Assembly (NCBI GenBank): GCA_963734595.1
Contig: CAVTHV010000016.1
Span: 152,250-216,249 of the forward strand
Length of the DNA stretch: 64,000 nt
Source of the DNA: an uncultured beta proteobacterium
Lineage (GTDB): Bacteria > Pseudomonadota > Gammaproteobacteria > Burkholderiales > SG8-41
Direction: 5' to 3'
The notes under the pieces are model-generated. The model was given only the letters and a program-made list of their open reading frames with translations. It had not been told where the DNA came from and did not search any database. The position numbers were made by a program, and so were the translations under genes. Shown piece after piece: positions 1 to 64,000 of the stretch. Within the stretch, counting starts at the first letter, position 1, and every line of letters begins with the position of its first letter.

Positions 1-664
1 CGAGCTCGCCGCGCGCCATGCGCTGCATGCCTTCCTGCAGGCGGCCGACGGGGCGCACCACCAGCAGGAACATCAGGTAGACGAGCGCCACGGTGCCCGC
101 CATGGCGAGCGCGATCAGCCCGAATTGCGTATAGCGCAGGAACGCGATGTCGCGCGCGTTGCTCTGTTCGATTTCGCGCACCACGTGGTCGATGCGCTGC
201 ACGAAGCGCTCGATGCGAAAGCGCGCCGCGGTGGCCTGCCCGCTTCGCACCGCGGCGCCGGGATCGGCCAGCACGGTTTCGATCAGCGGGCGGATTTCGC
301 GCTGCCAGTCCGCCAGCACGGCATCGACGTCGCCGGCGATGCCCGAGCCGCGCGGCAGGAACAGCGGCCGCGCCGGATCGCCGCTGCGGATCGCGAGCAG
401 CACGTCCTCGAACGTCTTCATCTCCCGCGTGAGGTCCCCGCGCACCGCCGCCGCGTGCGCCGGATCGCGCAGGCTCTCCGACAACAGGTAGCCGATGCGG
501 TAGGAGCGCATGCGCTCGCTGCCCATGTCGTTGATGGCCGCCGCGCCGCCCTCGAACTTCCAGGACTCGAGCAGCGTGAAGCCGATCGCCGTCAGCGCCA
601 CCACCAGAAACACGACGGCGATCCAGACGAGCTTGGTGCTGAGCCGCTGTTGCGGAAGATCCAT
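1..664 (-). CDS. narX: NarX/NarQ-type nitrate/nitrite sensor histidine kinase, N-terminal part (runs off window start)
   Basis: Manual translation from ATG at 664: MDLPQQRLSTKLVWIAVVFLVVALTAIGFTLLESWKFEGGAAAINDMGSERMRSYRIG, i.e. a TM helix plus P-box-like AINxxGSxRMxSYR, then a second TM and HAMP start. Absent from the ORF track because it has no stop in the window. Confidence 0.8.
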   Translation of the reverse strand, partial: MDLPQQRLSTKLVWIAVVFLVVALTAIGFTLLESWKFEGGAAAINDMGSERMRSYRIGYLLSESLRDPAHAAAVRGDLTREMKTFEDVLLAIRSGDPARPLFLPRGSGIAGDVDAVLADWQREIRPLIETVLADPGAAVRSGQATAARFRIERFVQRIDHVVREIEQSNARDIAFLRYTQFGLIALAMAGTVALVYLMFLLVVRPVGRLQEGMQRMARGEL

Positions 665-723
665 GATTTGCGGGTGAAAAAGACCGGATTCCACTATAGC
701 AGATCGGCCCGGGCGCAGCCGGA

Positions 724-1326
724 TCACCGCTCGTTGCGGGCGTGCGGCGCGGGCATTTTCAACCTGCGCGGCAGCAGGTTGAAAATACGCAGGAACAGCC
801 TGCGGAATTCCTCGCGGCGGTTGCCCTCGAACAGCGGATCGTCGTTGGCGTCGAATGCCGACGCGATCCGTGACCAGTCCTCTTCGGCGAGACGGTCGTG
901 CGCCTGCGTCAGCAATGCTTCTTCCTTGCGCATGTGCTCGCCCAGCGTTGCGCTGTAAGCGTCGACCGCGGTGCGAAACAGGCCGAGACCGCCGGGCGTG
1001 CCGCCCTGGTAGTGGACCAGCGCGCGCTGCAGCTGATCGAGCGTCTGCGCGCCGCGGATGTGCTCGGCCTGCAGCTCGTCGAGCACCGCGTTGAAGTCCG
1101 CGGTGCGCCGGCGCAGCGCCTCGAACAGGTATTCGTCCTCCTTCGGATGGTGGCAGCGTTCCGGGAAATCGGACAGGTAGCAAAGCGCGGCGCTGAACAG
1201 CGCGAAATCGGGCTCGGCGTGCTGCGCAGCGACGTCGGCCAGCATTCGCTGCAGCGCTTCCATCACCGCCCCCAGCGTGCGATGCTCGTCCCTGATCGTG
1301 GCCTCTGCCGCTTCTCTTGCGCTCAT
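724..1326 (-). CDS. Hemerythrin domain protein
   Basis: IRDEH, HHPKEDEYLF, LQAEH and EHMRKEE are hemerythrin-like His/Glu motifs. Confidence 0.85.
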   Translation of the reverse strand: MSAREAAEATIRDEHRTLGAVMEALQRMLADVAAQHAEPDFALFSAALCYLSDFPERCHHPKEDEYLFEALRRRTADFNAVLDELQAEHIRGAQTLDQLQRALVHYQGGTPGGLGLFRTAVDAYSATLGEHMRKEEALLTQAHDRLAEEDWSRIASAFDANDDPLFEGNRREEFRRLFLRIFNLLPRRLKMPAPHARNER

Positions 1327-1374
1327 GGGGCTCTCCCTGGATTGCCTGTCAAGGTAAGAAAATCGCCAAAACCA

Positions 1375-1448
1375 AATAGACAGGATTAACAGGATTTACA
1401 TGATTGACTTGATTACCCCGGGGGTTTAATCCTGTAAATCCTGTCCAT
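1375..1448. repeat. Inverted 9-mer tandem-repeat cassette, ACAGGATT family (copy 1)
   Basis: Left GACAGGATT-AACAGGATT-TACATGATT-GACTTGATT, short CCCCGGGGG spacer, right AATCCTGTA-AATCCTGTC. Confidence 0.9.
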
Positions 1449-1484
1449 TGCTTGTTTTCGAGGAAAGTTCTGCTCATTGCGGCG

Positions 1485-1637
1485 TCACTCGTGCGGCCGG
1501 TCGTCATCCATCAGCACGCGCTGCGCCGGCCCTTCGAGGTCGTCGAACTGGCCGCTGTGCACCGCCCACCAGAACACCCCGCCGATGACGAACACCAGCA
1601 CGAGGCTCAGCGGAATCAATAAATAAAGAATGTCCAT
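1485..1637 (-). CDS. ccoS: cbb3-type cytochrome oxidase assembly protein CcoS
   Basis: 50 aa MDILYLLIPLSL...WAVHSGQFDDLEGPAQRVLMDDD; directly downstream of ccoI. Confidence 0.93.
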   Translation of the reverse strand: MDILYLLIPLSLVLVFVIGGVFWWAVHSGQFDDLEGPAQRVLMDDDRPHE

Positions 1638-1684
1638 CGCTATGAATCTGTTGCTTCCGTTCAAAGCGCATACCAAAAAGCATC

Positions 1685-1809
1685 AGCCACAGAGGACACA
1701 GAGACACAGAGGACACAGAGGAAAAATAAACAACGAATTATGTCTCATAGCCTGTTGTTTCTAATAATAATTATTCTGTTTCTCTGTGATCTCTGTGTTC
1801 TCTGTGGCT
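1685..1809. repeat. Inverted 9-mer tandem-repeat cassette, CACAGAG family (copy 1)
   Basis: AGCCACAGAG-GACACAGAG-ACACAGAG-GACACAGAG, ~60 bp AT-rich spacer, CTCTGTGAT-CTCTGTGTT-CTCTGTGGCT; perfect 10-bp terminal inverted repeat. Confidence 0.92.
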
Positions 1810-1836
1810 ATAGGTCTTCGCTTTTGTTACGGACTT

Positions 1837-4377
1837 TCACTTTCCTGCAATGCGAGCGCAGGCAGCGGCGGGGTCCGCGACCGGTTGCGGATCGGAAGGC
1901 CGCAGCAGGCGCAGCGCGTTGAGCACCACGGCGAGCGAGGACAGCGACATGCCGACGCCCGCGACGAGCGGCGTGACGTGGCCGAGCACCGCCAGCGGCA
2001 GCGCGACGGCATTGTAGACGACCGCCCACGCGAGGTTCTGGCGGATCACGCGCAGCGTGCGGCGCGCGGTGCGCACCGCATCGAGCAGCGCGTCGAGCCG
2101 TTCCGACATCAACACCATGTCGGCGCTGATCTGCGCGAGCCGCGTGCCGCCCGCCAGCGCGACCGAGACCTGCGCCTGCGCCAGCACCGGCGCGTCGTTG
2201 ACGCCGTCGCCGATCATCGCCACCACCGCGCCCTGCTGCTGCAGCGCGCGCACGAATTCGAGCTTGCCCTGCGGCGTCGCGTCGCCGTACGCGCGCGCGA
2301 TGCCGAGTTCGCGCGCGAGATGCGCGACCTGCGCCGCGCGGTCGCCGGAGAGCAGGCACACGGTCGCGCCCAGCGCCTGAAGCTCGCGCACCAGCAGCCG
2401 CGCGTGGCGCCGCAGCGGGTCGCCGAGCGTGAACAGCGCGAGCCAGCCGTTCACGTCGCCGAGCGCCACCACGCCGACCTCGTCTTTCACGCGCGTGAGT
2501 TCCGCGGGCAGGGCCTTCCCATGCAGCGCCGCGACGAAGCGGGGCGTGCCGATGCGCAGCAGTTGCCCGTCGATGCGCGCTTCCACGCCCTCGCCCGGCA
2601 CATTGGAGAGATCGCGCACCGCGCCGCCGTCCTGCGTTTTGCGCGCCGCGGCGACGATGGCGCGGCCGATCGGATGCTCGGATGCGCTTTCGAGCCGCGC
2701 CGCCAGCGCGAGGCAGCGTTCGCGTTCCCCGCCCAGCGGGATCACGTCGATCAGCGCCATCCTGCCCTCGGTCAGCGTGCCGGTCTTGTCGAACACGAAA
2801 TGCGTGGCCGCCGCCAGCGTCTCCAGCGCGTGGCCGCGCGTCACGAGCACGCCGCGCCGGAACAGCGTGCCGGTGGCGGCGGTCAGCGCCGCCGGCGTCG
2901 CGAGCGACAGCGCGCACGGACAGGTCACCACCAGCACCGCGACGGTGATCCACAGCGCGCGCGACGGGTCGATCGCGTACCACGCGAGCGCCACGACGGC
3001 GGCAAGTACCAGCAGCGCACTGACGAACCAGCGCGCGACGCGGTCGGCGAGCTGCGCGATTTTCGGCTTTTCGGTCTGCGCGCGGTCCATCAGGCGCACG
3101 ATGCCGGCGAGCACCGTGTCCTGCCCGACGCGCTCGACGCGCATCGTGAGCGGACCGTTCAGGTTCACCGCGCCGCCGGTGAGCGCATCGCCCGCGCGCT
3201 TCGCCACCGCGCGCGATTCGCCGGTGAGCAGCGATTCGTCGACGCTGCTCTCGCCTTCGACGACCGTGCCGTCGGCGGGAATGGCGGCGCCGGGGCGCAC
3301 CGCGACGTAATCGCCGGGCCGCAGGCTCGCGACCGGCACTTCCTCGCGCTGCGCGGGTCCGGGGTAGTGGTTCAGGCGCTCGGCGACCGCGGGCGTGAGC
3401 CGCGCGAGACGCTCCTGCGCCTCGGCGGCCCTCGCGCGCGCGCCCATCTCGAGATAGCGCGCGCCGAGCAGCAGAAACACGAACATCGAGATCGAATCGA
3501 AGTAGACCGGGCCGTCGCCGCGCAGCGTCGCGAGCACGCTCGCCGCGAACGCCGCGATGATCCCGAGCGCGACCGGCACGTCCATGCCGACGCGGCGCGC
3601 CTTCAGCTCGCGCCACGCGCCGGCGTAAAACGGCGCGGCCGCCCACGCCACGACCGGCGCGGTCAGCACCAGGCTCGCGATGCGCATCAGCTGCTCGAGG
3701 TCGAGCGCCATGTCGCCGTCCGCGATGTAGACCGGCACCGCGTACATCATCACCTGCATCATGCCGAAGCCGGCGACGAACAGGCGCCACAGCATCGCGC
3801 GGCGCTCGCGCTTCAACGCATCGTCGGAGCGCGCGCTGTCGTACGGCTGCGCGCCGTAGCCCAGGTCCGCGACCGCGCGCAGGATTTCGCTCAGGGGGAT
3901 GCGGCGCTCGTCCCAGCGCACGCGCGCGCGCCGCGTCGCGTAATTCACCGCGACCTCGTGCACGCCCGCGAGCCGCGCCAGCCGCTGCTCGATCAGCCAG
4001 ACGCAGGCGGCGCAGGTGATGCCGTCGAGCAGCAGCGAGGCTTCCTTGCCGTGCTCTCCCGCATCGGTCTCGCGCACGAAACCGCGCTGGATCTCGGGCA
4101 GGTCGTAGAGGCGCAGCTGCGCGAGGATGTCGTCGCCGGTTGAAGGCTGCGACTGCGGCAACACGGTGCGATGGCGGTAATAGGAGGCGAGGCCGTTGTC
4201 GACGATGGTCTGCGCGACGGCCTGGCAGCCGCGGCAGCAGGTGTCGTGCGCAGCGCCGTCGATCACCACCGCATAGGACACGGCCGGCAGCGGCAGGCCG
4301 CAGTGGAAGCAGTCGCGCTCCGCGTTCGCGGGCGCGCTGGCGGCGGAAACTGCGGTGTCGGCTGCCGGGGGGGTCAT
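1837..4377 (-). CDS. ccoI: Copper-translocating P1B-type ATPase CcoI/FixI
   Basis: CFHCG...CCRGC N-terminal domain, CAAC HMA, TGES, CPC, DKTGT, SEHP, GDGVNDAP; adjacent to ccoS. Confidence 0.93.
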   Translation of the reverse strand: MTPPAADTAVSAASAPANAERDCFHCGLPLPAVSYAVVIDGAAHDTCCRGCQAVAQTIVDNGLASYYRHRTVLPQSQPSTGDDILAQLRLYDLPEIQRGFVRETDAGEHGKEASLLLDGITCAACVWLIEQRLARLAGVHEVAVNYATRRARVRWDERRIPLSEILRAVADLGYGAQPYDSARSDDALKRERRAMLWRLFVAGFGMMQVMMYAVPVYIADGDMALDLEQLMRIASLVLTAPVVAWAAAPFYAGAWRELKARRVGMDVPVALGIIAAFAASVLATLRGDGPVYFDSISMFVFLLLGARYLEMGARARAAEAQERLARLTPAVAERLNHYPGPAQREEVPVASLRPGDYVAVRPGAAIPADGTVVEGESSVDESLLTGESRAVAKRAGDALTGGAVNLNGPLTMRVERVGQDTVLAGIVRLMDRAQTEKPKIAQLADRVARWFVSALLVLAAVVALAWYAIDPSRALWITVAVLVVTCPCALSLATPAALTAATGTLFRRGVLVTRGHALETLAAATHFVFDKTGTLTEGRMALIDVIPLGGERERCLALAARLESASEHPIGRAIVAAARKTQDGGAVRDLSNVPGEGVEARIDGQLLRIGTPRFVAALHGKALPAELTRVKDEVGVVALGDVNGWLALFTLGDPLRRHARLLVRELQALGATVCLLSGDRAAQVAHLARELGIARAYGDATPQGKLEFVRALQQQGAVVAMIGDGVNDAPVLAQAQVSVALAGGTRLAQISADMVLMSERLDALLDAVRTARRTLRVIRQNLAWAVVYNAVALPLAVLGHVTPLVAGVGMSLSSLAVVLNALRLLRPSDPQPVADPAAACARIAGK

Positions 4378-4401
4378 GTGGTCACGGTTTTCATCGATTT
4401 T

Positions 4402-4443
4402 ATGCTAAAGCCGCGGCCGTCGATGGCCCTTGATCTATATCAA
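4402..4443 (-). promoter_or_regulatory. Class II FNR/Anr-type promoter of ccoI-ccoS
   Basis: Perfect TTGAT-CTAT-ATCAA at 4430-4443; TAGCAT -10-like hexamer on the minus strand at 4407-4402 puts the box centre at -41.5. Confidence 0.88.
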
Positions 4444-4476
4444 AAAGACTGGTGTCGTTGTCACTGAAAAAGCAAG

Positions 4477-4894
4477 AAAGATTGAACCGCCAAGGCGCCA
4501 AGACGCCAAGAAGATCAAAAGCGGAGACACGAAGGACACAAAGGAAAACAAAAATAACTAGCCGCAAGCACGCCAAGAATTACAAAGACAAACGGGGAAC
4601 GGTGGATCTCGTAGCGGTCAATCACTGGTCACTGGTCACGATTTCCGATTCCCCACTCCCGACTTCCAATTCCCCATTTCCCATTTCCCATTCACGGCTT
4701 TTCCCGCTATCACCGGACGTTTTCGTAGCCGATCAGAACGTAGCGCGTCGGCATGGCTTGGTTTCCCTGAAAAGCAAAAGCTCCCGGTAATTAATCATTT
4801 TTTGTTTTCCTTCGTGTCCTTGGTGTCCTTCGTGTCCTTCTGTCTCGCTTTCGTTTTTCCTCCGTGTCCTCTGTGTCCTCTGTGTCTCCGCTTT
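4477..4894. repeat. Compound nested repeat cassette (CGCCAAG arm, GACACNAAG/GACACAGAG inverted arms, internal heptamer arrays)
   Basis: AACCGCCAAGG-CGCCAAGA-CGCCAAG at 4485-4510; 13-bp IR AAAGCGGAGACAC (4518-4530)/GTGTCTCCGCTTT (4882-4894); CCTTCGTGT-type units 4809-4840; GGTCACT units 4616-4640; TTCCCA-type heptamers 4649-4697. Confidence 0.88.
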
Positions 4895-4924
4895 ACCAAC
4901 AATCCACCGTACAATAGCCCACAT

Positions 4925-5624
4925 ATGATCTCCTGGCTCGAACCCCACGACCCCTTCCCGCCCGTGAGCCGCGCGCTCGCCGAGCCCAACGGCCTGCTCG
5001 CCGCCGGCGGCGAGCTCTCGCCTGAGCGCCTCGTCGACGCCTACCGCCACGGCATCTTTCCCTGGTATTCCGACGACCAGCCGCTGCTGTGGTGGTCGCC
5101 CGACCCGCGCATGGTGCTGTTCCCCGCCGAACTGCGCGTGACCCGTTCCCTCAAAAAACGCCTGCGCCGCCGCGATTACGAAATCCGCGCCGACACCGCG
5201 TTCGAGCAGGTCATGCGCGCCTGCGCCGAACCGCGCGACGGGCCAGGACGGCACCTGGATCACCGAAGACATGATCGCCGCCTACTGCGCGCTGCACGAG
5301 CAGGGCCTCGCGCATTCCGTCGAGACCTGGATCGGCGGCGAGCTCGCCGGCGGGCTCTACGGCGTCGCGCTCGGCCGCATGTTCTACGGCGAATCGATGT
5401 TCACGCGCGCGACCGACGCCTCGAAGCTCGCGCTCGTGCATCTCGTGACCCAGCTCGAGCGCTGGAATTTCGGCATGATCGACTGCCAGATGAAAACCTC
5501 GCACCTCGCCGCGTTCGGCGCCCGCGAAATCCCGCGCGCCGAATTTATCCGCCGGCTGCAGGAATTGGTAAACTATGCGCAACCAGCAGGCAAATGGCGC
5601 TTCGACGATGACTTATTTGAATGA
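4925..5624 (+). CDS. aat: Leucyl/phenylalanyl-tRNA--protein transferase (frameshift near 5245, probable sequencing error)
   Basis: [27 protein letters not shown] and WWSPDPR in one frame; AHSVETW...[18 protein letters not shown]...DASK in another. Confidence 0.93.
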
Positions 5625-6333
5625 GTTTCCGCTGTCGGTGCTGCAGTTCTACGCGACTGCGCCCTATCCGTGCAGCTATCTGCCGGACCGCATGGCGCGC
5701 TCGCAGGTCGCCACCCCCGGCCACCTGATCGACGGCGCGGTCTACAGCGAGCTCGTGCGCGCGGGGTTCCGCCGCAGCGGCGCCTTCACCTACCGCCCCT
5801 ACTGCGACCACTGCCGCGCCTGCGTGCCGGTGCGCGTCGTGGTCGGGGACTACGAAGCGAGTCGCGCCCAGCGCCGGGCCTGGAAAAAGCATGCGGCGCT
5901 GACGGCCGAGGTGCTCGAGCTCAAGTACCACTCCGAGCATTACGCGCTCTACCTGCGCTACCAGGCGCACCGCCACAGCGGCGGCGGCATGGACCAGGAC
6001 AGCCGCGAGCAGTACCGCCACTTCCTGCTGCAGAGCAACGTCGAATCGCGGCTGATCGAATTCCGCGAGGACGGCGCGCTGCGCATGGTCAGCATCGTCG
6101 ACCAGCTGCAGGACGGGATGTCGTCGGTCTATACCTTCTTCGACCCGGAAGTGCGCGGCGCGAGTTTCGGCACCTACAACATCATGTGGCAGATCGACCT
6201 GTGCCGCCGGCTCGAGCTGCCCTATCTCTATCTCGGCTACTGGATCGCGCAAAGCCGGAAAATGTCCTACAAGATCCAGTTCCAGCCGATGCAGGGCCTG
6301 ATCGACGAGCGCTGGCAGGCGGTCGCGCCCTGA
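5608..6333 (+). CDS. bpt: Arginyl-tRNA-protein transferase family / Asp-Glu leucyltransferase Bpt
   Basis: [40 protein letters not shown]; follows aat. Confidence 0.9.
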
Positions 6334-6347
6334 TCCGACGGCAGGTC

Positions 6348-6430
6348 ATGGACAGGCTTTACAAGATTAACAAGATTGAAATTCAGGAATCGTCGGGTAA
6401 ATCCTGTACATCCTGTTAATCCTGTCTATT
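6348..6430. repeat. Inverted 9-mer tandem-repeat cassette, ACAGGATT family (copy 2, opposite orientation to copy 1)
   Basis: GACAGGCTT-TACAAGATT-AACAAGATT ... AATCCTGTA-CATCCTGTT-AATCCTGTCTATT; the reverse complement of the right end matches 1375-1395 over 21 nt. Confidence 0.9.
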
Positions 6431-6464
6431 CGGGTTTGAGGCCGGCAGCGAGTAAAATAACAAC

Positions 6465-7495
6465 ATGTCATATTCGCTGCTGCGACCGCTGCTGTTCGCG
6501 CTGGACGCCGAAACCGCGCACCACCTGACGCTGAACTCGCTGAAGACTCCTGCAGCGGACCGGGCTCGCGGGCCTGCTCGCGCCGCGGCCCGCGGCCTGT
6601 CCGCGCAAGGTCATGGGCATCGACTTTCCCAACCCGGTCGGGCTCGCCGCCGGTCTCGACAAGAACGGCGACTACATCGACGCGCTCGCGGCGCTGGGCT
6701 TCGGCTTCATCGAGGTCGGCACCGTCACCCCGCGCCCGCAGCCCGGCAATCCGCGCCCGCGCCTGTTCCGCGTGCGCGAGGCGCAGGCGGTGATCAACCG
6801 CATGGGCTTCAACAACGACGGCGTCGACCGGCTCGTCGCCAACGTGCGGCGCGCGCGCTACCGCGGCGTGCTCGGCATCAACATCGGCAAGAATTTCGAC
6901 ACGCCGATCGGGCGCGCCGTCGACGATTACCTCGCCTGCCTGCGCAAGGTCTATGCGCTGGCGAGCTACGTGACGGTCAACATCTCGTCGCCCAACACCA
7001 AAAATCTGCGCCAGCTGCAGGACGCCGCCGAACTGGAAAACCTGCTCGGCGCGCTCAAAGCGGAACAGCGCAAGCTCGCCAACGAGCACGGCAAATACGT
7101 GCCGCTCGCGCTGAAGATCGCACCCGATCTCGAAGCCGCGCAGGTCGATGCGATCGCCGGACTGCTGCAGAAACACGCGATCGACGCCGTGATCGCGACC
7201 AACACCACGATCGCGCGCGACGGCGTGGCGGGCCTGCCGCACGGCGCCGAGACCGGCGGCCTGAGCGGCGCGCCGCTGACGCAGCGCTCGACCGCGATCG
7301 TCGCGCAGCTCGCCGGCGCGCTTCGACGGCAGCGTGCCCGTGATCGGCGTCGGCGGCATCATGAACGGCGCCGACGCCGCGCAAAAAATCCATGCCGGCG
7401 CGAGCCTCGTGCAGCTCTACACCGGGCTCGTCTACCGCGGCCCGCGGCTCGTGGCCGAATGTGTGGATGCCCTGAACGTGAAACGTGAATCGTGA
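6465..7495 (+). CDS. pyrD: Quinone-dependent dihydroorotate dehydrogenase (two frameshifts, probable sequencing errors)
   Basis: [54 protein letters not shown]; C-terminus [16 protein letters not shown] ends at TGA 7493-7495. Confidence 0.93.
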
Positions 7496-7579
7496 AATGT
7501 GAAACGTGAATCGTTGAGTCGCAGAAACCGGCCCCGCTATGCGGGTCTTACGTTTCACGTTTCACATTTCACGTTTTAC
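7475..7579. repeat. Inverted heptamer cassette, AACGTGA family
   Basis: AACGTGA-AACGTGA-ATCGTGA-AATGTGA-AACGTGA ... TTACGTT-TCACGTT-TCACATT-TCACGTT. Confidence 0.92.
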
Positions 7580-7601
7580 CGCTTTCCGGACGGAGTCCAC
7601 G

Positions 7602-8714
7602 ATGCTGATCGGCGTGCCTAAAGAGATCAAGAACCACGAATACCGCGTCGGCGTCACGCCCGACGGCGTGCGCGCGCTGGTTGCCGCCGGACACCAGGTC
7701 CGTGTCGAGGCCGGCGCCGGCACCAAAATTGGCTTTGCGGATGAACTCTACCGCAACGCCGGCGCACAGATCGCCGCCGGCGCGCGCGAAGCCTACGCCG
7801 CCGACATGGTGATCAAGGTCAAGGAACTGCAGTCCGCCGAATTCGCGCTGACCCATCCCGCACAGATTCTGTTCTGCTATCACCATTTCGCGCCGGACCC
7901 GGTGCTGCTCGCCGCCATGCTCGAGCGCAAGGTCGCGTGCGTCGCCTACGAAACCGTGACCGACGCGGGCGGCGGGTTGCCGCTGCTCACGCCGATGTCG
8001 CAGGTCGCGGGGCGGCTCGCGCCGCAGGTCGGCGCGTGGGCGCTGCAGATGGCCAACGGCGGCAGCGGCGTGCTGCTCGGCGGCGTGCCGGGCGTCGCGC
8101 CCGCGAAGGTCGTGATCATCGGCGGCGGCACCGTCGGCGAGAACGCCGCGCGCGTCGCGATCGGCATGGGCGCGGACGTGACGCTGCTCGACTGCAGCGC
8201 GCGCCAGCTCGCCCGTCTCGACGAGGTGTTCGACACCCGCCTGAAGACCGCGATCTCGAATGCGCAATCGATCCCGCCGCTGGTGCACGACGCGGATCTC
8301 GTGATCGGCGCCGTGCTGCTGCCGGGCCTGCGCGCGCCGCGGCTGATCCGCCGCGCGGATCTGAAACAGATGCGGCCGGGCTCGGTCATCGTCGACGTCG
8401 CGATCGACCAGGGCGGGATCTGCGAGACTTCGCATCCGACCACCCATTCGGACCCGATCTACATCGAGGACGGCGTCGTGCACTATTGCGTGGCCAACAT
8501 GCCGTCGGCGGTCGCGCGCACTTCGACGCTCGCGCTCACGCAGGCCACGCTGCCCTATGCGCTGGAGCTCGCCGCGAAGGGGCTGCGCCGCGCGGTGACC
8601 GACAATGCCGGACTGCGCAACGGACTGCAGGTCTGCGCCGGCCGCGTCACGCACGCCGGTCTGGCGCAGGACGCGGGCCGCGATTACCTCGATCCGCTCC
8701 AGGCCGCCGCGTGA
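7602..8714 (+). CDS. ald: Alanine dehydrogenase
   Basis: [54 protein letters not shown]. Confidence 0.95.
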
Positions 8715-9133
8715 CGACACCCGGTCCTGCATCGCCGCCGTTCGATGCCGTCGCCGTCATCGACGAACAGGTCTGCATCGGCTGCACGCTGTGCATCCAG
8801 GCCTGTCCGGTCGACGCCATCGCCGGCGCCGCCGGCGTCATGCACACCGTGATCGCGCAGGAATGCACCGGCTGCCGGCTGTGTATCGCGCCGTGCCCCG
8901 TGGACTGCATCAGCATGCGGGCCACCGGCGAGCTCACGCCCGAAGAGAAACGCGCCGCCGAAGCATTGGCGCTGCGGCGCACCGCGGCACGGCAGCGCCG
9001 CCTGCAGCGCGAAGACGAGGAACGCGCGCTGCGGCGGGCCGCGGCGCGGGAATCCGCCGCCGAAAAGACCAAGCGCGAAACGATTCAAAAAGCGATGGCG
9101 CGCGCGAAGGCAAGATTGCAGCAACGCCGGTGA
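8711..9133 (+). CDS. Short RnfB/RsxB-like 2[4Fe-4S] ferredoxin
   Basis: GTG start overlapping the ald stop; [16 protein letters not shown] and [16 protein letters not shown], then a charged helical tail. Confidence 0.8.
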
Positions 9134-9136
9134 GAC

Positions 9137-9157
9137 GGGATTCGGGATTCAGGATTC
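9137..9157. repeat. Heptamer tandem arm, RGGATTC x3 (unpaired)
   Basis: GGGATTC-GGGATTC-AGGATTC starting 3 nt after the rnfB-like stop. Confidence 0.75.
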
Positions 9158-9208
9158 GGCAGGTGGGAATGCGATGCCGGTTCCGTGGATTAGTGCAGTC
9201 TTGATCAA

Positions 9209-9280
9209 GTCGTCCTCGCGAAGGCGGGGATCCAGCAACAACTTCTGAAAATCCTGGATTCCCGCCTTCGCGGGAATGAC
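9209..9280. repeat. REP/dRS3-like paired palindromes (copy 1)
   Basis: GTCGTCCTCGCGAAGGCGGGGATCCAG ... CTGGATTCCCGCCTTCGCGGGAATGAC; the right arm holds ATTCCC-N8-GGGAAT; between convergent genes. Confidence 0.88.
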
Positions 9281-9299
9281 AGATCCATACTTAACCAGG

Positions 9300-10268
9300 C
9301 TAGCGCCCGAAAATGCCGCGCAGGAGTTGCGTGGGATCGACGGAGGGCGTTTTTTGCGCAGGCGGCGCCGCGGGCGCGGGCTCTTCCTGCAAACCCTTGG
9401 CACCGGCTGTGGGCAGCGGCTGTGCGGCGCGCGCCGGGCCGGCTGTCGCGGCGACAGTCCTGATCTTCGGTTCGATACCGGCCGGCAGCGTGGCCACGTG
9501 CGGCGCGAGCTCGTCGCCCAGCTGCGACAGGCGGTCGCCGGGAAGCGGATGGGTCTTGAACAAGAGCGCGAGCGAGGCATCGTCGGCGCCATGCATCGCG
9601 AGCTTCTGCAGCACGTCGACGAGACCGTACGGGTTGTAGCCGGCGCGCGCCGCGAGCACGACGCCGATCGCGTCGGCCTCGAATTCGGCGCTCTTGTCGA
9701 GGCGGCGCGCAAACACCTCGGCGCCGGTGCCGATCATGTTGTTGAGGATCTGCGCGCGGTCGTCGCGCTGCGCGAGCTTGGTGCCGGCGGAGATGGCCGC
9801 GCTTTTCTGCATCACGGTCACGTGGTGGCGCCGCACGATGTGGCCGATCTCGTGCCCGAGCACGCCGGCCAGCTGCGCCTCGTTGTCGAGAATGTCGTAG
9901 AGCCCGCGCGTGATCAGCACGTAGCCGCCGGGCGCGGCGAACGCATTGATCGTCGGGGTGTCGAGCACGCCGAAATGCCACGGCAGATCGGGACGCTCGG
10001 TCTGCGACGCCACCCAGCGCCCGACGCGGTTCACGTAGGCCTGCAGTTCGGGATCGGCGACCAGCGGCGCGGCGCCGAGCATGCGGCCGGCGATCTCGCG
10101 CCCCATCGCGATCTCGTCTTTTTCGTCGACGCCGGTGGCGGCGGTCGCCAGATCCTTGCCGGCGCTGAACAGCCGGTTCAGATCGAGGTCGAGCGCAGAC
10201 GCGCTGCCGGCCGCCGCGCTGCAGCAGATAAATACCAATATAAACAACGGATTATGGTATTTCTTCAT
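9300..10268 (-). CDS. Exported M48 family metallopeptidase
   Basis: Signal peptide; INAFAAPGG, LAGVLGHEIGH (HExxH), EFEAD, THP. Confidence 0.9.
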   Translation of the reverse strand: MKKYHNPLFILVFICCSAAAGSASALDLDLNRLFSAGKDLATAATGVDEKDEIAMGREIAGRMLGAAPLVADPELQAYVNRVGRWVASQTERPDLPWHFGVLDTPTINAFAAPGGYVLITRGLYDILDNEAQLAGVLGHEIGHIVRRHHVTVMQKSAAISAGTKLAQRDDRAQILNNMIGTGAEVFARRLDKSAEFEADAIGVVLAARAGYNPYGLVDVLQKLAMHGADDASLALLFKTHPLPGDRLSQLGDELAPHVATLPAGIEPKIRTVAATAGPARAAQPLPTAGAKGLQEEPAPAAPPAQKTPSVDPTQLLRGIFGR

Positions 10269-10774
10269 CGCGACGGGCCATCGAAGTAGTCGACGCGCGC
10301 GGCGTTGAGGCCGCTCGCCTGCGCGCTATTCTCTGCGTCTGCTTTGGACACCGCGTAGCGATCGAGCAGCTTCAGCTGATCGCCGTTGAAGCGCGCCTGG
10401 CGCAGATCTTCTTCGCCGATCCCGCGCACGCCCATCGCGCTGGTGACATTGACGTTCTCGCGCGGGCCGACCAGCCGCCCGAGCACCGAAGCGCCGCCCG
10501 CCTCCGCTCCCGGCTGCGCCGACGCGAAACGCACGTTGAAGGAAAACAGCCAGCCCGCCGCGCCCGGCGTCTTGAGATTGATCCACGCGCCGCTCTTCGC
10601 CACGGCCTCGCCGGCCGTGCCCTTCTTCAGGTTCGCCACGACCGGGGAGTCGAGCCGCGCTTCGGAATACAGCGGCGTGTCGCGCTCGACCGTGACCGGC
10701 TGCGCCGCGGCGGTGACCGCCGCGAGCGGGGCGAGGAGCGCGATCGCGCAACGCAACCAGAACAGCAACGGCAT
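10265..10774 (-). CDS. Exported SH3b-like domain protein
   Basis: Signal peptide; TPLYSEARLDSPVVANLKKG...WINL...GWL; overlaps the M48 gene start. Confidence 0.7.
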   Translation of the reverse strand: MPLLFWLRCAIALLAPLAAVTAAAQPVTVERDTPLYSEARLDSPVVANLKKGTAGEAVAKSGAWINLKTPGAAGWLFSFNVRFASAQPGAEAGGASVLGRLVGPRENVNVTSAMGVRGIGEEDLRQARFNGDQLKLLDRYAVSKADAENSAQASGLNAARVDYFDGPSR

Positions 10775-10894
10775 GACGGAGAATTCCTTTTTGCTGCGAA
10801 CCGGGAAAAAATAACACAAAGCAACAGGCGGCGATACGATGCGCCCGCGCCGGCCGCGTTGTCAATCTCCGCGGTTTCGGATAACGTCCGACGC

Positions 10895-11581
10895 GTGAAT
10901 TCCGCCAAACGCCACGAAATTTTCACGCGCCTGCGCGCCGCCAATCCCGCGCCGCGCACCGAACTCACATACGCTTCGCCGTTCGAACTGCTGGTCGCCG
11001 TCGTGCTGTCGGCGCAGGCCACCGACAAGAGCGTCAATCTCGCCACGCAAAAGCTGTTCCCCCATGCGAATACGCCGGAACGAATCCTGGCGCTTGGCCA
11101 GAGCGGGCTCGAGCAGCACATCAAGAGCATCGGCCTCTACCGCACCAAGGCCAAAAACATTCTCGCCACCTGCAAACTGCTGCTGGAACAACATGGCGGC
11201 GAGGTGCCGCAAACGCGCGAGGCGCTGGAGAGCCTGCCGGGGGTCGGGCGCAAAACGGCGAACGTGATCCTGAACACCGCGTTCGGCCAGCCGACGATCG
11301 CGGTGGACACGCATATCTTCCGCGTCTCCAACCGCACCGGCATCGCGCCCGGAAAGAACGTGGAGGAAGTCGAACGCAAGCTGCTCAAGTTCGTGCCGGA
11401 CGAGTTCAAGCACGACGCCCATCACTGGCTGATCCTGCACGGCCGCTACGTGTGCGTGGCGCGGAAGCCGAGGTGTTCGGCGTGCCTCATTAACGATTTG
11501 TGCGAGTTCACGCACAAATCCAGGGACTGGGGCTGGGGGCTAGGGACTAGGGGAAAAGTAAACACCTGTCCCTCGGAGTAA
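10895..11581 (+). CDS. nth: Endonuclease III
   Basis: LLVAVVLSAQATD, LPGVGRKTAN, VDTH, CVARKPRCSAC...C; last ~20 aa are encoded by the repeat cassette. Confidence 0.95.
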   Translation: MNSAKRHEIFTRLRAANPAPRTELTYASPFELLVAVVLSAQATDKSVNLATQKLFPHANTPERILALGQSGLEQHIKSIGLYRTKAKNILATCKLLLEQHGGEVPQTREALESLPGVGRKTANVILNTAFGQPTIAVDTHIFRVSNRTGIAPGKNVEEVERKLLKFVPDEFKHDAHHWLILHGRYVCVARKPRCSACLINDLCEFTHKSRDWGWGLGTRGKVNTCPSE

Positions 11582-11673
11582 AATCAAAATAGCGACCAGA
11601 CTGAACATTCGTCCCTGATCCCCAACCCCTAGCCCTTGATCCCTAGCCCCCAGTCCCCAGCCCCTAGTCCCTG
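11521..11673. repeat. Inverted heptamer cassette, AGGGACT/GGGGCT family
   Basis: CAGGGACTGGGGCTGGGGGCTAGGGACTAGGGG ... about nine GTCCCTG/GCCCCTA-type units; terminal IR CAGGGACT/AGTCCCTG. Confidence 0.9.
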
Positions 11674-11675
11674 AA

Positions 11676-12110
11676 ATGTTCAGCCCTTCCCGCGACGAAG
11701 CCCGCCGCTTCTTTTTCGACACCTGGGGAAAATACCGGCGCGGCGAAGCGCTCAGCGGGCTCGAACGGCCCGCGCTGGCGGTGATCAGCCTGCATCCCGA
11801 ATATCACGCGCTGCTCGATGCGCCGGAGCGTCATCTCGAACGCGACTTCCTGCCGGAAGACGGCGGCATCAACCCGTTTCTGCACCTGTCGCTGCACCTC
11901 GCGGTGGAGGAACAGCTTTCGATCGACCAGCCGGCCGGGATACTCGCGCTGTATCAGCGCCTGCTGCAGAAGACGGGTGCGGAGCACGATGCCAAGCACG
12001 CGCTGCTCGAATGCCTGGGGGAAATGCTGTGGCAGGCGCAGCGCCTCAACGCCGCGCCCGATCCGAAGATTTACCTGGCGTGCCTGGAAAAGAGGGCCGG
12101 ACAGCCCTGA
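11676..12110 (+). CDS. DUF1841 family protein
   Basis: MFSPSRDEARRFF, HPEYH, NPFLHLSLHL..EQ.SIDQP; usual neighbour of nth. Confidence 0.85.
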   Translation: MFSPSRDEARRFFFDTWGKYRRGEALSGLERPALAVISLHPEYHALLDAPERHLERDFLPEDGGINPFLHLSLHLAVEEQLSIDQPAGILALYQRLLQKTGAEHDAKHALLECLGEMLWQAQRLNAAPDPKIYLACLEKRAGQP

Positions 12111-12126
12111 TCAGATGGGGGGGGTT

Positions 12127-12255
12127 CGTCGTCCCCGCGAAGGCGGGGACCCAGTATGTTGTTAGAGTGGCCCCCATCCTAGGCCCCCTCGCGTGCGGCG
12201 CAGGCTCTCCCCCCGCAAGCAGGGGAAGGGGATACCCGCCTTCGCGGGAATGACG
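12127..12255. repeat. REP/dRS3-like paired palindromes (copy 2) with a nested second palindrome type
   Basis: CGTCGTCCCCGCGAAGGCGGGGACCCAG ... GGATACCCGCCTTCGCGGGAATGACG; inside, CCCCCATCCTAG...CTCTCCCCCCGCAAGCAGGGGAAGGG. Confidence 0.85.
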
Positions 12256-12260
12256 CAAAT

Positions 12261-12280
12261 AAAACGGGCAGCGCCCGTTT
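12261..12280. terminator. Possible bidirectional intrinsic terminator hairpin
   Basis: AAACGGGC-AGC-GCCCGTTT between convergent DUF1841 and cytochrome c genes; U-tails are short. Confidence 0.55.
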
Positions 12281-12282
12281 GA

Positions 12283-12618
12283 TCAGCGTTTGTCTACGAG
12301 GCCCTGCTGGTGCGAGAAATACCCGGCCAGATCGGCGATATCGCGCTGCGACAGCTTGGCCGCCTGCGGCGCCATGATCGGGTTCTTGCGCGCGCCGGAC
12401 TGGTAATCTTTCAGCGCCCTGACCAGATAATCTTCATGCTGGCCGGCCAGCCGCGGAAAGTCCGGTGACTGGCTGTTGCCGTCCGGACCGTGGCACGCGG
12501 CGCAGACCTTGGATTTTTCCTTGCCCGCGTCCGACTCGCCCGCCATCACCGCGCTGCTGGCAAACAGGACCGCACAGCATCCGGCCCAGAAAAGTGTTTT
12601 CGTCGATAGGTTTTTCAT
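12283..12618 (-). CDS. Cytochrome c553/c4-like monoheme cytochrome
   Basis: Signal peptide, CAACHG, PRLAGQ, RKNPIM. Confidence 0.9.
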   Translation of the reverse strand: MKNLSTKTLFWAGCCAVLFASSAVMAGESDAGKEKSKVCAACHGPDGNSQSPDFPRLAGQHEDYLVRALKDYQSGARKNPIMAPQAAKLSQRDIADLAGYFSHQQGLVDKR

Positions 12619-12633
12619 TGGCCTGTTCCCGGA

Positions 12634-12982
12634 TTACTTGGCCGCCGGCTTCGCCGGACCGGAAGAATAATATGCCGCGAGATCCGCCATGTCCTGGTCG
12701 GAAAGTCCGCCTGGCGATCGCCCTCATCGAGGGATGGCTGCGCGCGCCTGATTTGTATTCCTGCAGCGCGTTGACGATATACGCGGCGTGCTGTCCGCCC
12801 AGCCTCGGCACGCTGTACACCTCGGGGAACGCGGTCCGGTAGTCGGGGATGCCGTGGCAGCCGATGCACATCGAGTTCTTCTGCGCGCCTGCGGCCGGAT
12901 CGCCGGTTGCGGCCTGGACGCCGCCTGCAGCGGCGACGCACATTGCGGCGGCTGCGATGCTGAGAATTTTCCTGGACTTCAT
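12634..12982 (-). CDS. Monoheme cytochrome c (frameshift near 12710)
   Basis: Signal peptide, CIGCHGIP, VPRLGGQ, RSHPSM; continues in a shifted frame as SDQDMADLAAYYS...K-stop. Confidence 0.85.
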
Positions 12983-13088
12983 TTCGGTCGGTTTCCTCCG
13001 GTTTTTCGGGATATTTCTTCGGCGGCGATTATACATGAAAAGCCCCGGATATCACCGGCATTGCCCGGCGGCTGCGCTATGGCCGATA

Positions 13089-14855
13089 ATGCAGGCAGCC
13101 CGTCACCCTGCCAGAAAATTGAACCCGCCCACCTCCCCGCCTTCCCGCTCCTGGCCGTCGAAGCTGTTCCCTTTTCTGCTCTGGCGGCCGCTGCTCACGC
13201 GGGACGCGCTGCGCGCGGACACCATCGCCGGCCTCACGGTTGCGCTGCTGGCGATACCCCAGTCGCTCGCCTACGCCCAGCTCGCCGGCCTGCCGGCCTA
13301 CTATGGCCTCTACGCGGCGCTGATCCCGGCGGTGGTCGGGGTCATGTGGGGCTCCTCCGGCATCCTGTCCACCGGCCCGGTGGCGATGACCTCGCTGCTC
13401 ACCGCGGCGAGCATTGCGCCGCTCGCGATGCGGGGAAGCCCGGAGTTCGTGTCCTTCGCGATCCTGCTCGCGCTGCTGTCGGGACTGTTCCAGATCGCCT
13501 TCGGCCTCTTGCGCATGGGCACGCTGCTCAACTTCCTGTCCTATCCCGTGCTGATGGGATTCATCAACGCCGCGGCGATCATCATCGGCCTGTCGCAGCT
13601 GCCCACCATCCTCGGCATTTCGGTTTCCCAGTCCAACCACCTGCTGACCGACACCTGGCGCGTGATCACCAATATCGACTCGCTGCACGAAATCTCGCTC
13701 GCCTTCGGCCTCATCGCGCTCGCCGGCCTGTTCGCCTTCCGGAAATACGCGCCGCGGCTGCCCGGCGCGCTGATCGTGGTGGCCGCGCTCACGGTCGCGA
13801 GCTATTTCATCGGCTACGAGAAGATGGGCGGCCGCGTCGTCGGCGAAATCCCCGCCGGGCTGCCGAGCTTCGCCACGCCGCCGCTCGACTGGCACGCGAC
13901 CATCTCGCTGCTGCCCGCGGCGTTCGTGATCGCGCTGATCAGCTTCATGGAGGCGATGTCGAGCTGCAAGGTGATCGCCATCAAGACGCGCACCGCCTGG
14001 GACGACAACCAGGAGCTGATCGGCCAGGGGCTGGCCAAGGTGGCGGCGGCGTTCAGCCAGTCGATGCCGGTGAGCGGCTCCTTTTCGCGCTCGGCGCTCA
14101 ACCTGTCGGCCAACGCCAAAACCGGGGTCTCGTCGCTGATCGCCGCGGCGTTCGTGCTGCTGACCCTGCTGTTCTTCACATCGCTGCTGCATCATCTGCC
14201 CAAACCGGTGCTCGCCGCGATCATCATCACGGCCCTGCTCAACCTCGTCGATTACAAGAGCATCGCGAAATCGTGGCTGGCGCGCCGGGACGACGGCGTC
14301 GCCGCGGTGATCACGTTCGTCACGACGCTGGCGTTCGCGCCCAACATCCAGGTCGGCATTCTCACCGGCATCATGCTCTCCCTCGCGCTGCTGCTCTACC
14401 GGATGATGCGGCCGCGGGTCGCGGTGCTCGGCATGCACGAAGACGGCACGCTGCGCGACGCGGACTATTTCCAGCTGGCCGCGCTGCATCCGAAGCTCGG
14501 CGCGATCCGTTTCGACGGCTCGCTGGTCTTCGTCAACGTCGCCTATTTCGAAGAGGCGATCCTGAAGCTCGAGCGCCGCAACCCCGACCTCAAGTGCATC
14601 CTGGTGGCCGGCAACGGGATCAACGATCTCGACACCTCCGGCGTCGAAATGATCTCGAACCTGGTGGAGCGGCTGCGCGCGAGCGGCATCACGCTCGCCT
14701 TCAGCGGCATGAAGCGGCAGGTGCTGCAGGTCATGGAGCGCACCAACCTGCCGCGGATAATCGGCAGCGAGAACATTTTCCCGACCGACCGGCTCGCGCT
14801 CGACACGCTGCGGGCCGCGCTCGACAACCAGTCCACCGATGGAGGTGCATCATGA
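13089..14855 (+). CDS. SulP family anion transporter with STAS domain (start uncertain)
   Basis: DTIAGLTV..IPQSLAYA.LAGLP.YYGLYA, NQELIGQG, GSFSRS, STAS DTSG. Confidence 0.92.
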   Translation: MQAARHPARKLNPPTSPPSRSWPSKLFPFLLWRPLLTRDALRADTIAGLTVALLAIPQSLAYAQLAGLPAYYGLYAALIPAVVGVMWGSSGILSTGPVAMTSLLTAASIAPLAMRGSPEFVSFAILLALLSGLFQIAFGLLRMGTLLNFLSYPVLMGFINAAAIIIGLSQLPTILGISVSQSNHLLTDTWRVITNIDSLHEISLAFGLIALAGLFAFRKYAPRLPGALIVVAALTVASYFIGYEKMGGRVVGEIPAGLPSFATPPLDWHATISLLPAAFVIALISFMEAMSSCKVIAIKTRTAWDDNQELIGQGLAKVAAAFSQSMPVSGSFSRSALNLSANAKTGVSSLIAAAFVLLTLLFFTSLLHHLPKPVLAAIIITALLNLVDYKSIAKSWLARRDDGVAAVITFVTTLAFAPNIQVGILTGIMLSLALLLYRMMRPRVAVLGMHEDGTLRDADYFQLAALHPKLGAIRFDGSLVFVNVAYFEEAILKLERRNPDLKCILVAGNGINDLDTSGVEMISNLVERLRASGITLAFSGMKRQVLQVMERTNLPRIIGSENIFPTDRLALDTLRAALDNQSTDGGAS

Positions 14856-15184
14856 GCATCCGCCTGATCTTCTCCCTGGCGATCGTCGTGCTCGCCATTG
14901 TTTTCGCGCTGCAAAACGCCGCGCCGGTGACGGTGATGTTCGTCATCTGGCGTTTCGACAGTTCGCTGGCGCTGGTCCTGGCAGGGACGTTCGTTCTGGG
15001 CGCCCTGCTCGCCGCGCTGTTGACCACGACGGCGTCGGTGCGGAAAAGCTGGAAGCTGTCGAAGCAGGAGCGCAAGGGCGGCGAACTCGAACAACGGGTG
15101 ACCGAACTCGAGCAACTCGTCGCAGCGAGGGACCGGCGGATCGCCGAACTCGAACCGCGCAAAGACCGGCCCTCTCTTTCCTGA
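14852..15184 (+). CDS. LapA family membrane protein
   Basis: VFALQNAAPVTVMF..W...SLALVL plus a coiled-coil tail; ATGA overlap with SulP. Confidence 0.75.
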   Translation: MSIRLIFSLAIVVLAIVFALQNAAPVTVMFVIWRFDSSLALVLAGTFVLGALLAALLTTTASVRKSWKLSKQERKGGELEQRVTELEQLVAARDRRIAELEPRKDRPSLS

Positions 15185-15213
15185 AGCGGCCAGCCGGTTA
15201 GAATGGGGCGCTC

Positions 15214-15781
15214 ATGGCCAATCGACTGACGAAGATTTACACCCGCACCGGCGACGACGGCACGACCGGCCTCGTCCGACGGCTCGCGCGTGGCGAAGGA
15301 TGCGCTGCGCGTCGAGGCGATGGGCGCGGTGGACGAACTGAACGGCAGCATCGGCGTGCTGCTGGCCGAAGACATGCCCGACGCCGCGCGCGCCTGCCTG
15401 CTCGACGCGCAGCACGACCTGTTCGATCTCGGCGGCGAGCTGAGCCTGCCCGGTCATCCGATCCTGGCCGAAGCGCATGTCGCGCGGCTCGAGGCCGCGC
15501 TCGATGACTTCAATGCGAAACTGCCGCCGCTCAAGGATTTCATCCTGCCCGGCGGCTCGCGCGCGGCGGGCCTCGCCCATGTCGCGCGCACGGTCTGCCG
15601 CCGCGCCGAGCGCCGGCTGGTCACGCTGTCGCATCAGGAGCCGGTGTCGCCGCTCACGCTGCAATACCTGAACCGGCTCTCGGATCTCCTGTTCGTGCTC
15701 GCGCGGGCGCTCAACCGCCACGCCGGCCGCGGCGATGTGCTGTGGCAGCAGGGGAAGAATCGCGGAAAGACCAAAGATTGA
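15214..15781 (+). CDS. PduO-type ATP:cob(I)alamin adenosyltransferase (frameshift near 15275)
   Basis: KIYTRTGDDGTTGL; GAVDELN, QHDLFDLGGEL, FILPGG, RTVCRRAER, YLNRLSD. Confidence 0.92.
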
Positions 15782-16083
15782 ACCGCCAAGGACCGCCAAG
15801 AACGCCAAGAAGATCAAAAGCGAAGACACAGAAGGACACGAGGCACGAAGAAAAATCAAAATAATTAACCGCCAATGAATACTGCGATGCTTGCTCAGAC
15901 GTACTTTTCGAGCCAGGATAGGCATTAGCTCGAGTTCTTAATTCATTTTTCTTCCTGGCGGTTCATTTATTCTTGCTTTTGCTTTGGCGTCTTGGCGGTT
16001 CATCAATTTTTGAATTTCTTGGCGTGCTTGGCGGCCTTGGCGGTTCAATTTTATTTTTTGATTTTCTGACGTCTTGGCGGTTT
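15773..16083. repeat. Compound CGCCAAG-family inverted repeat cassette
   Basis: AAAGATTGAACCGCCAAGGACCGCCAAGAACGCCAAGAAGATCAAAAGCGAAGACAC... (homologous to 4477-4560); several right arms CTTGGCGGTT, including TTGAATTTCTTGGCGTGCTTGGCGGCCTTGGCGGTTCAAT. Confidence 0.9.
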
Positions 16084-16992
16084 CTTCTGACTCTCTCCAG
16101 ATGCTTCGCAGATCGCCCTCGCCCCTCCCACGATCCGCGGCGTCTGCCGCTGGATTTCATCCGGATCGACGTAAAACCGCGGTAAATCCCGCAGCGCTTC
16201 GACCGCCGAAGCCCGCCACTCCGCGACGAACTCCTTCTCCCCGCCCGCCGAACCGCCGCCGAGGATGACCTCGGGCCGCGCCGCCAGCACCGCTTCGGTC
16301 GAAACCTGCGGCGTCAGCGCCGGTGCGCCGGCGAACACGTTGCGCCCGCCGCACAGGGCGATCACGTCGCTGATGATGTGGTTGCCATTGATCGTGAGAA
16401 GCGGCCGGTGCCAGATCTCGTAGAACACGCGCAGCGGCGGACGCCCGCCGTATTTCTCGCGCAGTTCGTTGATTTCATTGTTAAATTTGTCATTCACTTG
16501 CTGCGCGACGCGCTCCGTTCCTGCCAGCACGCCCACCGCGCGCACGAGGCGCGGGATGTCCGCGAGCCGCGCGGGTTCGGTGACGAACACCGGGAAACCG
16601 AGCTGCTCGAGCCGCGCCACGTCGCTCACCTGATTGCCGCTCTTCCACGCCAGGATGAGATCCGGTTTGAGCGCGAGGATGCGCTCGAGATCGACGCGCG
16701 AACCGTCACCCACGCGCGGCAGGCGCCTGGCCGCCTCGGGAAAATCGCTGAACCGTGCGACGCCGACCAGCCGCCCGCCGGCGCCTGCGGCAAACACGAT
16801 CTCGGCAAGATGCGGCGCGAGCGTCACGATGCGCTGCGCCGGAGCAGGCAGCGCGAACGCGTTGCCGCGATCGTCGGTCACTGACGACGCCGCGGCCGCA
16901 ACCTGTTGCAGCAGCAGCGCGGCGCCGAGCGCGAAAACGGCGCGGCGCCACAGGCGCGGCCGGGTCCGGTATTGCAAGTCGGGGGATAACAC
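16051..16992 (-). CDS. btuF: Cobalamin-binding periplasmic protein BtuF-like (C-terminus uncertain, runs into repeat)
   Basis: DDRG...PAQRIVTLAPHLAE, SDFP, ERILALKPDL, W.SGN, CGGRNVF, TPRI. Confidence 0.8.
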   Translation of the reverse strand: MLSPDLQYRTRPRLWRRAVFALGAALLLQQVAAAASSVTDDRGNAFALPAPAQRIVTLAPHLAEIVFAAGAGGRLVGVARFSDFPEAARRLPRVGDGSRVDLERILALKPDLILAWKSGNQVSDVARLEQLGFPVFVTEPARLADIPRLVRAVGVLAGTERVAQQVNDKFNNEINELREKYGGRPPLRVFYEIWHRPLLTINGNHIISDVIALCGGRNVFAGAPALTPQVSTEAVLAARPEVILGGGSAGGEKEFVAEWRASAVEALRDLPRFYVDPDEIQRQTPRIVGGARAICEASGESQKKPPRRQKIKK

Positions 16993-17025
16993 CGCTACGG
17001 CGTAAAACCGGGGATGGAAGAGAGA

Positions 17026-17562
17026 CTACCTCTCCATGTACTTGAGCAGCTTGGCGCTGGTCTGGCGCAGCCGCAGCGACAGCATGCTGACCAGCTTGAC
17101 CAGGATCTTGGAACCGAGCTCGGGATGGTCGAGGATGATTTTCGCCATGTTGTCGCGGGTGAGCACGGCGAAGGTGGTGGTTTGCGTCGCGAGACAGGTG
17201 GCGAACCGCGGCTCGCCGTCGATCATCGACATCTCGCCCAGCGTCATGCCCGGCCCGACGCTGGTCATGTGCTGCTGCTCCATGCGCACGCCCTTCTTGA
17301 GGATGTCGACCTCGCCCTCGATGATCAGCAGCATGTAATCGCCGGAATCGCTTTCGCGGATGATGACCTCGCCCGGCTGCGCGCGGTAGACGTCCATGTA
17401 GCCCGCCAGAAACGAGATGTCTTCGCGGCTGAACTCGGCAAAAAACGGCGACCGCCCGACCAGGCCGTAGATCTGGTCGGTCAGGGCCGTTCCGCTGCCG
17501 ACCCGCTCGAGGTTGAGCAGCCGGTTCTGATCGGAAGCGGTTTCAGATTCATCCTGCGCCAT
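17026..17562 (-). CDS. Cyclic nucleotide-binding domain protein
   Basis: IIRESDSGD...GEV.I...GEMSMIDGEPRFATC; no HTH. Confidence 0.85.
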   Translation of the reverse strand: MAQDESETASDQNRLLNLERVGSGTALTDQIYGLVGRSPFFAEFSREDISFLAGYMDVYRAQPGEVIIRESDSGDYMLLIIEGEVDILKKGVRMEQQHMTSVGPGMTLGEMSMIDGEPRFATCLATQTTTFAVLTRDNMAKIILDHPELGSKILVKLVSMLSLRLRQTSAKLLKYMER

Positions 17563-17659
17563 TTTGCTCGCCCATCGTCATCAACGATTATCGGGAAAAG
17601 CGCCAGCCCCGGTCCAGTTCAAACGCCGCCCCGGGAAAACGGCGGCCACCCGCAGCGCG

Positions 17660-18730
<1,071 letters not shown>

Positions 18731-18778
18731 GTCAGTCCAAAGCTTGTGAAATCAACGCATTATAGCAGGATGCGGGAA

Positions 18779-18893
18779 GAGTGAGCGAGTGGGCGGAGGG
18801 TTGAGTGGATAGTGGGGAACAGGCGAGCAGCAGAATAGCGGCGCGCGAAGCGCTCGCTCTTTCCATTCACCATTCACTCATTTACTATTCACT
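18779..18893. repeat. Degenerate inverted heptamer cassette, AGTGAAT family
   Basis: Right arm CCATTCA-CCATTCA-CTCATTTA-CTATTCA-CT; left arm decayed GAGTGAGC/GAGTGGG/GAGTGGA/TAGTGGG. Confidence 0.6.
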
Positions 18894-18899
18894 GCTGTT

Positions 18900-20375
18900 C
18901 TAGACGGTGCCGCCGACGGTCAACCCGTCGATCCTCAGGGTCGGCTGGCCGACCCCGACCGGCACGCTCTGGCCTTCCTTGCCGCAGGTGCCCACGCCCG
19001 GATCGAGCGCGAGGTCGTTGCCGATCATCGTCACGCGGGTGAGCGCGTCCGGGCCATTGCCGATCAGCGTCGCGCCCTTGACCGGGTAGGTGAGCTTGCC
19101 GTCCTCGATCATGTAGGCTTCGGAGGCGGAAAACACGAATTTGCCGTTGGTGATGTCGACCTGGCCGCCGCCGAAATTGACCGCGTACAGGCCGTTCTTG
19201 ACCGAGGCGATGATCTCCCCGGGATCGCTGCCGCCGTTGAGCATGTAGGTATTGGTCATGCGCGGCATCGGGATGTGCGCGTACGACTCGCGCCGGCCGT
19301 TGCCGGTCGGGGCCACTTTCATCAGCCGCGCATTGAGGCTGTCCTGCAGATAGCTTTTCAACACGCCGTTTTCGATCAGCACGTTGCACTGCGTCGGGTT
19401 GCCTTCGTCATCGACGTTGAGCGAGCCGCGCCGCTGCGCCATGGTGCCGTCGTCGACTACGGTAACGCCGGCCGCGGCGACGCGCTCGCCGATGCGGCCG
19501 CTGAAGGCCGAGGTGCCTTTGCGGTTGAAATCGCCCTCGAGCCCGTGGCCGATCGCCTCGTGCAGCAGCACGCCCGGCCAGCCCGGGCCCAGCACCACGG
19601 TCATCGTCCCCGCCGGCGCCGGCCGCGCATCGAGATTGACGAGGGCCTGATCCACCGCTTTTTTTGCGTAGTCCTGCAGCACGGCATCGGTGAAATACGC
19701 GTAGTCGAAGCGCCCGCCGCCGCCGGCGCTGCCCTGCTCGCGCCGGCCGCCCTGCTCGACGATGACCTGCAATGACACCCGCACCAGGGGCCGCACGTCG
19801 GCAGCCGTCACGCCGTCGCTGCGCGCCACCAGAACCACTTCGTATTCGCCGGCAAGATAGGCCATCACCTGGGTCACGCGCGGGTCGAGCGCGCGGGCCT
19901 GACGCTCCAGCCGTTCCAGCAGCGCAACCTTGTCCTGGTCTTTGAGACTGGCCAGCGGATCGCGCGGCAGATACAGCTGGTGTCCGTCGTTGCGCCTGAT
20001 CACCTGCGCCGATCCGCCGCTGCCCTGGCGCGCGATGGCGCGCGTCGCCTGTGCCGCCGTGGAAAGCGCGCCGAGACTGATGTCGTCGGAAAACGCAAAC
20101 GCGGTTTTCTCGCCGCTGACCGCGCGCACGCCCACGCCCTGGTCGATGCTGAAGCTGCCGGACTTGACGATGCCTTCCTCGAGGCTCCACGATTCGCTGC
20201 GGCTGTACTGAAAATAGAGATCGGCGTAATCGACGCGGTGCGCCATGATCTCGCCGAACACCGACTGCAGCCGGTTGCCGTCGAGCGCGTAGGGGGCGAG
20301 CAGGATTTCGTTCGCCGTCGCGAACGGGGTTTCGAGCTTCGGCTTACTGGCTTGCGGTCTGGTCTCTTGCTTCAC
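18900..20375 (-). CDS. tldD: Metalloprotease TldD
   Basis: [52 protein letters not shown]. Confidence 0.96.
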
Positions 20376-20470
20376 TGTGATCTCGATTCGGGCTCAATAG
20401 GTGTAACTGCCTGGATGACCGATTGTACATGGCACCGCATTGCCGGAATTCAACCGCGCCTGCATCCAGA

Positions 20471-21361
20471 TTAACACCGGTGCAGGGTGCGGTGGGTGAG
20501 CGCCGGCAGGCTCTGGCGCAGACGCCGGAGATGGTCGAGATTCACCCCGCCGATCACCACTCCGGAGCCGCGTGGCAGCCGGTCGAGCACCACGCCCCAG
20601 GGATCGACGATCATGGAATCGCCGTGCGTTTCGCGGCCGTTGATGTGGTAGCCGCCCTGCGCCGGCGCGAGCACATACGCGAGGTTTTCGATCGCGCGCG
20701 CCCGGATCAGGGTTTCCCAATGCGCCTTGCCGGTGGTTTCGGTGAAGGCCGAAGGCACCAGGATGATGTCGACTTCCTTCATCGCGCGGTAGAGCTCCGG
20801 GAAACGCAGGTCGTAGCAGATCGAGAGCCCGAGCCGCCCCACCGGCGAGTCGACGGTAACGACATCCGTGCCCGGCTCGATGGTGCGCTCCTCGCTGTAA
20901 TTTTCCTCGCCCATCTTGAAGCCGAACAGGTGGATCTTGTCGTAGCGCGCGGCGAGCTTTCCCTTGTCGTCGAAGACCAGGCAGCTGTTGCGCACTTTGG
21001 TTGCCACCGATGACGTGAGCGGCACCGAGCCGCCGACCAGCCAGATTTTGTATTTCTTCGCCGTTGCGGACAGGAACGCCTGTATCGGACCCTTGCCCTC
21101 TTCCTCGCGGATCGTCACCTTGTCGCGCTCGCGCATGCCCATGATGGCGAAATACTCGGGCAGCGCGACGAGCTTCGCCCCGCGCTCCGCCGCAATCTCG
21201 ATCAGGCGCCGCGCCTCGTTGAGATTGCCCTCGATATTGGACCCCGAGGCCATCTGCACCGCCGCGATCCGCGCCAGTTCGGACTGCGGTCCGGCGACTT
21301 TGACATGGGGTTTCGCCTGCCCGAAAGAGGACTTTGGTCTGGGGCTCATGTAATTACTCAC
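20471..21361 (-). CDS. Carbon-nitrogen hydrolase (Nit1-like deaminated glutathione amidase)
   Basis: LPEYF, RYDKIHLF, SICYDLRFPE, RARAIEN; yhdP-nit-tldD order. Confidence 0.92.
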   Translation of the reverse strand: MSNYMSPRPKSSFGQAKPHVKVAGPQSELARIAAVQMASGSNIEGNLNEARRLIEIAAERGAKLVALPEYFAIMGMRERDKVTIREEEGKGPIQAFLSATAKKYKIWLVGGSVPLTSSVATKVRNSCLVFDDKGKLAARYDKIHLFGFKMGEENYSEERTIEPGTDVVTVDSPVGRLGLSICYDLRFPELYRAMKEVDIILVPSAFTETTGKAHWETLIRARAIENLAYVLAPAQGGYHINGRETHGDSMIVDPWGVVLDRLPRGSGVVIGGVNLDHLRRLRQSLPALTHRTLHRC

Positions 21362-21696
21362 GTCAGCACTTCAATGGTCAATGGTTCACCGGATTTCAAA
21401 TCGTTTCTCAGACTGACGCGGCCGGTGTCGATGGCCAGCGCGATCAGCCATGCACGCAACTCTTCGGCCTGCAGCATTGCTTCCTGTCCCGCCGCATGAT
21501 GGATGAGCAGGCTCGCGCCGGGCTGCGCAAGATAAGCATCGACGGCCTGCCTGATCGCCGGCTGCCCGAGCATGGCCTGGCCGCTGCGCGGCCGGTCCCA
21601 CAATTCGGGCGCCACCGGAAACGTCGGCCCGGCGCAGGCAAAAAACGCGGCACCCGCCAAACTCCATCCGATGATCAATCTTAGCATGAGCTTCAT
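21358..21696 (-). CDS. Small exported hypothetical protein
   Basis: MKLMLRLIIGWSLAG...FPVAPELWDRPRSG; fused to YhdP in the ORF track, but has its own ATG overlapping a TGA in the shifted YhdP frame. Confidence 0.65.
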   Translation of the reverse strand: MKLMLRLIIGWSLAGAAFFACAGPTFPVAPELWDRPRSGQAMLGQPAIRQAVDAYLAQPGASLLIHHAAGQEAMLQAEELRAWLIALAIDTGRVSLRNDLKSGEPLTIEVLT

Positions 21697-24600
21697 TGCG
21701 CCTTGCCCTGCTCCGGCACGTTTAGATACCCGACTTTCGATCACCTGCGGCTGGGCCCATGTTCCGGTCACGTCGTATTGGTACGACGCGATCTGATCGA
21801 GCGGATCCTTCAGCATCTTTTGCGCAAAGAAAGCGGCGACCCCGGCGACCGGACCGCCGATCAGCGCTCCCGCGATCGAGACGCCGTCGCTCAGGCTCGG
21901 CGTGATTTTGACGCGCAGCTTCTGGGTCTCCTGCGCCAGGTTCACCTCGCCGCTCATGACCACATGCGCCGCCGGGCCCCGGATGCGGAAGTTGTCGGTC
22001 GCCGCGATGCCCTTGCTGACATTGATGCCGCCCAGGATTTCGTCAAATGCGAAACCATCGCTGAAGATGTCGCGGAAATCAAGCGTGATGCGGCGCGGCA
22101 GCGCCTGCAGGCTCAGGATTCCGAGCAACTTGCCGATGCCCGGCTCGAGCTTGACGAACTGCCCCTTGGCCGCCTCGAGCATCAGATTCCCCGACAATCC
22201 GGGGTAATCGAAATCCTGCGGCCCGCCCGGCCAGGACAGCGTCCCCTGCAGCTTGGCGCTGCCGCCGCGCACGCCCTCCGGATAACCGAGACGCAGCAGC
22301 AGCTTGCCGATATCGCCGGTATCGAGCAGCAGATTGATCTGGGTGCGCGGCTGGCCGAGCCCGGTCTGCCAGGTGCCGTCGACCGCCAGCGTGTGGTCCG
22401 GGCTGGCAACGCGCAGCTTCTGGATGCGCCATTCGCGTTCCTCGGAAACCGCGTTCAACTCCAGGCTGCCAAGTTGCTTGTCCCTGATCTGAAACTGGTC
22501 GGCGGCGATATCCAGAGACGGCAGATCCTGCGTGCTGTCCGCCGCCCGCTGGGTCGCGCCTGCCGCCGCCTCCTCGATCGGGGGCGGGATGACGAGCTTC
22601 CTGAAACGCGCCGTGAGCTTGCCGCGGCCCTGCGGCTGCCATGTCACGCTGCCCGCCAGCTCGGGCCCCGCGATAGTCGAGTTCCAGACCCCGCCCTGCG
22701 CCGTGCCGTTGAGTGCAATGTCGTGAAAGCGCCGGTTGAATGCGTCGAGCGCGCCGACTTTGAGATCGATGCCGGAGAAATCGAGCGTGATGTCGTCCTT
22801 GCTTTTGCCGGCCAGCGCCATCCAGCGGTCGAAATCAAGGGTCTTGATGGAGCCGCTGATCGTCACGCCATCGCGCTCGGGCAGGGTCGCGGTGCCGCCG
22901 AAGCGGAGTTCGCCCCGGCGGATGATGCCGCGTTTGCCTTCGATGCGCCGCTGCACGACGGCGCTCAGAATATTGCCATAAGTGAGCGTAATCTGATCCT
23001 GCTGCGGCCCCAGGTATTTGCTCTCGTAGCGCGCCGCCACCGCTTCGCCGGCACTCTTGACGAGCGGCGCCGGCAGGTCGGAGGCAAGGCCCAGCAGGTT
23101 CGACTCGATCATGAGATCGGCGTTTTTCTTGCGCAGCACCAGGCTGCCGTTCCAGGCCGCCGTCCCGCGCAGATTCAGCATCCACGGCGGGGCGGTGCCG
23201 CCGGCCCGGCGTACGTTGTCGATGTTCACGCGGCCTTGCAGGATCATGCGCACCGTGGAATCGCGCTGCGTGGCCGCGGTAATCGTCACCGGGCCGCCGA
23301 GAAAGATCCCGTTCGCATTCTTCACATGCACCGCGGATTCGGTGAATTCCAGCCGTCCGTTGACCTGTTCGACCGGCGGCAGCGCCGGGTCGCCGATGAT
23401 GACATTGTTGATGAACTGGTAACTGCCGGCAACCTTGCTTTTGCCCTCGACCGGCAGCGGCATTTCGAGCTTGAGCGCAAGCTTGCCGTTGCCCTGGGCG
23501 CTCATGCCCTCGGTAAACCGGTCGATCATCTCGTTCACCGGGCTTTTTTCGATGAACGACAGAAATTCGCTGGTCGGACCTTCGGCCTCGCCCGTGACGC
23601 GCAGGATATTGTCGGCGCGCGCAAGATCGGGAATCTCGGCGTGAACCTTGGCGAGCCGGACGCCGAGAATGGTGGCCTGGCGCGCATTGACGTCCATGCG
23701 CTCGCCGCGGAAACTCACTTCGCCGGCGATGTTTTCGATTTTCGGCCAGCCGTCGCCATAATTCAGCTCACCGCCCGTGATTTTGGCCAGAACCTGGAAC
23801 ACGCCGCCCTTGCCTCCTGGAAACGGGAAGTCCGCGAGATTGCCCTTGAGCCGCAGCGACACGTCGTTCGACTGCCCCGCAAGGAATGCGTGGTCAAGCC
23901 AGTCGCGCGAGGTCTTGCTCAGTACCAGCGGAATATAGCGGCTGGTGTAGCGGCCGTCGGCACGCGTCAGACTGCCGGTCAGATCGATCAGTTTCCGGTC
24001 GCCGGACAGCATCCGATAGTTGCCGAAAAGGTTACCCGCAATATGTTGATTGGAAAAAGAGATACTGTTCAGCCTGAGCTCCGTATCGGCCCCGCTGCGC
24101 GCCCAGCCGATCTGCGCGGTGAGCGCATCGAACTGCAGCGGATCACGAAATACGAGCGGCATGTCGACCGTTGCGTTGCTGGTGTTCAGATAAAGCGCGC
24201 CCGCCTTTTCGTTGCCGTCGATATTGCCGCTGATCCCGGAAAAGCCGGGGATCTTGCCAAAGCGGTTCATCGCCAGACTCTGGAACCGGCCGCGGACGCT
24301 GTACTGGCCCGGCTGCTGCCACTCGCCGCTCCAGCGCGCCACGACGTCGTAGAGGCTGCCCTTGGGGGCCAGATCCTGCAACTGCTTGCGGAACTCGGCG
24401 GACAGCGGCAGCTGGTCGGCCAGCGTCACCAGAGGCTGCAATTCAAGCGCGTTGGCCCGCAGCTCGCCGCCAGTCGGCGCACGGTCAACGCTCCCGGCCA
24501 GACGCAACAGGAAGTCCGCCGGCGGCAATACGAGCCCGCTGCGGGTCGTCAGCCCGAGCCGGGTGGTGGAAAACTCCGTTCCTGCCGCAGAAGTTTTCCA

Positions 24601-25584
24601 CGCGACGCGGCCCGACAGCGTGGCGAGATCGAGCTCCGGCAAGTCGCCGGCGAGCCGGGTTCTGACGTCAGCCAGCCGCACATCGGCGATGATCTCGGTA
24701 AGCCGGTTATGGCTGAATCCCAGCCATGACCGCAGCGCGCCGGCGCCTTGCGGAATTTTGATCGGAAACGGCACCCAGGTATGCCACGCCGCGATATCGG
24801 CATAGTCGAGCTGGACGAAAAATTTGCCGTTCCAGTCCGCCAGCGCTTTGACGCTTTCCCCCCGGAGATCGCCGCGGACATCGAGCGGCCCGGCGAGATG
24901 TTGCGGCGGCGTCGCGCGCAGGCCAAACCGGTGGCGATCGCCGCGATTCACGATCTGCAGCGTGACGCGCTTCAGATCGAGCTGCGGCGCGCCGCGCATC
25001 TCATCGAGCCAGGACAGGGTGGCATCACGCACCACGACCTCGCGCTGGCGCAGCAGCCAGTCCGCAAACCCGTCGCCTTCTTCGGGCTTGCGGGTCATCG
25101 CGATGCCGGCGACCCAGATCGTGGCGCTGGCGTCGCGCCGGACATTGAGCAGCGGCTGGCGCACCTCGAGCGAGTAAAACCTGAGATCGATTGTCGCCAG
25201 CGAACGCCACGACAGCGTGCCGTTGATGCGCGGAAGTTCGAGCGCCGGCTGATTTGCCGCGTCGAACACGGTGACGTTCTCGAGTACGAGTTCGGGACGT
25301 ATGCCATCCCAGTTGGCGGAAATCTTGCCGATGGTGATGCGCTGGCTGGCGGCCCGGCTAACCGCCTGCGCGATATCGTCCCGGTATTGCTCGATGTTGG
25401 GCAGCACCCAATAGCGCAGACCCAGAACGATGGCGGCGAACGCGAAACCGGCGCCCAGTATGGCCCATGTCAGCGCGCGGTAGACCCAGATCGAACTGAT
25501 ATGCAGCCATTTGAGCTTGGCGGGAATCGGCACGTTTTGCCTGAAAAATGAAAAAATGCGATAGTCAAACAACAATTTAGCCAT
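21693..25584 (-). CDS. yhdP: YhdP/AsmA-like phospholipid transporter (start uncertain; probable 1-nt indel near 21740)
   Basis: LRYWVLPNIEQYR, long beta-rich body, LLGILSLQALPRRITLDFRD, YDVTGTW..P. Confidence 0.9.
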
Positions 25585-25601
25585 TTTACCCCGATTACCC
25601 T

Positions 25602-28296
25602 ATGGAATTGAATAACGCGCTGGACGCTGCGCGCCACTACAGCCGTTACGTTCGCATGGTGCTCGAGGCCGAACCGCAATTGGCATCAGACAGCGATTGC
25701 GGGCAGCCGTTCTCGGCCGGGGAAATGGAATCATTCCTCGCGGCGCATCCGGCATCCGACGAAGCCGCGCTGCAGCGCGCGCTGCGCATGCTGCGCAAGC
25801 GGGTGATGCTGCGGCTGATCGCGCGCGACATCGGCGGCCTCGCCGATCTCGCCGAAGTGGTCGCCACTGCCACGACCCTGGCCGAAATCACCCTCTCTGC
25901 CGCGCTCTCGCACCTCGACCGCTGGCTCGCGGAGCGGCACGGCCGGCCTGTGGGCGCCGCCAGCGGCGCGGCCCAGCAGTTGCACGTGATCGGCATGGGC
26001 AAACTGGGCGGATGTGAACTCAACGTCTCCTCCGACATCGATCTCATTTTCGTTTACCTGGAAGAAGGCGAAACCGCCGGCGATCACCCGCTGAGCAACC
26101 ACGAATACTTCACCCATCTCGCGCGGCGCCTGATCGCCGCGCTCAACGAAATTACCGCCGATGGTTATGTATTCCGCGTCGACATGCGGCTGCGGCCGTA
26201 TGGCGAGAGCGGCCCGCTGGTGACGAGCTTCGACATGCTCGAAAACTATTTCATCACCCAGGGCCGGGAATGGGAACGCTATGCCTGGATCAAGGCGCGG
26301 CCCGTCACCGGCGACCGCGGCAACGAACTGCTGGACCTCGCCCGCCTCTTCATCTACCGCCGCCATCTCGACTACAGCGTATTCGCCTCGCTGCGCGAGC
26401 TGCACGGCCAGATCCGCCGCGAAGTCGAGCGGCGCGACATGCTCGACGACATCAAGCTCGGCCCGGGCGGCATCCGCGAAGTCGAGTTCATCGTCCAGGT
26501 GTTCCAGCTGATTCGCGGCGGCCGCGACCCGGCGCTGCGGCAGCAGCCGACGCTGGTGGTGCTGCCGCTGCTCGCCGAACGCAATCTGCTTCCGGCCCCG
26601 GCAGTGGCCGAGCTGCGCGAAGCCTATGTGTTCCTGCGCAATCTCGAGCATCGTCTGCAATATCTTGACGACCGGCAGACCCAGTCGCTGCCGTCGGACG
26701 AGACCGAGCGCGCGCTGGTGGCGCACAGCATGGGTTTCGGCGACTACGCCGGAATGCTGGCGGCGCTCAACCGTCATCGCGGACAGGTCAGCCGCCACTT
26801 CGACCAGATTTTCGCCGCCGTCCCCCATGGAGAGCACGCGCTTGCCGGGCTGTGGCAGGACAGCGGCGACGAGGCCAACGCCGGGCAGGGCATGGCGCAG
26901 CTTGGCGAACTCGGCTACAGGCGCGTCGCCGACCTGCAGCGGCGGCTGCACGCGATGCGCGCGAGCGGCCGTTACCGCCAGATGCCGGCATCGAGCCAGT
27001 CGCGTCTCGACCACCTGGTGCCGCTCGCCATCGAAACGGCCGCGACCTATCCCGGCCCCGATGCCACGCTCGAACGCATCCTGCAGTTGCTGGAAAGCGT
27101 GAGCCGCCGCGAATCCTATCTGGCCATGCTCGAAGAATATCCGCAGGCGCTGGCGCGGCTCGCAGAATTGATGAGCGCGAGCCCATGGGTCGCACAATAC
27201 CTTACGCTGCACCCGATCCTGCTCGACGAGCTGCTCGACAGCCGCACCCTGTACGCGCCGCCGGACTGGCCGGAGTTGCGCCGCATGTTGCGCGTCCAGC
27301 TCGACGATGCCGCGGCCGACATCGAAAAGCAGATGGACGTGCTGCGCCATTTCAAGCACGCCCAGACGCTGCGGCTCGTGGCCCAGGATCTCGCCGGCAC
27401 GCTGCCGCTGGAGACGCTCAGCGACCACCTGTCCGATCTCGCGTGCCTGATTCTGGACGAAGTGCTGCGCCTGGCCTGGAGCGGATTGCGTCAGCGACAC
27501 CGCGACTGAACCGGCATTCGCCATCGTCGGCTACGGCAAGCTGGGCGGCAAGGAACTCGGCTACGCATCCGACCTCGACCTCGTCTTCCTCTACGAGGAC
27601 GGCGCGCCCGAGGCGCCGGAATACTACGCGCGGCTCGCGCAACGCATCAACACCTGGCTTACCAGCACCACCGCCGCCGGCGTGCTCTATGACACCGATC
27701 TCCGGCTGCGCCCGGACGGCGCGAGCGGCCTGCTGGTCAGTCCGCTCGAGAGCTTCAGGGAATATCAGACGAAACAGGCGTGGGTGTGGGAACATCAGGC
27801 GCTCAGCCGCGCCCGCTTCGAGGCCGGCGACCGGGCGATCGGAAACCAGTTCGAAGCGCTGCGCATAGCGATCCTGCGCCAGCAGCGCGACCTCGCCGCG
27901 TTGCGCGACGAAGTAGTCGCGATGCGGCAGAAAATGCTCGACGCCCATCCGAACGCGAGCGGGCTGTTCGACCTCAAGCACGACCGCGGCGGCATCATCG
28001 ACGTCGAGTTCATCGTCCAGTACCTGGTATTGGGCTACTCGCATGCGCATAGCGAGCTCACCGGCAATATCGGGAACCTGGCACTGCTCAAGCTCGCCGC
28101 GCGTCTTGGACTGATCGGGGAAGCCCGGGCACTGGCTGTACACGACGCCTACCGCCGCTTCCGCCAGCTGCAACACAGCCTGCGGCTGCAGGGGGAAACT
28201 TACGCCCGTGTGCCGCCCGAAACCGTGGCTGACGCGGCGCGGGCGGTGCTCGATTTGTGGAAACAGGTGCTGCCTGGCACCGCCGCGCCGGTCTGA
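25602..28296 (+). CDS. glnE: Bifunctional glutamine synthetase adenylyltransferase/deadenylase (frameshift near 27505)
   Basis: GMGKLGGCELNVSSDIDLIF, RVDMRLRPYG, GREWERYA; second domain GYGKLGGKELGYASDLD, DLRLRPDG, AWVWEHQAL. Confidence 0.95.
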
Positions 28297-28323
28297 AACA
28301 CGCGGCGGCGGCAGCTGGAACTG

Positions 28324-29649
28324 CTAGGCGATGACGTGCACCGGCGACGCCGGCGGTATGCCCGGTTTGCGCGCGACGACCATGTAGGCCTCGACTTCCC
28401 CTTTGCCCTTCGCATTGAACCTGATCGGGCCCTCGAACTCGTAGAGATTGCGCAACCGCTTGTAGGTTGCAAAGTCGACCAGGATGGTGCTGGCCCCGGC
28501 CTCGTCGGTGACGCGGCTGGCGAGGTTGACCGTGTCGCCCCACAAGTCGTAAATGAACTTCTTGGTCCCGATGACGCCCGCCACCACCGGCCCCGAGCTG
28601 ATGCCGACATGGATCTGCAGATTCGAGATCCTCTCGTCCTTCAATGTTCTCACGTAGTCGCGCATCTCGATCGCCATGCTGACCACCGAATCGCTGTAAT
28701 CGATATCCGGCTCGTCGGGGTTCCTTTCCCGATAATGGGCGTCGAGGCCGCCGGCCACCATGTAGGCGTCGCCGATGGTCTTGATTTTCTCGAGGTCGTA
28801 TTTCTCCGCCAGCGTGTCGAAATGCGAGAACACCTCGTTCAGCATCGCCACGATGTACTTGGGCGGCATCTTCTCGGAGAGATGGGTGAAGTCGATGATG
28901 TCGGCGAACATCACGGTGACATCGGCAAAGCCGTCGGCGATGGTGGTGTGGCTGTCCTTGAGCCGCTTGGCGATCGGCGCGGGCAGGATGTTGAGCAGCA
29001 GGCGCTCCGACCTCTCCTGTTCCCACTGGAGCAGCTTGTGCTGCTTGTTGAGCGTCTCTTCGAGCTTGTCGCGTTCGCCGACGAAGTAGCCGATCAGCAG
29101 ATAGATGATGCCCGACATCGCGACGAAGTTGAGCGTGAAGAACACCGCGATGCTCTGTATGGTGATGCCCGGCTCGACGCCTTTGTCCAGGTAGTAGTCA
29201 AAAAAGCCGGAAAACGCGGCCATCACGATGTACGCGAAAAACCACGGGATCGACTGGCGCGCCCCCTGAAAAATCATGACGCCGATCGGCGCCAGCAGCG
29301 CCCACAGCATGACGCCGGAAGAGCTGACATAACTGCCGATGCTCCACTGCATCAGGAACGGCACGAACAGGAACAGGATCACCTGCACATTGCGGAAGAC
29401 CGCAAAATTGCGTTTCCAGACGAAAATCGCGAGCGTAGCGACGGACACCAGCAGATAGCCAAGCGGCACCGTGGCGGAGAACCGGATGCCCATCGCCTGG
29501 TAAATGGCGAGCCATACCATCGAGCCGCAACCCATCAAACCGCAGGCAAAAATCGCCAGTGTTTTCTTGAGCTTGTCCTGCTCGCTGTCGGTTTCGGAGA
29601 TGATGCGGTCGCTCAGGCCCTGGAGCCAGGAGCGCTTGTCACCAGACAT
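28324..29649 (-). CDS. Membrane-bound class III adenylate/guanylate cyclase
   Basis: About 6 TM helices, SERLLLNILP, VTVMFADI..FT, EKIKTIGDAYM, GVIGTKKFIYDLWGDTVNLASR; GGAGGG RBS. Confidence 0.92.
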   Translation of the reverse strand: MSGDKRSWLQGLSDRIISETDSEQDKLKKTLAIFACGLMGCGSMVWLAIYQAMGIRFSATVPLGYLLVSVATLAIFVWKRNFAVFRNVQVILFLFVPFLMQWSIGSYVSSSGVMLWALLAPIGVMIFQGARQSIPWFFAYIVMAAFSGFFDYYLDKGVEPGITIQSIAVFFTLNFVAMSGIIYLLIGYFVGERDKLEETLNKQHKLLQWEQERSERLLLNILPAPIAKRLKDSHTTIADGFADVTVMFADIIDFTHLSEKMPPKYIVAMLNEVFSHFDTLAEKYDLEKIKTIGDAYMVAGGLDAHYRERNPDEPDIDYSDSVVSMAIEMRDYVRTLKDERISNLQIHVGISSGPVVAGVIGTKKFIYDLWGDTVNLASRVTDEAGASTILVDFATYKRLRNLYEFEGPIRFNAKGKGEVEAYMVVARKPGIPPASPVHVIA

Positions 29650-29862
29650 CGTCCCTCCCTGGGGATTGCAACACGGTTCTTTGGCGTATCCGGGTGATTT
29701 GAGAATCGGGCTTCTCAATTCTACAGAGTGCCCGCGCACATTGCCACCAGCGGGAAATTCGCCGGGTATGCGGCACGGGCGGCGCGAGCGCCTCATGACC
29801 CGGACTTCTGCATCCTGCGGCAAATAGGCTAGAATATTAGCTTTGTCCGATGGAGTATGCAC

Positions 29863-30789
29863 ATGTCGATGGCTGATCGCGACGGGCTGATCTGGTATGA
29901 CGGCAAGCTCGTGCCCTGGCGTAGCGCCACGACCCATGTTCTCACCCATTCGCTGCATTACGGCCTCGCGGTGTTCGAGGGCGTGCGCGCCTACAACACC
30001 GTCAACGGCACCGCGATATTCCGGCTGAAGGAGCACACGCAGCGCCTGTTCGACTCCGCCCACATCTACATGATGAAGATTCCCTACAGCCGGGAAGTCA
30101 TCATGGAAGCGCAAAAAGAGGTGGTCCGGGCCAACAAGCTCGAATCCTGCTATATCCGGCCGATCGCGTTCTACGGCTCGGAAAAAATGGGGGTGTCGCC
30201 CAAGGGCGCGAGCGTGCACGTGGCGATCGCCGCCTGGCCCTGGGGAGCCTATCTCGGCGCGGAAGCGCTCGACAAGGGCATCCGGGTCAAGACCTCCTCC
30301 CATGCGCGCCATCATGTCAACGTGTCGATGTGCCGCGCCAAGTATTCCGGCACCTACGCCAACTCGATTCTCGCCAACCTGGAAGCGACCGAGCACGGCT
30401 ACGACGAGGGATTGCTGCTCGACGTCGACGGCTTCGTCGCCGAAGGCTCGGGCGAAAATCTTTTCATGGTGAAAAACGGCAAAATCTACGAGCCGGAGCT
30501 GACCAGCGCCCTCATCGGCATCACCCGCGATTCCATCATCACGATGGCGCGGGACATGGGCTACACCGTTTCCGCCAAGCGCATCACCCGGGACGACCTG
30601 TACATTGCCGACGAAGCGTTTTTTACCGGGACGGCAGCCGAGGTCACGCCGATCCGCGAACTCGACAACCGCATGATTGGCGAGGGCCGCCGCGGACCGA
30701 TCACCACAAAACTGCAAAAATCATTTTTCGAATGCGTCACCGGAAAATCGGACAAATACCGCGAATGGCTGACGCCAGTTTCAGGATGA
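29863..30789 (+). CDS. ilvE: Branched-chain amino acid aminotransferase
   Basis: MSMADRDG.IW.DG, LHYG..VFEG.RAY, EGSGEN, FFTGTAAEVTPI. Confidence 0.96.
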   Translation: MSMADRDGLIWYDGKLVPWRSATTHVLTHSLHYGLAVFEGVRAYNTVNGTAIFRLKEHTQRLFDSAHIYMMKIPYSREVIMEAQKEVVRANKLESCYIRPIAFYGSEKMGVSPKGASVHVAIAAWPWGAYLGAEALDKGIRVKTSSHARHHVNVSMCRAKYSGTYANSILANLEATEHGYDEGLLLDVDGFVAEGSGENLFMVKNGKIYEPELTSALIGITRDSIITMARDMGYTVSAKRITRDDLYIADEAFFTGTAAEVTPIRELDNRMIGEGRRGPITTKLQKSFFECVTGKSDKYREWLTPVSG

Positions 30790-30797
30790 TGACCATC

Positions 30798-31019
30798 ATG
30801 TCGAACCAGACCGTCAATACACAACGCCAGATCGAAGTCACGGCGGCCGACCTGCCGCTGCACTGCCCGATGCCGTCGATGCTGCTGTGGAATGCCCATC
30901 CCCGCGTGTTCCTGCCGATCGAGGACACCGGTGAGGCGCTGTGCCCGTATTGCGGCACCCGCTATACCTTGAAGGGCGGCGCCACGGCGCACGGACATTG
31001 CTCGCGCGCCGAATGTTGA
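30798..31019 (+). CDS. Zinc-finger (zf-CHCC) domain protein
   Basis: DLPLHCP...WNAHPRVFL...CPYCGTRY. Confidence 0.88.
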   Translation: MSNQTVNTQRQIEVTAADLPLHCPMPSMLLWNAHPRVFLPIEDTGEALCPYCGTRYTLKGGATAHGHCSRAEC

Positions 31020-31108
31020 GCGTTGAATTTTGAGTTGTGAGTCAGAGAACCGTATTCCAGCTCGATGAACTCAACACCAAGCACTCAAAACTAAGAACTC
31101 AACATTCG
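31010..31108. repeat. Inverted heptamer cassette, GAATGTT family
   Basis: GAATGTT-GAGCGTT-GAATTTT-GAGTTGT ... AACTCAA-CACCAAG-CACTCAA-AACTAAG-AACTCAA-CATTC; perfect 11-bp terminal IR CGAATGTTGAG/CTCAACATTCG. Confidence 0.88.
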
Positions 31109-31128
31109 ACGGGCGGGGCATCAACCGT

Positions 31129-32145
31129 ATGACAAAAGTGCTTGTCGTAGGCCCGTCGTGGATCGGCGACACGGTGCTGGCCCAGCCGCTGTTCGGACTG
31201 CTGCACCAAAAACATCCCGATCTGGCGCTCGATGTGCTTGCGGCGCAATGGACGCTGCCGCTGTTGCAGCGCATGCCGGAAGTGCGGCGCGCGATCGCCA
31301 ACCCCTTCGATCATGGCGAACTGCGCCTGACTGAGCGGCGCAGACTCGGCGCCAGTCTCGCCGCGGAAAGCTACGATCAGGCCATCGTGCTTCCCAACTC
31401 CTTGAAATCGGCGCTGGTGCCTTTTTTTGCCGGGATACGGCGGCGCACCGGCTACCTCGGCGAACTGCGCTGGGGCCTGCTGAACGACACGCGCCGCCTC
31501 GACGAGCGCGCGTTGCCGCTGATGGTTGAGCGCTTCGCCGCGCTGGCAGGCGCGGCCGGGGAACCCCTGGTGCGCCCGCTGCCCCCCGCGCATCTGAAGA
31601 TCGACGAAAACCGCCGGCTTGCGGTTCTGCAAAAACTCGCGCTCGCGCCGCGGCAGCCGGTCATTGCGCTGTGCCCCGGCGCCGAGTACGGGCCGGCCAA
31701 GCGCTGGCCGGCAAAGTATTTTGCGCGCCTCGCGCAACGCCTCGGGTCCCGCGGCTACGATGTCTGGCTGGTCGGTTCGGCCAAGGACGCCGCGCTCGGC
31801 GCCGAAATCGCCACGCTGAGCGGCGCGGCATGCGTCAACCTGTGCGGCGCAACCACGCTCGCCGAAGCGATCGACGTGCTGGCCTCGGCACAGTTTGTCG
31901 TCAGCAACGATTCCGGCCTGATGCATGTCGCCGCCGCGCTCGCCAGGCCGCTTGCCGCGCTCTATGGCTCGAGCAGCCCGGCGTTCACGCCGCCATTGTC
32001 GGATCGCGCCACGATCCTCAAACTCGATCTCGAATGCAGCCCCTGCTTCAGGCGCGAATGCCCGCTCGGGCATTTCAATTGCATGATGCAACTGACGCCG
32101 GACCAGGTTTTCGACGCGATCGATTTTGATAGAATCAGGCCGTGA
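31129..32145 (+). CDS. waaF: LPS heptosyltransferase II
   Basis: GPSWIGD, LPNSLKSAL, CPGAEYGPAKRWP, NDSGLMHVAAA, YGSSSP.FTPPL. Confidence 0.95.
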   Translation: MTKVLVVGPSWIGDTVLAQPLFGLLHQKHPDLALDVLAAQWTLPLLQRMPEVRRAIANPFDHGELRLTERRRLGASLAAESYDQAIVLPNSLKSALVPFFAGIRRRTGYLGELRWGLLNDTRRLDERALPLMVERFAALAGAAGEPLVRPLPPAHLKIDENRRLAVLQKLALAPRQPVIALCPGAEYGPAKRWPAKYFARLAQRLGSRGYDVWLVGSAKDAALGAEIATLSGAACVNLCGATTLAEAIDVLASAQFVVSNDSGLMHVAAALARPLAALYGSSSPAFTPPLSDRATILKLDLECSPCFRRECPLGHFNCMMQLTPDQVFDAIDFDRIRP

Positions 32146-32179
32146 TACGGCGATCCCGCCTCCTTATATGTGGCTGCAT

Positions 32180-32623
32180 ATGAGTCTTCAAGCGAAAAAA
32201 ATGCTGTTCCCGACCCCCCAGGATGCAGAGGCGGCGTTTTACGAAGCGTTCGCCAAGTGCGACCTCGACGGGATGATGGCGGTGTGGGGCGACGATGACG
32301 AAATTTACTGCGTCCATCCCAACGGCGGCCGCATCAGCGGCGTTGCACAGGTGCGGGAATCATGGCGGCAGGCCTTCGCCAGCGGGCAGACGCTGCGTTT
32401 CCAGCTGCGCGAACAGCAATATCTGCACGGCATGATGCTGTCGGTGCACAGCGTCTATGAACACATCACCGTTGCGGGCGAAACGCGCTCGCGCAGCCCG
32501 ATGATCGCGACCAACATCTACCTCAGGACCGAGCAGGGCTGGCGCATGGTCGTGCATCACGCGTCGCCGTCGCCCGCTGCAGCCGTCATCGAACCGCGGC
32601 GCGCAGTCAAAACACTGCACTGA
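32180..32623 (+). CDS. SnoaL/NTF2-like family protein
   Basis: AEAAFYEAF...MMAVW...CVHP.G...ATN.Y...GWRMV.HHAS. Confidence 0.85.
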   Translation: MSLQAKKMLFPTPQDAEAAFYEAFAKCDLDGMMAVWGDDDEIYCVHPNGGRISGVAQVRESWRQAFASGQTLRFQLREQQYLHGMMLSVHSVYEHITVAGETRSRSPMIATNIYLRTEQGWRMVVHHASPSPAAAVIEPRRAVKTLH

Positions 32624-32822
32624 ATGCGCCATCATATGGACTTTTGTCTGCGTGCAATCCCCGCCTGACTTATAATCCAACGGCCCTGTCCCGCGCGACC
32701 TGACGGCATTTGGCAACACGGTCGCGCGACACACGGGCCTACAGATAAAAACGGCATCAACTTGCCGCGCACATCCGCCCCGTGGATGATGACGCGGCAC
32801 ATCGGGCACGATATTTCAGCGT

Positions 32823-33635
32823 ATGGTTCTGCAATCCGCCGCCAGTCCTGCTTTTGAACTGCCTCCGCGCAGCACCAAGCCGCGCCGCCGCGGCATCACG
32901 TCCATGATCGACTTCGGCCCGGATGAAATGGGCTGGACCGGGGGCGAGCGCGGCATCCGCGATTTGCTCGAGGTCGCGGCCGACTACATCGATTACGCGA
33001 AAATTTACGCCATGAACGCGTTGCTGATTCCCGCCGCGACGGTGGCGCGCACGACGCGGCTGTATCTTGACGCAGGCGTGACGCCGTTTGCCGGCGGCAT
33101 ACTGTTCGAGTACGCGTGGCAACGCAATGAAGTCGACGGCATGATCGCGCACCTGCAGCGACTGGCGGTGCCGGCGCTCGAGCTTTCCGAAAATTACATT
33201 TCGCTCTCGGACGACGAACGCCGGCGCTGGATCGATCACCTGCAGCGCGCGGGGCTGCGCGTAGTCTACGAGTTCGGGCGCAAAAATCCGGAGCAGCCGA
33301 TGAGCATCGACGAACTCGGCGCCGTGGTCGCCGATGTCGCCCGCCAGGGTATCCACCATGTGACCGTGGAGCAATCGGAAATCGACATGCTGGCGGCGAA
33401 GAACCCCGGCGCGCTGGGCGAGCTTGCGCGCGAGACCTGGTTCGAAAACGTGCTGATCGAGGTCGACCCCTATCGCTTTCCGCAACAGCACGTGCAGATG
33501 ATTCGTGACTTCGGTCCCGAGGTCAGCCTCGCCAATGTCGCCCCCGGACAGGTGCTGCGCCTGGAAGGCTTCCGGCGCGGCGTCGGCCGCGCGGTAAATT
33601 ATTCCATCGTTTCGGGCCCTGCGCAGAACGCATGA
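32823..33635 (+). CDS. ComA-family (phosphosulfolactate synthase-like) protein
   Basis: KPRRRGITSMIDFG, DYIDYAK, GGILFE, ELSE, EFGRK, Q..MI.DFGP.V.LANV...VL.LE..R.G. Confidence 0.75.
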   Translation: MVLQSAASPAFELPPRSTKPRRRGITSMIDFGPDEMGWTGGERGIRDLLEVAADYIDYAKIYAMNALLIPAATVARTTRLYLDAGVTPFAGGILFEYAWQRNEVDGMIAHLQRLAVPALELSENYISLSDDERRRWIDHLQRAGLRVVYEFGRKNPEQPMSIDELGAVVADVARQGIHHVTVEQSEIDMLAAKNPGALGELARETWFENVLIEVDPYRFPQQHVQMIRDFGPEVSLANVAPGQVLRLEGFRRGVGRAVNYSIVSGPAQNA

Positions 33636-33660
33636 GCCTGCACAATTTCGGTTAACGACC

Positions 33661-35058
33661 ATGCCCGATCTCACGCAAACCTACGATGTTCTGGTAATCG
33701 GCGGCGGCAATGCCGCGCTGTGCGCAGCGATCACCGCCAGGGAAGCCGGAGCTTCGGTGCTGATCCTCGAGTCCGCCCCCAAGGCGTTTCGCGGCGGCAA
33801 CAGCCGCCATACGCGCAATCTGCGCTGCATGCATGACACGCCCATCCACATGCTGACCGAGGCCTATCCCGAAGAAGAGTACTGGCAGGATCTGCTCAAG
33901 GTCACCGGCGGCCAGACCAGCGAAGCGCTCGCGCGCCAGACCATCCGCGAATCGGTGGCCGGCCTGCCATGGATGATCGAGCACGGCGTGCGCTTTCAGC
34001 CGGCCCTGGGCGGCACGCTGCAACTGTCGCGCACCAATTCCTTTTTTCTCGGCGGCGGCAAGGCGCTTCTGAACGCCTACTATCAATCCGCCGAGCGGCT
34101 CGGCGTCGAAATCCTGTATGACGCCGAGGTGAGTGAACTTGAAATACGTGACGGCGAATTCCGTTCGGCAGTGGTCAATTACGCCGGCGCTTCGCATCGG
34201 GTCCGGGCCAGGACGATGGTGGCGGCCTCCGGCGGCTTCGAATCCAACCTGGCCTGGCTGCGGGAAGCCTGGGGTCCCCCGGCCGACAATTTCATCATAC
34301 GCGGCACGCCCTACAACAAAGGGCTCATCCTGCGCGCGCTGATCGACAATGGCGCCAAATCCATCGGCGATCCGACCCAGGGCCATGCCGTGGCCATCGA
34401 TGCCCGTTCCCCCAAGTTCGACGGGGGCATCATCACGCGGGTGGATGCCGTCTCCCTCGGCATCGTCGTCAACACCCACGGTCAGCGTTTCTACGACGAG
34501 GGCGAGGATTTCTGGCCCAAGCGCTACGCCATCTGGGGGCGGCTGGTGGCCCAGCAACCCGACCAGATCGGCTACTCGATTATCGACTCCAAGGCAGTGG
34601 GGAGATTCATGCCCCCGGTCTTTCCCCCGGTCAGGGCCAATTCGATCAGGGAACTCGCCGCAGCCTTCAAGCTCGACCCGTCGAAAGTCCAGGAAACGGT
34701 CGATCGCTTCAACGCCGCGGTGCGGCCGGGAACGTTCAACCACGCCGTGCTCGACGATTGCGCGACCAGCGGCCTCACCCCCCCGAAGACCCACTGGGCG
34801 CGCACCATCGATACGCCGCCGTTCTTCGGCTATCCGCTGCGCTGCGGCATCACATTCACTTACCTCGGCGTCGTCGTCGACGAACGCGCAAGGATGATCA
34901 TGCAGGACGACAAGCCCTCCACCAATATTTTCGCGGCCGGCGAGATCATGGCCGGCAACATCCTCGGCAAAGGCTATCTCGGCGGCATCGGCATGGCCAT
35001 CGGCACGGCATTCGGACGCGCCGCGGGAAAGGAGGCGGCACGCCATGTCCGCCAATGA
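33661..35058 (+). CDS. tcuA: FAD-dependent tricarballylate dehydrogenase TcuA
   Basis: DVLVIGGGNAALCAA, RGGNSRHTRN.RC.H, LSRTN.FFLGGGKAL.NAYY, DEGEDFWPKRYAIWG, AAGEIMAGN.LGKGY. Confidence 0.9.
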   Translation: MPDLTQTYDVLVIGGGNAALCAAITAREAGASVLILESAPKAFRGGNSRHTRNLRCMHDTPIHMLTEAYPEEEYWQDLLKVTGGQTSEALARQTIRESVAGLPWMIEHGVRFQPALGGTLQLSRTNSFFLGGGKALLNAYYQSAERLGVEILYDAEVSELEIRDGEFRSAVVNYAGASHRVRARTMVAASGGFESNLAWLREAWGPPADNFIIRGTPYNKGLILRALIDNGAKSIGDPTQGHAVAIDARSPKFDGGIITRVDAVSLGIVVNTHGQRFYDEGEDFWPKRYAIWGRLVAQQPDQIGYSIIDSKAVGRFMPPVFPPVRANSIRELAAAFKLDPSKVQETVDRFNAAVRPGTFNHAVLDDCATSGLTPPKTHWARTIDTPPFFGYPLRCGITFTYLGVVVDERARMIMQDDKPSTNIFAAGEIMAGNILGKGYLGGIGMAIGTAFGRAAGKEAARHVRQ

Positions 35059-36164
35059 TCTGATCAAGCAGGTCGAGTTCGACATGCAGGTGTGCAACGC
35101 CTGCCGCTACTGCGAGGGCTATTGCGCGGTGTTTCCCGGCCATGGAGCGGCGGCTCACTTTTTCCGTGACGGACATGCATTATCTCGCCAACCTCTGCCA
35201 CAACTGCGGTTCCTGTTTCTACGCCTGCCAGTTTTCGCCGCCGCACGAATTCAACGTGAACCTGCCGCGGCACCTGGCCGAGCTGCGCGGCGAAACTTAC
35301 CGCAACTACGCGTGGCCGGGATTTCTCTCCGGCCTGTTTGCGCGCAACGGACTGGCGGTGTCCCTGATCACCGCGGCCAGCTTTGCGCTGTTCCTGCTGC
35401 TGACCTTTTATTTCCAGAATCCCGCCGTGTTGTTTTCCGCCCATGCCGGCGAGGGCTCGTTCTACCAGGTCATCCCCCACAACGTGATGGCGCTGACCTT
35501 TGGCGCCGTCGCCCTCTACGTGCTTGTGGCCTTCATCGTCGGCTTCGCGCGCTTCTGGCGCGACATGGGCGAGAGCCTGGCGGATTTCGCGCGTCCGGTG
35601 ACGCTCGGGCAGGCGACCTGGGACGTGCTGCGCCTCAAGTATCTTGACGGCGGTGGCGACGGCTGCACTTATCCGGATGAATATCCGTCGCATGCACGGC
35701 GCTGGTTCCATCATTTCACCTTCTATGGCTTCATGCTGTGCTTCGCTGCGACCGTGACCGGCACCGTCTACCATTACGCATTCGGCTGGCATGCCCCTTA
35801 TGCCTTCTCCAGCCTGCCCGTGCTGTTCGGCACCGCCGGCGGAATCGGCTTGCTGATCGGGCCGGCGGGGCTGCTGTGGCTCAAAGGCCGGCGCGATCCC
35901 GAAACTTCCGCGCCGAAGCAGCTGGGCATGGATGTCGGGTTCCTCGCCTTGCTGTTCCTGACCAGCCTCACCGGTCTCTTGCTGCTCGCCGTGCGCGACA
36001 CGGCCGCGATGGGCATGCTGCTGGCCATCCACCTGGGCATCGTGCTGGCGCTTTTCCTGACGCTGCCCTACGGCAAGTTCGTGCACGCGATCTACCGCTT
36101 CGCCGCGCTCGTGCGCTATGCGCTCGAACGATCGCGCCCGGCGCCAAACGTCACATTCGAATAA
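35045..36164 (+). CDS. tcuB: Tricarballylate utilization 4Fe-4S membrane protein TcuB (frameshift near 35138)
   Basis: CNACRYCEGYCAVFP, YLANLCHNCG.C..ACQ..PPHEF.VN, PYGKFVH. Confidence 0.9.
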
Positions 36165-36245
36165 AATCAGGCCTGCGAACGACGCGCGATCGGCAGCAGG
36201 CGGAATTTTTCGTTGAGCTAGCATAGATACCCAGGAGGGGGAACC

Positions 36246-37022
36246 ATGAATGCGCCGGCGATCAATATCAACAAACCGGTTCGCGAGCAGGTCAGCAGGG
36301 AAGAATGGGAAGTGCGGGTCAACCTCGCCGCCTGCTACCGGTTGATGCACGAGTTCGGCATGGTCGAGATGGTCGCCAACCATATTTCGGCGCGCGTGCC
36401 CGGCACGGAGAACGAGTTCCTGATCAACCCCTACGGCATGCTCTACGAGGAAATGACCGCCTCGAGCATGATCCGGATCGACATCGACGGCAACGTGCTG
36501 TTCAATGCGACCGATTACGGCATCAACCAGGCCGGCTACGTGATCCACGGCGCCGTGCACGCCGCGCGCCATGACGTGGATTGCATCATTCATACCCACA
36601 CGCTGGCCGGCATGGCGGTCTCCGCCATGAAGTGCGGGATCATGCCGATCGCGCAATCCTCGATGCGCTTCGCCGACATCGCCTATCACGATTACGAAGG
36701 AATCGCATTGCGCCTGGACGAGCGCGAACGCCTGGTGAAGAACCTGGGCGACCGCACGGCGATGGTCCTGCGCAACCACGGACTGCTCACGGTCGGCCCG
36801 AGCATCCCCGAGTGTTTCAACAACATGTTCCGCCTGGAGCGCGCCTGCCAGCTGCAGGTGATGGCGCTGTCGTGCAACACCGAGCTGCAGCTGCCGCCGG
36901 ATGAAGTGGTCAAATACACCAACCATCAGATGCTGCCCGGAACGCGGCGCCGTTTCGGCCTGCTCGAATGGCCGGCGCTGCTGAGAAAGCTCGACCGCAC
37001 CGATCCCTCATATCGCGATTAA
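36246..37022 (+). CDS. Class II aldolase/adducin family protein
   Basis: EEWEVRVNLAACYR, NHISAR, AGYVIH..VH.AR, HTHT, LRNHGLL. Confidence 0.9.
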   Translation: MNAPAININKPVREQVSREEWEVRVNLAACYRLMHEFGMVEMVANHISARVPGTENEFLINPYGMLYEEMTASSMIRIDIDGNVLFNATDYGINQAGYVIHGAVHAARHDVDCIIHTHTLAGMAVSAMKCGIMPIAQSSMRFADIAYHDYEGIALRLDERERLVKNLGDRTAMVLRNHGLLTVGPSIPECFNNMFRLERACQLQVMALSCNTELQLPPDEVVKYTNHQMLPGTRRRFGLLEWPALLRKLDRTDPSYRD

Positions 37023-37034
37023 AACAAGGTAAGC

Positions 37035-37114
37035 ATGAGGCGTTGAGGTAACCCGGTATCCGCCTCATCCTTCAGTCCCTCATCCCTCATCCCTCTATCC
37101 TCTCTATCCCTCAC
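37035..37114. repeat. Heptamer cassette, GAGGGAT family (long right arm, short left arm)
   Basis: ATGAGGCGTTGAGGTAACCCGG ... CCTCATC-CTTCAGTC-CCTCATC-CCTCATC-CCTCTATC... Confidence 0.75.
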
Positions 37115-37119
37115 CCACC

Positions 37120-38001
37120 ATGACTCAACCTCCGTTATGCCAGGGGCCGGACGCGAAGCCGCGTAAGCCCAAATACGCGATCCCCGCAGGTACCGTGGAT
37201 TGCCACTGCCACGTCTTCGAGGATCAGAGCCGTTATCCGCTGGTCGCCGTCCGCAGCTACACGCCGCCGCTGTGCACGCTGGCGGACTATCTCGGGATGT
37301 GCGAAGTGCTGGGAATCGAGCGCACCGTCCAGGTCAACGCCAGCGTCTACGGCTTCGACAATTCGGTGTCGCTCGCCGTCATCGCCGAGCTCGGCCAGAA
37401 GCGCGCACGCGGCGTCGCCGGCGTCGCGCCCGATGTTTCCGCCACGGAAATCGAACGCCTGCACAAGGGCGGCATGCGCGGCGTGCGGCTCTCCACCATG
37501 GTCAAAGGCTACGGCGGCACCGAGCTGATCGATGCCATGGCGGTCAAAATCAAGCCCTATGGCTGGCATGTGCAGCTGCACGTCGACAAGTGCGCGGAAC
37601 TGGTGCCGCTCGAACAGAAGCTGCTCGACTGCCCGACGCCGATCGTGTTCGACCACCTCGGGCGCGTGCGCGGCGGCGAAGGCGTGAGCGCGCCCGGCTT
37701 TCAGGCGCTGCTCAGAATCATCCGGCAGCGCAACGATTGCTGGGTCAAGATTTCGAGCTGGTACCGGTTGTCCGATTCGGGCCCGCCGCACTACACCGAC
37801 GTGAAGCCGCTGGTGGAGGCGCTGGTCGCGGCCCGCCCCGACCGCCTGGTCTGGGGCAGCAACTGGCCGCATCCGGTGTGGGGCGGATTCATGCCCAACG
37901 ACGGCGACCTGCTCGATCTGTTCTGCGAGTGGATTCCCGACGAAGCCGTGCGCCGGCAGATCCTGGTCGCCAATCCCGCCCGGCTCTACGGCTTCGGGTA
38001 A
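37120..38001 (+). CDS. Amidohydrolase_2 family (LigI/lactonase-like) protein
   Basis: DCHCHVF, VQ..SVYGFDN, GMRGVR, GWHVQL, FDHLG, WVKIS, RLVWGSNWPHP, NPARLYGF. Confidence 0.88.
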   Translation: MTQPPLCQGPDAKPRKPKYAIPAGTVDCHCHVFEDQSRYPLVAVRSYTPPLCTLADYLGMCEVLGIERTVQVNASVYGFDNSVSLAVIAELGQKRARGVAGVAPDVSATEIERLHKGGMRGVRLSTMVKGYGGTELIDAMAVKIKPYGWHVQLHVDKCAELVPLEQKLLDCPTPIVFDHLGRVRGGEGVSAPGFQALLRIIRQRNDCWVKISSWYRLSDSGPPHYTDVKPLVEALVAARPDRLVWGSNWPHPVWGGFMPNDGDLLDLFCEWIPDEAVRRQILVANPARLYGFG

Positions 38002-38167
38002 TCTCCCCGCCGCACAGCGGCGTGCGCATGGGCGCGGAGCGGTGCCGCGTATCGCTCCTGCCCCGGATGATTCAACATTTTATTTATAAACAGCGCACTA
38101 CGATTGCATTTGCGGCGTCCGCAACCGACGGTCGGTTGAACCCTGACGCACCTGGATACGGATCAGG

Positions 38168-39167
38168 ATGATCGCTCCTCTTCTGCCGGCCCGCCCGTAT
38201 GCCTCGCCATGGTGGCTGCCAAGTGGCCATGCCCAGACCATTTACGCGGCAATGGCCGCGCCGCGCCCGCATGTCGTCTACCGCCGCGAGCGCTGGGACA
38301 CGCCCGACGGCGACTTCATCGATCTCGACTGGCTCGAGCAGGATTCAGGATCCGGCATCCAGGATTCCGAAAAAACACCTCTGTTGGTATTGTTTCACGG
38401 GCTCGAAGGCAATTCGCAAAGTCATTACGCCGTCGCGCTGATGGCAGCGCTGCAGAAAGCCGGCTGGCGCGGCGTGGTGATCCACTTCCGCGGCTGCAGC
38501 GGCGAACTGAACCGGCTGCCCCGTGCTTATCATTCCGGCGACAGCGCCGAGATCGACTGGATTTTGCGCCGGCTGAGGCAGCGGCATCCGGCCGCGCCGC
38601 TTCACGCGGTCGGCGTATCGCTCGGGGGCAACGCGCTGCTGAAATGGCTCGGCGAGCAGCGCGAAGATGCGGCCGGGATCACTCCGCGCCGCCGTCGCGG
38701 TATCGGCGCCGGTCGATCTGATGGCGGCGGGCGATGCGCTCGGCCACGGCTTCAATCTTTTCTACGCCCGACACTTCCTGGCGACGATGAAGCGCAAATC
38801 GATGATCAAACTCGCGCGTTTCCCGCGCCTGTTCGACGGCGAAAAGTTGCGCGCCGCGAATACGTTGCGCGCATTCGACGACCTGGTCACCGCGCCGCTG
38901 CACGGCTACAGGAACACCGACGATTACTGGACGCGCGCCAGCAGCAAGCCGCTGCTGCGCGATATCGCGGTGCCGACGCTGCTCGTCAACGCCCGCAACG
39001 ACCCGTTCCTGCCGCGGAGCGCGCTGCCGCAGGCGCATGAAGTGTCGGCCGCGGTCACGATCGAGTTCCCGGAAGCAGGCGGACACGCGGGATTTGTTGC
39101 CGGAACCCTGCCCGGCCATCTCGGCTGGCTGCCGCAGCGCATCCTGGGTTTCTTCGGCAACGTCTGA
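38168..39167 (+). CDS. YheT-family alpha/beta hydrolase (frameshift near 38680)
   Basis: WLPSGHAQTI, PDGDFIDLDW, FHGLEG, RAYHSGD, GVSLGGN, FDDLVTAPLHG, NDPF, GGH.GF. Confidence 0.88.
38339..38366. repeat. Heptamer array (CAGGATT type) inside the YheT coding sequence
   Basis: CAGGATT-CAGGATC-CGGCATC-CAGGATT encoding QDSGSGIQDS; same unit as 9137-9157. Confidence 0.65.
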
Positions 39168-39212
39168 CATGTCATAATTCGAATCTTGCCACATCGAGCC
39201 TCAATCACCCGC

Positions 39213-40583
39213 ATGTCCATCCCCTCCGAAATCTTCAAGGCTTACGACATCCGCGGCATCGTCGGCCGCACCCTGACGCCGCAGATCACCGAAATCATCG
39301 GCCAGGCCATCGGCTCCGAGGCCAGAGCCCGCAAGCAGGTTGCGATCGCGATCGGCCGCGACGGCCGCCTTTCCGGACCGGAACTGTCGGCCGCGCTCGC
39401 CAACGGCATCCGCCAAAGCGGCATCGACGTCGTCGACGTCGGCCGGGTAGCCACGCCCATGCTCTACTTCGCCACCCATCATCTGCAGACCCACTCCGGC
39501 GTGATGGTGACCGGCTCGCACAATCCGCCCGAATACAACGGCCTCAAGATGATGCTCGGCGGCGAAACGCTTGCCGGAGAGGCGATCCAGGCGCTGCGCG
39601 CGCGCATCGAGCGCGGCGAACTCGCCAACGGCGCCGGCGGATACCGCGAGTTCGATATCCGCGAACACTACCTGAAGCGGGTCACCGGCGACATCAAGCT
39701 CGCGCGCCCGCTCAAGCTCGTCGTCGACTGCGGCAACGGCGTCGCCGGCGCGACGGCGCCGGAGCTCTACCGGCGGCTCGGCTGCGAGGTGCGCGAGCTC
39801 TTTTGCGAAGTCGACGGCAATTTCCCCAACCACCATCCCGATCCCTCGCATCCCGAAAACCTCGCCGATCTCATCAACGCGCTCAAGTCCGGCGGCGACA
39901 TCGGGTTTGCCTTCGACGGCGACGGCGACCGGCTGGGCGTGGTGACGCCCGCCGGCAAGATCATCTATCCGGACCGCCAGCTGATGCTGTTTGCCGCCGA
40001 CGTGTTGAAGCGCAATCCCGGGGCCGAGATCATTTTCGACGTCAAATCGACGCGCAATCTGTTCAGCTGGATCAGGGAGCATGGCGGGAAACCCCTGATG
40101 TGGAAGACCGGCCACTCGTTCATCAAGAAAAAACTGCAGGAAACCGGCGCGCCGCTCGCCGGCGAAATGAGCGGGCATGTGTTCTTCAAGGAACGCTGGT
40201 ACGGCTTCGACGATGCGCTTTATGCCGGCGCGCGCATGCTTGAAATCCTGTCCCGCGAGCGCGACCCCGCCGCCGTGCTCGAGCAACTGCCCGACGCCGT
40301 CAACACGCCCGAACTGCACCTGAAGCTTGCCGAGGGCGAAAACTTCACGCTGATGGAAAAGCTGCGCCAAAGCGCGCGGTTCGACGCCGCGCGGGAAGTG
40401 ATCACGATCGACGGGCTGCGCGTCGAATACAGCGACGGCTTCGGCCTCGCGCGCCCGTCGAACACCACGCCGGTCATCGTGCTGCGCTTCGAGGCGGAGA
40501 ACGAAGCCGCCATCAAACGCATTCAGGAGGATTTCCGGCGCGCGATCCTCGCCGTCAAACCCGGCGCCGTGCTGCCGTTCTAA
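39213..40583 (+). CDS. Phosphomannomutase/phosphoglucomutase (AlgC-like)
   Basis: [34 protein letters not shown]. Confidence 0.95.
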
Positions 40584-40890
40584 TCGCTGATGATTGTTCC
40601 GGCGGTGTTGTCGACCATCACCGGCGAGTCGACATAGAGGATCTCGGGCGGGGCGCCGTATTTGCCGGCGACGAAGCTCTGCCACTCCGGCGAGTAGAAC
40701 TGCTGCGCCCGTGCTTTCGATTCCCAGACATAGATGCCGCCGGCGCGCAGACCGTCTTCGGTCAGGAAATAGTTCTTGCGCAGCAGCCCGGGCAGGTTCA
40801 GGTATTTGGGTGCCGTGCTCTCAAATACGGCCCGCATCTCCTCCAGCGTCCGGCGTTGATCAGTTTGAAGCTGACGATCGCCACGATCAT
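40580..40890 (-). CDS. YdhR-like/dimeric alpha-beta barrel putative monooxygenase (one missing base near 40860)
   Basis: [10 protein letters not shown] then [28 protein letters not shown]...AGGIYVWES...DSPVMVDN. Confidence 0.75.
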
Positions 40891-40934
40891 GACGCCCCCC
40901 TTGAAGGTCCGGTTCTCCGAGAGTGCTTGAAGTG

Positions 40935-40964
40935 CCCGGGTTACCTCCCTCATCCCTCATCCCT
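40935..40964. repeat. Heptamer arm, GAGGGAT family, after the duplicated alaS end
   Basis: Minus strand AGGGATGAGGGATGAGGGAGGTAACCCGGG; shares GAGGTAACCCGG with 37045-37056. Confidence 0.7.
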
Positions 40965-41060
40965 ATAAGTCGCTGCTTCACCCACTCTTGCACCGATGCT
41001 AGCGCCTGCGGCAAGTGCCCGGGGTTGGTGCCGCCAGCCTGGGCCATATCCGGGGCGGCC
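40962..41060 (-). repeat. Diverged direct duplicate of the alaS 3' end
   Basis: 40973-41053 vs 41131-41211: 72/81 identical; [27 protein letters not shown] vs [27 protein letters not shown]; both end in TTATAG. Confidence 0.92.
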
Positions 41061-41121
41061 GTGACTCGGTGCCGCAGCGCGGCCGAGTGCGGGAACGGAC
41101 GCCGCGGCCGGATATCACTTC

Positions 41122-43780
<2,659 letters not shown>

Positions 43781-44130
43781 TCACGGCAGGCGCTTGGTTT
43801 CCCTGACCCGCAGTCCCACTGACTGCCCGTCGATAATCACCGCGCTTTTCACGATCCCTTTCAGCGCAACATGGTCATTGACCGCCGGCAGATCGCCTTC
43901 GGTCGAGACCGTAATCTCCGCGGTATCGTCGCGCAAGGTGTAGGTCTTCACGTCCAGCAGCGGCACCTTGGTCACGTCTCTTGACGGTGCCTTTGAGCTT
44001 GACTTCCTTGCCTTCGAAATTCGCCGGCGCGGCGACGATGTCGCGGACCGGGGTGTAGCCGAACGGCAGATAATCGCAGCCGGCGAGCGCCAGCGTCACA
44101 AGCAATACCAGCCCATTTCCCGTTACTCAT
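43781..44130 (-). CDS. Putative OB-fold lipoprotein (frameshifted; start uncertain)
   Basis: Lipobox LALAGC, FEGKEVKLKGTV, then YTLRDDTAEITV...LPAVNDHV.LKG in a shifted frame. Confidence 0.55.
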
Positions 44131-44567
44131 CTTCACCACCCTGTTTGATCACGCGCAATACCGTCTCCAGCGCAAACCCGCGGCTCTGCATGAACCTCAC
44201 CTGCTTTGCGCGCTCGGCCATGTTGCGCGGGAGCTTCCCGAATTTTCTCTGCCACAGCGCGCGCGCCGCGTCGGCATCGCCGTCCCGCAACTGCGGCAGC
44301 GCCTGCGCCACCAGTTCCTCGGCGATCCCCTTGTCGAGCAGTTCCTGCCGGATACGCTGGCTGCCGTGCTTGCCGCGCCGCGCATGGACCAGCTGCTCGA
44401 CGACGCGCTGCTCGGACAACCAGCCGCGGCGGACCAGATCCCCGATCAGGTTTTCCAGCTCTTCCGGATCCGGGGCATGCGGCGCCAGCTTGCGCTGCAG
44501 TTCCAGCCGCGAATGCTCGCGGCGCGCGAGCAGCCTCAGCGCCCGGGCGCGCAGGCTGGGTTCCGGC

Positions 44568-44596
<29 letters not shown>
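44123..44596 (-). CDS. recX: Recombination regulator RecX
   Basis: [36 protein letters not shown]; downstream of recA. Confidence 0.93.
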
Positions 44597-45588
<992 letters not shown>

Positions 45589-45703
45589 TTTTTTCCTCTG
45601 CGAATAAGCTTGAAATTATGGCACAACTCGGGGCACAAGTCGCTTGGTTGCGGGCTCTTGAGCGCTTAACGCAGCCGTCCGGCGGCGGATGACCGGCGGT
45701 TAA

Positions 45704-46204
45704 TTATTTTGCCACGCCTTCCAGCAGGCGCAGCACGCCTTCGAGCGCGTGCGTCACCGCCTGCCTGCGCACCGCCTCGCGGTTACCGGAAAAATGCCGC
45801 GTTTCCGAATGCGTTTCGCCATCCTTTGCGCTCCACGCCAGGCACACCGTGCCGACCGGCTTCTCCAGCGTGCCGCCGCCCGGCCCGGCGGTGCCGCTGA
45901 CCGCGACGGCGATCTGGGCGTGGCTCGCGGCAAGCGCACCCCGCGCCATTTCGCGCACCGTCGGCTCCGCAACCGCCCCATGTTGGGCCAGGGTATCGGC
46001 ACTCACACCCAGCATTTCGCGCTTGGAGACATAGGTATAGGTGACAAAGCCGCGCTCGAACCACGCCGAGCTGCCGGGCACCATGGTCACCGCTTCGGCG
46101 ATCCAGCCGCCGGTGCAGGACTCGGCGGTCGCCAGCATCAGCCCCCGCGTTTTCAGCGCCTGCCCGACCTCGTCCGCCAGGCGATACAGTTTTTCGTCAG
46201 ACAT
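45704..46204 (-). CDS. CinA C-terminal / NMN amidohydrolase PncC family
   Basis: ATAESCTGG, PGSS.WF..GFVTY, GTAGPGGG..EKPVGTV. Confidence 0.92.
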   Translation of the reverse strand: MSDEKLYRLADEVGQALKTRGLMLATAESCTGGWIAEAVTMVPGSSAWFERGFVTYTYVSKREMLGVSADTLAQHGAVAEPTVREMARGALAASHAQIAVAVSGTAGPGGGTLEKPVGTVCLAWSAKDGETHSETRHFSGNREAVRRQAVTHALEGVLRLLEGVAK

Positions 46205-46211
46205 GACTTCC

Positions 46212-46709
46212 TCAAATCGGGAAAAAAGCCCGCCACAGCGCCAGCAGCAGCAGGACGTAGAACGCCGCGACCAGGTCATCGAGCATCACACCGAAGCCGT
46301 TCTTGAAGGTCCGGTCGTAGTAGCGAATCGGCTGCGGCTTGAGAATATCGAACACCCGGAACAGCAGGAACGCGCAGGCCTGCCAGTAGAGGGAGTCCGG
46401 CGTGAAGAACAGCACCAGCAGAAACGCGACGACCTCGTCCCACACCATGCCGCCGTGGTCGGCCACGCCGAGTGCGCGCCCGGTTTTTCCGCAGGCCCAG
46501 ATGCCGGCGACGAACATGACCGCAAGCAGCGCCAGAAACTCGCCTGCCGCAAGCCGCGGCGCGAGCCCCCAGAACAGGGGAAAGGCGAGCAGCGTTCCAG
46601 CGGTGCCCGGCGCGACGGGAACGAGACCCGCTCCGAAGCCGAACGCCAGAAAGTGCGCCGGATGCCGCAGCACGAAGCGCCATGACGGTCTGGGTCCGGT
46701 GTTAGCCAA
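46212..46709 (-). CDS. pgpA: Phosphatidylglycerophosphatase A
   Basis: AFGFGAGL.P.APGT.GTL, DHG..VWDE, FR.FDI.KP, GVMLDD. Confidence 0.94.
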   Translation of the reverse strand: MANTGPRPSWRFVLRHPAHFLAFGFGAGLVPVAPGTAGTLLAFPLFWGLAPRLAAGEFLALLAVMFVAGIWACGKTGRALGVADHGGMVWDEVVAFLLVLFFTPDSLYWQACAFLLFRVFDILKPQPIRYYDRTFKNGFGVMLDDLVAAFYVLLLLALWRAFFPI

Positions 46710-47679
46710 AATGATCGAATCCGCTGTGATCGATGTGGATCAACCCGCCGTCGCGCGCCCGCACCGCAACTTGCGGCGTGTTGCGTGCGGCACGCCGCAC
46801 CACGCCGATGCAGGTCAGCTTCAGCCCGAGACGGCGCGCGATGCCGAGGACGGCACCATGCCTGGCGGGCGCCGCGGTAAAGCACAGCTCGTAATCGTCG
46901 CCGCCGGCGAGGACCGCAGCGCGCGCGGCGGATTGCTGCAGATGACGCCTCATGATCGCCGAAACCGGCAGCCGCTCGAACTCGATGTCCGCGGCAACGC
47001 CCGAGCGCTCGCAGATATGGCCGAGATCGGCGAGCAGGCCGTCGGAGATGTCGATCGCGCTGTGGGCGATTTTTCGCAGCGCTGCGCCGAGCGCGATGCG
47101 CGGCACGGGCTGGTGCAATCGCCGCGCGACCGCCGCGAGTTCCTGCCGCCCGAGGCTGATGCGCTTCTCGAACGCCGCCAGCGCCAGCGCCGCATCGCCC
47201 AGATGCCCCGACACCCAGATTTCATCGCCCGCGCGCGCGCCATCGCGCCGCAAGGCACGGCCGGCCGGCACCTCGCCCATGATCTGCACGCAGATATTGA
47301 GCGGGCCGCGGGTGGTGTCGCCGCCGATCAGATCGACGCGGTGCTTGCGCGCCAGCCGCATGAAGCCGCCGGCAAAGGCGCGCAGCCAGGATGCATCGGC
47401 TTCGGGAAGCGCGAGCGACAAAGTCACCCAGCGCGGCGTCGCGCCCATCGCCGCCATGTCGGAAAGATTGACCGCCAGCGCCTTGTGCCCGAGCTGCGCG
47501 GGGTCGGCGTCGGCAAAAAAATGCCGCCCGCAGACCAGCATGTCGGTGGACACCGCCAGTTCCATGCCGCGCGCAACGCGGACCAGCGCCGCATCGTCGC
47601 CCACGCCGAGCAGCGTGCCGGGAGCCGGATACGTGAAATAGCGCTTGATCAGCTCGAATTCGGTCAGCGGGCGCTTCAC
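46702..47679 (-). CDS. thiL: Thiamine-phosphate kinase
   Basis: EFELI.RYF, GVGDDAA, KALAVNLSD.AAMGA.P, LIGGDTT, DISDGL, GGDDYEL. Confidence 0.95.
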   Translation of the reverse strand: MKRPLTEFELIKRYFTYPAPGTLLGVGDDAALVRVARGMELAVSTDMLVCGRHFFADADPAQLGHKALAVNLSDMAAMGATPRWVTLSLALPEADASWLRAFAGGFMRLARKHRVDLIGGDTTRGPLNICVQIMGEVPAGRALRRDGARAGDEIWVSGHLGDAALALAAFEKRISLGRQELAAVARRLHQPVPRIALGAALRKIAHSAIDISDGLLADLGHICERSGVAADIEFERLPVSAIMRRHLQQSAARAAVLAGGDDYELCFTAAPARHGAVLGIARRLGLKLTCIGVVRRAARNTPQVAVRARDGGLIHIDHSGFDHFG

Positions 47680-47690
47680 TCCCTTACCTT

Positions 47691-47948
47691 TTACCCTTGA
47701 CCCTTCGCTTCCGCAGCCTTGCGCTGCTGCTCCTCAAGCTGCTTCAGCTGCTCGAGCCATTTCTTTTTCAGCACTTTCGGAAAATAAAAATCGACTGCGG
47801 CAAAACCGAAGAAGAACAGCACCATCATGATGACGGTGTTGCGCGGCAGGAAAGAACTTCCCGCGATGAGCACATACAAACCGAGGACGAGGTTGACGAC
47901 CCCGGCAAAATAAAAGGCATAAATGCGTTTCTTGAGTCGCGGATCCAA
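47691..47948 (-). CDS. Small two-TM membrane protein
   Basis: TTG start after GGGAGGGAG; LDPRLKKRIYAFYFAG...two hydrophobic helices; last codons and stop formed by AAGGGTM-type heptamers. Confidence 0.6.
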   Translation of the reverse strand: MDPRLKKRIYAFYFAGVVNLVLGLYVLIAGSSFLPRNTVIMMVLFFFGFAAVDFYFPKVLKKKWLEQLKQLEEQQRKAAEAKGQG

Positions 47949-47973
47949 TTCTCCCTCCCGAAAATATTGCCGC

Positions 47974-48402
47974 TCAGGCCGGCCTGACCTCGAGCGCGCG
48001 CAACCGCGCCGCCAGCTTGTCGAGCACGCCGTTGACGAACTTGTGGCCGTCGGTGCCGCCATAGGTCTTGGCCAGTTCGACCGCCTCGTTGATCACGACC
48101 CGGTACGGCACTTGCGGCTGGTGCATGAGCTCATAGCCCGCGAGCAGCAGGATGCCGCGCTCCACCGGGCTCAGCTCGCTGAACCTGCGATCGAGACAGG
48201 GGGCGAGCTCCCGCTCCAGTATTGCGGCATGTTCGATCGCGCCGTCGAGCAGCACCGAGAAATATTCGGTGTCGATCTTGTCGAACCCCCTGGCTTCGGC
48301 CAGCTGGGTTGCGATGGTCTTGGCATCGGTGTGCGCAAGCTGCCACTGATACAGGCCCTGCAGCGCAAATTCGCGCGAACGTCTGCGGTTGGATTTCATC
48401 AT
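47974..48402 (-). CDS. nusB: Transcription antitermination factor NusB
   Basis: RRRSREFALQGLYQW, PYRVVINEAVELAKTYGG.DGHKFVNGVLDK. Confidence 0.96.
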   Translation of the reverse strand: MMKSNRRRSREFALQGLYQWQLAHTDAKTIATQLAEARGFDKIDTEYFSVLLDGAIEHAAILERELAPCLDRRFSELSPVERGILLLAGYELMHQPQVPYRVVINEAVELAKTYGGTDGHKFVNGVLDKLAARLRALEVRPA

Positions 48403-48408
48403 TTCTCA

Positions 48409-48428
48409 ATAAACAGGATCCTGTCTAT
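48409..48428. repeat. Minimal zero-spacer palindrome of the ACAGGATT family
   Basis: ATAAACAGGATCCTGTCTAT; its halves match the family terminus ATAGACAGGAT; contains the ribH stop. Confidence 0.6.
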
Positions 48429-48895
48429 CCGATCCTTTTCAGCAAATTGGCCATCTCGATCGCCGCCAGCGCGCAATCCGCGCCCTTTTCCGCCATGCGC
48501 GCCAGCGCCTGGTCGTCGTTTTCCGTGGTCAGTATGCCGTTGGCGACCGGCACGCCGGTGTCGAGCTGCACGCTGGTGATGCCGCCCGCCGCTTCATTGG
48601 AGACGATCTCGAAATGATAGGTCTCGCCGCGGATCACCGCGCCGAGCGCGATCAGCGCGTCGTATTTCCCGCTCAACGCGAGCTTCTGCAGCGCCAGCGG
48701 CACTTCCAGCGCGCCGGGCACGGTGACGATGCACATGTCGGCTTCGCGCACGCCGTGCTTGATGAGCGCGGCGCTGCAGCTCGACAGCAGGCCCTCGCCG
48801 ATATCGATGTTGAAGCGGCTCATGACGATGGCAATGCGCAGGCCCGCGCCCCGGTGATCGGGTTCCAGCTCTTCGATATTGTCGTAATTTGACAT
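48425..48895 (-). CDS. ribH: 6,7-dimethyl-8-ribityllumazine synthase
   Basis: [33 protein letters not shown]. Confidence 0.96.
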
Positions 48896-48910
48896 AATCC
48901 GTTGTTTTAA

Positions 48911-50011
48911 TTAATGTTTTTCAGTCGGCTGCAGATAGCCGGTCACTTCGAGGTCGAAACCCGTCATGCTCGGCATGCGGCGCGGCAATGCCAGCAGGCG
49001 CATTTTCCTGACCTTGAGATCCCGCAGGATCTGCGCGCCGATGCCGTAGTTCCTGAGCGCGATTTTCGACGGTTTCGCGTCCGCGCGCTGCGGCTTGGCG
49101 CGCTCGAGCAGCTCCGCCGCAGTCTCCAGCTGGTGCAGCAGCACGATCACGCCGCAATCGGCGCGGCTGATGGTCGCGAGCGCATCGTTGAAGTTCCACG
49201 AGTGGCTGGTGCTGCCGGTATCCAGGAGATCGATCACCGACAGCGGCTCGTGCACGCGCACCAGCACTTCCTTGCCGCCATCCGGCTTGCCTTTCACCAG
49301 CGCGAGGTGGGTCGCGTTGCCGACCTTGTCGCTGTAGGCGTACAGCCGGAAGCGGCCATGAATGGTCTCGATATCGCGTTCGGTGACGCGGGTGACCAGC
49401 GACTCGGTGCTGCTGCGGTAGTGGATCAGGTCGGCGATGGTGCCGATTTTGAGCTGGTGTTGCGCGGCAAACACCTCGAGATCCGGCAGGCGCGCCATCT
49501 CGCCGTTGTCCTTGAGGATTTCGCAGATCACCGCGGCCGGCATCACGCCGGCCAGCCGCGCCAGATCGCAGCCCGCCTCGGTATGTCCGGCGCGCACCAG
49601 CACCCCGCCGTCCTGCGCCATCAGCGGAAAAATGTGGCCCGGCTGCACGATGTCGCGCGGGCCGGCGTCGGCGCGGATCGCCGCCTGCACCGTGCGTGCG
49701 CGATCGGCGGCAGAAATGCCGGTGGTCACGCCTTCCGCGGCCTCGATCGACACCGTGAAATTGGTGCCGAGCGGCGAGCGGTTATTGGAGACCATCAGCG
49801 GCAGGTTGAGGTCGCGGCAGCGCTCTTCGGTGAGCGTGAGGCAGATGAGCCCCCTGCCGTAGCGCGCCATGAAGTTGATCGCTTCGGGCGTCACGGCTTC
49901 CGCCGCCATCAACAGGTCGCCTTCGTTCTCGCGGTCTTCCTCGTCGACGAGCACGACCATTTTTCCGGCCTTGAACTCGGCGATGATTTCCGTAATCGGG
50001 CTGATGGCCAT
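48911..50011 (-). CDS. ribB: DHBP synthase fused to a degenerate GTP cyclohydrolase II-like domain
   Basis: DEEDRENEGD, GRGLIC, TTGISAADRA, RAGHTEA; C-terminal VRVHEP lacks the zinc-binding Cys residues. Confidence 0.9.
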   Translation of the reverse strand: MAISPITEIIAEFKAGKMVVLVDEEDRENEGDLLMAAEAVTPEAINFMARYGRGLICLTLTEERCRDLNLPLMVSNNRSPLGTNFTVSIEAAEGVTTGISAADRARTVQAAIRADAGPRDIVQPGHIFPLMAQDGGVLVRAGHTEAGCDLARLAGVMPAAVICEILKDNGEMARLPDLEVFAAQHQLKIGTIADLIHYRSSTESLVTRVTERDIETIHGRFRLYAYSDKVGNATHLALVKGKPDGGKEVLVRVHEPLSVIDLLDTGSTSHSWNFNDALATISRADCGVIVLLHQLETAAELLERAKPQRADAKPSKIALRNYGIGAQILRDLKVRKMRLLALPRRMPSMTGFDLEVTGYLQPTEKH

Positions 50012-50027
50012 TTTCTTCCAGATTCTT

Positions 50028-50626
50028 TCAGATGCCGCCGTCAAACTGCCGCAGGCGCTCGGCGTAGCGCGCCAGCAGGTCGGCTTCGAGGTTGACCCGG
50101 TCGCCGGTTTTCAACTGCCGCAGGTTGGTGGCCTGCAGCGTGTGCGGAATCAGATTGACCCTGAATTCGACGTCATTCACCTCGTTGACCGTGAGGCTCA
50201 CGCCGTTGACCGCGACCGAACCCTTGCGCGCGATGTATTTCGCGAGCTCGCGCGGCGCGGCGATCGCGAGCAGCCGGTTGTCGCCAACGGCTTCGCAGCG
50301 CGTCACCGTCCCGACCCCGTCGACATGGCCGCCCACCAGGTGCCCGCCCAGCCGGTCCGCCAGGCGCAACGCCTTTTCGAGATTGACGCTGCCCCGCGGC
50401 GCAAAACCCGCAGTGCAGGTCAGCGTTTCCTGCGACACGTCCGCCGCGAACCCTGCCGGGCGCAGCTCGACCACCGTCAGGCACACGCCATTGACCGCGA
50501 TACTGTCGCCGACGGCCACATCGTCGAGTCGCAGTGCCGCCGGCGTCGACAACCAGCCGCAGGCCGCCCGGCGCCGGTGTTGACGCCGGAGATTTCTCCC
50601 ACCGCAGCGATGATCCCGGTGAACAT
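50028..50626 (-). CDS. ribE: Riboflavin synthase alpha chain (frameshift near 50560)
   Basis: MFTGII start overlapping the ribD stop; GDSIAVNGVCLTV, VNLEKAL, LGGHLV.GHVD, KGSVAVNGVSLTV. Confidence 0.93.
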
Positions 50627-51718
50627 TATACTTTTACCGCTCTCGCAATCACACGAATATCGTCGCCCACCATGCGCAAATCATGGATTTTCAGCTGGTG
50701 GCGGCCGCCCAGATCCTCGAGACGGGGCAGATCGAACATGCCGCGCGCGGCGTCGCCGATCAGATGCGGCGCAAGATACAGCACCAGTTCGTCGACCAGC
50801 CCTTCCCTGAGCAGTGACCCATTCAGCTTGAAGCCGGCTTCGACATGCACCTCGTTGATCCCGCGGCGGCCGAGTTCGCGCATCAGCTCGCCGAGTTCGA
50901 CCTTGCCCGCGGCATTCGGCAACACCACGACTTCCGCGCCTTTGTCCCGCAGCGCACGCTCCCTCGCATCGTCGCGCACCGCCGCCGCCACCAGCGCACC
51001 GCCGCCGGCCAGCGCTTTTGCGGCGGGCGGCGTCTCCAGCCTGCTGTCGACGATGACGCGCAGCGGCTGGCGCGGCGTCGCGACGTCGCGCACGGTCAAC
51101 TGCGGATCGTCGTCCCTGACGGTGCCGATGCCGGTCAGCACGGCGCAGGCACGGGCACGCCACTCGTGGCCGTCGCGGCGCGCGGCGGCGCCGGTCAGCC
51201 ATTGGCTGCGGCCGTTCATGAGCGCGGTCTTGCCGTCGAGGCTGGCCGCGATCTTCAGCCTGACCCACGGCCGGCCGCGCGTCATGCGCGACACGAACCC
51301 GATATTGAGTTCGCGCGCTTCGGTTTCGAGGATGCCGGACTCGGCGGCGATTCCCGCGCCTGTTCAATGCCGCCAGCCCCTTGCCCGCCACCTGCGGATT
51401 CGGGTCCGGCATCGCCGCCACCACGCGCGACACCCGGGCGGCGATCAGCGCATCGGTGCACGGCGGGGTGCGGCCGTGGTGCACGCAGGGCTCGAGCGAA
51501 ACATACGCGGTCGCGCCCGCAGCCTGTGCGCCGGCGACGGCCAGCGCGTTGATCTCGGCATGCGGCGCGCCGGCTTTCTCGTGCCAGCCCTCGCCCACCA
51601 CTTTTTCGCCGCGCACGATCACGCATCCCACGCGCGGATTGGGCGCGGTGGTGTAGAGCCCCTTGTGCGCCAGCTCCAGCGCCCGGGCCATGTAACGGTG
51701 ATCGTCAGCAGTGAACAT
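50626..51718 (-). CDS. ribD: Diaminohydroxyphosphoribosylaminopyrimidine deaminase/reductase (frameshift near 51360)
   Basis: PNPRVGC, HAE, LEPC.HHGRTPPC; KIAASLDG.TA, DDPQLTVR, VEAG. Confidence 0.94.
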
Positions 51719-51724
51719 AAGATT

Positions 51725-51893
51725 GATTTAGCCGCCAAGGCGCCAAGACGCCAAGAAAATCGGAAGAGACAAGATAAGATAATGGAAAGCACGGGCCGAG
51801 TCATTTGAGTATCAGAATGTTGCGCGTGCCTCTCCGGATTCTTGATTCTCTGTTGAATTTCTTGGCGTCTTGGCGGCCTTGGCGGCTCAAATC
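51725..51893. repeat. Inverted CGCCAAG-family cassette
   Basis: GATTTAGCCGCCAAGG-CGCCAAGA-CGCCAAGAAA, ~100 bp spacer, TTGAATTTCTTGGCG-TCTTGGCG-GCCTTGGCGGCTCAAATC. Confidence 0.92.
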
Positions 51894-52360
51894 TACTTCT
51901 TGCCAGCGGCGGGTTTGCGCACTTCCTTGATCGCATCCTGGAAATCGTCGATGCCTTCGAAGCTCTTGTACACCGACGCGAAGCGGATGTAGGCCACCTG
52001 GTCGAGCCGGCGCAGCTCGCGCATCACCATCTCGCCGATGCGGCGCGACATGATTTCGCGCTCGCCGAGCGAAAGCACCTCCTGCGTGATGGTCGCGATC
52101 GACTCGTCGACCATCTGCGTCGGCACCGGCCGCTTGTGCAGCGCGCGCATGAAACTCGTGCGCAGCTTGTCCAGATCGAATTCGGTGCGGCTGCCGTCCT
52201 GCTTGACGACCTGCGGCATGTGCAGCTCGACCGTCTCGTAGGTGGTGAAGCGCTTGTTGCAGCCGGTACAGCGCCGGCGGCGGCGTATGCTCTCGCCGTC
52301 GTCGCTCACCCGCGAGTCGATCACCTGCGTGTCGTCGGATTTGCAGAACGGGCACTTCAT
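51893..52360 (-). CDS. nrdR: Transcriptional regulator NrdR
   Basis: MKCPFC...V.DSR...IRRRR.C..C.KRFTTYE, ATP cone, [12 protein letters not shown]. Confidence 0.96.
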
Positions 52361-52364
52361 GCTC

Positions 52365-52456
52365 GAGGGATGAGGGATGAGGGATGAAGGATGAGGGATG
52401 AGAAGCACGAACCGCTCCCGGATTTCGCCTCACCCCTCACGCCTGACGCCTCATCC
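52365..52456. repeat. Inverted heptamer cassette, GAGGGAT family
   Basis: GAGGGAT x3, GAAGGAT, GAGGGAT ... CCTCACC-CCTCACG-CCTGACG-CCTCATC; the glyA stop lies in the right arm. Confidence 0.92.
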
Positions 52457-53704
52457 TGCCTTTCCATATACGGGGAACTTGTCGCACAGTTTCTTCACTT
52501 CGCCCGTCACGCGCTTGATCACCTTCTCGTCCTGCGGCGCGTCGATGACGTCGGCGATCAGATTGGCGAGCGTCTCGGCTTCGGGTTCTTTGAAACCCCG
52601 CGTCGTCATCGCCGGCGAGCCGAGGCGGATGCCGCTGGTCACCGTCGGCTTCTGCGGATCGTTGGGCACCGAGTTCTTGTTGACCGTGATGTTCGCGCGT
52701 CCGAGCACTGTTTCCGCCTCGCGCCCGGTCAGCTTGCCGCGCAGATCGACCAGGAACATGTGGCAATCGGTGCGGCCCGAAACGATGCGCAGGCCGCGTT
52801 CCTGCAGCGCCTTGGCCATCACGCGCGCATTGTCGAGCACCTGCTCCTGATAAAGCTTGAATTCATGCGTCATCGCTTCCTTGAGGGCGACCGCCTTGGC
52901 CGCGATCACGTGCATCAGCGGGCCGCCCTGCGTGCCCGGGAATATCGCCGAGTTGAGCACTTTTTCGTGCCCGGCACCGGCGAGTATCATGCCGCCGCGC
53001 GGGCCGCGCAGCGTCTTGTGGGTGGTGGTGGTCACGAAATCGGCGATGCCCACCGGACTCGGATAAAGGCCCGCGGCGACCAGTCCGGCGTAGTGCGCCA
53101 TGTCGGCCATCAGCAGCGCGCCGACGCGGTCGGCGATGGCGCGGAAGCGTTTCCAGTCGATCGCCAGCGAATAGGCCGAAGCGCCGGCAATGATGAGCTT
53201 GGGCTTGTGCACATGCGCGAGCTCCTCGACGTCGGCATAGTCGATTTCCTCGGTGTCGAGATTGAGCCCGTAGCCCACCGCGCTGTAGTATTTGCCGCTC
53301 ATGTTCACCGGGGAGCCGTGGGTGAGGTGCCCGCCGGCGTCGAGCGACATGCCGAGGATCACGTCCCCGGGGCGCAGCACGGCGGCATAGACCGCCTGAT
53401 TGGCTTGCGCGCCGGAATGCGGCTGCACGTTGGCGTAACCGGCATGGAAAAGTTTCTTCGCGCGATCGATCGCGAGCTGCTCCGCGATATCGACGAATTC
53501 GCAGCCGCCGTAATAGCGCTTGCCCGGATAACCTTCGGCGTACTTGTTGGTCAGCACCGAACCCTGGGCCTGCAACACGCGCGGGCTCGCGTAGTTTTCC
53601 GACGCGATCAGCTCGATGTGGTCTTCCTGACGCCGGTTCTCCTGTTCGATGGCATGCCAGAGTTCCGGATCGAAACCTGCGATGGTGTCTTTGCTCGAGT
53701 ACAT
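52451..53704 (-). CDS. glyA: Serine hydroxymethyltransferase
   Basis: [48 protein letters not shown]. Confidence 0.97.
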
Positions 53705-53736
53705 GGGTGCCTGCGTCCGATCGGCTAAATTGTTGA

Positions 53737-53745
53737 TTTTACCAT
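53737..53745 (-). promoter_or_regulatory. Putative extended -10 promoter of glyA
   Basis: Minus strand TGGTAAAAT (TGnTAnnnT) about 33 nt upstream of the ATG. Confidence 0.4.
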
Positions 53746-53925
53746 GCTTAACGCCAACCGGTCGCCTGTGGCCCGGCTCGCTGTAACAGTGGGGAAAGCC
53801 TGCTCATGCCGTCGCAGACACCTCGCCAAAACAGGGATCGCGGCGCCCGGCGGGCCCCGGTGTTTTTGCGCGACGCTCGCCTTGCCACGTATGATTGGCA
53901 CCCAAGCCGCGATCAAGGAGTTTGC

Positions 53926-54465
53926 ATGAAGTTTTTTCTGGCGTTGTCGCGCCTGATCGACGCCCTCAACGAACGTGTCGGCCACGCCACGGGCTGGCTG
54001 GTGCTGGCCGCGGTGCTGGTCAGCGCCGGCAATGCCGCCGTCCGCTATTCGTTCAACCTGAGTTCCAACGCGTGGCTCGAAATCCAGTGGTATCTGTTTT
54101 CGGCGGTGTTCCTGCTCGGCGCCGGCTACACGCTCAAGCGCAACGAGCACGTGCGCATCGACGTCATCGCCGGCAGGCTGTCCAGGCGCGCCCAGGCGTG
54201 GGTCGACATATTCGGCGCACTGCTGTTCCTGCTGCCGATGGCCGTGATCATCATGGTCCTGTCGTGGCCGATGTTCATGCAGGCGTACACCGGCCATGAA
54301 ATCTCGAGCGACGCGGGCGGGCTGATCCGCTGGCCGGTGAAACTGCTGATCCCGGCCGGCTTCGCCCTGCTGGTGTTGCAGGGTGTTTCTGAAATCATCA
54401 AACGCATTGCGTTCCTGCGCGGCATCACCGCCGAACCCGCAGGCGAGAAACGGGTAAACGGCTGA
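53926..54465 (+). CDS. TRAP transporter small permease DctQ
   Basis: SNAWLEIQWYLF, GYTL..NEHVRID, SSDAGGL.RWP.K. Confidence 0.92.
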   Translation: MKFFLALSRLIDALNERVGHATGWLVLAAVLVSAGNAAVRYSFNLSSNAWLEIQWYLFSAVFLLGAGYTLKRNEHVRIDVIAGRLSRRAQAWVDIFGALLFLLPMAVIIMVLSWPMFMQAYTGHEISSDAGGLIRWPVKLLIPAGFALLVLQGVSEIIKRIAFLRGITAEPAGEKRVNG

Positions 54466-55937
54466 TGGCGCACGAGATGATGGCGCCGCTCATGTTCGGC
54501 GCGCTGGTGGTGTTCCTGCTGTTCGGTTATCCCGTCGCTTTTTCCCTCGCCGCCAACGGCATTTTTTTCGGGCTGGTCGGCATCGAAATGGGACTGCTCG
54601 GGCCGGAACTGCTGCAGGCGCTGCCCGAGCGCGTCTACGGCATCATGCGCAACGACACGCTGCTCGCGATCCCGTTCTTCACCTTCATGGGGCTGATCCT
54701 CGAGCGCAGCGGCATGGCCGAGGATCTGCTCGACACCATAGGGCAGCTGTTCGGCACGATACGCGGCGGCCTCGCCTATGCGGTGGTGTTCGTCGGCGCG
54801 CTGCTCGCCGCCACCACCGGCGTGGTCGCGGCCTCGGTCATTTCGATGGGATTGATTTCGCTGCCGATCATGCTGCGCTACGGCTATTCGCCGCGCCTGG
54901 CATCGGGCGTGATCGCGGCCTCGGGCACGCTCGCCCAGATCATCCCGCCGAGCCTGGTGTTGATCGTGCTGGCAGACCAGCTCGGCAAATCGGTCGGCGA
55001 CATGTACCGGGGCGCGTTCGTTCCCGGCCTCACGCTCGCGGCGCTCTACATGGGCTACGTGCTGGTGGTCTCGTTCGCCAGGCCGGCCGCCGTGCCGGCG
55101 CTGCCGCCGCAGGCGCGCACGTTGCGGGGTGCGGCACTCGCCCGCCGCGTGGTGACGTCGCTGCTGCCGCCGCTCACGCTGATCTTCCTGGTGCTGGGCA
55201 CGATTTTCATGGGCGTCGCCACGCCGACCGAGGGCGGCGCCATGGGCGCAACCGGCGCGCTCGTGCTGGCGCTGGCGCGGCGCCGGCTCGATTTCAATCT
55301 GCTCAGACAGGCCATGGACTCGACCGCCAGGCTCACCAGTTTCGTGATTTTCATTCTGGTCGGCTCCACCGTGTTCGGCCTCATTTTCCGCGCGGTCGAC
55401 GGCGACCTGTGGGTGGAGAACCTGCTCGTGAATCTGCCGGGCGGCGCGATGGGGTTCCTGATCGTCGTCAACCTCCTGGTGTTCGTGCTCGCCTTTTTTC
55501 TCGATTTTTTCGAGATCGCGTTCATCCTGATCCCGCTGCTCGCGCCGGTGGCCGCCAAGCTCGGCATCGACCTCGTCTGGTTCGGCGTGATGCTGGGCAT
55601 CAACATGCAGACTTCGTTCATGCATCCGCCGTTCGGATTCGCGCTGTTCTACCTGAGGAGCGTGGCACCGCGCGAAGTGAAGACCTCGGACATCTACTGG
55701 GGAGCGATTCCCTTCGTCATCATCCAGCTTGCCATGGTGGCGCTGGTGATCGCCTTTCCGTCGTTCGTCACGGGCACGATCAGCGCAGAGACGCCCAAAG
55801 ACACATCCAATGTCGAGATCCGGATTCCCGCCCCGGGGCAGGAAAAAGACAAACGCGGCGAATCGAAAGGCGGCGCTTCATCCCCCGAGGACAAAACCGA
55901 CGCCGCAATCGAACGCATGCTGCGCGAAGGAAAATGA
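54465..55937 (+). CDS. TRAP transporter large permease DctM
   Basis: GYPVAFSL, LLAIPFFTFMG, SGTLAQIIPPS, NMQTSFMHPPFGFALFYL. Confidence 0.93.
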   Translation: MAHEMMAPLMFGALVVFLLFGYPVAFSLAANGIFFGLVGIEMGLLGPELLQALPERVYGIMRNDTLLAIPFFTFMGLILERSGMAEDLLDTIGQLFGTIRGGLAYAVVFVGALLAATTGVVAASVISMGLISLPIMLRYGYSPRLASGVIAASGTLAQIIPPSLVLIVLADQLGKSVGDMYRGAFVPGLTLAALYMGYVLVVSFARPAAVPALPPQARTLRGAALARRVVTSLLPPLTLIFLVLGTIFMGVATPTEGGAMGATGALVLALARRRLDFNLLRQAMDSTARLTSFVIFILVGSTVFGLIFRAVDGDLWVENLLVNLPGGAMGFLIVVNLLVFVLAFFLDFFEIAFILIPLLAPVAAKLGIDLVWFGVMLGINMQTSFMHPPFGFALFYLRSVAPREVKTSDIYWGAIPFVIIQLAMVALVIAFPSFVTGTISAETPKDTSNVEIRIPAPGQEKDKRGESKGGASSPEDKTDAAIERMLREGK

Positions 55938-55979
55938 CCGCGCATTGTTCGACCCGGGCCGCGTGTCGCCCGGGGAACG

Positions 55980-56939
55980 TCAGAAATGCGTGCTCAGCCC
56001 CGCGACGGCCGACCAGTCCGCCGTCAACTGCACGCCGTTCACATACTGGTAGAGCGGTTTCTGGATGAAACCGTACACCTGAAAACTTTTTGTCACGGCA
56101 TAGCTGATGCCGGGACTCAGAAACAGGAACTTGCCGCCGCTGTCCTCCGGCTCGGCCTGCAGCCCGCTGTCTCTTGCCCCGGTGCAGCGCATTCAGCTGG
56201 ATCATGAGCCCGATTTTCTCCGTCGCCTCGTAGCGATAACCCACGTCGAACGACACGCGCTGCCCGGGCCGGTAATCCTCCCTGCTGTTCAGCGGTGATT
56301 GCAGCGAGGCCCTGCACAAACCAGGAGGAACCGGAATTCGGCAGCACCTGGTTGTAGTAAGCACCCAGCAGCAGGTCCGTCGTGCCGGTGCCGGGCTGCA
56401 GGGTGCGCTCCGCCCGCTCGCCATCGGCGTTGCGCAGATCGCGGTCACCCGTCGGCAATTTAAGGCCGAAATTGAACCCATAAAAGCCCAACGACAGTTT
56501 CTCCTGGTTTTCGGACCGCAGTTGATAACGCCCGAGCACGCGCGCATCGCCCAGGCGCGTGAAGTCCCATTGCTCCGGCGCGCCGCTGTCGCTTTGAATG
56601 TGAGTGTGAAAGCGGTCGGAAACCGGCGCGGTGGCCGAGACGCCCCATTGCTCGTTGATGGTGTAATCGAGCGTGCCGAGATAATTTCTGTTGATGGTCT
56701 TCAGTTCATCGTGATCGCGGGGGACCTGTCCGACCACCACCTTGTCGCTGCCCGCCATGGGCTGGTCCTGGTTGATGTATTCATAGCGCAGATCAAGGCG
56801 CCATCCCGGTTCCGCCGCCAGGCCATGCAGGTTCCAGTTGGTATTGACCGCGCAGAATGCCGAACCGCATGACGCATGCAACGCGGCGCTCCACAAAGTG
56901 AAGGACAGCCGCCAGTATCGTGATGAATTTCAATTTCAT
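55980..56939 (-). CDS. Outer-membrane beta-barrel protein with N-terminal CxxxC motif (frameshifted; putative metal uptake)
   Basis: Signal peptide then ASCGSAFC; LGD..VLGRY, GLKLPTG, LQPGTGTTD, PLYQYVNG.QL, C-terminal F. Confidence 0.7.
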
Positions 56940-57042
56940 GTTCTTTCCTGTTCCGGATCGAAAACACCTCACGGGGCAAAAAAATTCCCGGCCCCGCATG
57001 TAAGGCTGATAGCCGCGGTATACCGCGGATTTGGCGGATGAA

Positions 57043-57426
57043 TCAGGAAAGAACAGGAGGAGCACGGGCGGCGCCCGGCAGAAACGACACCAGGTTCCGC
57101 AGGCTGACTGCATGCGAAACCGGTTTGATATGACCTAAGCCGTACTCCGGCGGGACGCCGATCGATACGGCAGGCGGCGGCGCAATGCCACCGGCAGTGG
57201 CAGTGCAAAATGCGCAATGCGGAACCCGGTGTTGCGCATCGGGTGCGGCAGGCCCATCGCCCACCGGCGCCATGAGCCTGGCGCCGCCGATGGTGCAGAT
57301 CTCGTGGAGGATCTGCGGCGGCTGCCCCGGGCTGGCGGCAGCGGCCAGCGGCCATAACGCCTGAAACGATATGCCGGCCAGGGCCAGCCATACGGCAAAC
57401 AATTTGCGGTAGCGACGGTTAAACAT
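57043..57426 (-). CDS. DUF2946 (CruR/CutF-like) leader protein
   Basis: N-terminal hydrophobic segment, EICT..G, HCAFC (CxxC), C-terminal ARAPP. Confidence 0.82.
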   Translation of the reverse strand: MFNRRYRKLFAVWLALAGISFQALWPLAAAASPGQPPQILHEICTIGGARLMAPVGDGPAAPDAQHRVPHCAFCTATAGGIAPPPAVSIGVPPEYGLGHIKPVSHAVSLRNLVSFLPGAARAPPVLS

Positions 57427-57496
57427 GGCCGCGTTTTATCATCGATCCGGCCGCCCGATCAACGCCGAAACTATTGCAGCGCCGACAATCGGCACG

Positions 57497-58597
57497 CTAT
57501 TTCTTGCCGGGCCGGGCTGAGGCGGCGCTGTACATGAAGTTGTCGTAGCTGTTTTCCGCAATGCGGAACCACAGGAACTCGTCGTCGCGGAACTTGCGCC
57601 ACGGCTCGTAGATTTTCTTGAACTCCGGGTACTTGGCGCCGAGTTCGTCGTACAGCTCGTACGCGACCTTGAGGCACGCTTCCATCACCGGGCGCGGGAA
57701 TGCCCGCAACTGCGCGCCGGCGGCCACCAGCTTGCGCAGCGCTTCGGTGTTCTTCGCATCGTATTTGGCGACCATGTGGATATTGGCCTCGGCACACGCG
57801 GTCTCGAGCGCCTCCTGGTAACTCTTCGGCAGCGACTGCCACTGCTTGATGTTCACATAGACGGAAAGCTGCGCCGAGCCCTCCCACCAGCCGGGATAGT
57901 AGTAGTACTTCGCGACCTTGTTGAGGCCGAGCTTCTCGTCGTCGTACGGCCCGACCCATTCCGCCGCGTCTATCGTGCCGCGCTCGAGCGCCGGATAGAT
58001 GTCGCCGCCGCCGATCTGCTGCGGCACCACGCCCAGGCGCGCCAGGATCTGGCCGGCCAGCCCGGGGATGCGCATCTTGAGCCCCTTCAGATCGGCCACC
58101 GATTTGATTTCCTTGCGATACCAGCCCGCCATCTGGGTGCCGGTGTTGCCGCACGGAAAATTGATGATGTTGTGGGCTTTGAACAGCTCGCGCGTCAGCT
58201 CCATGCCGCCGCCGTAATACATCCACGCGTTCTGCTGGCGGCAGTTCATGCCGAACGGCAGCGCCGTGTCGAAGGCAAACGCCGGATTCTTGCCGACGTA
58301 GTAATAGCTCGCCGTCTGCCCGCACTCGACCGTGCCGTTCTGCACCGCGTCGAGCACCTGCAGGGGGGGCACGATTTCCCCGCCGGCGAAGACGCGGATC
58401 TCGAACTTGCCATCCGTCAACCGCGACACGCGGCCGGCGATCTGCTCGGCGATGCCGAACAGGGCATCGAGGCTCTTCGGAAAACTCGACGCCATGCGCC
58501 AGCGGATCTGCGGCTGGGTTTGCGCGATCGCCGGCGCGGCGACGGTGCCCGCCGCAAGGCCGAGCCCGGTTTTTTTCAGGAAATCACGTCTTTTCAT
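57497..58597 (-). CDS. TRAP substrate-binding protein DctP (TakP-like, Tat signal)
   Basis: MKRRDFLK, SSFPKSLD, GNTG.QM.GW, D..EWVGPYDDEKLG, YYPGWWE. Confidence 0.93.
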   Translation of the reverse strand: MKRRDFLKKTGLGLAAGTVAAPAIAQTQPQIRWRMASSFPKSLDALFGIAEQIAGRVSRLTDGKFEIRVFAGGEIVPPLQVLDAVQNGTVECGQTASYYYVGKNPAFAFDTALPFGMNCRQQNAWMYYGGGMELTRELFKAHNIINFPCGNTGTQMAGWYRKEIKSVADLKGLKMRIPGLAGQILARLGVVPQQIGGGDIYPALERGTIDAAEWVGPYDDEKLGLNKVAKYYYYPGWWEGSAQLSVYVNIKQWQSLPKSYQEALETACAEANIHMVAKYDAKNTEALRKLVAAGAQLRAFPRPVMEACLKVAYELYDELGAKYPEFKKIYEPWRKFRDDEFLWFRIAENSYDNFMYSAASARPGKK

Positions 58598-58650
58598 ATT
58601 CTCCTCCTAGCTCGAACGAATTGAATGACTGCGATGAACAACGAAGATCT

Positions 58651-58789
58651 AATAGCCACAGAGATCACAGATGAAAAACCTTACCCTGCCAACAATACAT
58701 GCCCGTGAACGTGGCTTTTCTCTGTAATCTCTGTGCACATCTGCGGCTGAAGCTTCAGGTTCTGATTTATCTGCGTTCATCGGTGGCTA
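58651..58789. repeat. Inverted 9-mer cassette, CACAGAG/CGCAGAT family (copy 2)
   Basis: AATAGCCACAGAG-ATCACAGAT ... CTCTGTAAT-CTCTGTGCA-CATCTGCGGCT ... ATCTGCGTT-CATCGGTGGCTA; terminal TAGCCAC/GTGGCTA. Confidence 0.82.
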
Positions 58790-58798
58790 CGTCAGATT

Positions 58799-60142
58799 CT
58801 AATCTCCCGCGATCGTCATGCGCCCGACCAGGATCGACCCGCACTGGCGCGAGCCGCGCCGGTTCACGTCGTTGCCGACGGCGACGATGTCGCGGAACAT
58901 GTCCTTCAGGTTGCCGGCAATGGTGATCTCCTGCACCGGGTAGGCGATCACGCCGTTCTCCACCCAGTAGCCGGCCGCGCCGCGCGAATAATCGCCGGTC
59001 ACCGGGTTGACGCCCTGCCCCATGCAGTTCGGTCACCAGCAGGCCGCTGCCCATTTTCCCGAGCAGCGCGGCAAAATCGTCGCCGGTGTCCTGCAGAATC
59101 AGGTTGTGGTTGCCGCCGGCGTTGCCGGTGGACTTCAGACCCGAGCTTGCGCGCCGAGTAGCTGCCGAGAAAATAGCCCTGCACCACGCCGTCTTTCACG
59201 ACGTCGCGGGCCTGCGTGGCCACGCCTTCGTCGTCGAACGGGCTGCTCGCCAGCGCTTTCCGGATGTGCGGCAGGTCGCTGATGTGCACGAACGGCGCGA
59301 ACACCTGCTGGCCGATGCTGTCGAGCAGGAACGACGACTTGCGGTAGAGGCTGCCGCCGCTCACCGCGGACACGAAATGCCCGAGCAGGCTCGGGGCGAC
59401 CGGCGCCTCGAACAGCACCGGCACCTGGGTGGTCGCGATCTTTTGCGCGCCGAGGCGCTTCAACGCGCGCTCGCCGGCGCGCCTGCCCACGGTTTCCGGC
59501 GCCGCCAGCTCCGCCGGATCGCGGCTGGTTTCGTACCAGTCGTCGCGCTGCATCGCATCGTTCTTGCCCGCGATCACCGAGCACCAGACGCTATGCCGCG
59601 ATGTCGGATAGCCGGCCAGAAAACCCAGCGAGTTGCCGTAGATGAACTGCGATTGCTGGGTCGAGACGGTCGCGCCCTCGGAATTGGCGATGCGCGGATC
59701 GACCGCGAAGCCCGCCGCCTCGCAGGCCTTGCGCCAGCTCGATCGCGCGCTCGACCGGCACGTCCCACGGATGCCACAGGTCGAGGTCGGGAATGTCGCG
59801 CGCGAGCAGGTCGGCATCGGCCAGCCCGGCACAGTCGTCGGACGCCGTAAACCGCGCGATCGACAGCGCGGCATCCACGGTGTCGCGCAGTGCCTGCGGC
59901 GAAAAGTCGGAGGTGCTGGCATGCCCCGTCTTCTTGCCGATGTAGACCGTGACGCCGATGCCCTTGTCGCGGTTGTATTCGATGGTTTCGACCTCGCCGC
60001 AGCGCACGGTCACGGTCTGGCCGAAGCCTTCGCTGACCTCGGTGTCGGCCGCGCTGGCGCCATGCCGTTGCGCGTGATCGAGAATGTCCCGCGCCATCTG
60101 CCTGAGCGTATCGGCGCTGTATGAAAAATGCGTGTCTGCCAT
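58799..60142 (-). CDS. pmbA: Metalloprotease PmbA/TldE (several frameshifts)
   Basis: [62 protein letters not shown]. Confidence 0.93.
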
Positions 60143-60230
60143 GATATGGTGGATTCCGCCGCCGGATGCGGCTCGAGGCTCGAAAAGAGCGTTATCATAA
60201 CAGCTTCATTCGCAATCGATTAATCCATCC

Positions 60231-60737
60231 GTGACCGACGAAATCCAGCCAAGCAAGACGCAGCGCAAGAAGCAGATGGCCGAGCTGCAGGATCTCGGTG
60301 CCGAGCTGGTCGAGCTCTCCGAGCAGCAGCTCGCGCAGATCACGCTGCCCGAATCCCTGCATGATGCGGTCACCGCCGCCCGGCAAACGACCAAATTCGA
60401 GGCCCGCCGCCGGCAGCTGCAGTACATCGGCAAACTGATGCGCACTATCGACCCCGGGCCGATACGCGCTCAGCTCGACATCTGGCAAAACACTTCGCGC
60501 GAGCACACCGCGTGGCTGCACCTCGTCGAGCGCTGGCGCGAGCGCCTGCTTGCTGACGAAGCCGCGCTGCATCAGTTCGTCAGCGAATATCCGCATGCCG
60601 ACATCCAGCAGCTGCGCACGCTGATCCGCAATGCGCTGCGCGAGCGCGAGTTGCACAAGCCGCCCAAGAGCTATCGCGCGCTGTTCCACTCCCTGCGCGA
60701 GCTGATGCGGAAAGAAGCGCGGCCGAGTGACCAGTGA
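60231..60737 (+). CDS. yjgA: Ribosome biogenesis factor YjgA (DarP)
   Basis: SKTQRKKQM..LQ.LG..L, RRRQLQYIGKLMR, ERWRERL, LR.LIRNA. Confidence 0.93.
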   Translation: MTDEIQPSKTQRKKQMAELQDLGAELVELSEQQLAQITLPESLHDAVTAARQTTKFEARRRQLQYIGKLMRTIDPGPIRAQLDIWQNTSREHTAWLHLVERWRERLLADEAALHQFVSEYPHADIQQLRTLIRNALRERELHKPPKSYRALFHSLRELMRKEARPSDQ

Positions 60738-60789
60738 GCGGCTGCGCAATGCTTCACTATTTGCCATTGACCAATTTACCATGCAGCCT

Positions 60790-61378
60790 ATGACTGAAGA
60801 ACTTCTGATCGGCCTGGTCTCCATCAGCGACCGGGCCTCCAAAGGCGTTTACGAAGACCAGGGCATACCCGCGCTCCAGGAATGGTTCGGCAAAGCGCTG
60901 GCCACGCCGTGGCGCATGGAGACGCGCCTCATTCCAGACGAGCAGCCGGTGATCGAAGCGACGCTCAGGGACCTGGTCGACACGGCAGGCTGCCACCTCG
61001 TGCTCACCACCGGCGGCACCGGTCCCGCGCCGCGCGACGTGACGCCCGAAGCCACGCTGGCGGTCGCCGACAAGGTGATGCCGGGCTTCGGCGAGCAGAT
61101 GCGGCAGGTGAGCCTGAAGTTCGTGCCGACCGCGATCCTGTCGCGGCAGGTCGCGGTGATCCGCAAAAATGCGCTGATCATCAACCTGCCGGGACAGCCG
61201 AAGGCGATCAGGGAAACGCTCGAAGGCCTGAAGGACGAAAGCGGCAAGACCGATCGTCAACGGCATCTTCGCCGCGGTGCCCTACTGCATCGACCTGATC
61301 GGCGGGCCGTACATCGAGACGAACGAGGCGGTGGTCAAGGCGTTCCGCCCGAAGTCGGCGATACGGCCGAAAACCTGA
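60790..61378 (+). CDS. mog: Molybdopterin adenylyltransferase (frameshift near 61250)
   Basis: IGLVSISDRAS.GVYED.G, TTGGTGPAPRDVTPEAT, PTAILSRQ, NLPGQPK; GIFAAVPYCIDLIGGPY in a shifted frame. Confidence 0.94.
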
Positions 61379-61593
61379 ATTTAGCCGCCAAGGCCGCCAA
61401 GAACGCCAAGAAGAGCAACAACAAAAATAAAACAAACTATCAAAAACGTCTACGGCACATGCTGCAATGGTGGCATGTGATAATTCGATTCTGTTTGATC
61501 GACCAAGTTTCGCTGTTGAACTTCTTGGCGTTCTTGGCGTCCTTGGCGGCTAATATCTGTTTTTGAATTTCTTGGCGATCTTGGCGGCTAAAT
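61379..61593. repeat. Inverted CGCCAAG-family cassette with duplicated right arm
   Basis: 61381-61413 vs 61521-61553 are 32/33 reverse-complementary; second right arm TTGAATTTCTTGGCGATCTTGGCGGCTAAAT. Confidence 0.93.
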
Positions 61594-61598
61594 AATAA

Positions 61599-62289
61599 AT
61601 GGAAACAACTACTCGAAGCTATCGAAATAGAAACCGGCCGGAACCCGACCGCCAGCGTGATCTGGATGCACGGGCTCGGCGCCGACGGCAACGACTTCGC
61701 GCCGGCCGTGCAGGAATTCGACCTCGCCGACGCGCCGCCCATCCGCTTCATTTTCCCGCACGCGCCGATGCAGCCGGTGACCATCAACAACGGCTACGTG
61801 ATGCGCGCCTGGTACGACGTGAGCTTCGGCGATCTCGAAGGCAAGTCGCGCCAGGCCGACGAGAAGGGCGTGCGCGCCTCGCAGGCCGCGATCGGCAAAC
61901 TGATCGAACGCGAAGCCGCGCGAGGCATTCCATCTAAAAACATCGTATTGGCAGGATTCTCCCAGGGCGGCGCGATGGCGCTGCAGACCGCCTTGCGCTA
62001 TCCGCAACGGCTCGCGGGCGTGATGGCGCTCTCGTGCTACCTGCCGCTCGCCGCGAGCTTCCCGCAGGAAGCGGCGCCCGCCAACGCGAAAATCCCGATT
62101 TTCATGGCGCACGGCACCTACGATCCGGTGGTGCCGTACGCGATGGGCTCGACCTCGCGCGATCTGCTGATGCAAGCGGGCTACGACGTCGAATGGTACG
62201 ACTATCCGATGCAGCACTCGGTGTGCCCGGACGAGATTCAGGATATCAGCATGTGGCTTAACCGCGTGCTGGCTGTGCGGCAAAGCTGA
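61599..62289 (+). CDS. Carboxylesterase/phospholipase (EstB-like; one extra base just after the ATG)
   Basis: IW.HGLGADG.DF, PVTIN.GY.MRAWYD, GFSQGG, HG..DPVV, Y.M.HSV. Confidence 0.9.
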
Positions 62290-62380
62290 ATAACGGGTGT
62301 TGCAGGGAAGTAGTGTTCAGGTGTCCAGCAGCGCGCCCTCATTCACGGGGAGTTATTTTAACCCGCTGTTTTTATTATAT

Positions 62381-62425
62381 TTTTCCTTCGTGTCCTTCGT
62401 TTTTTCTTCGCGTCCTTCGCGTTCA
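62381..62425. repeat. Unpaired right arm of the GACRCGAAG 9-mer family
   Basis: TTTTCCTTCGTGT-CCTTCGTTT...TCTTCGCGT-CCTTCGCGTTCAA; shares TTTTCCTTCGTGTCCTT with 4805-4821. Confidence 0.7.
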
Positions 62426-62444
62426 AGCTTTTGACTTATGGACC

Positions 62445-63986
62445 TCACTCCGCCCGCTGCATCACCTTGAACTTCGCCCAGTCGAAGTCTTCCCCGCCCT
62501 CGACCATTCTCGACGGGATCAGCAGGTAGGTCTTGCCGTTGACCGTCATGTCCAGGCTGTCCTGCGGGTTGAATGCCCCCTCGCGCATCACCACCCCGAT
62601 CTCCCCCGTCCGGTCGGGCGAGGTCGACAGCAGAATCGCCGCTTCGGGCTCGCGCTTCGCGTTGACAGCCGGGAACGCCAGCCGGATCGGAAGCGCAGTC
62701 TTCGACAGCAGCTGGATGCCGACGCGGCGCTGCTGGTACTGATCGCTCGAGACGCGGCGTATCAGTCCTATCCCCCAGTAAAGCGAGGTTTCGGTTTGCA
62801 CGCCGATCAGCCCGCCGACCTTGATCCAGTCGCTTTTCTCCGCCGGGATGATGGCGCCGTAGCCGCCGTCGCTCACGTTCTCGACGATCCAGCTTTCCGC
62901 AGACTGGTCCTGGCTGAAATCCAGGTCGTTGCTGTGGGCGGGATCGAGTATCGCCAGAATTTCCGAAAAACCCGGCACGACGGTGATGCGCGTTGCGATC
63001 TTGCGGCGCTCCGAATCCCGCGCCGGCGGATTGTCCGACCAGTACTGCACGAGGTGCTTCAGGACGCCGACCACGACGTCCTTCCCGTACGTGCCGCCGA
63101 GATGGACGTCCGCGGGAATATAGCCGGTCCCGGCCACCGTCAGCAGCAGCTGCTTGATCTGCACCAGGCCGGCACCGGCGCCGAAATAGCGCCGCGTGTC
63201 CGCGGTTGCGGTGCCCTTGATCAGGCGCGCGGGCGGCTTGGCTTCGGCCAGATCGAAATAATAACTGCACGCGGGCGCCGGGGTTTTTTCGATCTGGAAC
63301 AGATCGGAAAAATGGGCGACCGCGCGCTCGGCGATTTCCTGGCTGAGCGGCGTCAGGCCGTCGGTCGACGACGCCGACAGCATCATCGCTTTCAGAAATT
63401 CCCGCCGGGCCGAACTTTGTCCGTGGGCGCCGGGATAGACCGCGATCAGGCTGTCGGCAAATCCGCCCGCCTCCGCGAGCTGATAGAGGCGCGCAATCTC
63501 GGACCAGATGCGCGGCTCGACCAGGCCGTAACGCAGCAGCGTCCATTTCAACTGCAGCGTCAGCGCGCGCAGACCGCGCGCCACGATGACGGGGAGGCTT
63601 CTGCGGATCGAGGTCGCGCTGCTCGTGCCGCTGTCTCTTTCGTACTGCTCGATGCACTTGAGATAGCCGTCGCCGAGGTTTTTCCAGAAGCCGAACACGC
63701 CTTTCCACAGCTTGTTCTCGCGGAACTTCTGCTGGCGCTCCACCGCGAGATAATCCTGGGACAGCTTGCGCTGGTGATTTTTCGCCGCGGCGTCCAGCAG
63801 GTCGACGTTTTCGAAACGCTGTTCGAGCCTGAAGCCCTCGGTATGGTTCAGCGAATCGAGCCAGTAGACGATTTCATCGAGCGCCTTGGCAGAATCGTTC
63901 GCGGGCAGATCGGCGACGATTTCGCGCGCCTTCCTGATGTCGCCCATCGGGTGATCGACCTTGCCACCCGCTATCCACTTCAGCAT
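62445..63986 (-). CDS. Conserved hypothetical protein with PilZ-like c-di-GMP motifs (FimW-like)
   Basis: Helical N-terminus; RDSER (RxxxR) and NVSDGG (D/NxSxxG) in the C-terminal beta region. Confidence 0.6.
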   Translation of the reverse strand: MLKWIAGGKVDHPMGDIRKAREIVADLPANDSAKALDEIVYWLDSLNHTEGFRLEQRFENVDLLDAAAKNHQRKLSQDYLAVERQQKFRENKLWKGVFGFWKNLGDGYLKCIEQYERDSGTSSATSIRRSLPVIVARGLRALTLQLKWTLLRYGLVEPRIWSEIARLYQLAEAGGFADSLIAVYPGAHGQSSARREFLKAMMLSASSTDGLTPLSQEIAERAVAHFSDLFQIEKTPAPACSYYFDLAEAKPPARLIKGTATADTRRYFGAGAGLVQIKQLLLTVAGTGYIPADVHLGGTYGKDVVVGVLKHLVQYWSDNPPARDSERRKIATRITVVPGFSEILAILDPAHSNDLDFSQDQSAESWIVENVSDGGYGAIIPAEKSDWIKVGGLIGVQTETSLYWGIGLIRRVSSDQYQQRRVGIQLLSKTALPIRLAFPAVNAKREPEAAILLSTSPDRTGEIGVVMREGAFNPQDSLDMTVNGKTYLLIPSRMVEGGEDFDWAKFKVMQRAE

Positions 63987-64000
63987 GTGATTTTTCCCGG

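Follow-up and report, generated by a model that had tools for sequence, protein, structure and literature searches.

Inverted tandem-repeat arrays between the genes of a beta proteobacterium as probable termini of small hairpin cassettes in two classes

Repeat arrays in the window and in the genome

The window, a stretch of 64,000 nt from the genome of an uncultured beta proteobacterium, carries arrays of short tandem repeats among genes that include those for a P-type ATPase, alanine dehydrogenase, endonuclease III (nth), nusB, lumazine synthase, ribD, nrdR and glyA (Table 1). A preliminary description had listed 19 sites, and sequence printing, TRF and an inverted-repeat search found the described repeat content at all 19. 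Clear arm-loop-arm hairpins lie at 1375, 1685, 6348, 7475, 11521, 31010, 51725, 52365, 58651 and 61379; the sites at 4477 and 15773 are composite or nested, those at 18779 and 37035 are imperfect pairs, and lone arms or remnants are found at 9137, 40935, 47681 (weak), 48409 (a remnant) and 62381. The window copies are without exception ORF-less derivatives, nested composites or lone arms, and no PF05635/TIGR02436 gene lies inside any of the window elements. The claim that such elements occupy most gene junctions was overstated, as there are about 19 for about 55 junctions in the window, and genome-wide a strict array is present in 254 of the 2390 gaps of at least 60 nt.

Table 1. Repeat elements of the window, with their arms, immediate surroundings and the evidence for each
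Position (nt)	Element	Arms and surroundings	Evidence
1379-1445	ORF-less hairpin	ACAGGATTN 9-mer arms 1379-1414 and 1427-1445	TRF, sequence, RNA fold z -5.3
1686-1809	ORF-less CACAGAG element	arms 1688-1722 and 1781-1806 with AGC/GCT terminal extensions; 58-nt loop, 25% GC; flanked by small ORF and P-type ATPase gene	fold -63.7 kcal/mol, z -9.0
4478-4894	composite nested element	CGCCAAG left arm alone at 4486-4511; GACACGAAG arm 4526-4554, partner at 4799-4844; heptamer arrays TCACTGG and ATTTCCC at 4622-4693; TCCTCTGTG arm 4858-4886	TRF, inverted-repeat search, sequence
6349-6427	ORF-less ACAGGATT-type 9-mer hairpin	left arm degenerate	TRF, sequence, strict detector; fold z -2.7
7475-7579	AACGTGA heptamer hairpin	5.7 copies vs 3.9 on opposite arm; alanine dehydrogenase gene downstream	fold z -6.5
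9136-9159	lone CGGGATT heptamer array	3.4 copies	TRF, sequence, strict detector
11521-11676	ORF-less GGGRCTA/CCCTAGY heptamer hairpin	3' of endonuclease III (nth); arm family in common with the S23p-carrying element on contig C26, 304082-304522	TRF, sequence; fold z -3.9
15776-16090	composite CGCCAAG element	left arm 15782-15809; right arms 15956-16043 and beyond; nested GACACAGAAG-type arm at 15823-15850	
18779-18893	degenerate heptamer pair	GAGTGGG-like left, CCATTCA x4 right	TRF, sequence
31003-31115	heptamer hairpin	left GTTGAGN, right CTCAACA	inverted-repeat search, TRF, sequence
37033-37113	CCTCATC array	6.7 copies; short GAGG-rich partner on left	TRF, sequence, strict detector
40946-40964	lone TCCCTCA array	2.7 copies	TRF, sequence
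47679-47706	weak lone CCCTTNA heptamer run		sequence
48409-48432	remnant of ACAGGATT element	nusB/lumazine synthase gene junction	sequence, junction comparison
51727-51890	ORF-less CGCCAAG element	ribD/nrdR junction; 105-nt loop	TRF, inverted-repeat search; fold z -9.5
52365-52456	GAGGGAT heptamer hairpin	glyA/nrdR junction; directly adjoins nrdR start codon	TRF, sequence, junction comparison; fold z -3.7
58630-58790	CACAGAG element (58654-58735) nested in degenerate CGCCGAT-type element		sequence; fold z -6.2
61379-61593	ORF-less CGCCAAG element	arms 61379-61412 and 61520-61553; additional right arm 61566-61593	
62380-62419	lone right-arm arrays	TCCTTCGTG and CTTCGCG units	TRF, sequence

Strict arrays were defined as a 6-mer recurring at least three times with a period of 7-10. 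The window holds 18 of them, whereas 50 shuffles of 200-nt blocks averaged 0.26 and never exceeded 2; the genome holds 530, against 13 in one shuffle. One of the window's 18, at 41211, is a coding GCCGCC run. TRF arrays of period 7-10 number 710 in the non-coding 19% of the genome and 448 in the remaining 81%, as divided by a crude gene caller. Genome-wide, the spacer of 82 inverted pairs measures 16-208 nt; the next longer one is 634 nt.

The fixed polarity noted in the window holds for the genome, where CGCCAAG pairs are convergent in 58 cases and divergent in none and CACAGAG pairs in 21 and none (79 vs 0 overall); the left arm is purine-rich in 88 of 89 pairs. The spacers are indeed AT-rich, with a median GC of 0.33 for CACAGAG and 0.42 for CGCCAAG elements vs 0.63 for the genome. 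All eight window elements that were folded form long stems (z -2.7 to -9.5). The arms measure 25-57 nt, and the stems, of 25-40 bp, are as long as expected of an intervening sequence (IVS)-type cassette (about 20 bp or more). The window had been described as free of transposase, integrase and nuclease genes; this is right for the four cargo families searched for in the genome, all of them absent from the window, but one of ten window proteins scanned is endonuclease III. The latter is a repair enzyme.

Two classes of arms and the genes between them

Class 1 consists of tandem-heptamer arms, and its full copies carry a four-helix-bundle gene of the PF05635/TIGR02436 family (S23p, Avd-like). The single such gene of this genome, on contig C26 at 304122-304517 in the guaB-guaA junction, lies between inverted GGGACTA/CCCTAGC heptamer arrays, in agreement with the earlier suggestion that 7-mer arms flank these genes in other bacteria. 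Within the same bacterial family, period 7 scored best in 24/30 left and 23/30 right flanks of S23p genes; in a sample of the phylum it was best in 21/28 left and 25/28 right flanks. A score of 12 or more was reached by just 3 of the 105 control segments taken at a distance of 750-900 nt in the family. The pairing extends across phyla. The stronger flank of 79 loci had period 7 in 55, period 8 in 3 and a weak signal in 21, whereas five control flanks had period 7 and one had period 9, and inverted arms with at least 14 matches were found at 50/79 loci vs 2/79 controls. G exceeds C in the upstream arm at 46 of 50 of these cross-phylum S23p loci.

Class 2 arms consist of three 7-nt CRCNRAK cores (CGCCAAG, CACAGAG, CGCCGAT, CGCAAAG and others), each followed by a linker of 1-3 nt, and terminate in a TTGAAC or TTAGC extension. 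What had been called 8/9-mer units are such conserved cores with their variable linkers. Full copies carry a GxxExxY PD-(D/E)XK nuclease gene (TIGR04256/PF13366). Convergent arms of period 8-10 with such an end are found in the window at 1685, 51725, 58651, 61379 and in parts of 4477 and 15773. The genome has four TIGR04256/PF13366 matches, all outside the window, and its GxxExxY genes lie between CGCCGAT or CGCAAAG 9/10-mer arms, as had been suggested for 9-mers: an intact gene between CGCCGAT arms adjoins an empty CGCCGAT element, CGCCGAT arms also enclose a 23-bit remnant, and CGCAAAG arms enclose a frameshifted copy. A cargo HMM search of intergenic regions revealed no GxxExxY remnants beyond these known copies. 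Of the further cargo that had been suggested, GIY-YIG genes lie outside such arms and DUF559 genes are flanked by a different type of palindrome in the genome.

Unit length tracks cargo, as had been suggested. Beside GxxExxY genes of the family, period 7 was best in 0/30 flanks on either side, and 25/30 left flanks had periods of 8-10. Inverted arms with at least 17 matched nt stand about 10-155 nt from the gene at 25/30 loci of the family, and arms with at least 15 matches and the same cores at 22/29 loci of the phylum sample. Full-length CGCCAAG and CACAGAG elements with a GxxExxY gene occur in relatives, which makes the window copies ORF-less members of the same lineages. The proposal that the window elements are empty cassettes whose enzymes lie elsewhere is borne out in so far as full copies exist elsewhere in the genome and in relatives, but the 83.6%-complete assembly contains no CGCCAAG- or CACAGAG-type GxxExxY gene, against about 85 and 40 arm pairs.

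Arm core and protein have diverged together. On a GxxExxY tree (24 rows, 9 core states) the core changes 10 times, whereas 1000 label shuffles averaged 17.1 changes and never fell below 13, and the CGCCAAG clade covers five genera. Protein and core thus descend together, which could reflect plain linkage instead of recognition of the arms by the protein. All of 31 sequences have G29, Y37, D73, E83 and Q97, at least 90% have E34 and K85, and a structure model (pLDDT 95.9) has the PD-(D/E)XK fold; on both counts the candidate nuclease looks active.

Nesting and turnover at gene junctions

When orthologous junctions were compared among sister species, and also across two co-assembled strains, both presence/absence and replacement of elements were seen, which fits the putative mobile or cassette-exchange system that had been suggested. 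One junction can hold different repeat families in sister species, and empty sites also exist. At nusB/lumazine synthase, complete elements are present in G005 (88 nt) and G003 (76 nt), and there are none in G004 and G006 (12 nt each). The ribD-nrdR element has an orthologue with a diverged loop in G003, and its site is empty in G006 (32 nt). The CGCCGAT element surrounding the one at 58654 is kept in G006, with none in G004, and the junction of the element at 61379 has a homologous loop in G003, a GACACAAAG element in G001 and a CACAGAG element in G005. Similar short CTTCAC-type runs lie at the junction of the weak run at 47679 in four sister genomes. The two co-assembled strains have 12 of 22 arrays in common. 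In six paired elements compared between them, identity is 97.8% in the flanks, 65.5% in the arms and 53.6% in the loops; one site has different CGCCAAG subtypes, another a nested newcomer, and an S23p element occurs in just one of the two strains. Turnover at the same junctions is rapid. Genomes of the family have anything from 0 to 85 CGCCAAG arms per strand, and the arm was found in 0/16 genomes from other families of the order.

Some heptamer hairpins are old and have kept their place throughout the genus. Fixation at the same junctions across distant relatives, with no empty/filled polymorphism, had been named as evidence against a mobile system; the polymorphism was seen, but the nrdR-glyA hairpin is found in 6/6 genomes of the genus, with units that differ by 1-2 substitutions between species; some of the heptamer class therefore evolves in situ. 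The S23p elements upstream of rfbA and in the yebC-ruvC junction occupy the same positions in different genera, with differing units and complementary arms. Together with the nrdR-glyA hairpin, they look more like vertical descent in which the ORF is maintained than like frequent movement. Such behaviour would suit non-mobile host hairpins (mRNA punctuation, stabilisers, attenuators or G-quadruplex/i-motif formers) that arise locally by polymerase slippage of 7-9-nt units, with quasi-palindrome template switching keeping the arms complementary and small genes merely tending to sit there. In keeping with this, the junction orientations of the elements (co-directional/convergent/divergent, 53/16/12 of 81) are roughly as in the background (1773/547/586), and Rehm et al. 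interpret the GGGAATC arrays of Xanthomonas, with 70-75 convergent pairs, as G4 formers and found the arrays unconnected with mobile elements (PMC4692102). As a general account host hairpins are nevertheless unlikely. About 85 loci have Class 2 arms of one and the same 25-nt sequence, and in other families of the phylum GxxExxY genes stand between arms with these cores, for which local slippage cannot account. The agreement of arm core with the protein tree, the empty sites and family exchange at single junctions, the nesting and the range of CGCCAAG counts (0 to 85 per strand) among genomes of one genus argue in the same direction.

The loops are unrelated between copies. Among 82 loops, beyond nested arms and motifs of 15-23 nt, two pairs only share sequence. 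As candidate transposed copies these were rejected, being orthologous loci of the two strains. Loops of ORF-less copies have no homology to cargo HMMs, to the interiors of full-length elements or, strain duplicates excepted, to each other, so descent by internal deletion remains putative. The two commonest types of ORF-less CGCCAAG arm occur 18 and 14 times, identical down to the linkers but around unrelated loops, which a simple copy-and-decay model does not predict, and linkers agree between both arms in only 21/58 CGCCAAG pairs. Neither transposition events nor target-site duplications nor donor copies were observed; at empty-versus-filled sites, which are diverged or composite, no duplication is recognisable. 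An origin of the ORF-less copies as ordinary MITEs, derived from a DDE or serine/tyrosine-recombinase transposon elsewhere and with S23p and GxxExxY as passengers, is very improbable on this evidence: their interiors lack the common sequence of MITEs, polymorphic sites have no recognisable duplication, the arm core tracks the GxxExxY tree, and the GxxExxY gene of about 130 aa is the sole gene between the arms in 25/30 and 22/29 loci, so that a transposase would not fit in. In favour of such an origin are the terminal inverted repeats (about 25-35 nt, with conserved outer extensions), the small size of about 110-210 nt, intergenic placement and a copy number that varies between relatives.

Proposed origin and relation to known systems

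We consider the arrays to be, probably, the terminal inverted repeats of small hairpin cassettes in two classes, the window copies being ORF-less, composite or lone arms. A transcript through an element would form a stem of 25-40 bp that may be cleaved by RNase III, whose gene is present in the genome, as in the rRNA intervening sequence; cleavage would allow insertion within an operon to be tolerated, with the mRNA punctuated. In the Coxiella intervening sequence an S23p ORF and a 28-bp terminal stem accompany tandem GACAGAT heptamers, the first of which is the site of RNase III cleavage (PMC4990558). A GxxExxY nuclease would recognise the core repeats, move or copy Class 2 elements and serve ORF-less copies in trans. 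The loops of old elements may be preferred landing sites for new copies, after which old interiors and outer arms would decay; AT-rich unique loops, lone arms and 'hot' junctions would follow from such landing and decay. Heptamer arms would also change in place, by slippage and arm-to-arm template switching.

A wider reading, which we put forward tentatively and regard as rather doubtful, is that these are cross-phylum mobile cassettes without a classical transposase, in which a protein of about 130 aa reads, cuts or lays down termini built of 7-nt cores. That protein would be a minimal PD-(D/E)XK nuclease or an Avd-like pentameric four-helix bundle, depending on class. The near-universal polarity, with the C-poor arm first on both strands, would be a footprint of arm synthesis, possibly through templated repeat addition at both 3' ends of a break; the polarity could instead come from selection against an exposed C-rich, Rho-loading RNA arm.

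To our knowledge no function has been assigned to PF05635/TIGR02436 or PF13366/TIGR04256, which are very common 'hypothetical' families, and we found no description in the literature linking repeat arrays with S23p or GxxExxY cargo. Three further puzzles have been known for decades as unconnected observations: how rRNA intervening sequences arose, the tandem heptamer arrays in cyanobacteria and xanthomonads, and the surplus of heptamer repeats that bacteria show in general. The present data connect them: each gene family is wrapped in its own type of inverted tandem-repeat arm, S23p in many phyla and GxxExxY in the phylum sample, and empty wrappers are abundant in genomes. If the wider reading were true, one mechanism would lie behind rRNA intervening sequences, the STRR and Xanthomonas heptamer arrays and the heptamer excess. 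For annotation, hundreds of 'SSR' or 'palindrome' loci per genome would become classifiable as cassette relics, and small genes within conserved operons (in guaB-guaA, ispD-ispF and yebC-ruvC and upstream of rfbA and gmk) as insertions.

Among known systems, the Correia elements of Neisseria are short non-autonomous MITEs with terminal inverted repeats of about 26 nt, whose hairpins are cleaved by RNase III. The likeness lies in placement at gene junctions, transcription with the neighbours and stem folding; Correia copies have a conserved core and a TA target duplication, whereas the loops here are unrelated between copies and no duplication was seen. The elements are also abundant, extragenic and palindromic like those of REP/BIME systems, which are mobilised by RAYT (an IS200/IS605-type Y1 transposase) on single-stranded hairpins, and landing in hairpin loops would suit an enzyme for single-stranded DNA. 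An origin of this kind has next to no likelihood, however: Y1_Tnp (PF01797) has 0 matches in the assembly (83.6% complete, so a gene may be missed), arms of 25-40 nt made of tandem sub-repeats around 16-208-nt loops are unlike REP units, and the genes between the arms belong to other families.

PF05635 is similar to Avd of diversity-generating retroelements (PMC10053308). Against bAvd (PF22296) the S23p protein found here scores 31.5 bits and against the Avd NCBIfam model 36 bits, both below cut-off, whereas heptamer arms are not a feature of these retroelements. Heptamer SSRs (GGGAATC in Xanthomonas; GGGGA(C/T)T, STRR, in Nostoc/Calothrix; TAACTGA in Beggiatoaceae) are likewise intergenic tandem heptamers, often in convergent pairs, and this genome has 18 period-7 inverted pairs. 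A GGGGACT-type unit is also found in this genome. The Xanthomonas arrays include 70-75 convergent plus/minus-strand pairs, which are potential stem-loops, and vary in length between close species; heptamer arrays of these groups are viewed as SSRs, G4 formers or translation signals, and the accounts of the arrays name neither a cargo gene nor a link to mobile elements (PMC4692102; PMC4679880).

The closest known system is the ORF-bearing 23S rRNA intervening sequence of Coxiella, Leptospira and others, which has a PF05635/S23p gene and a stem of about 28 bp of terminal inverted repeats around the ORF. Its 5' arm contains three tandem GACAGAT heptamers of strain-variable copy number, its ORF is prone to decay, and its stem is cleaved by RNase III (PMC4990558); rRNA-gene insertions of CPR bacteria are reported to include ORF-less forms at the same sites (bioRxiv 10.1101/2024.02.27.582315). 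Rfam detected no RNA genes in the window, and none of its elements lies in a 23S rRNA helix. The elements described here differ in being placed between protein genes (ribD-nrdR-glyA, nusB-ribH) by the hundreds per genome, in having a second class with GxxExxY cargo and units of 8-10 nt, and in nesting within and replacing one another.

Tandem arrays and the anatomy of their arms

Tandem units of 7-10 nt are present at all 19 of the sites named in the preliminary description. A strict detector, which required a 6-mer repeated at least three times at a period of 7-10, returned 18 arrays in the window, one of which (41211) is a coding GCCGCC run, whereas 50 block shuffles averaged 0.26 and never exceeded 2. 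Across the assembly (G000; 3.98 Mb in 38 contigs, 62.9% GC), in which the window is C16:152250-216249, it returned 530 arrays, compared with 13 in one shuffle. We mapped genes with a crude GC3-based caller that covered 81% of the genome, and for this reason the following junction-type counts and coding/non-coding splits are approximate: TRF at period 7-10 placed 710 arrays in the non-coding 19% of the genome and 448 in the remaining 81%; the shares of elements at co-directional, convergent and divergent junctions approximately follow those of the background; and, rather than most gene junctions as first described, elements occupy about one third of those in the window and, across the genome, no fewer than 254 of 2390 gaps. 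Several small contigs (C1-C13, C19, C22, C28, C32, C33 and C38) match parts of the large ones at 91-96% identity, so the bin holds a second strain and genome-wide copy counts are slightly inflated. Rfam at gathering thresholds gave no match in the window, and a look through sequencing runs listed no RNA run that contains it. The observation of arrays is confirmed, and the data presented here support the main points of its initial interpretation.

The arrays form inverted pairs, 82 of which have spacers of 16-208 nt, with the next spacer only at 634 nt; pairs are short-range (200 nt or less) in 84 of 103 inverted and 10 of 58 direct cases. The fixed polarity reported for the window holds throughout, with convergent to divergent ratios of 58:0 for CGCCAAG and 21:0 for CACAGAG, and, when all periods are taken together, 88 of 89 inverted pairs have the purine-rich arm on the left. 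Two arm families dominate. Family B (57 of the 82 pairs) consists of (A)TTGAAC or TTTAGC, three CGCCAAG cores with linkers between them, a loop (median 113 nt, range 65-208; median GC 0.42) and then the mirror image, while family A (21 pairs) consists of AGC, three copies of CACAGAG(NN), a loop (median 59 nt, GC 0.33) and its mirror image. These layouts show that the arrays read earlier as 8/9-mers are real but that their units are a fixed 7-nt core with a linker of 1-3 nt, three per arm. True heptamer arrays (GAGGGAT, AACGTGA, GGGRCTA, CGGGATT and others) range from about 3 to 7 copies. In 21 of 58 pairs the linkers of one arm agree with those of the other, a number above both the expectation of 9.2 and the maximum of 18 reached in 2000 shuffles, so that paired arms are related, though their complementarity is not always perfect. 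Long stems were obtained for all eight elements folded, with z-scores of -2.7 to -9.5.

Smaller features accompany the arms (see table). A mini hairpin, TACCC(G/C)TCAAG(C/G)GGGTA, lies between core units inside right-hand CGCCAAG arms and resembles an even smaller element nested within them. A GAGGGAT array ends 4 nt or less from the start codon of nrdR, where an obvious Shine-Dalgarno sequence is absent; in the nrdR mRNA it is the pyrimidine-rich arm (AUCCCUC repeats) that precedes the AUG. The window also holds a separate palindromic repeat, GTCGTCCYCGCGAAGGCGGGGAYCC paired with GGATWCCCGCCTTCGCGGGAATGAC, a 104-nt copy of which is an indel between the co-assembled strains (C12 versus C13), and a near-duplicate of about 95 nt of a gene 3' end, TTCTGCTTCACCCACTCT...GCCTGCGGCA..., adjoining a lone TCCCTCA array.

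Locations of GxxExxY copies, cassettes at shared operon junctions and smaller features (C, contigs of G000; L, loci carrying small genes with their flanks)
Feature	Location	Remark
Intact GxxExxY copy	Between CGCCGAT arms	Empty CGCCGAT element adjoining
GxxExxY remnant, 23 bits	Between CGCCGAT arms	
Frameshifted GxxExxY copy	Between CGCAAAG arms	
S23p/GxxExxY cassettes	Upstream of rfbA	L072, L073, L075, L080, L083, L086; L080 from unpublished genome G013
S23p/GxxExxY cassettes	yebC-ruvC	L087, L088, L093
S23p/GxxExxY cassettes	ispD-ispF	L040, L041; L040 from unpublished genome G013
Broken DUF559 (PF04480) gene	C14:400-1200 (L009)	CCCCTTGAAGGGGGAGG-type palindromes on flanks
CACAGAG loops with TTTAAAACAACG	G000 C11:67573, C25:27, C26:170731, C31:82826	Examples
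Gene with TTTAAAACAACG motif before its start codon	C31:~51870	
Mini hairpin	G001 (sister genome) ribD-nrdR junction; L054 right flank; G000 C13:~4560-4590	
GAGGGAT array by nrdR	Window 52358-52402	
GTCGTCCYCGCGAAGGCGGGGAYCC/GGATWCCCGCCTTCGCGGGAATGAC repeat	Window 9209-9280 and 12127-12255	
Near-duplicate of gene 3' end	Window 40960-41190	

Cargo genes and the arms that carry them

The only TIGR02436/PF05635 gene of the genome (S23p, Avd-like) lies at the guaB-guaA junction, with GGGACTA-type heptamers on its left and CCCTAGC on its right, and this element is the filled form of window element 11521. Three GxxExxY genes (TIGR04256/PF13366) are described from the genome, all within 9/10-mer arms. 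Both kinds of cargo suggested at first from other bacteria, a four-helix-bundle gene with 7-mers and GxxExxY with 9-mers, are therefore seen here, the latter within 9/10-mers. The two further candidates fared differently: no arms surround GIY-YIG in this genome, and the DUF559 gene is broken and flanked by a different palindrome in place of these arms. With its CCCCTTGAAGGGGGAGG-type palindromes, DUF559 adds a third case of a small gene paired with a repeat type of its own. A Y1 transposase gave no match in the assembly, in which an RNase III gene is present. Arm type and cargo define two cassette classes, to which the window arrays belong as ORF-less or fragmentary copies.

The same association extends well beyond this genome. 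Among 61 genomes of the same bacterial family, inverted arms with 17 or more matches lie near the gene at 25 of 30 GxxExxY loci, with the cores CGCAGAG, CGCCAAG, CGCAAAG, CACGGAA, CGCCGAT, CACAGAG, ACAGGAT and CGCAGAT; since CGCCAAG and CACAGAG are among them, full-length elements of both exist. Unit length tracks cargo, as had been proposed: in this family period 7 scored best at S23p in 24 of 30 flanks on the left and 23 of 30 on the right, whereas at GxxExxY it was best in 0 of 30 on either side and periods 8-10 were best in 25 of 30 on the left. Control segments 750-900 nt away reached the score threshold in 3 of 105 cases. Across 201 genomes of the phylum, period 7 again led at S23p, in 21 of 28 flanks on the left and 25 of 28 on the right, and 22 of 29 GxxExxY loci had arms with the cores listed above and 15 or more matches.

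A scan of named genomes across phyla yielded 80 S23p loci, 79 of them usable, from Chloroflexota, Acidobacteriota, Planctomycetota, Bacteroidota, Clostridia, Verrucomicrobiota, Gemmatimonadota and other groups. Scoring the stronger flank of each locus gave period 7 in 55 and period 8 in 3, with 21 weak; in the control flanks of these loci period 7 came out in 5 and period 9 in 1. Inverted arms of at least 14 matches occur at 50 of the 79 loci (control flanks, 2), and in 46 of these 50 the upstream arm contains more G than C. Cassettes are also seen at the same operon junctions in different genera, where the heptamer units vary and the arms remain complementary (see table).

A tree of 26 GxxExxY proteins, with 24 rows labelled by arm core (9 states), requires 10 core changes, compared with a mean of 17.1 and a minimum of 13 in 1000 label shuffles. 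Labels are shared among related genomes, and linkage alone could yield this difference. The CGCCAAG clade spans five genera. The tree shows that the arms belong to the element; recognition of the arms by the protein does not follow. GxxExxY keeps the PD-(D/E)XK residues E34, D73, E83 and K85, along with G29, Y37 and Q97, and its model (pLDDT 95.9) has a minimal nuclease fold. Foldseek gave weak, generic PD-(D/E)XK matches (TM 0.37-0.55) to Cas4, lambda exonuclease, MGME1, Hjc and a splicing endonuclease, which are silent on substrate. A sequence search of the PDB returned only engineered RecA fusions, which we rejected as spurious.

Turnover at junctions and in loops

The three-core CGCCAAG pattern occurs 85 times per strand in this genome. 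Of the 24 other family genomes, 14 have it at 0-44 per strand, including two congeners at 0/0 and 0/1, and it is absent from all 16 genomes sampled from the other families of the order; a reversed-pattern control gave 0 in every genome. We compared orthologous junctions with those of five congeners whose genes are about 80% identical. The presence/absence polymorphism sought there is found at ribD-nrdR, where two genomes have a CGCCAAG element, two have other content, one has a remnant and one an empty site of 32 nt. It is also found at 58651, where three genomes have CACAGAG and one each has a CGCCGAT element, a lone arm or nothing at all; here the copy in the window is nested within degenerate CGCCGAT arms. 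At nrdR-glyA, instead, a heptamer hairpin is present in 6 of 6 genomes with units that differ by a few substitutions, and this hairpin is old and has drifted in place. Junction 61379 carries CGCCAAG with homologous loops in two genomes, GACACAAAG in one and CACAGAG in one. At guaB-guaA, where our genome has the S23p element, three congeners have heptamer hairpins that lack an ORF and use other units, and one has nothing. In-place evolution accounts for part of the heptamer class.

The second strain in the assembly, 91-96% identical, shares 12 of 22 arrays over 131 kb aligned. For six paired elements the identity between strains is 97.8% in flanks, 53.6% in loops and 65.5% in arms. At one site the two strains hold CGCCAAG elements of different subtypes whose loops are unrelated; at another a 9-mer-type element is nested in an 8-mer-type one; and between a gene and gmk one strain has an S23p element that the other lacks. 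Loops diverge far beyond their flanks, yet this is at least partly replacement by other elements; 'hypermutation' was considered, and we claim no raised mutation rate. Two loop-sharing pairs were rejected as transposed copies, their flanks being near-identical and a contig-contig search showing the second strain. Four metagenome contig sets compared with window 44000-63900 gave short pieces, many of them from relatives at 90-95% identity, and the contigs end at the arms; one X1 joint skips 58611-58708, off the element borders, and we base no conclusion on this comparison.

Many copies have identical arms and unrelated loops. Nested insertion with loss of the older interior was seen directly at a two-strain site, and may account for part of these copies. 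Loops matched full-length elements only in nested arms, with unrelated interiors, and matched each other only as strain duplicates and in short motifs; two loops searched against phage and plasmid collections gave no match. Remnant HMMs built from 26 GxxExxY and 28 S23p translations, run on 36,031 six-frame pieces from all intergenic regions, returned known copies only (one S23p match at an E-value of 0.2 was ignored) and did not recover the 23-bit GxxExxY remnant, itself a known copy, an outcome compatible both with descent of the loops from cargo genes and with another origin. A short TTTAAAACAACG motif recurs in several CACAGAG loops, together with an inner AAACAACG/CGTTGTTT hairpin.

Relation to described systems

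Taken as the best-supported inferences, RNase III would process the stems and a nuclease would drive mobility of the elements. In the literature collection that we searched, no paper was found that ties the arrays to S23p or GxxExxY. PF05635 genes have been described wedged between cas genes, in passages where repeats go unmentioned (PMC3936711). Convergent heptamer pairs in Xanthomonas were interpreted as formers of G4 or stem-loop structures, with no link to mobile elements in the relevant passages (PMC4692102); a cargo gene is likewise unmentioned there. The nearest described system is the ORF-bearing intervening sequence (IVS) of 23S rRNA. According to the passages on the Coxiella IVS, an S23p ORF lies within a 28-bp terminal stem with three tandem GACAGAT heptamers, whose copy number varies by strain, and RNase III cuts at the first repeat (PMC4990558).
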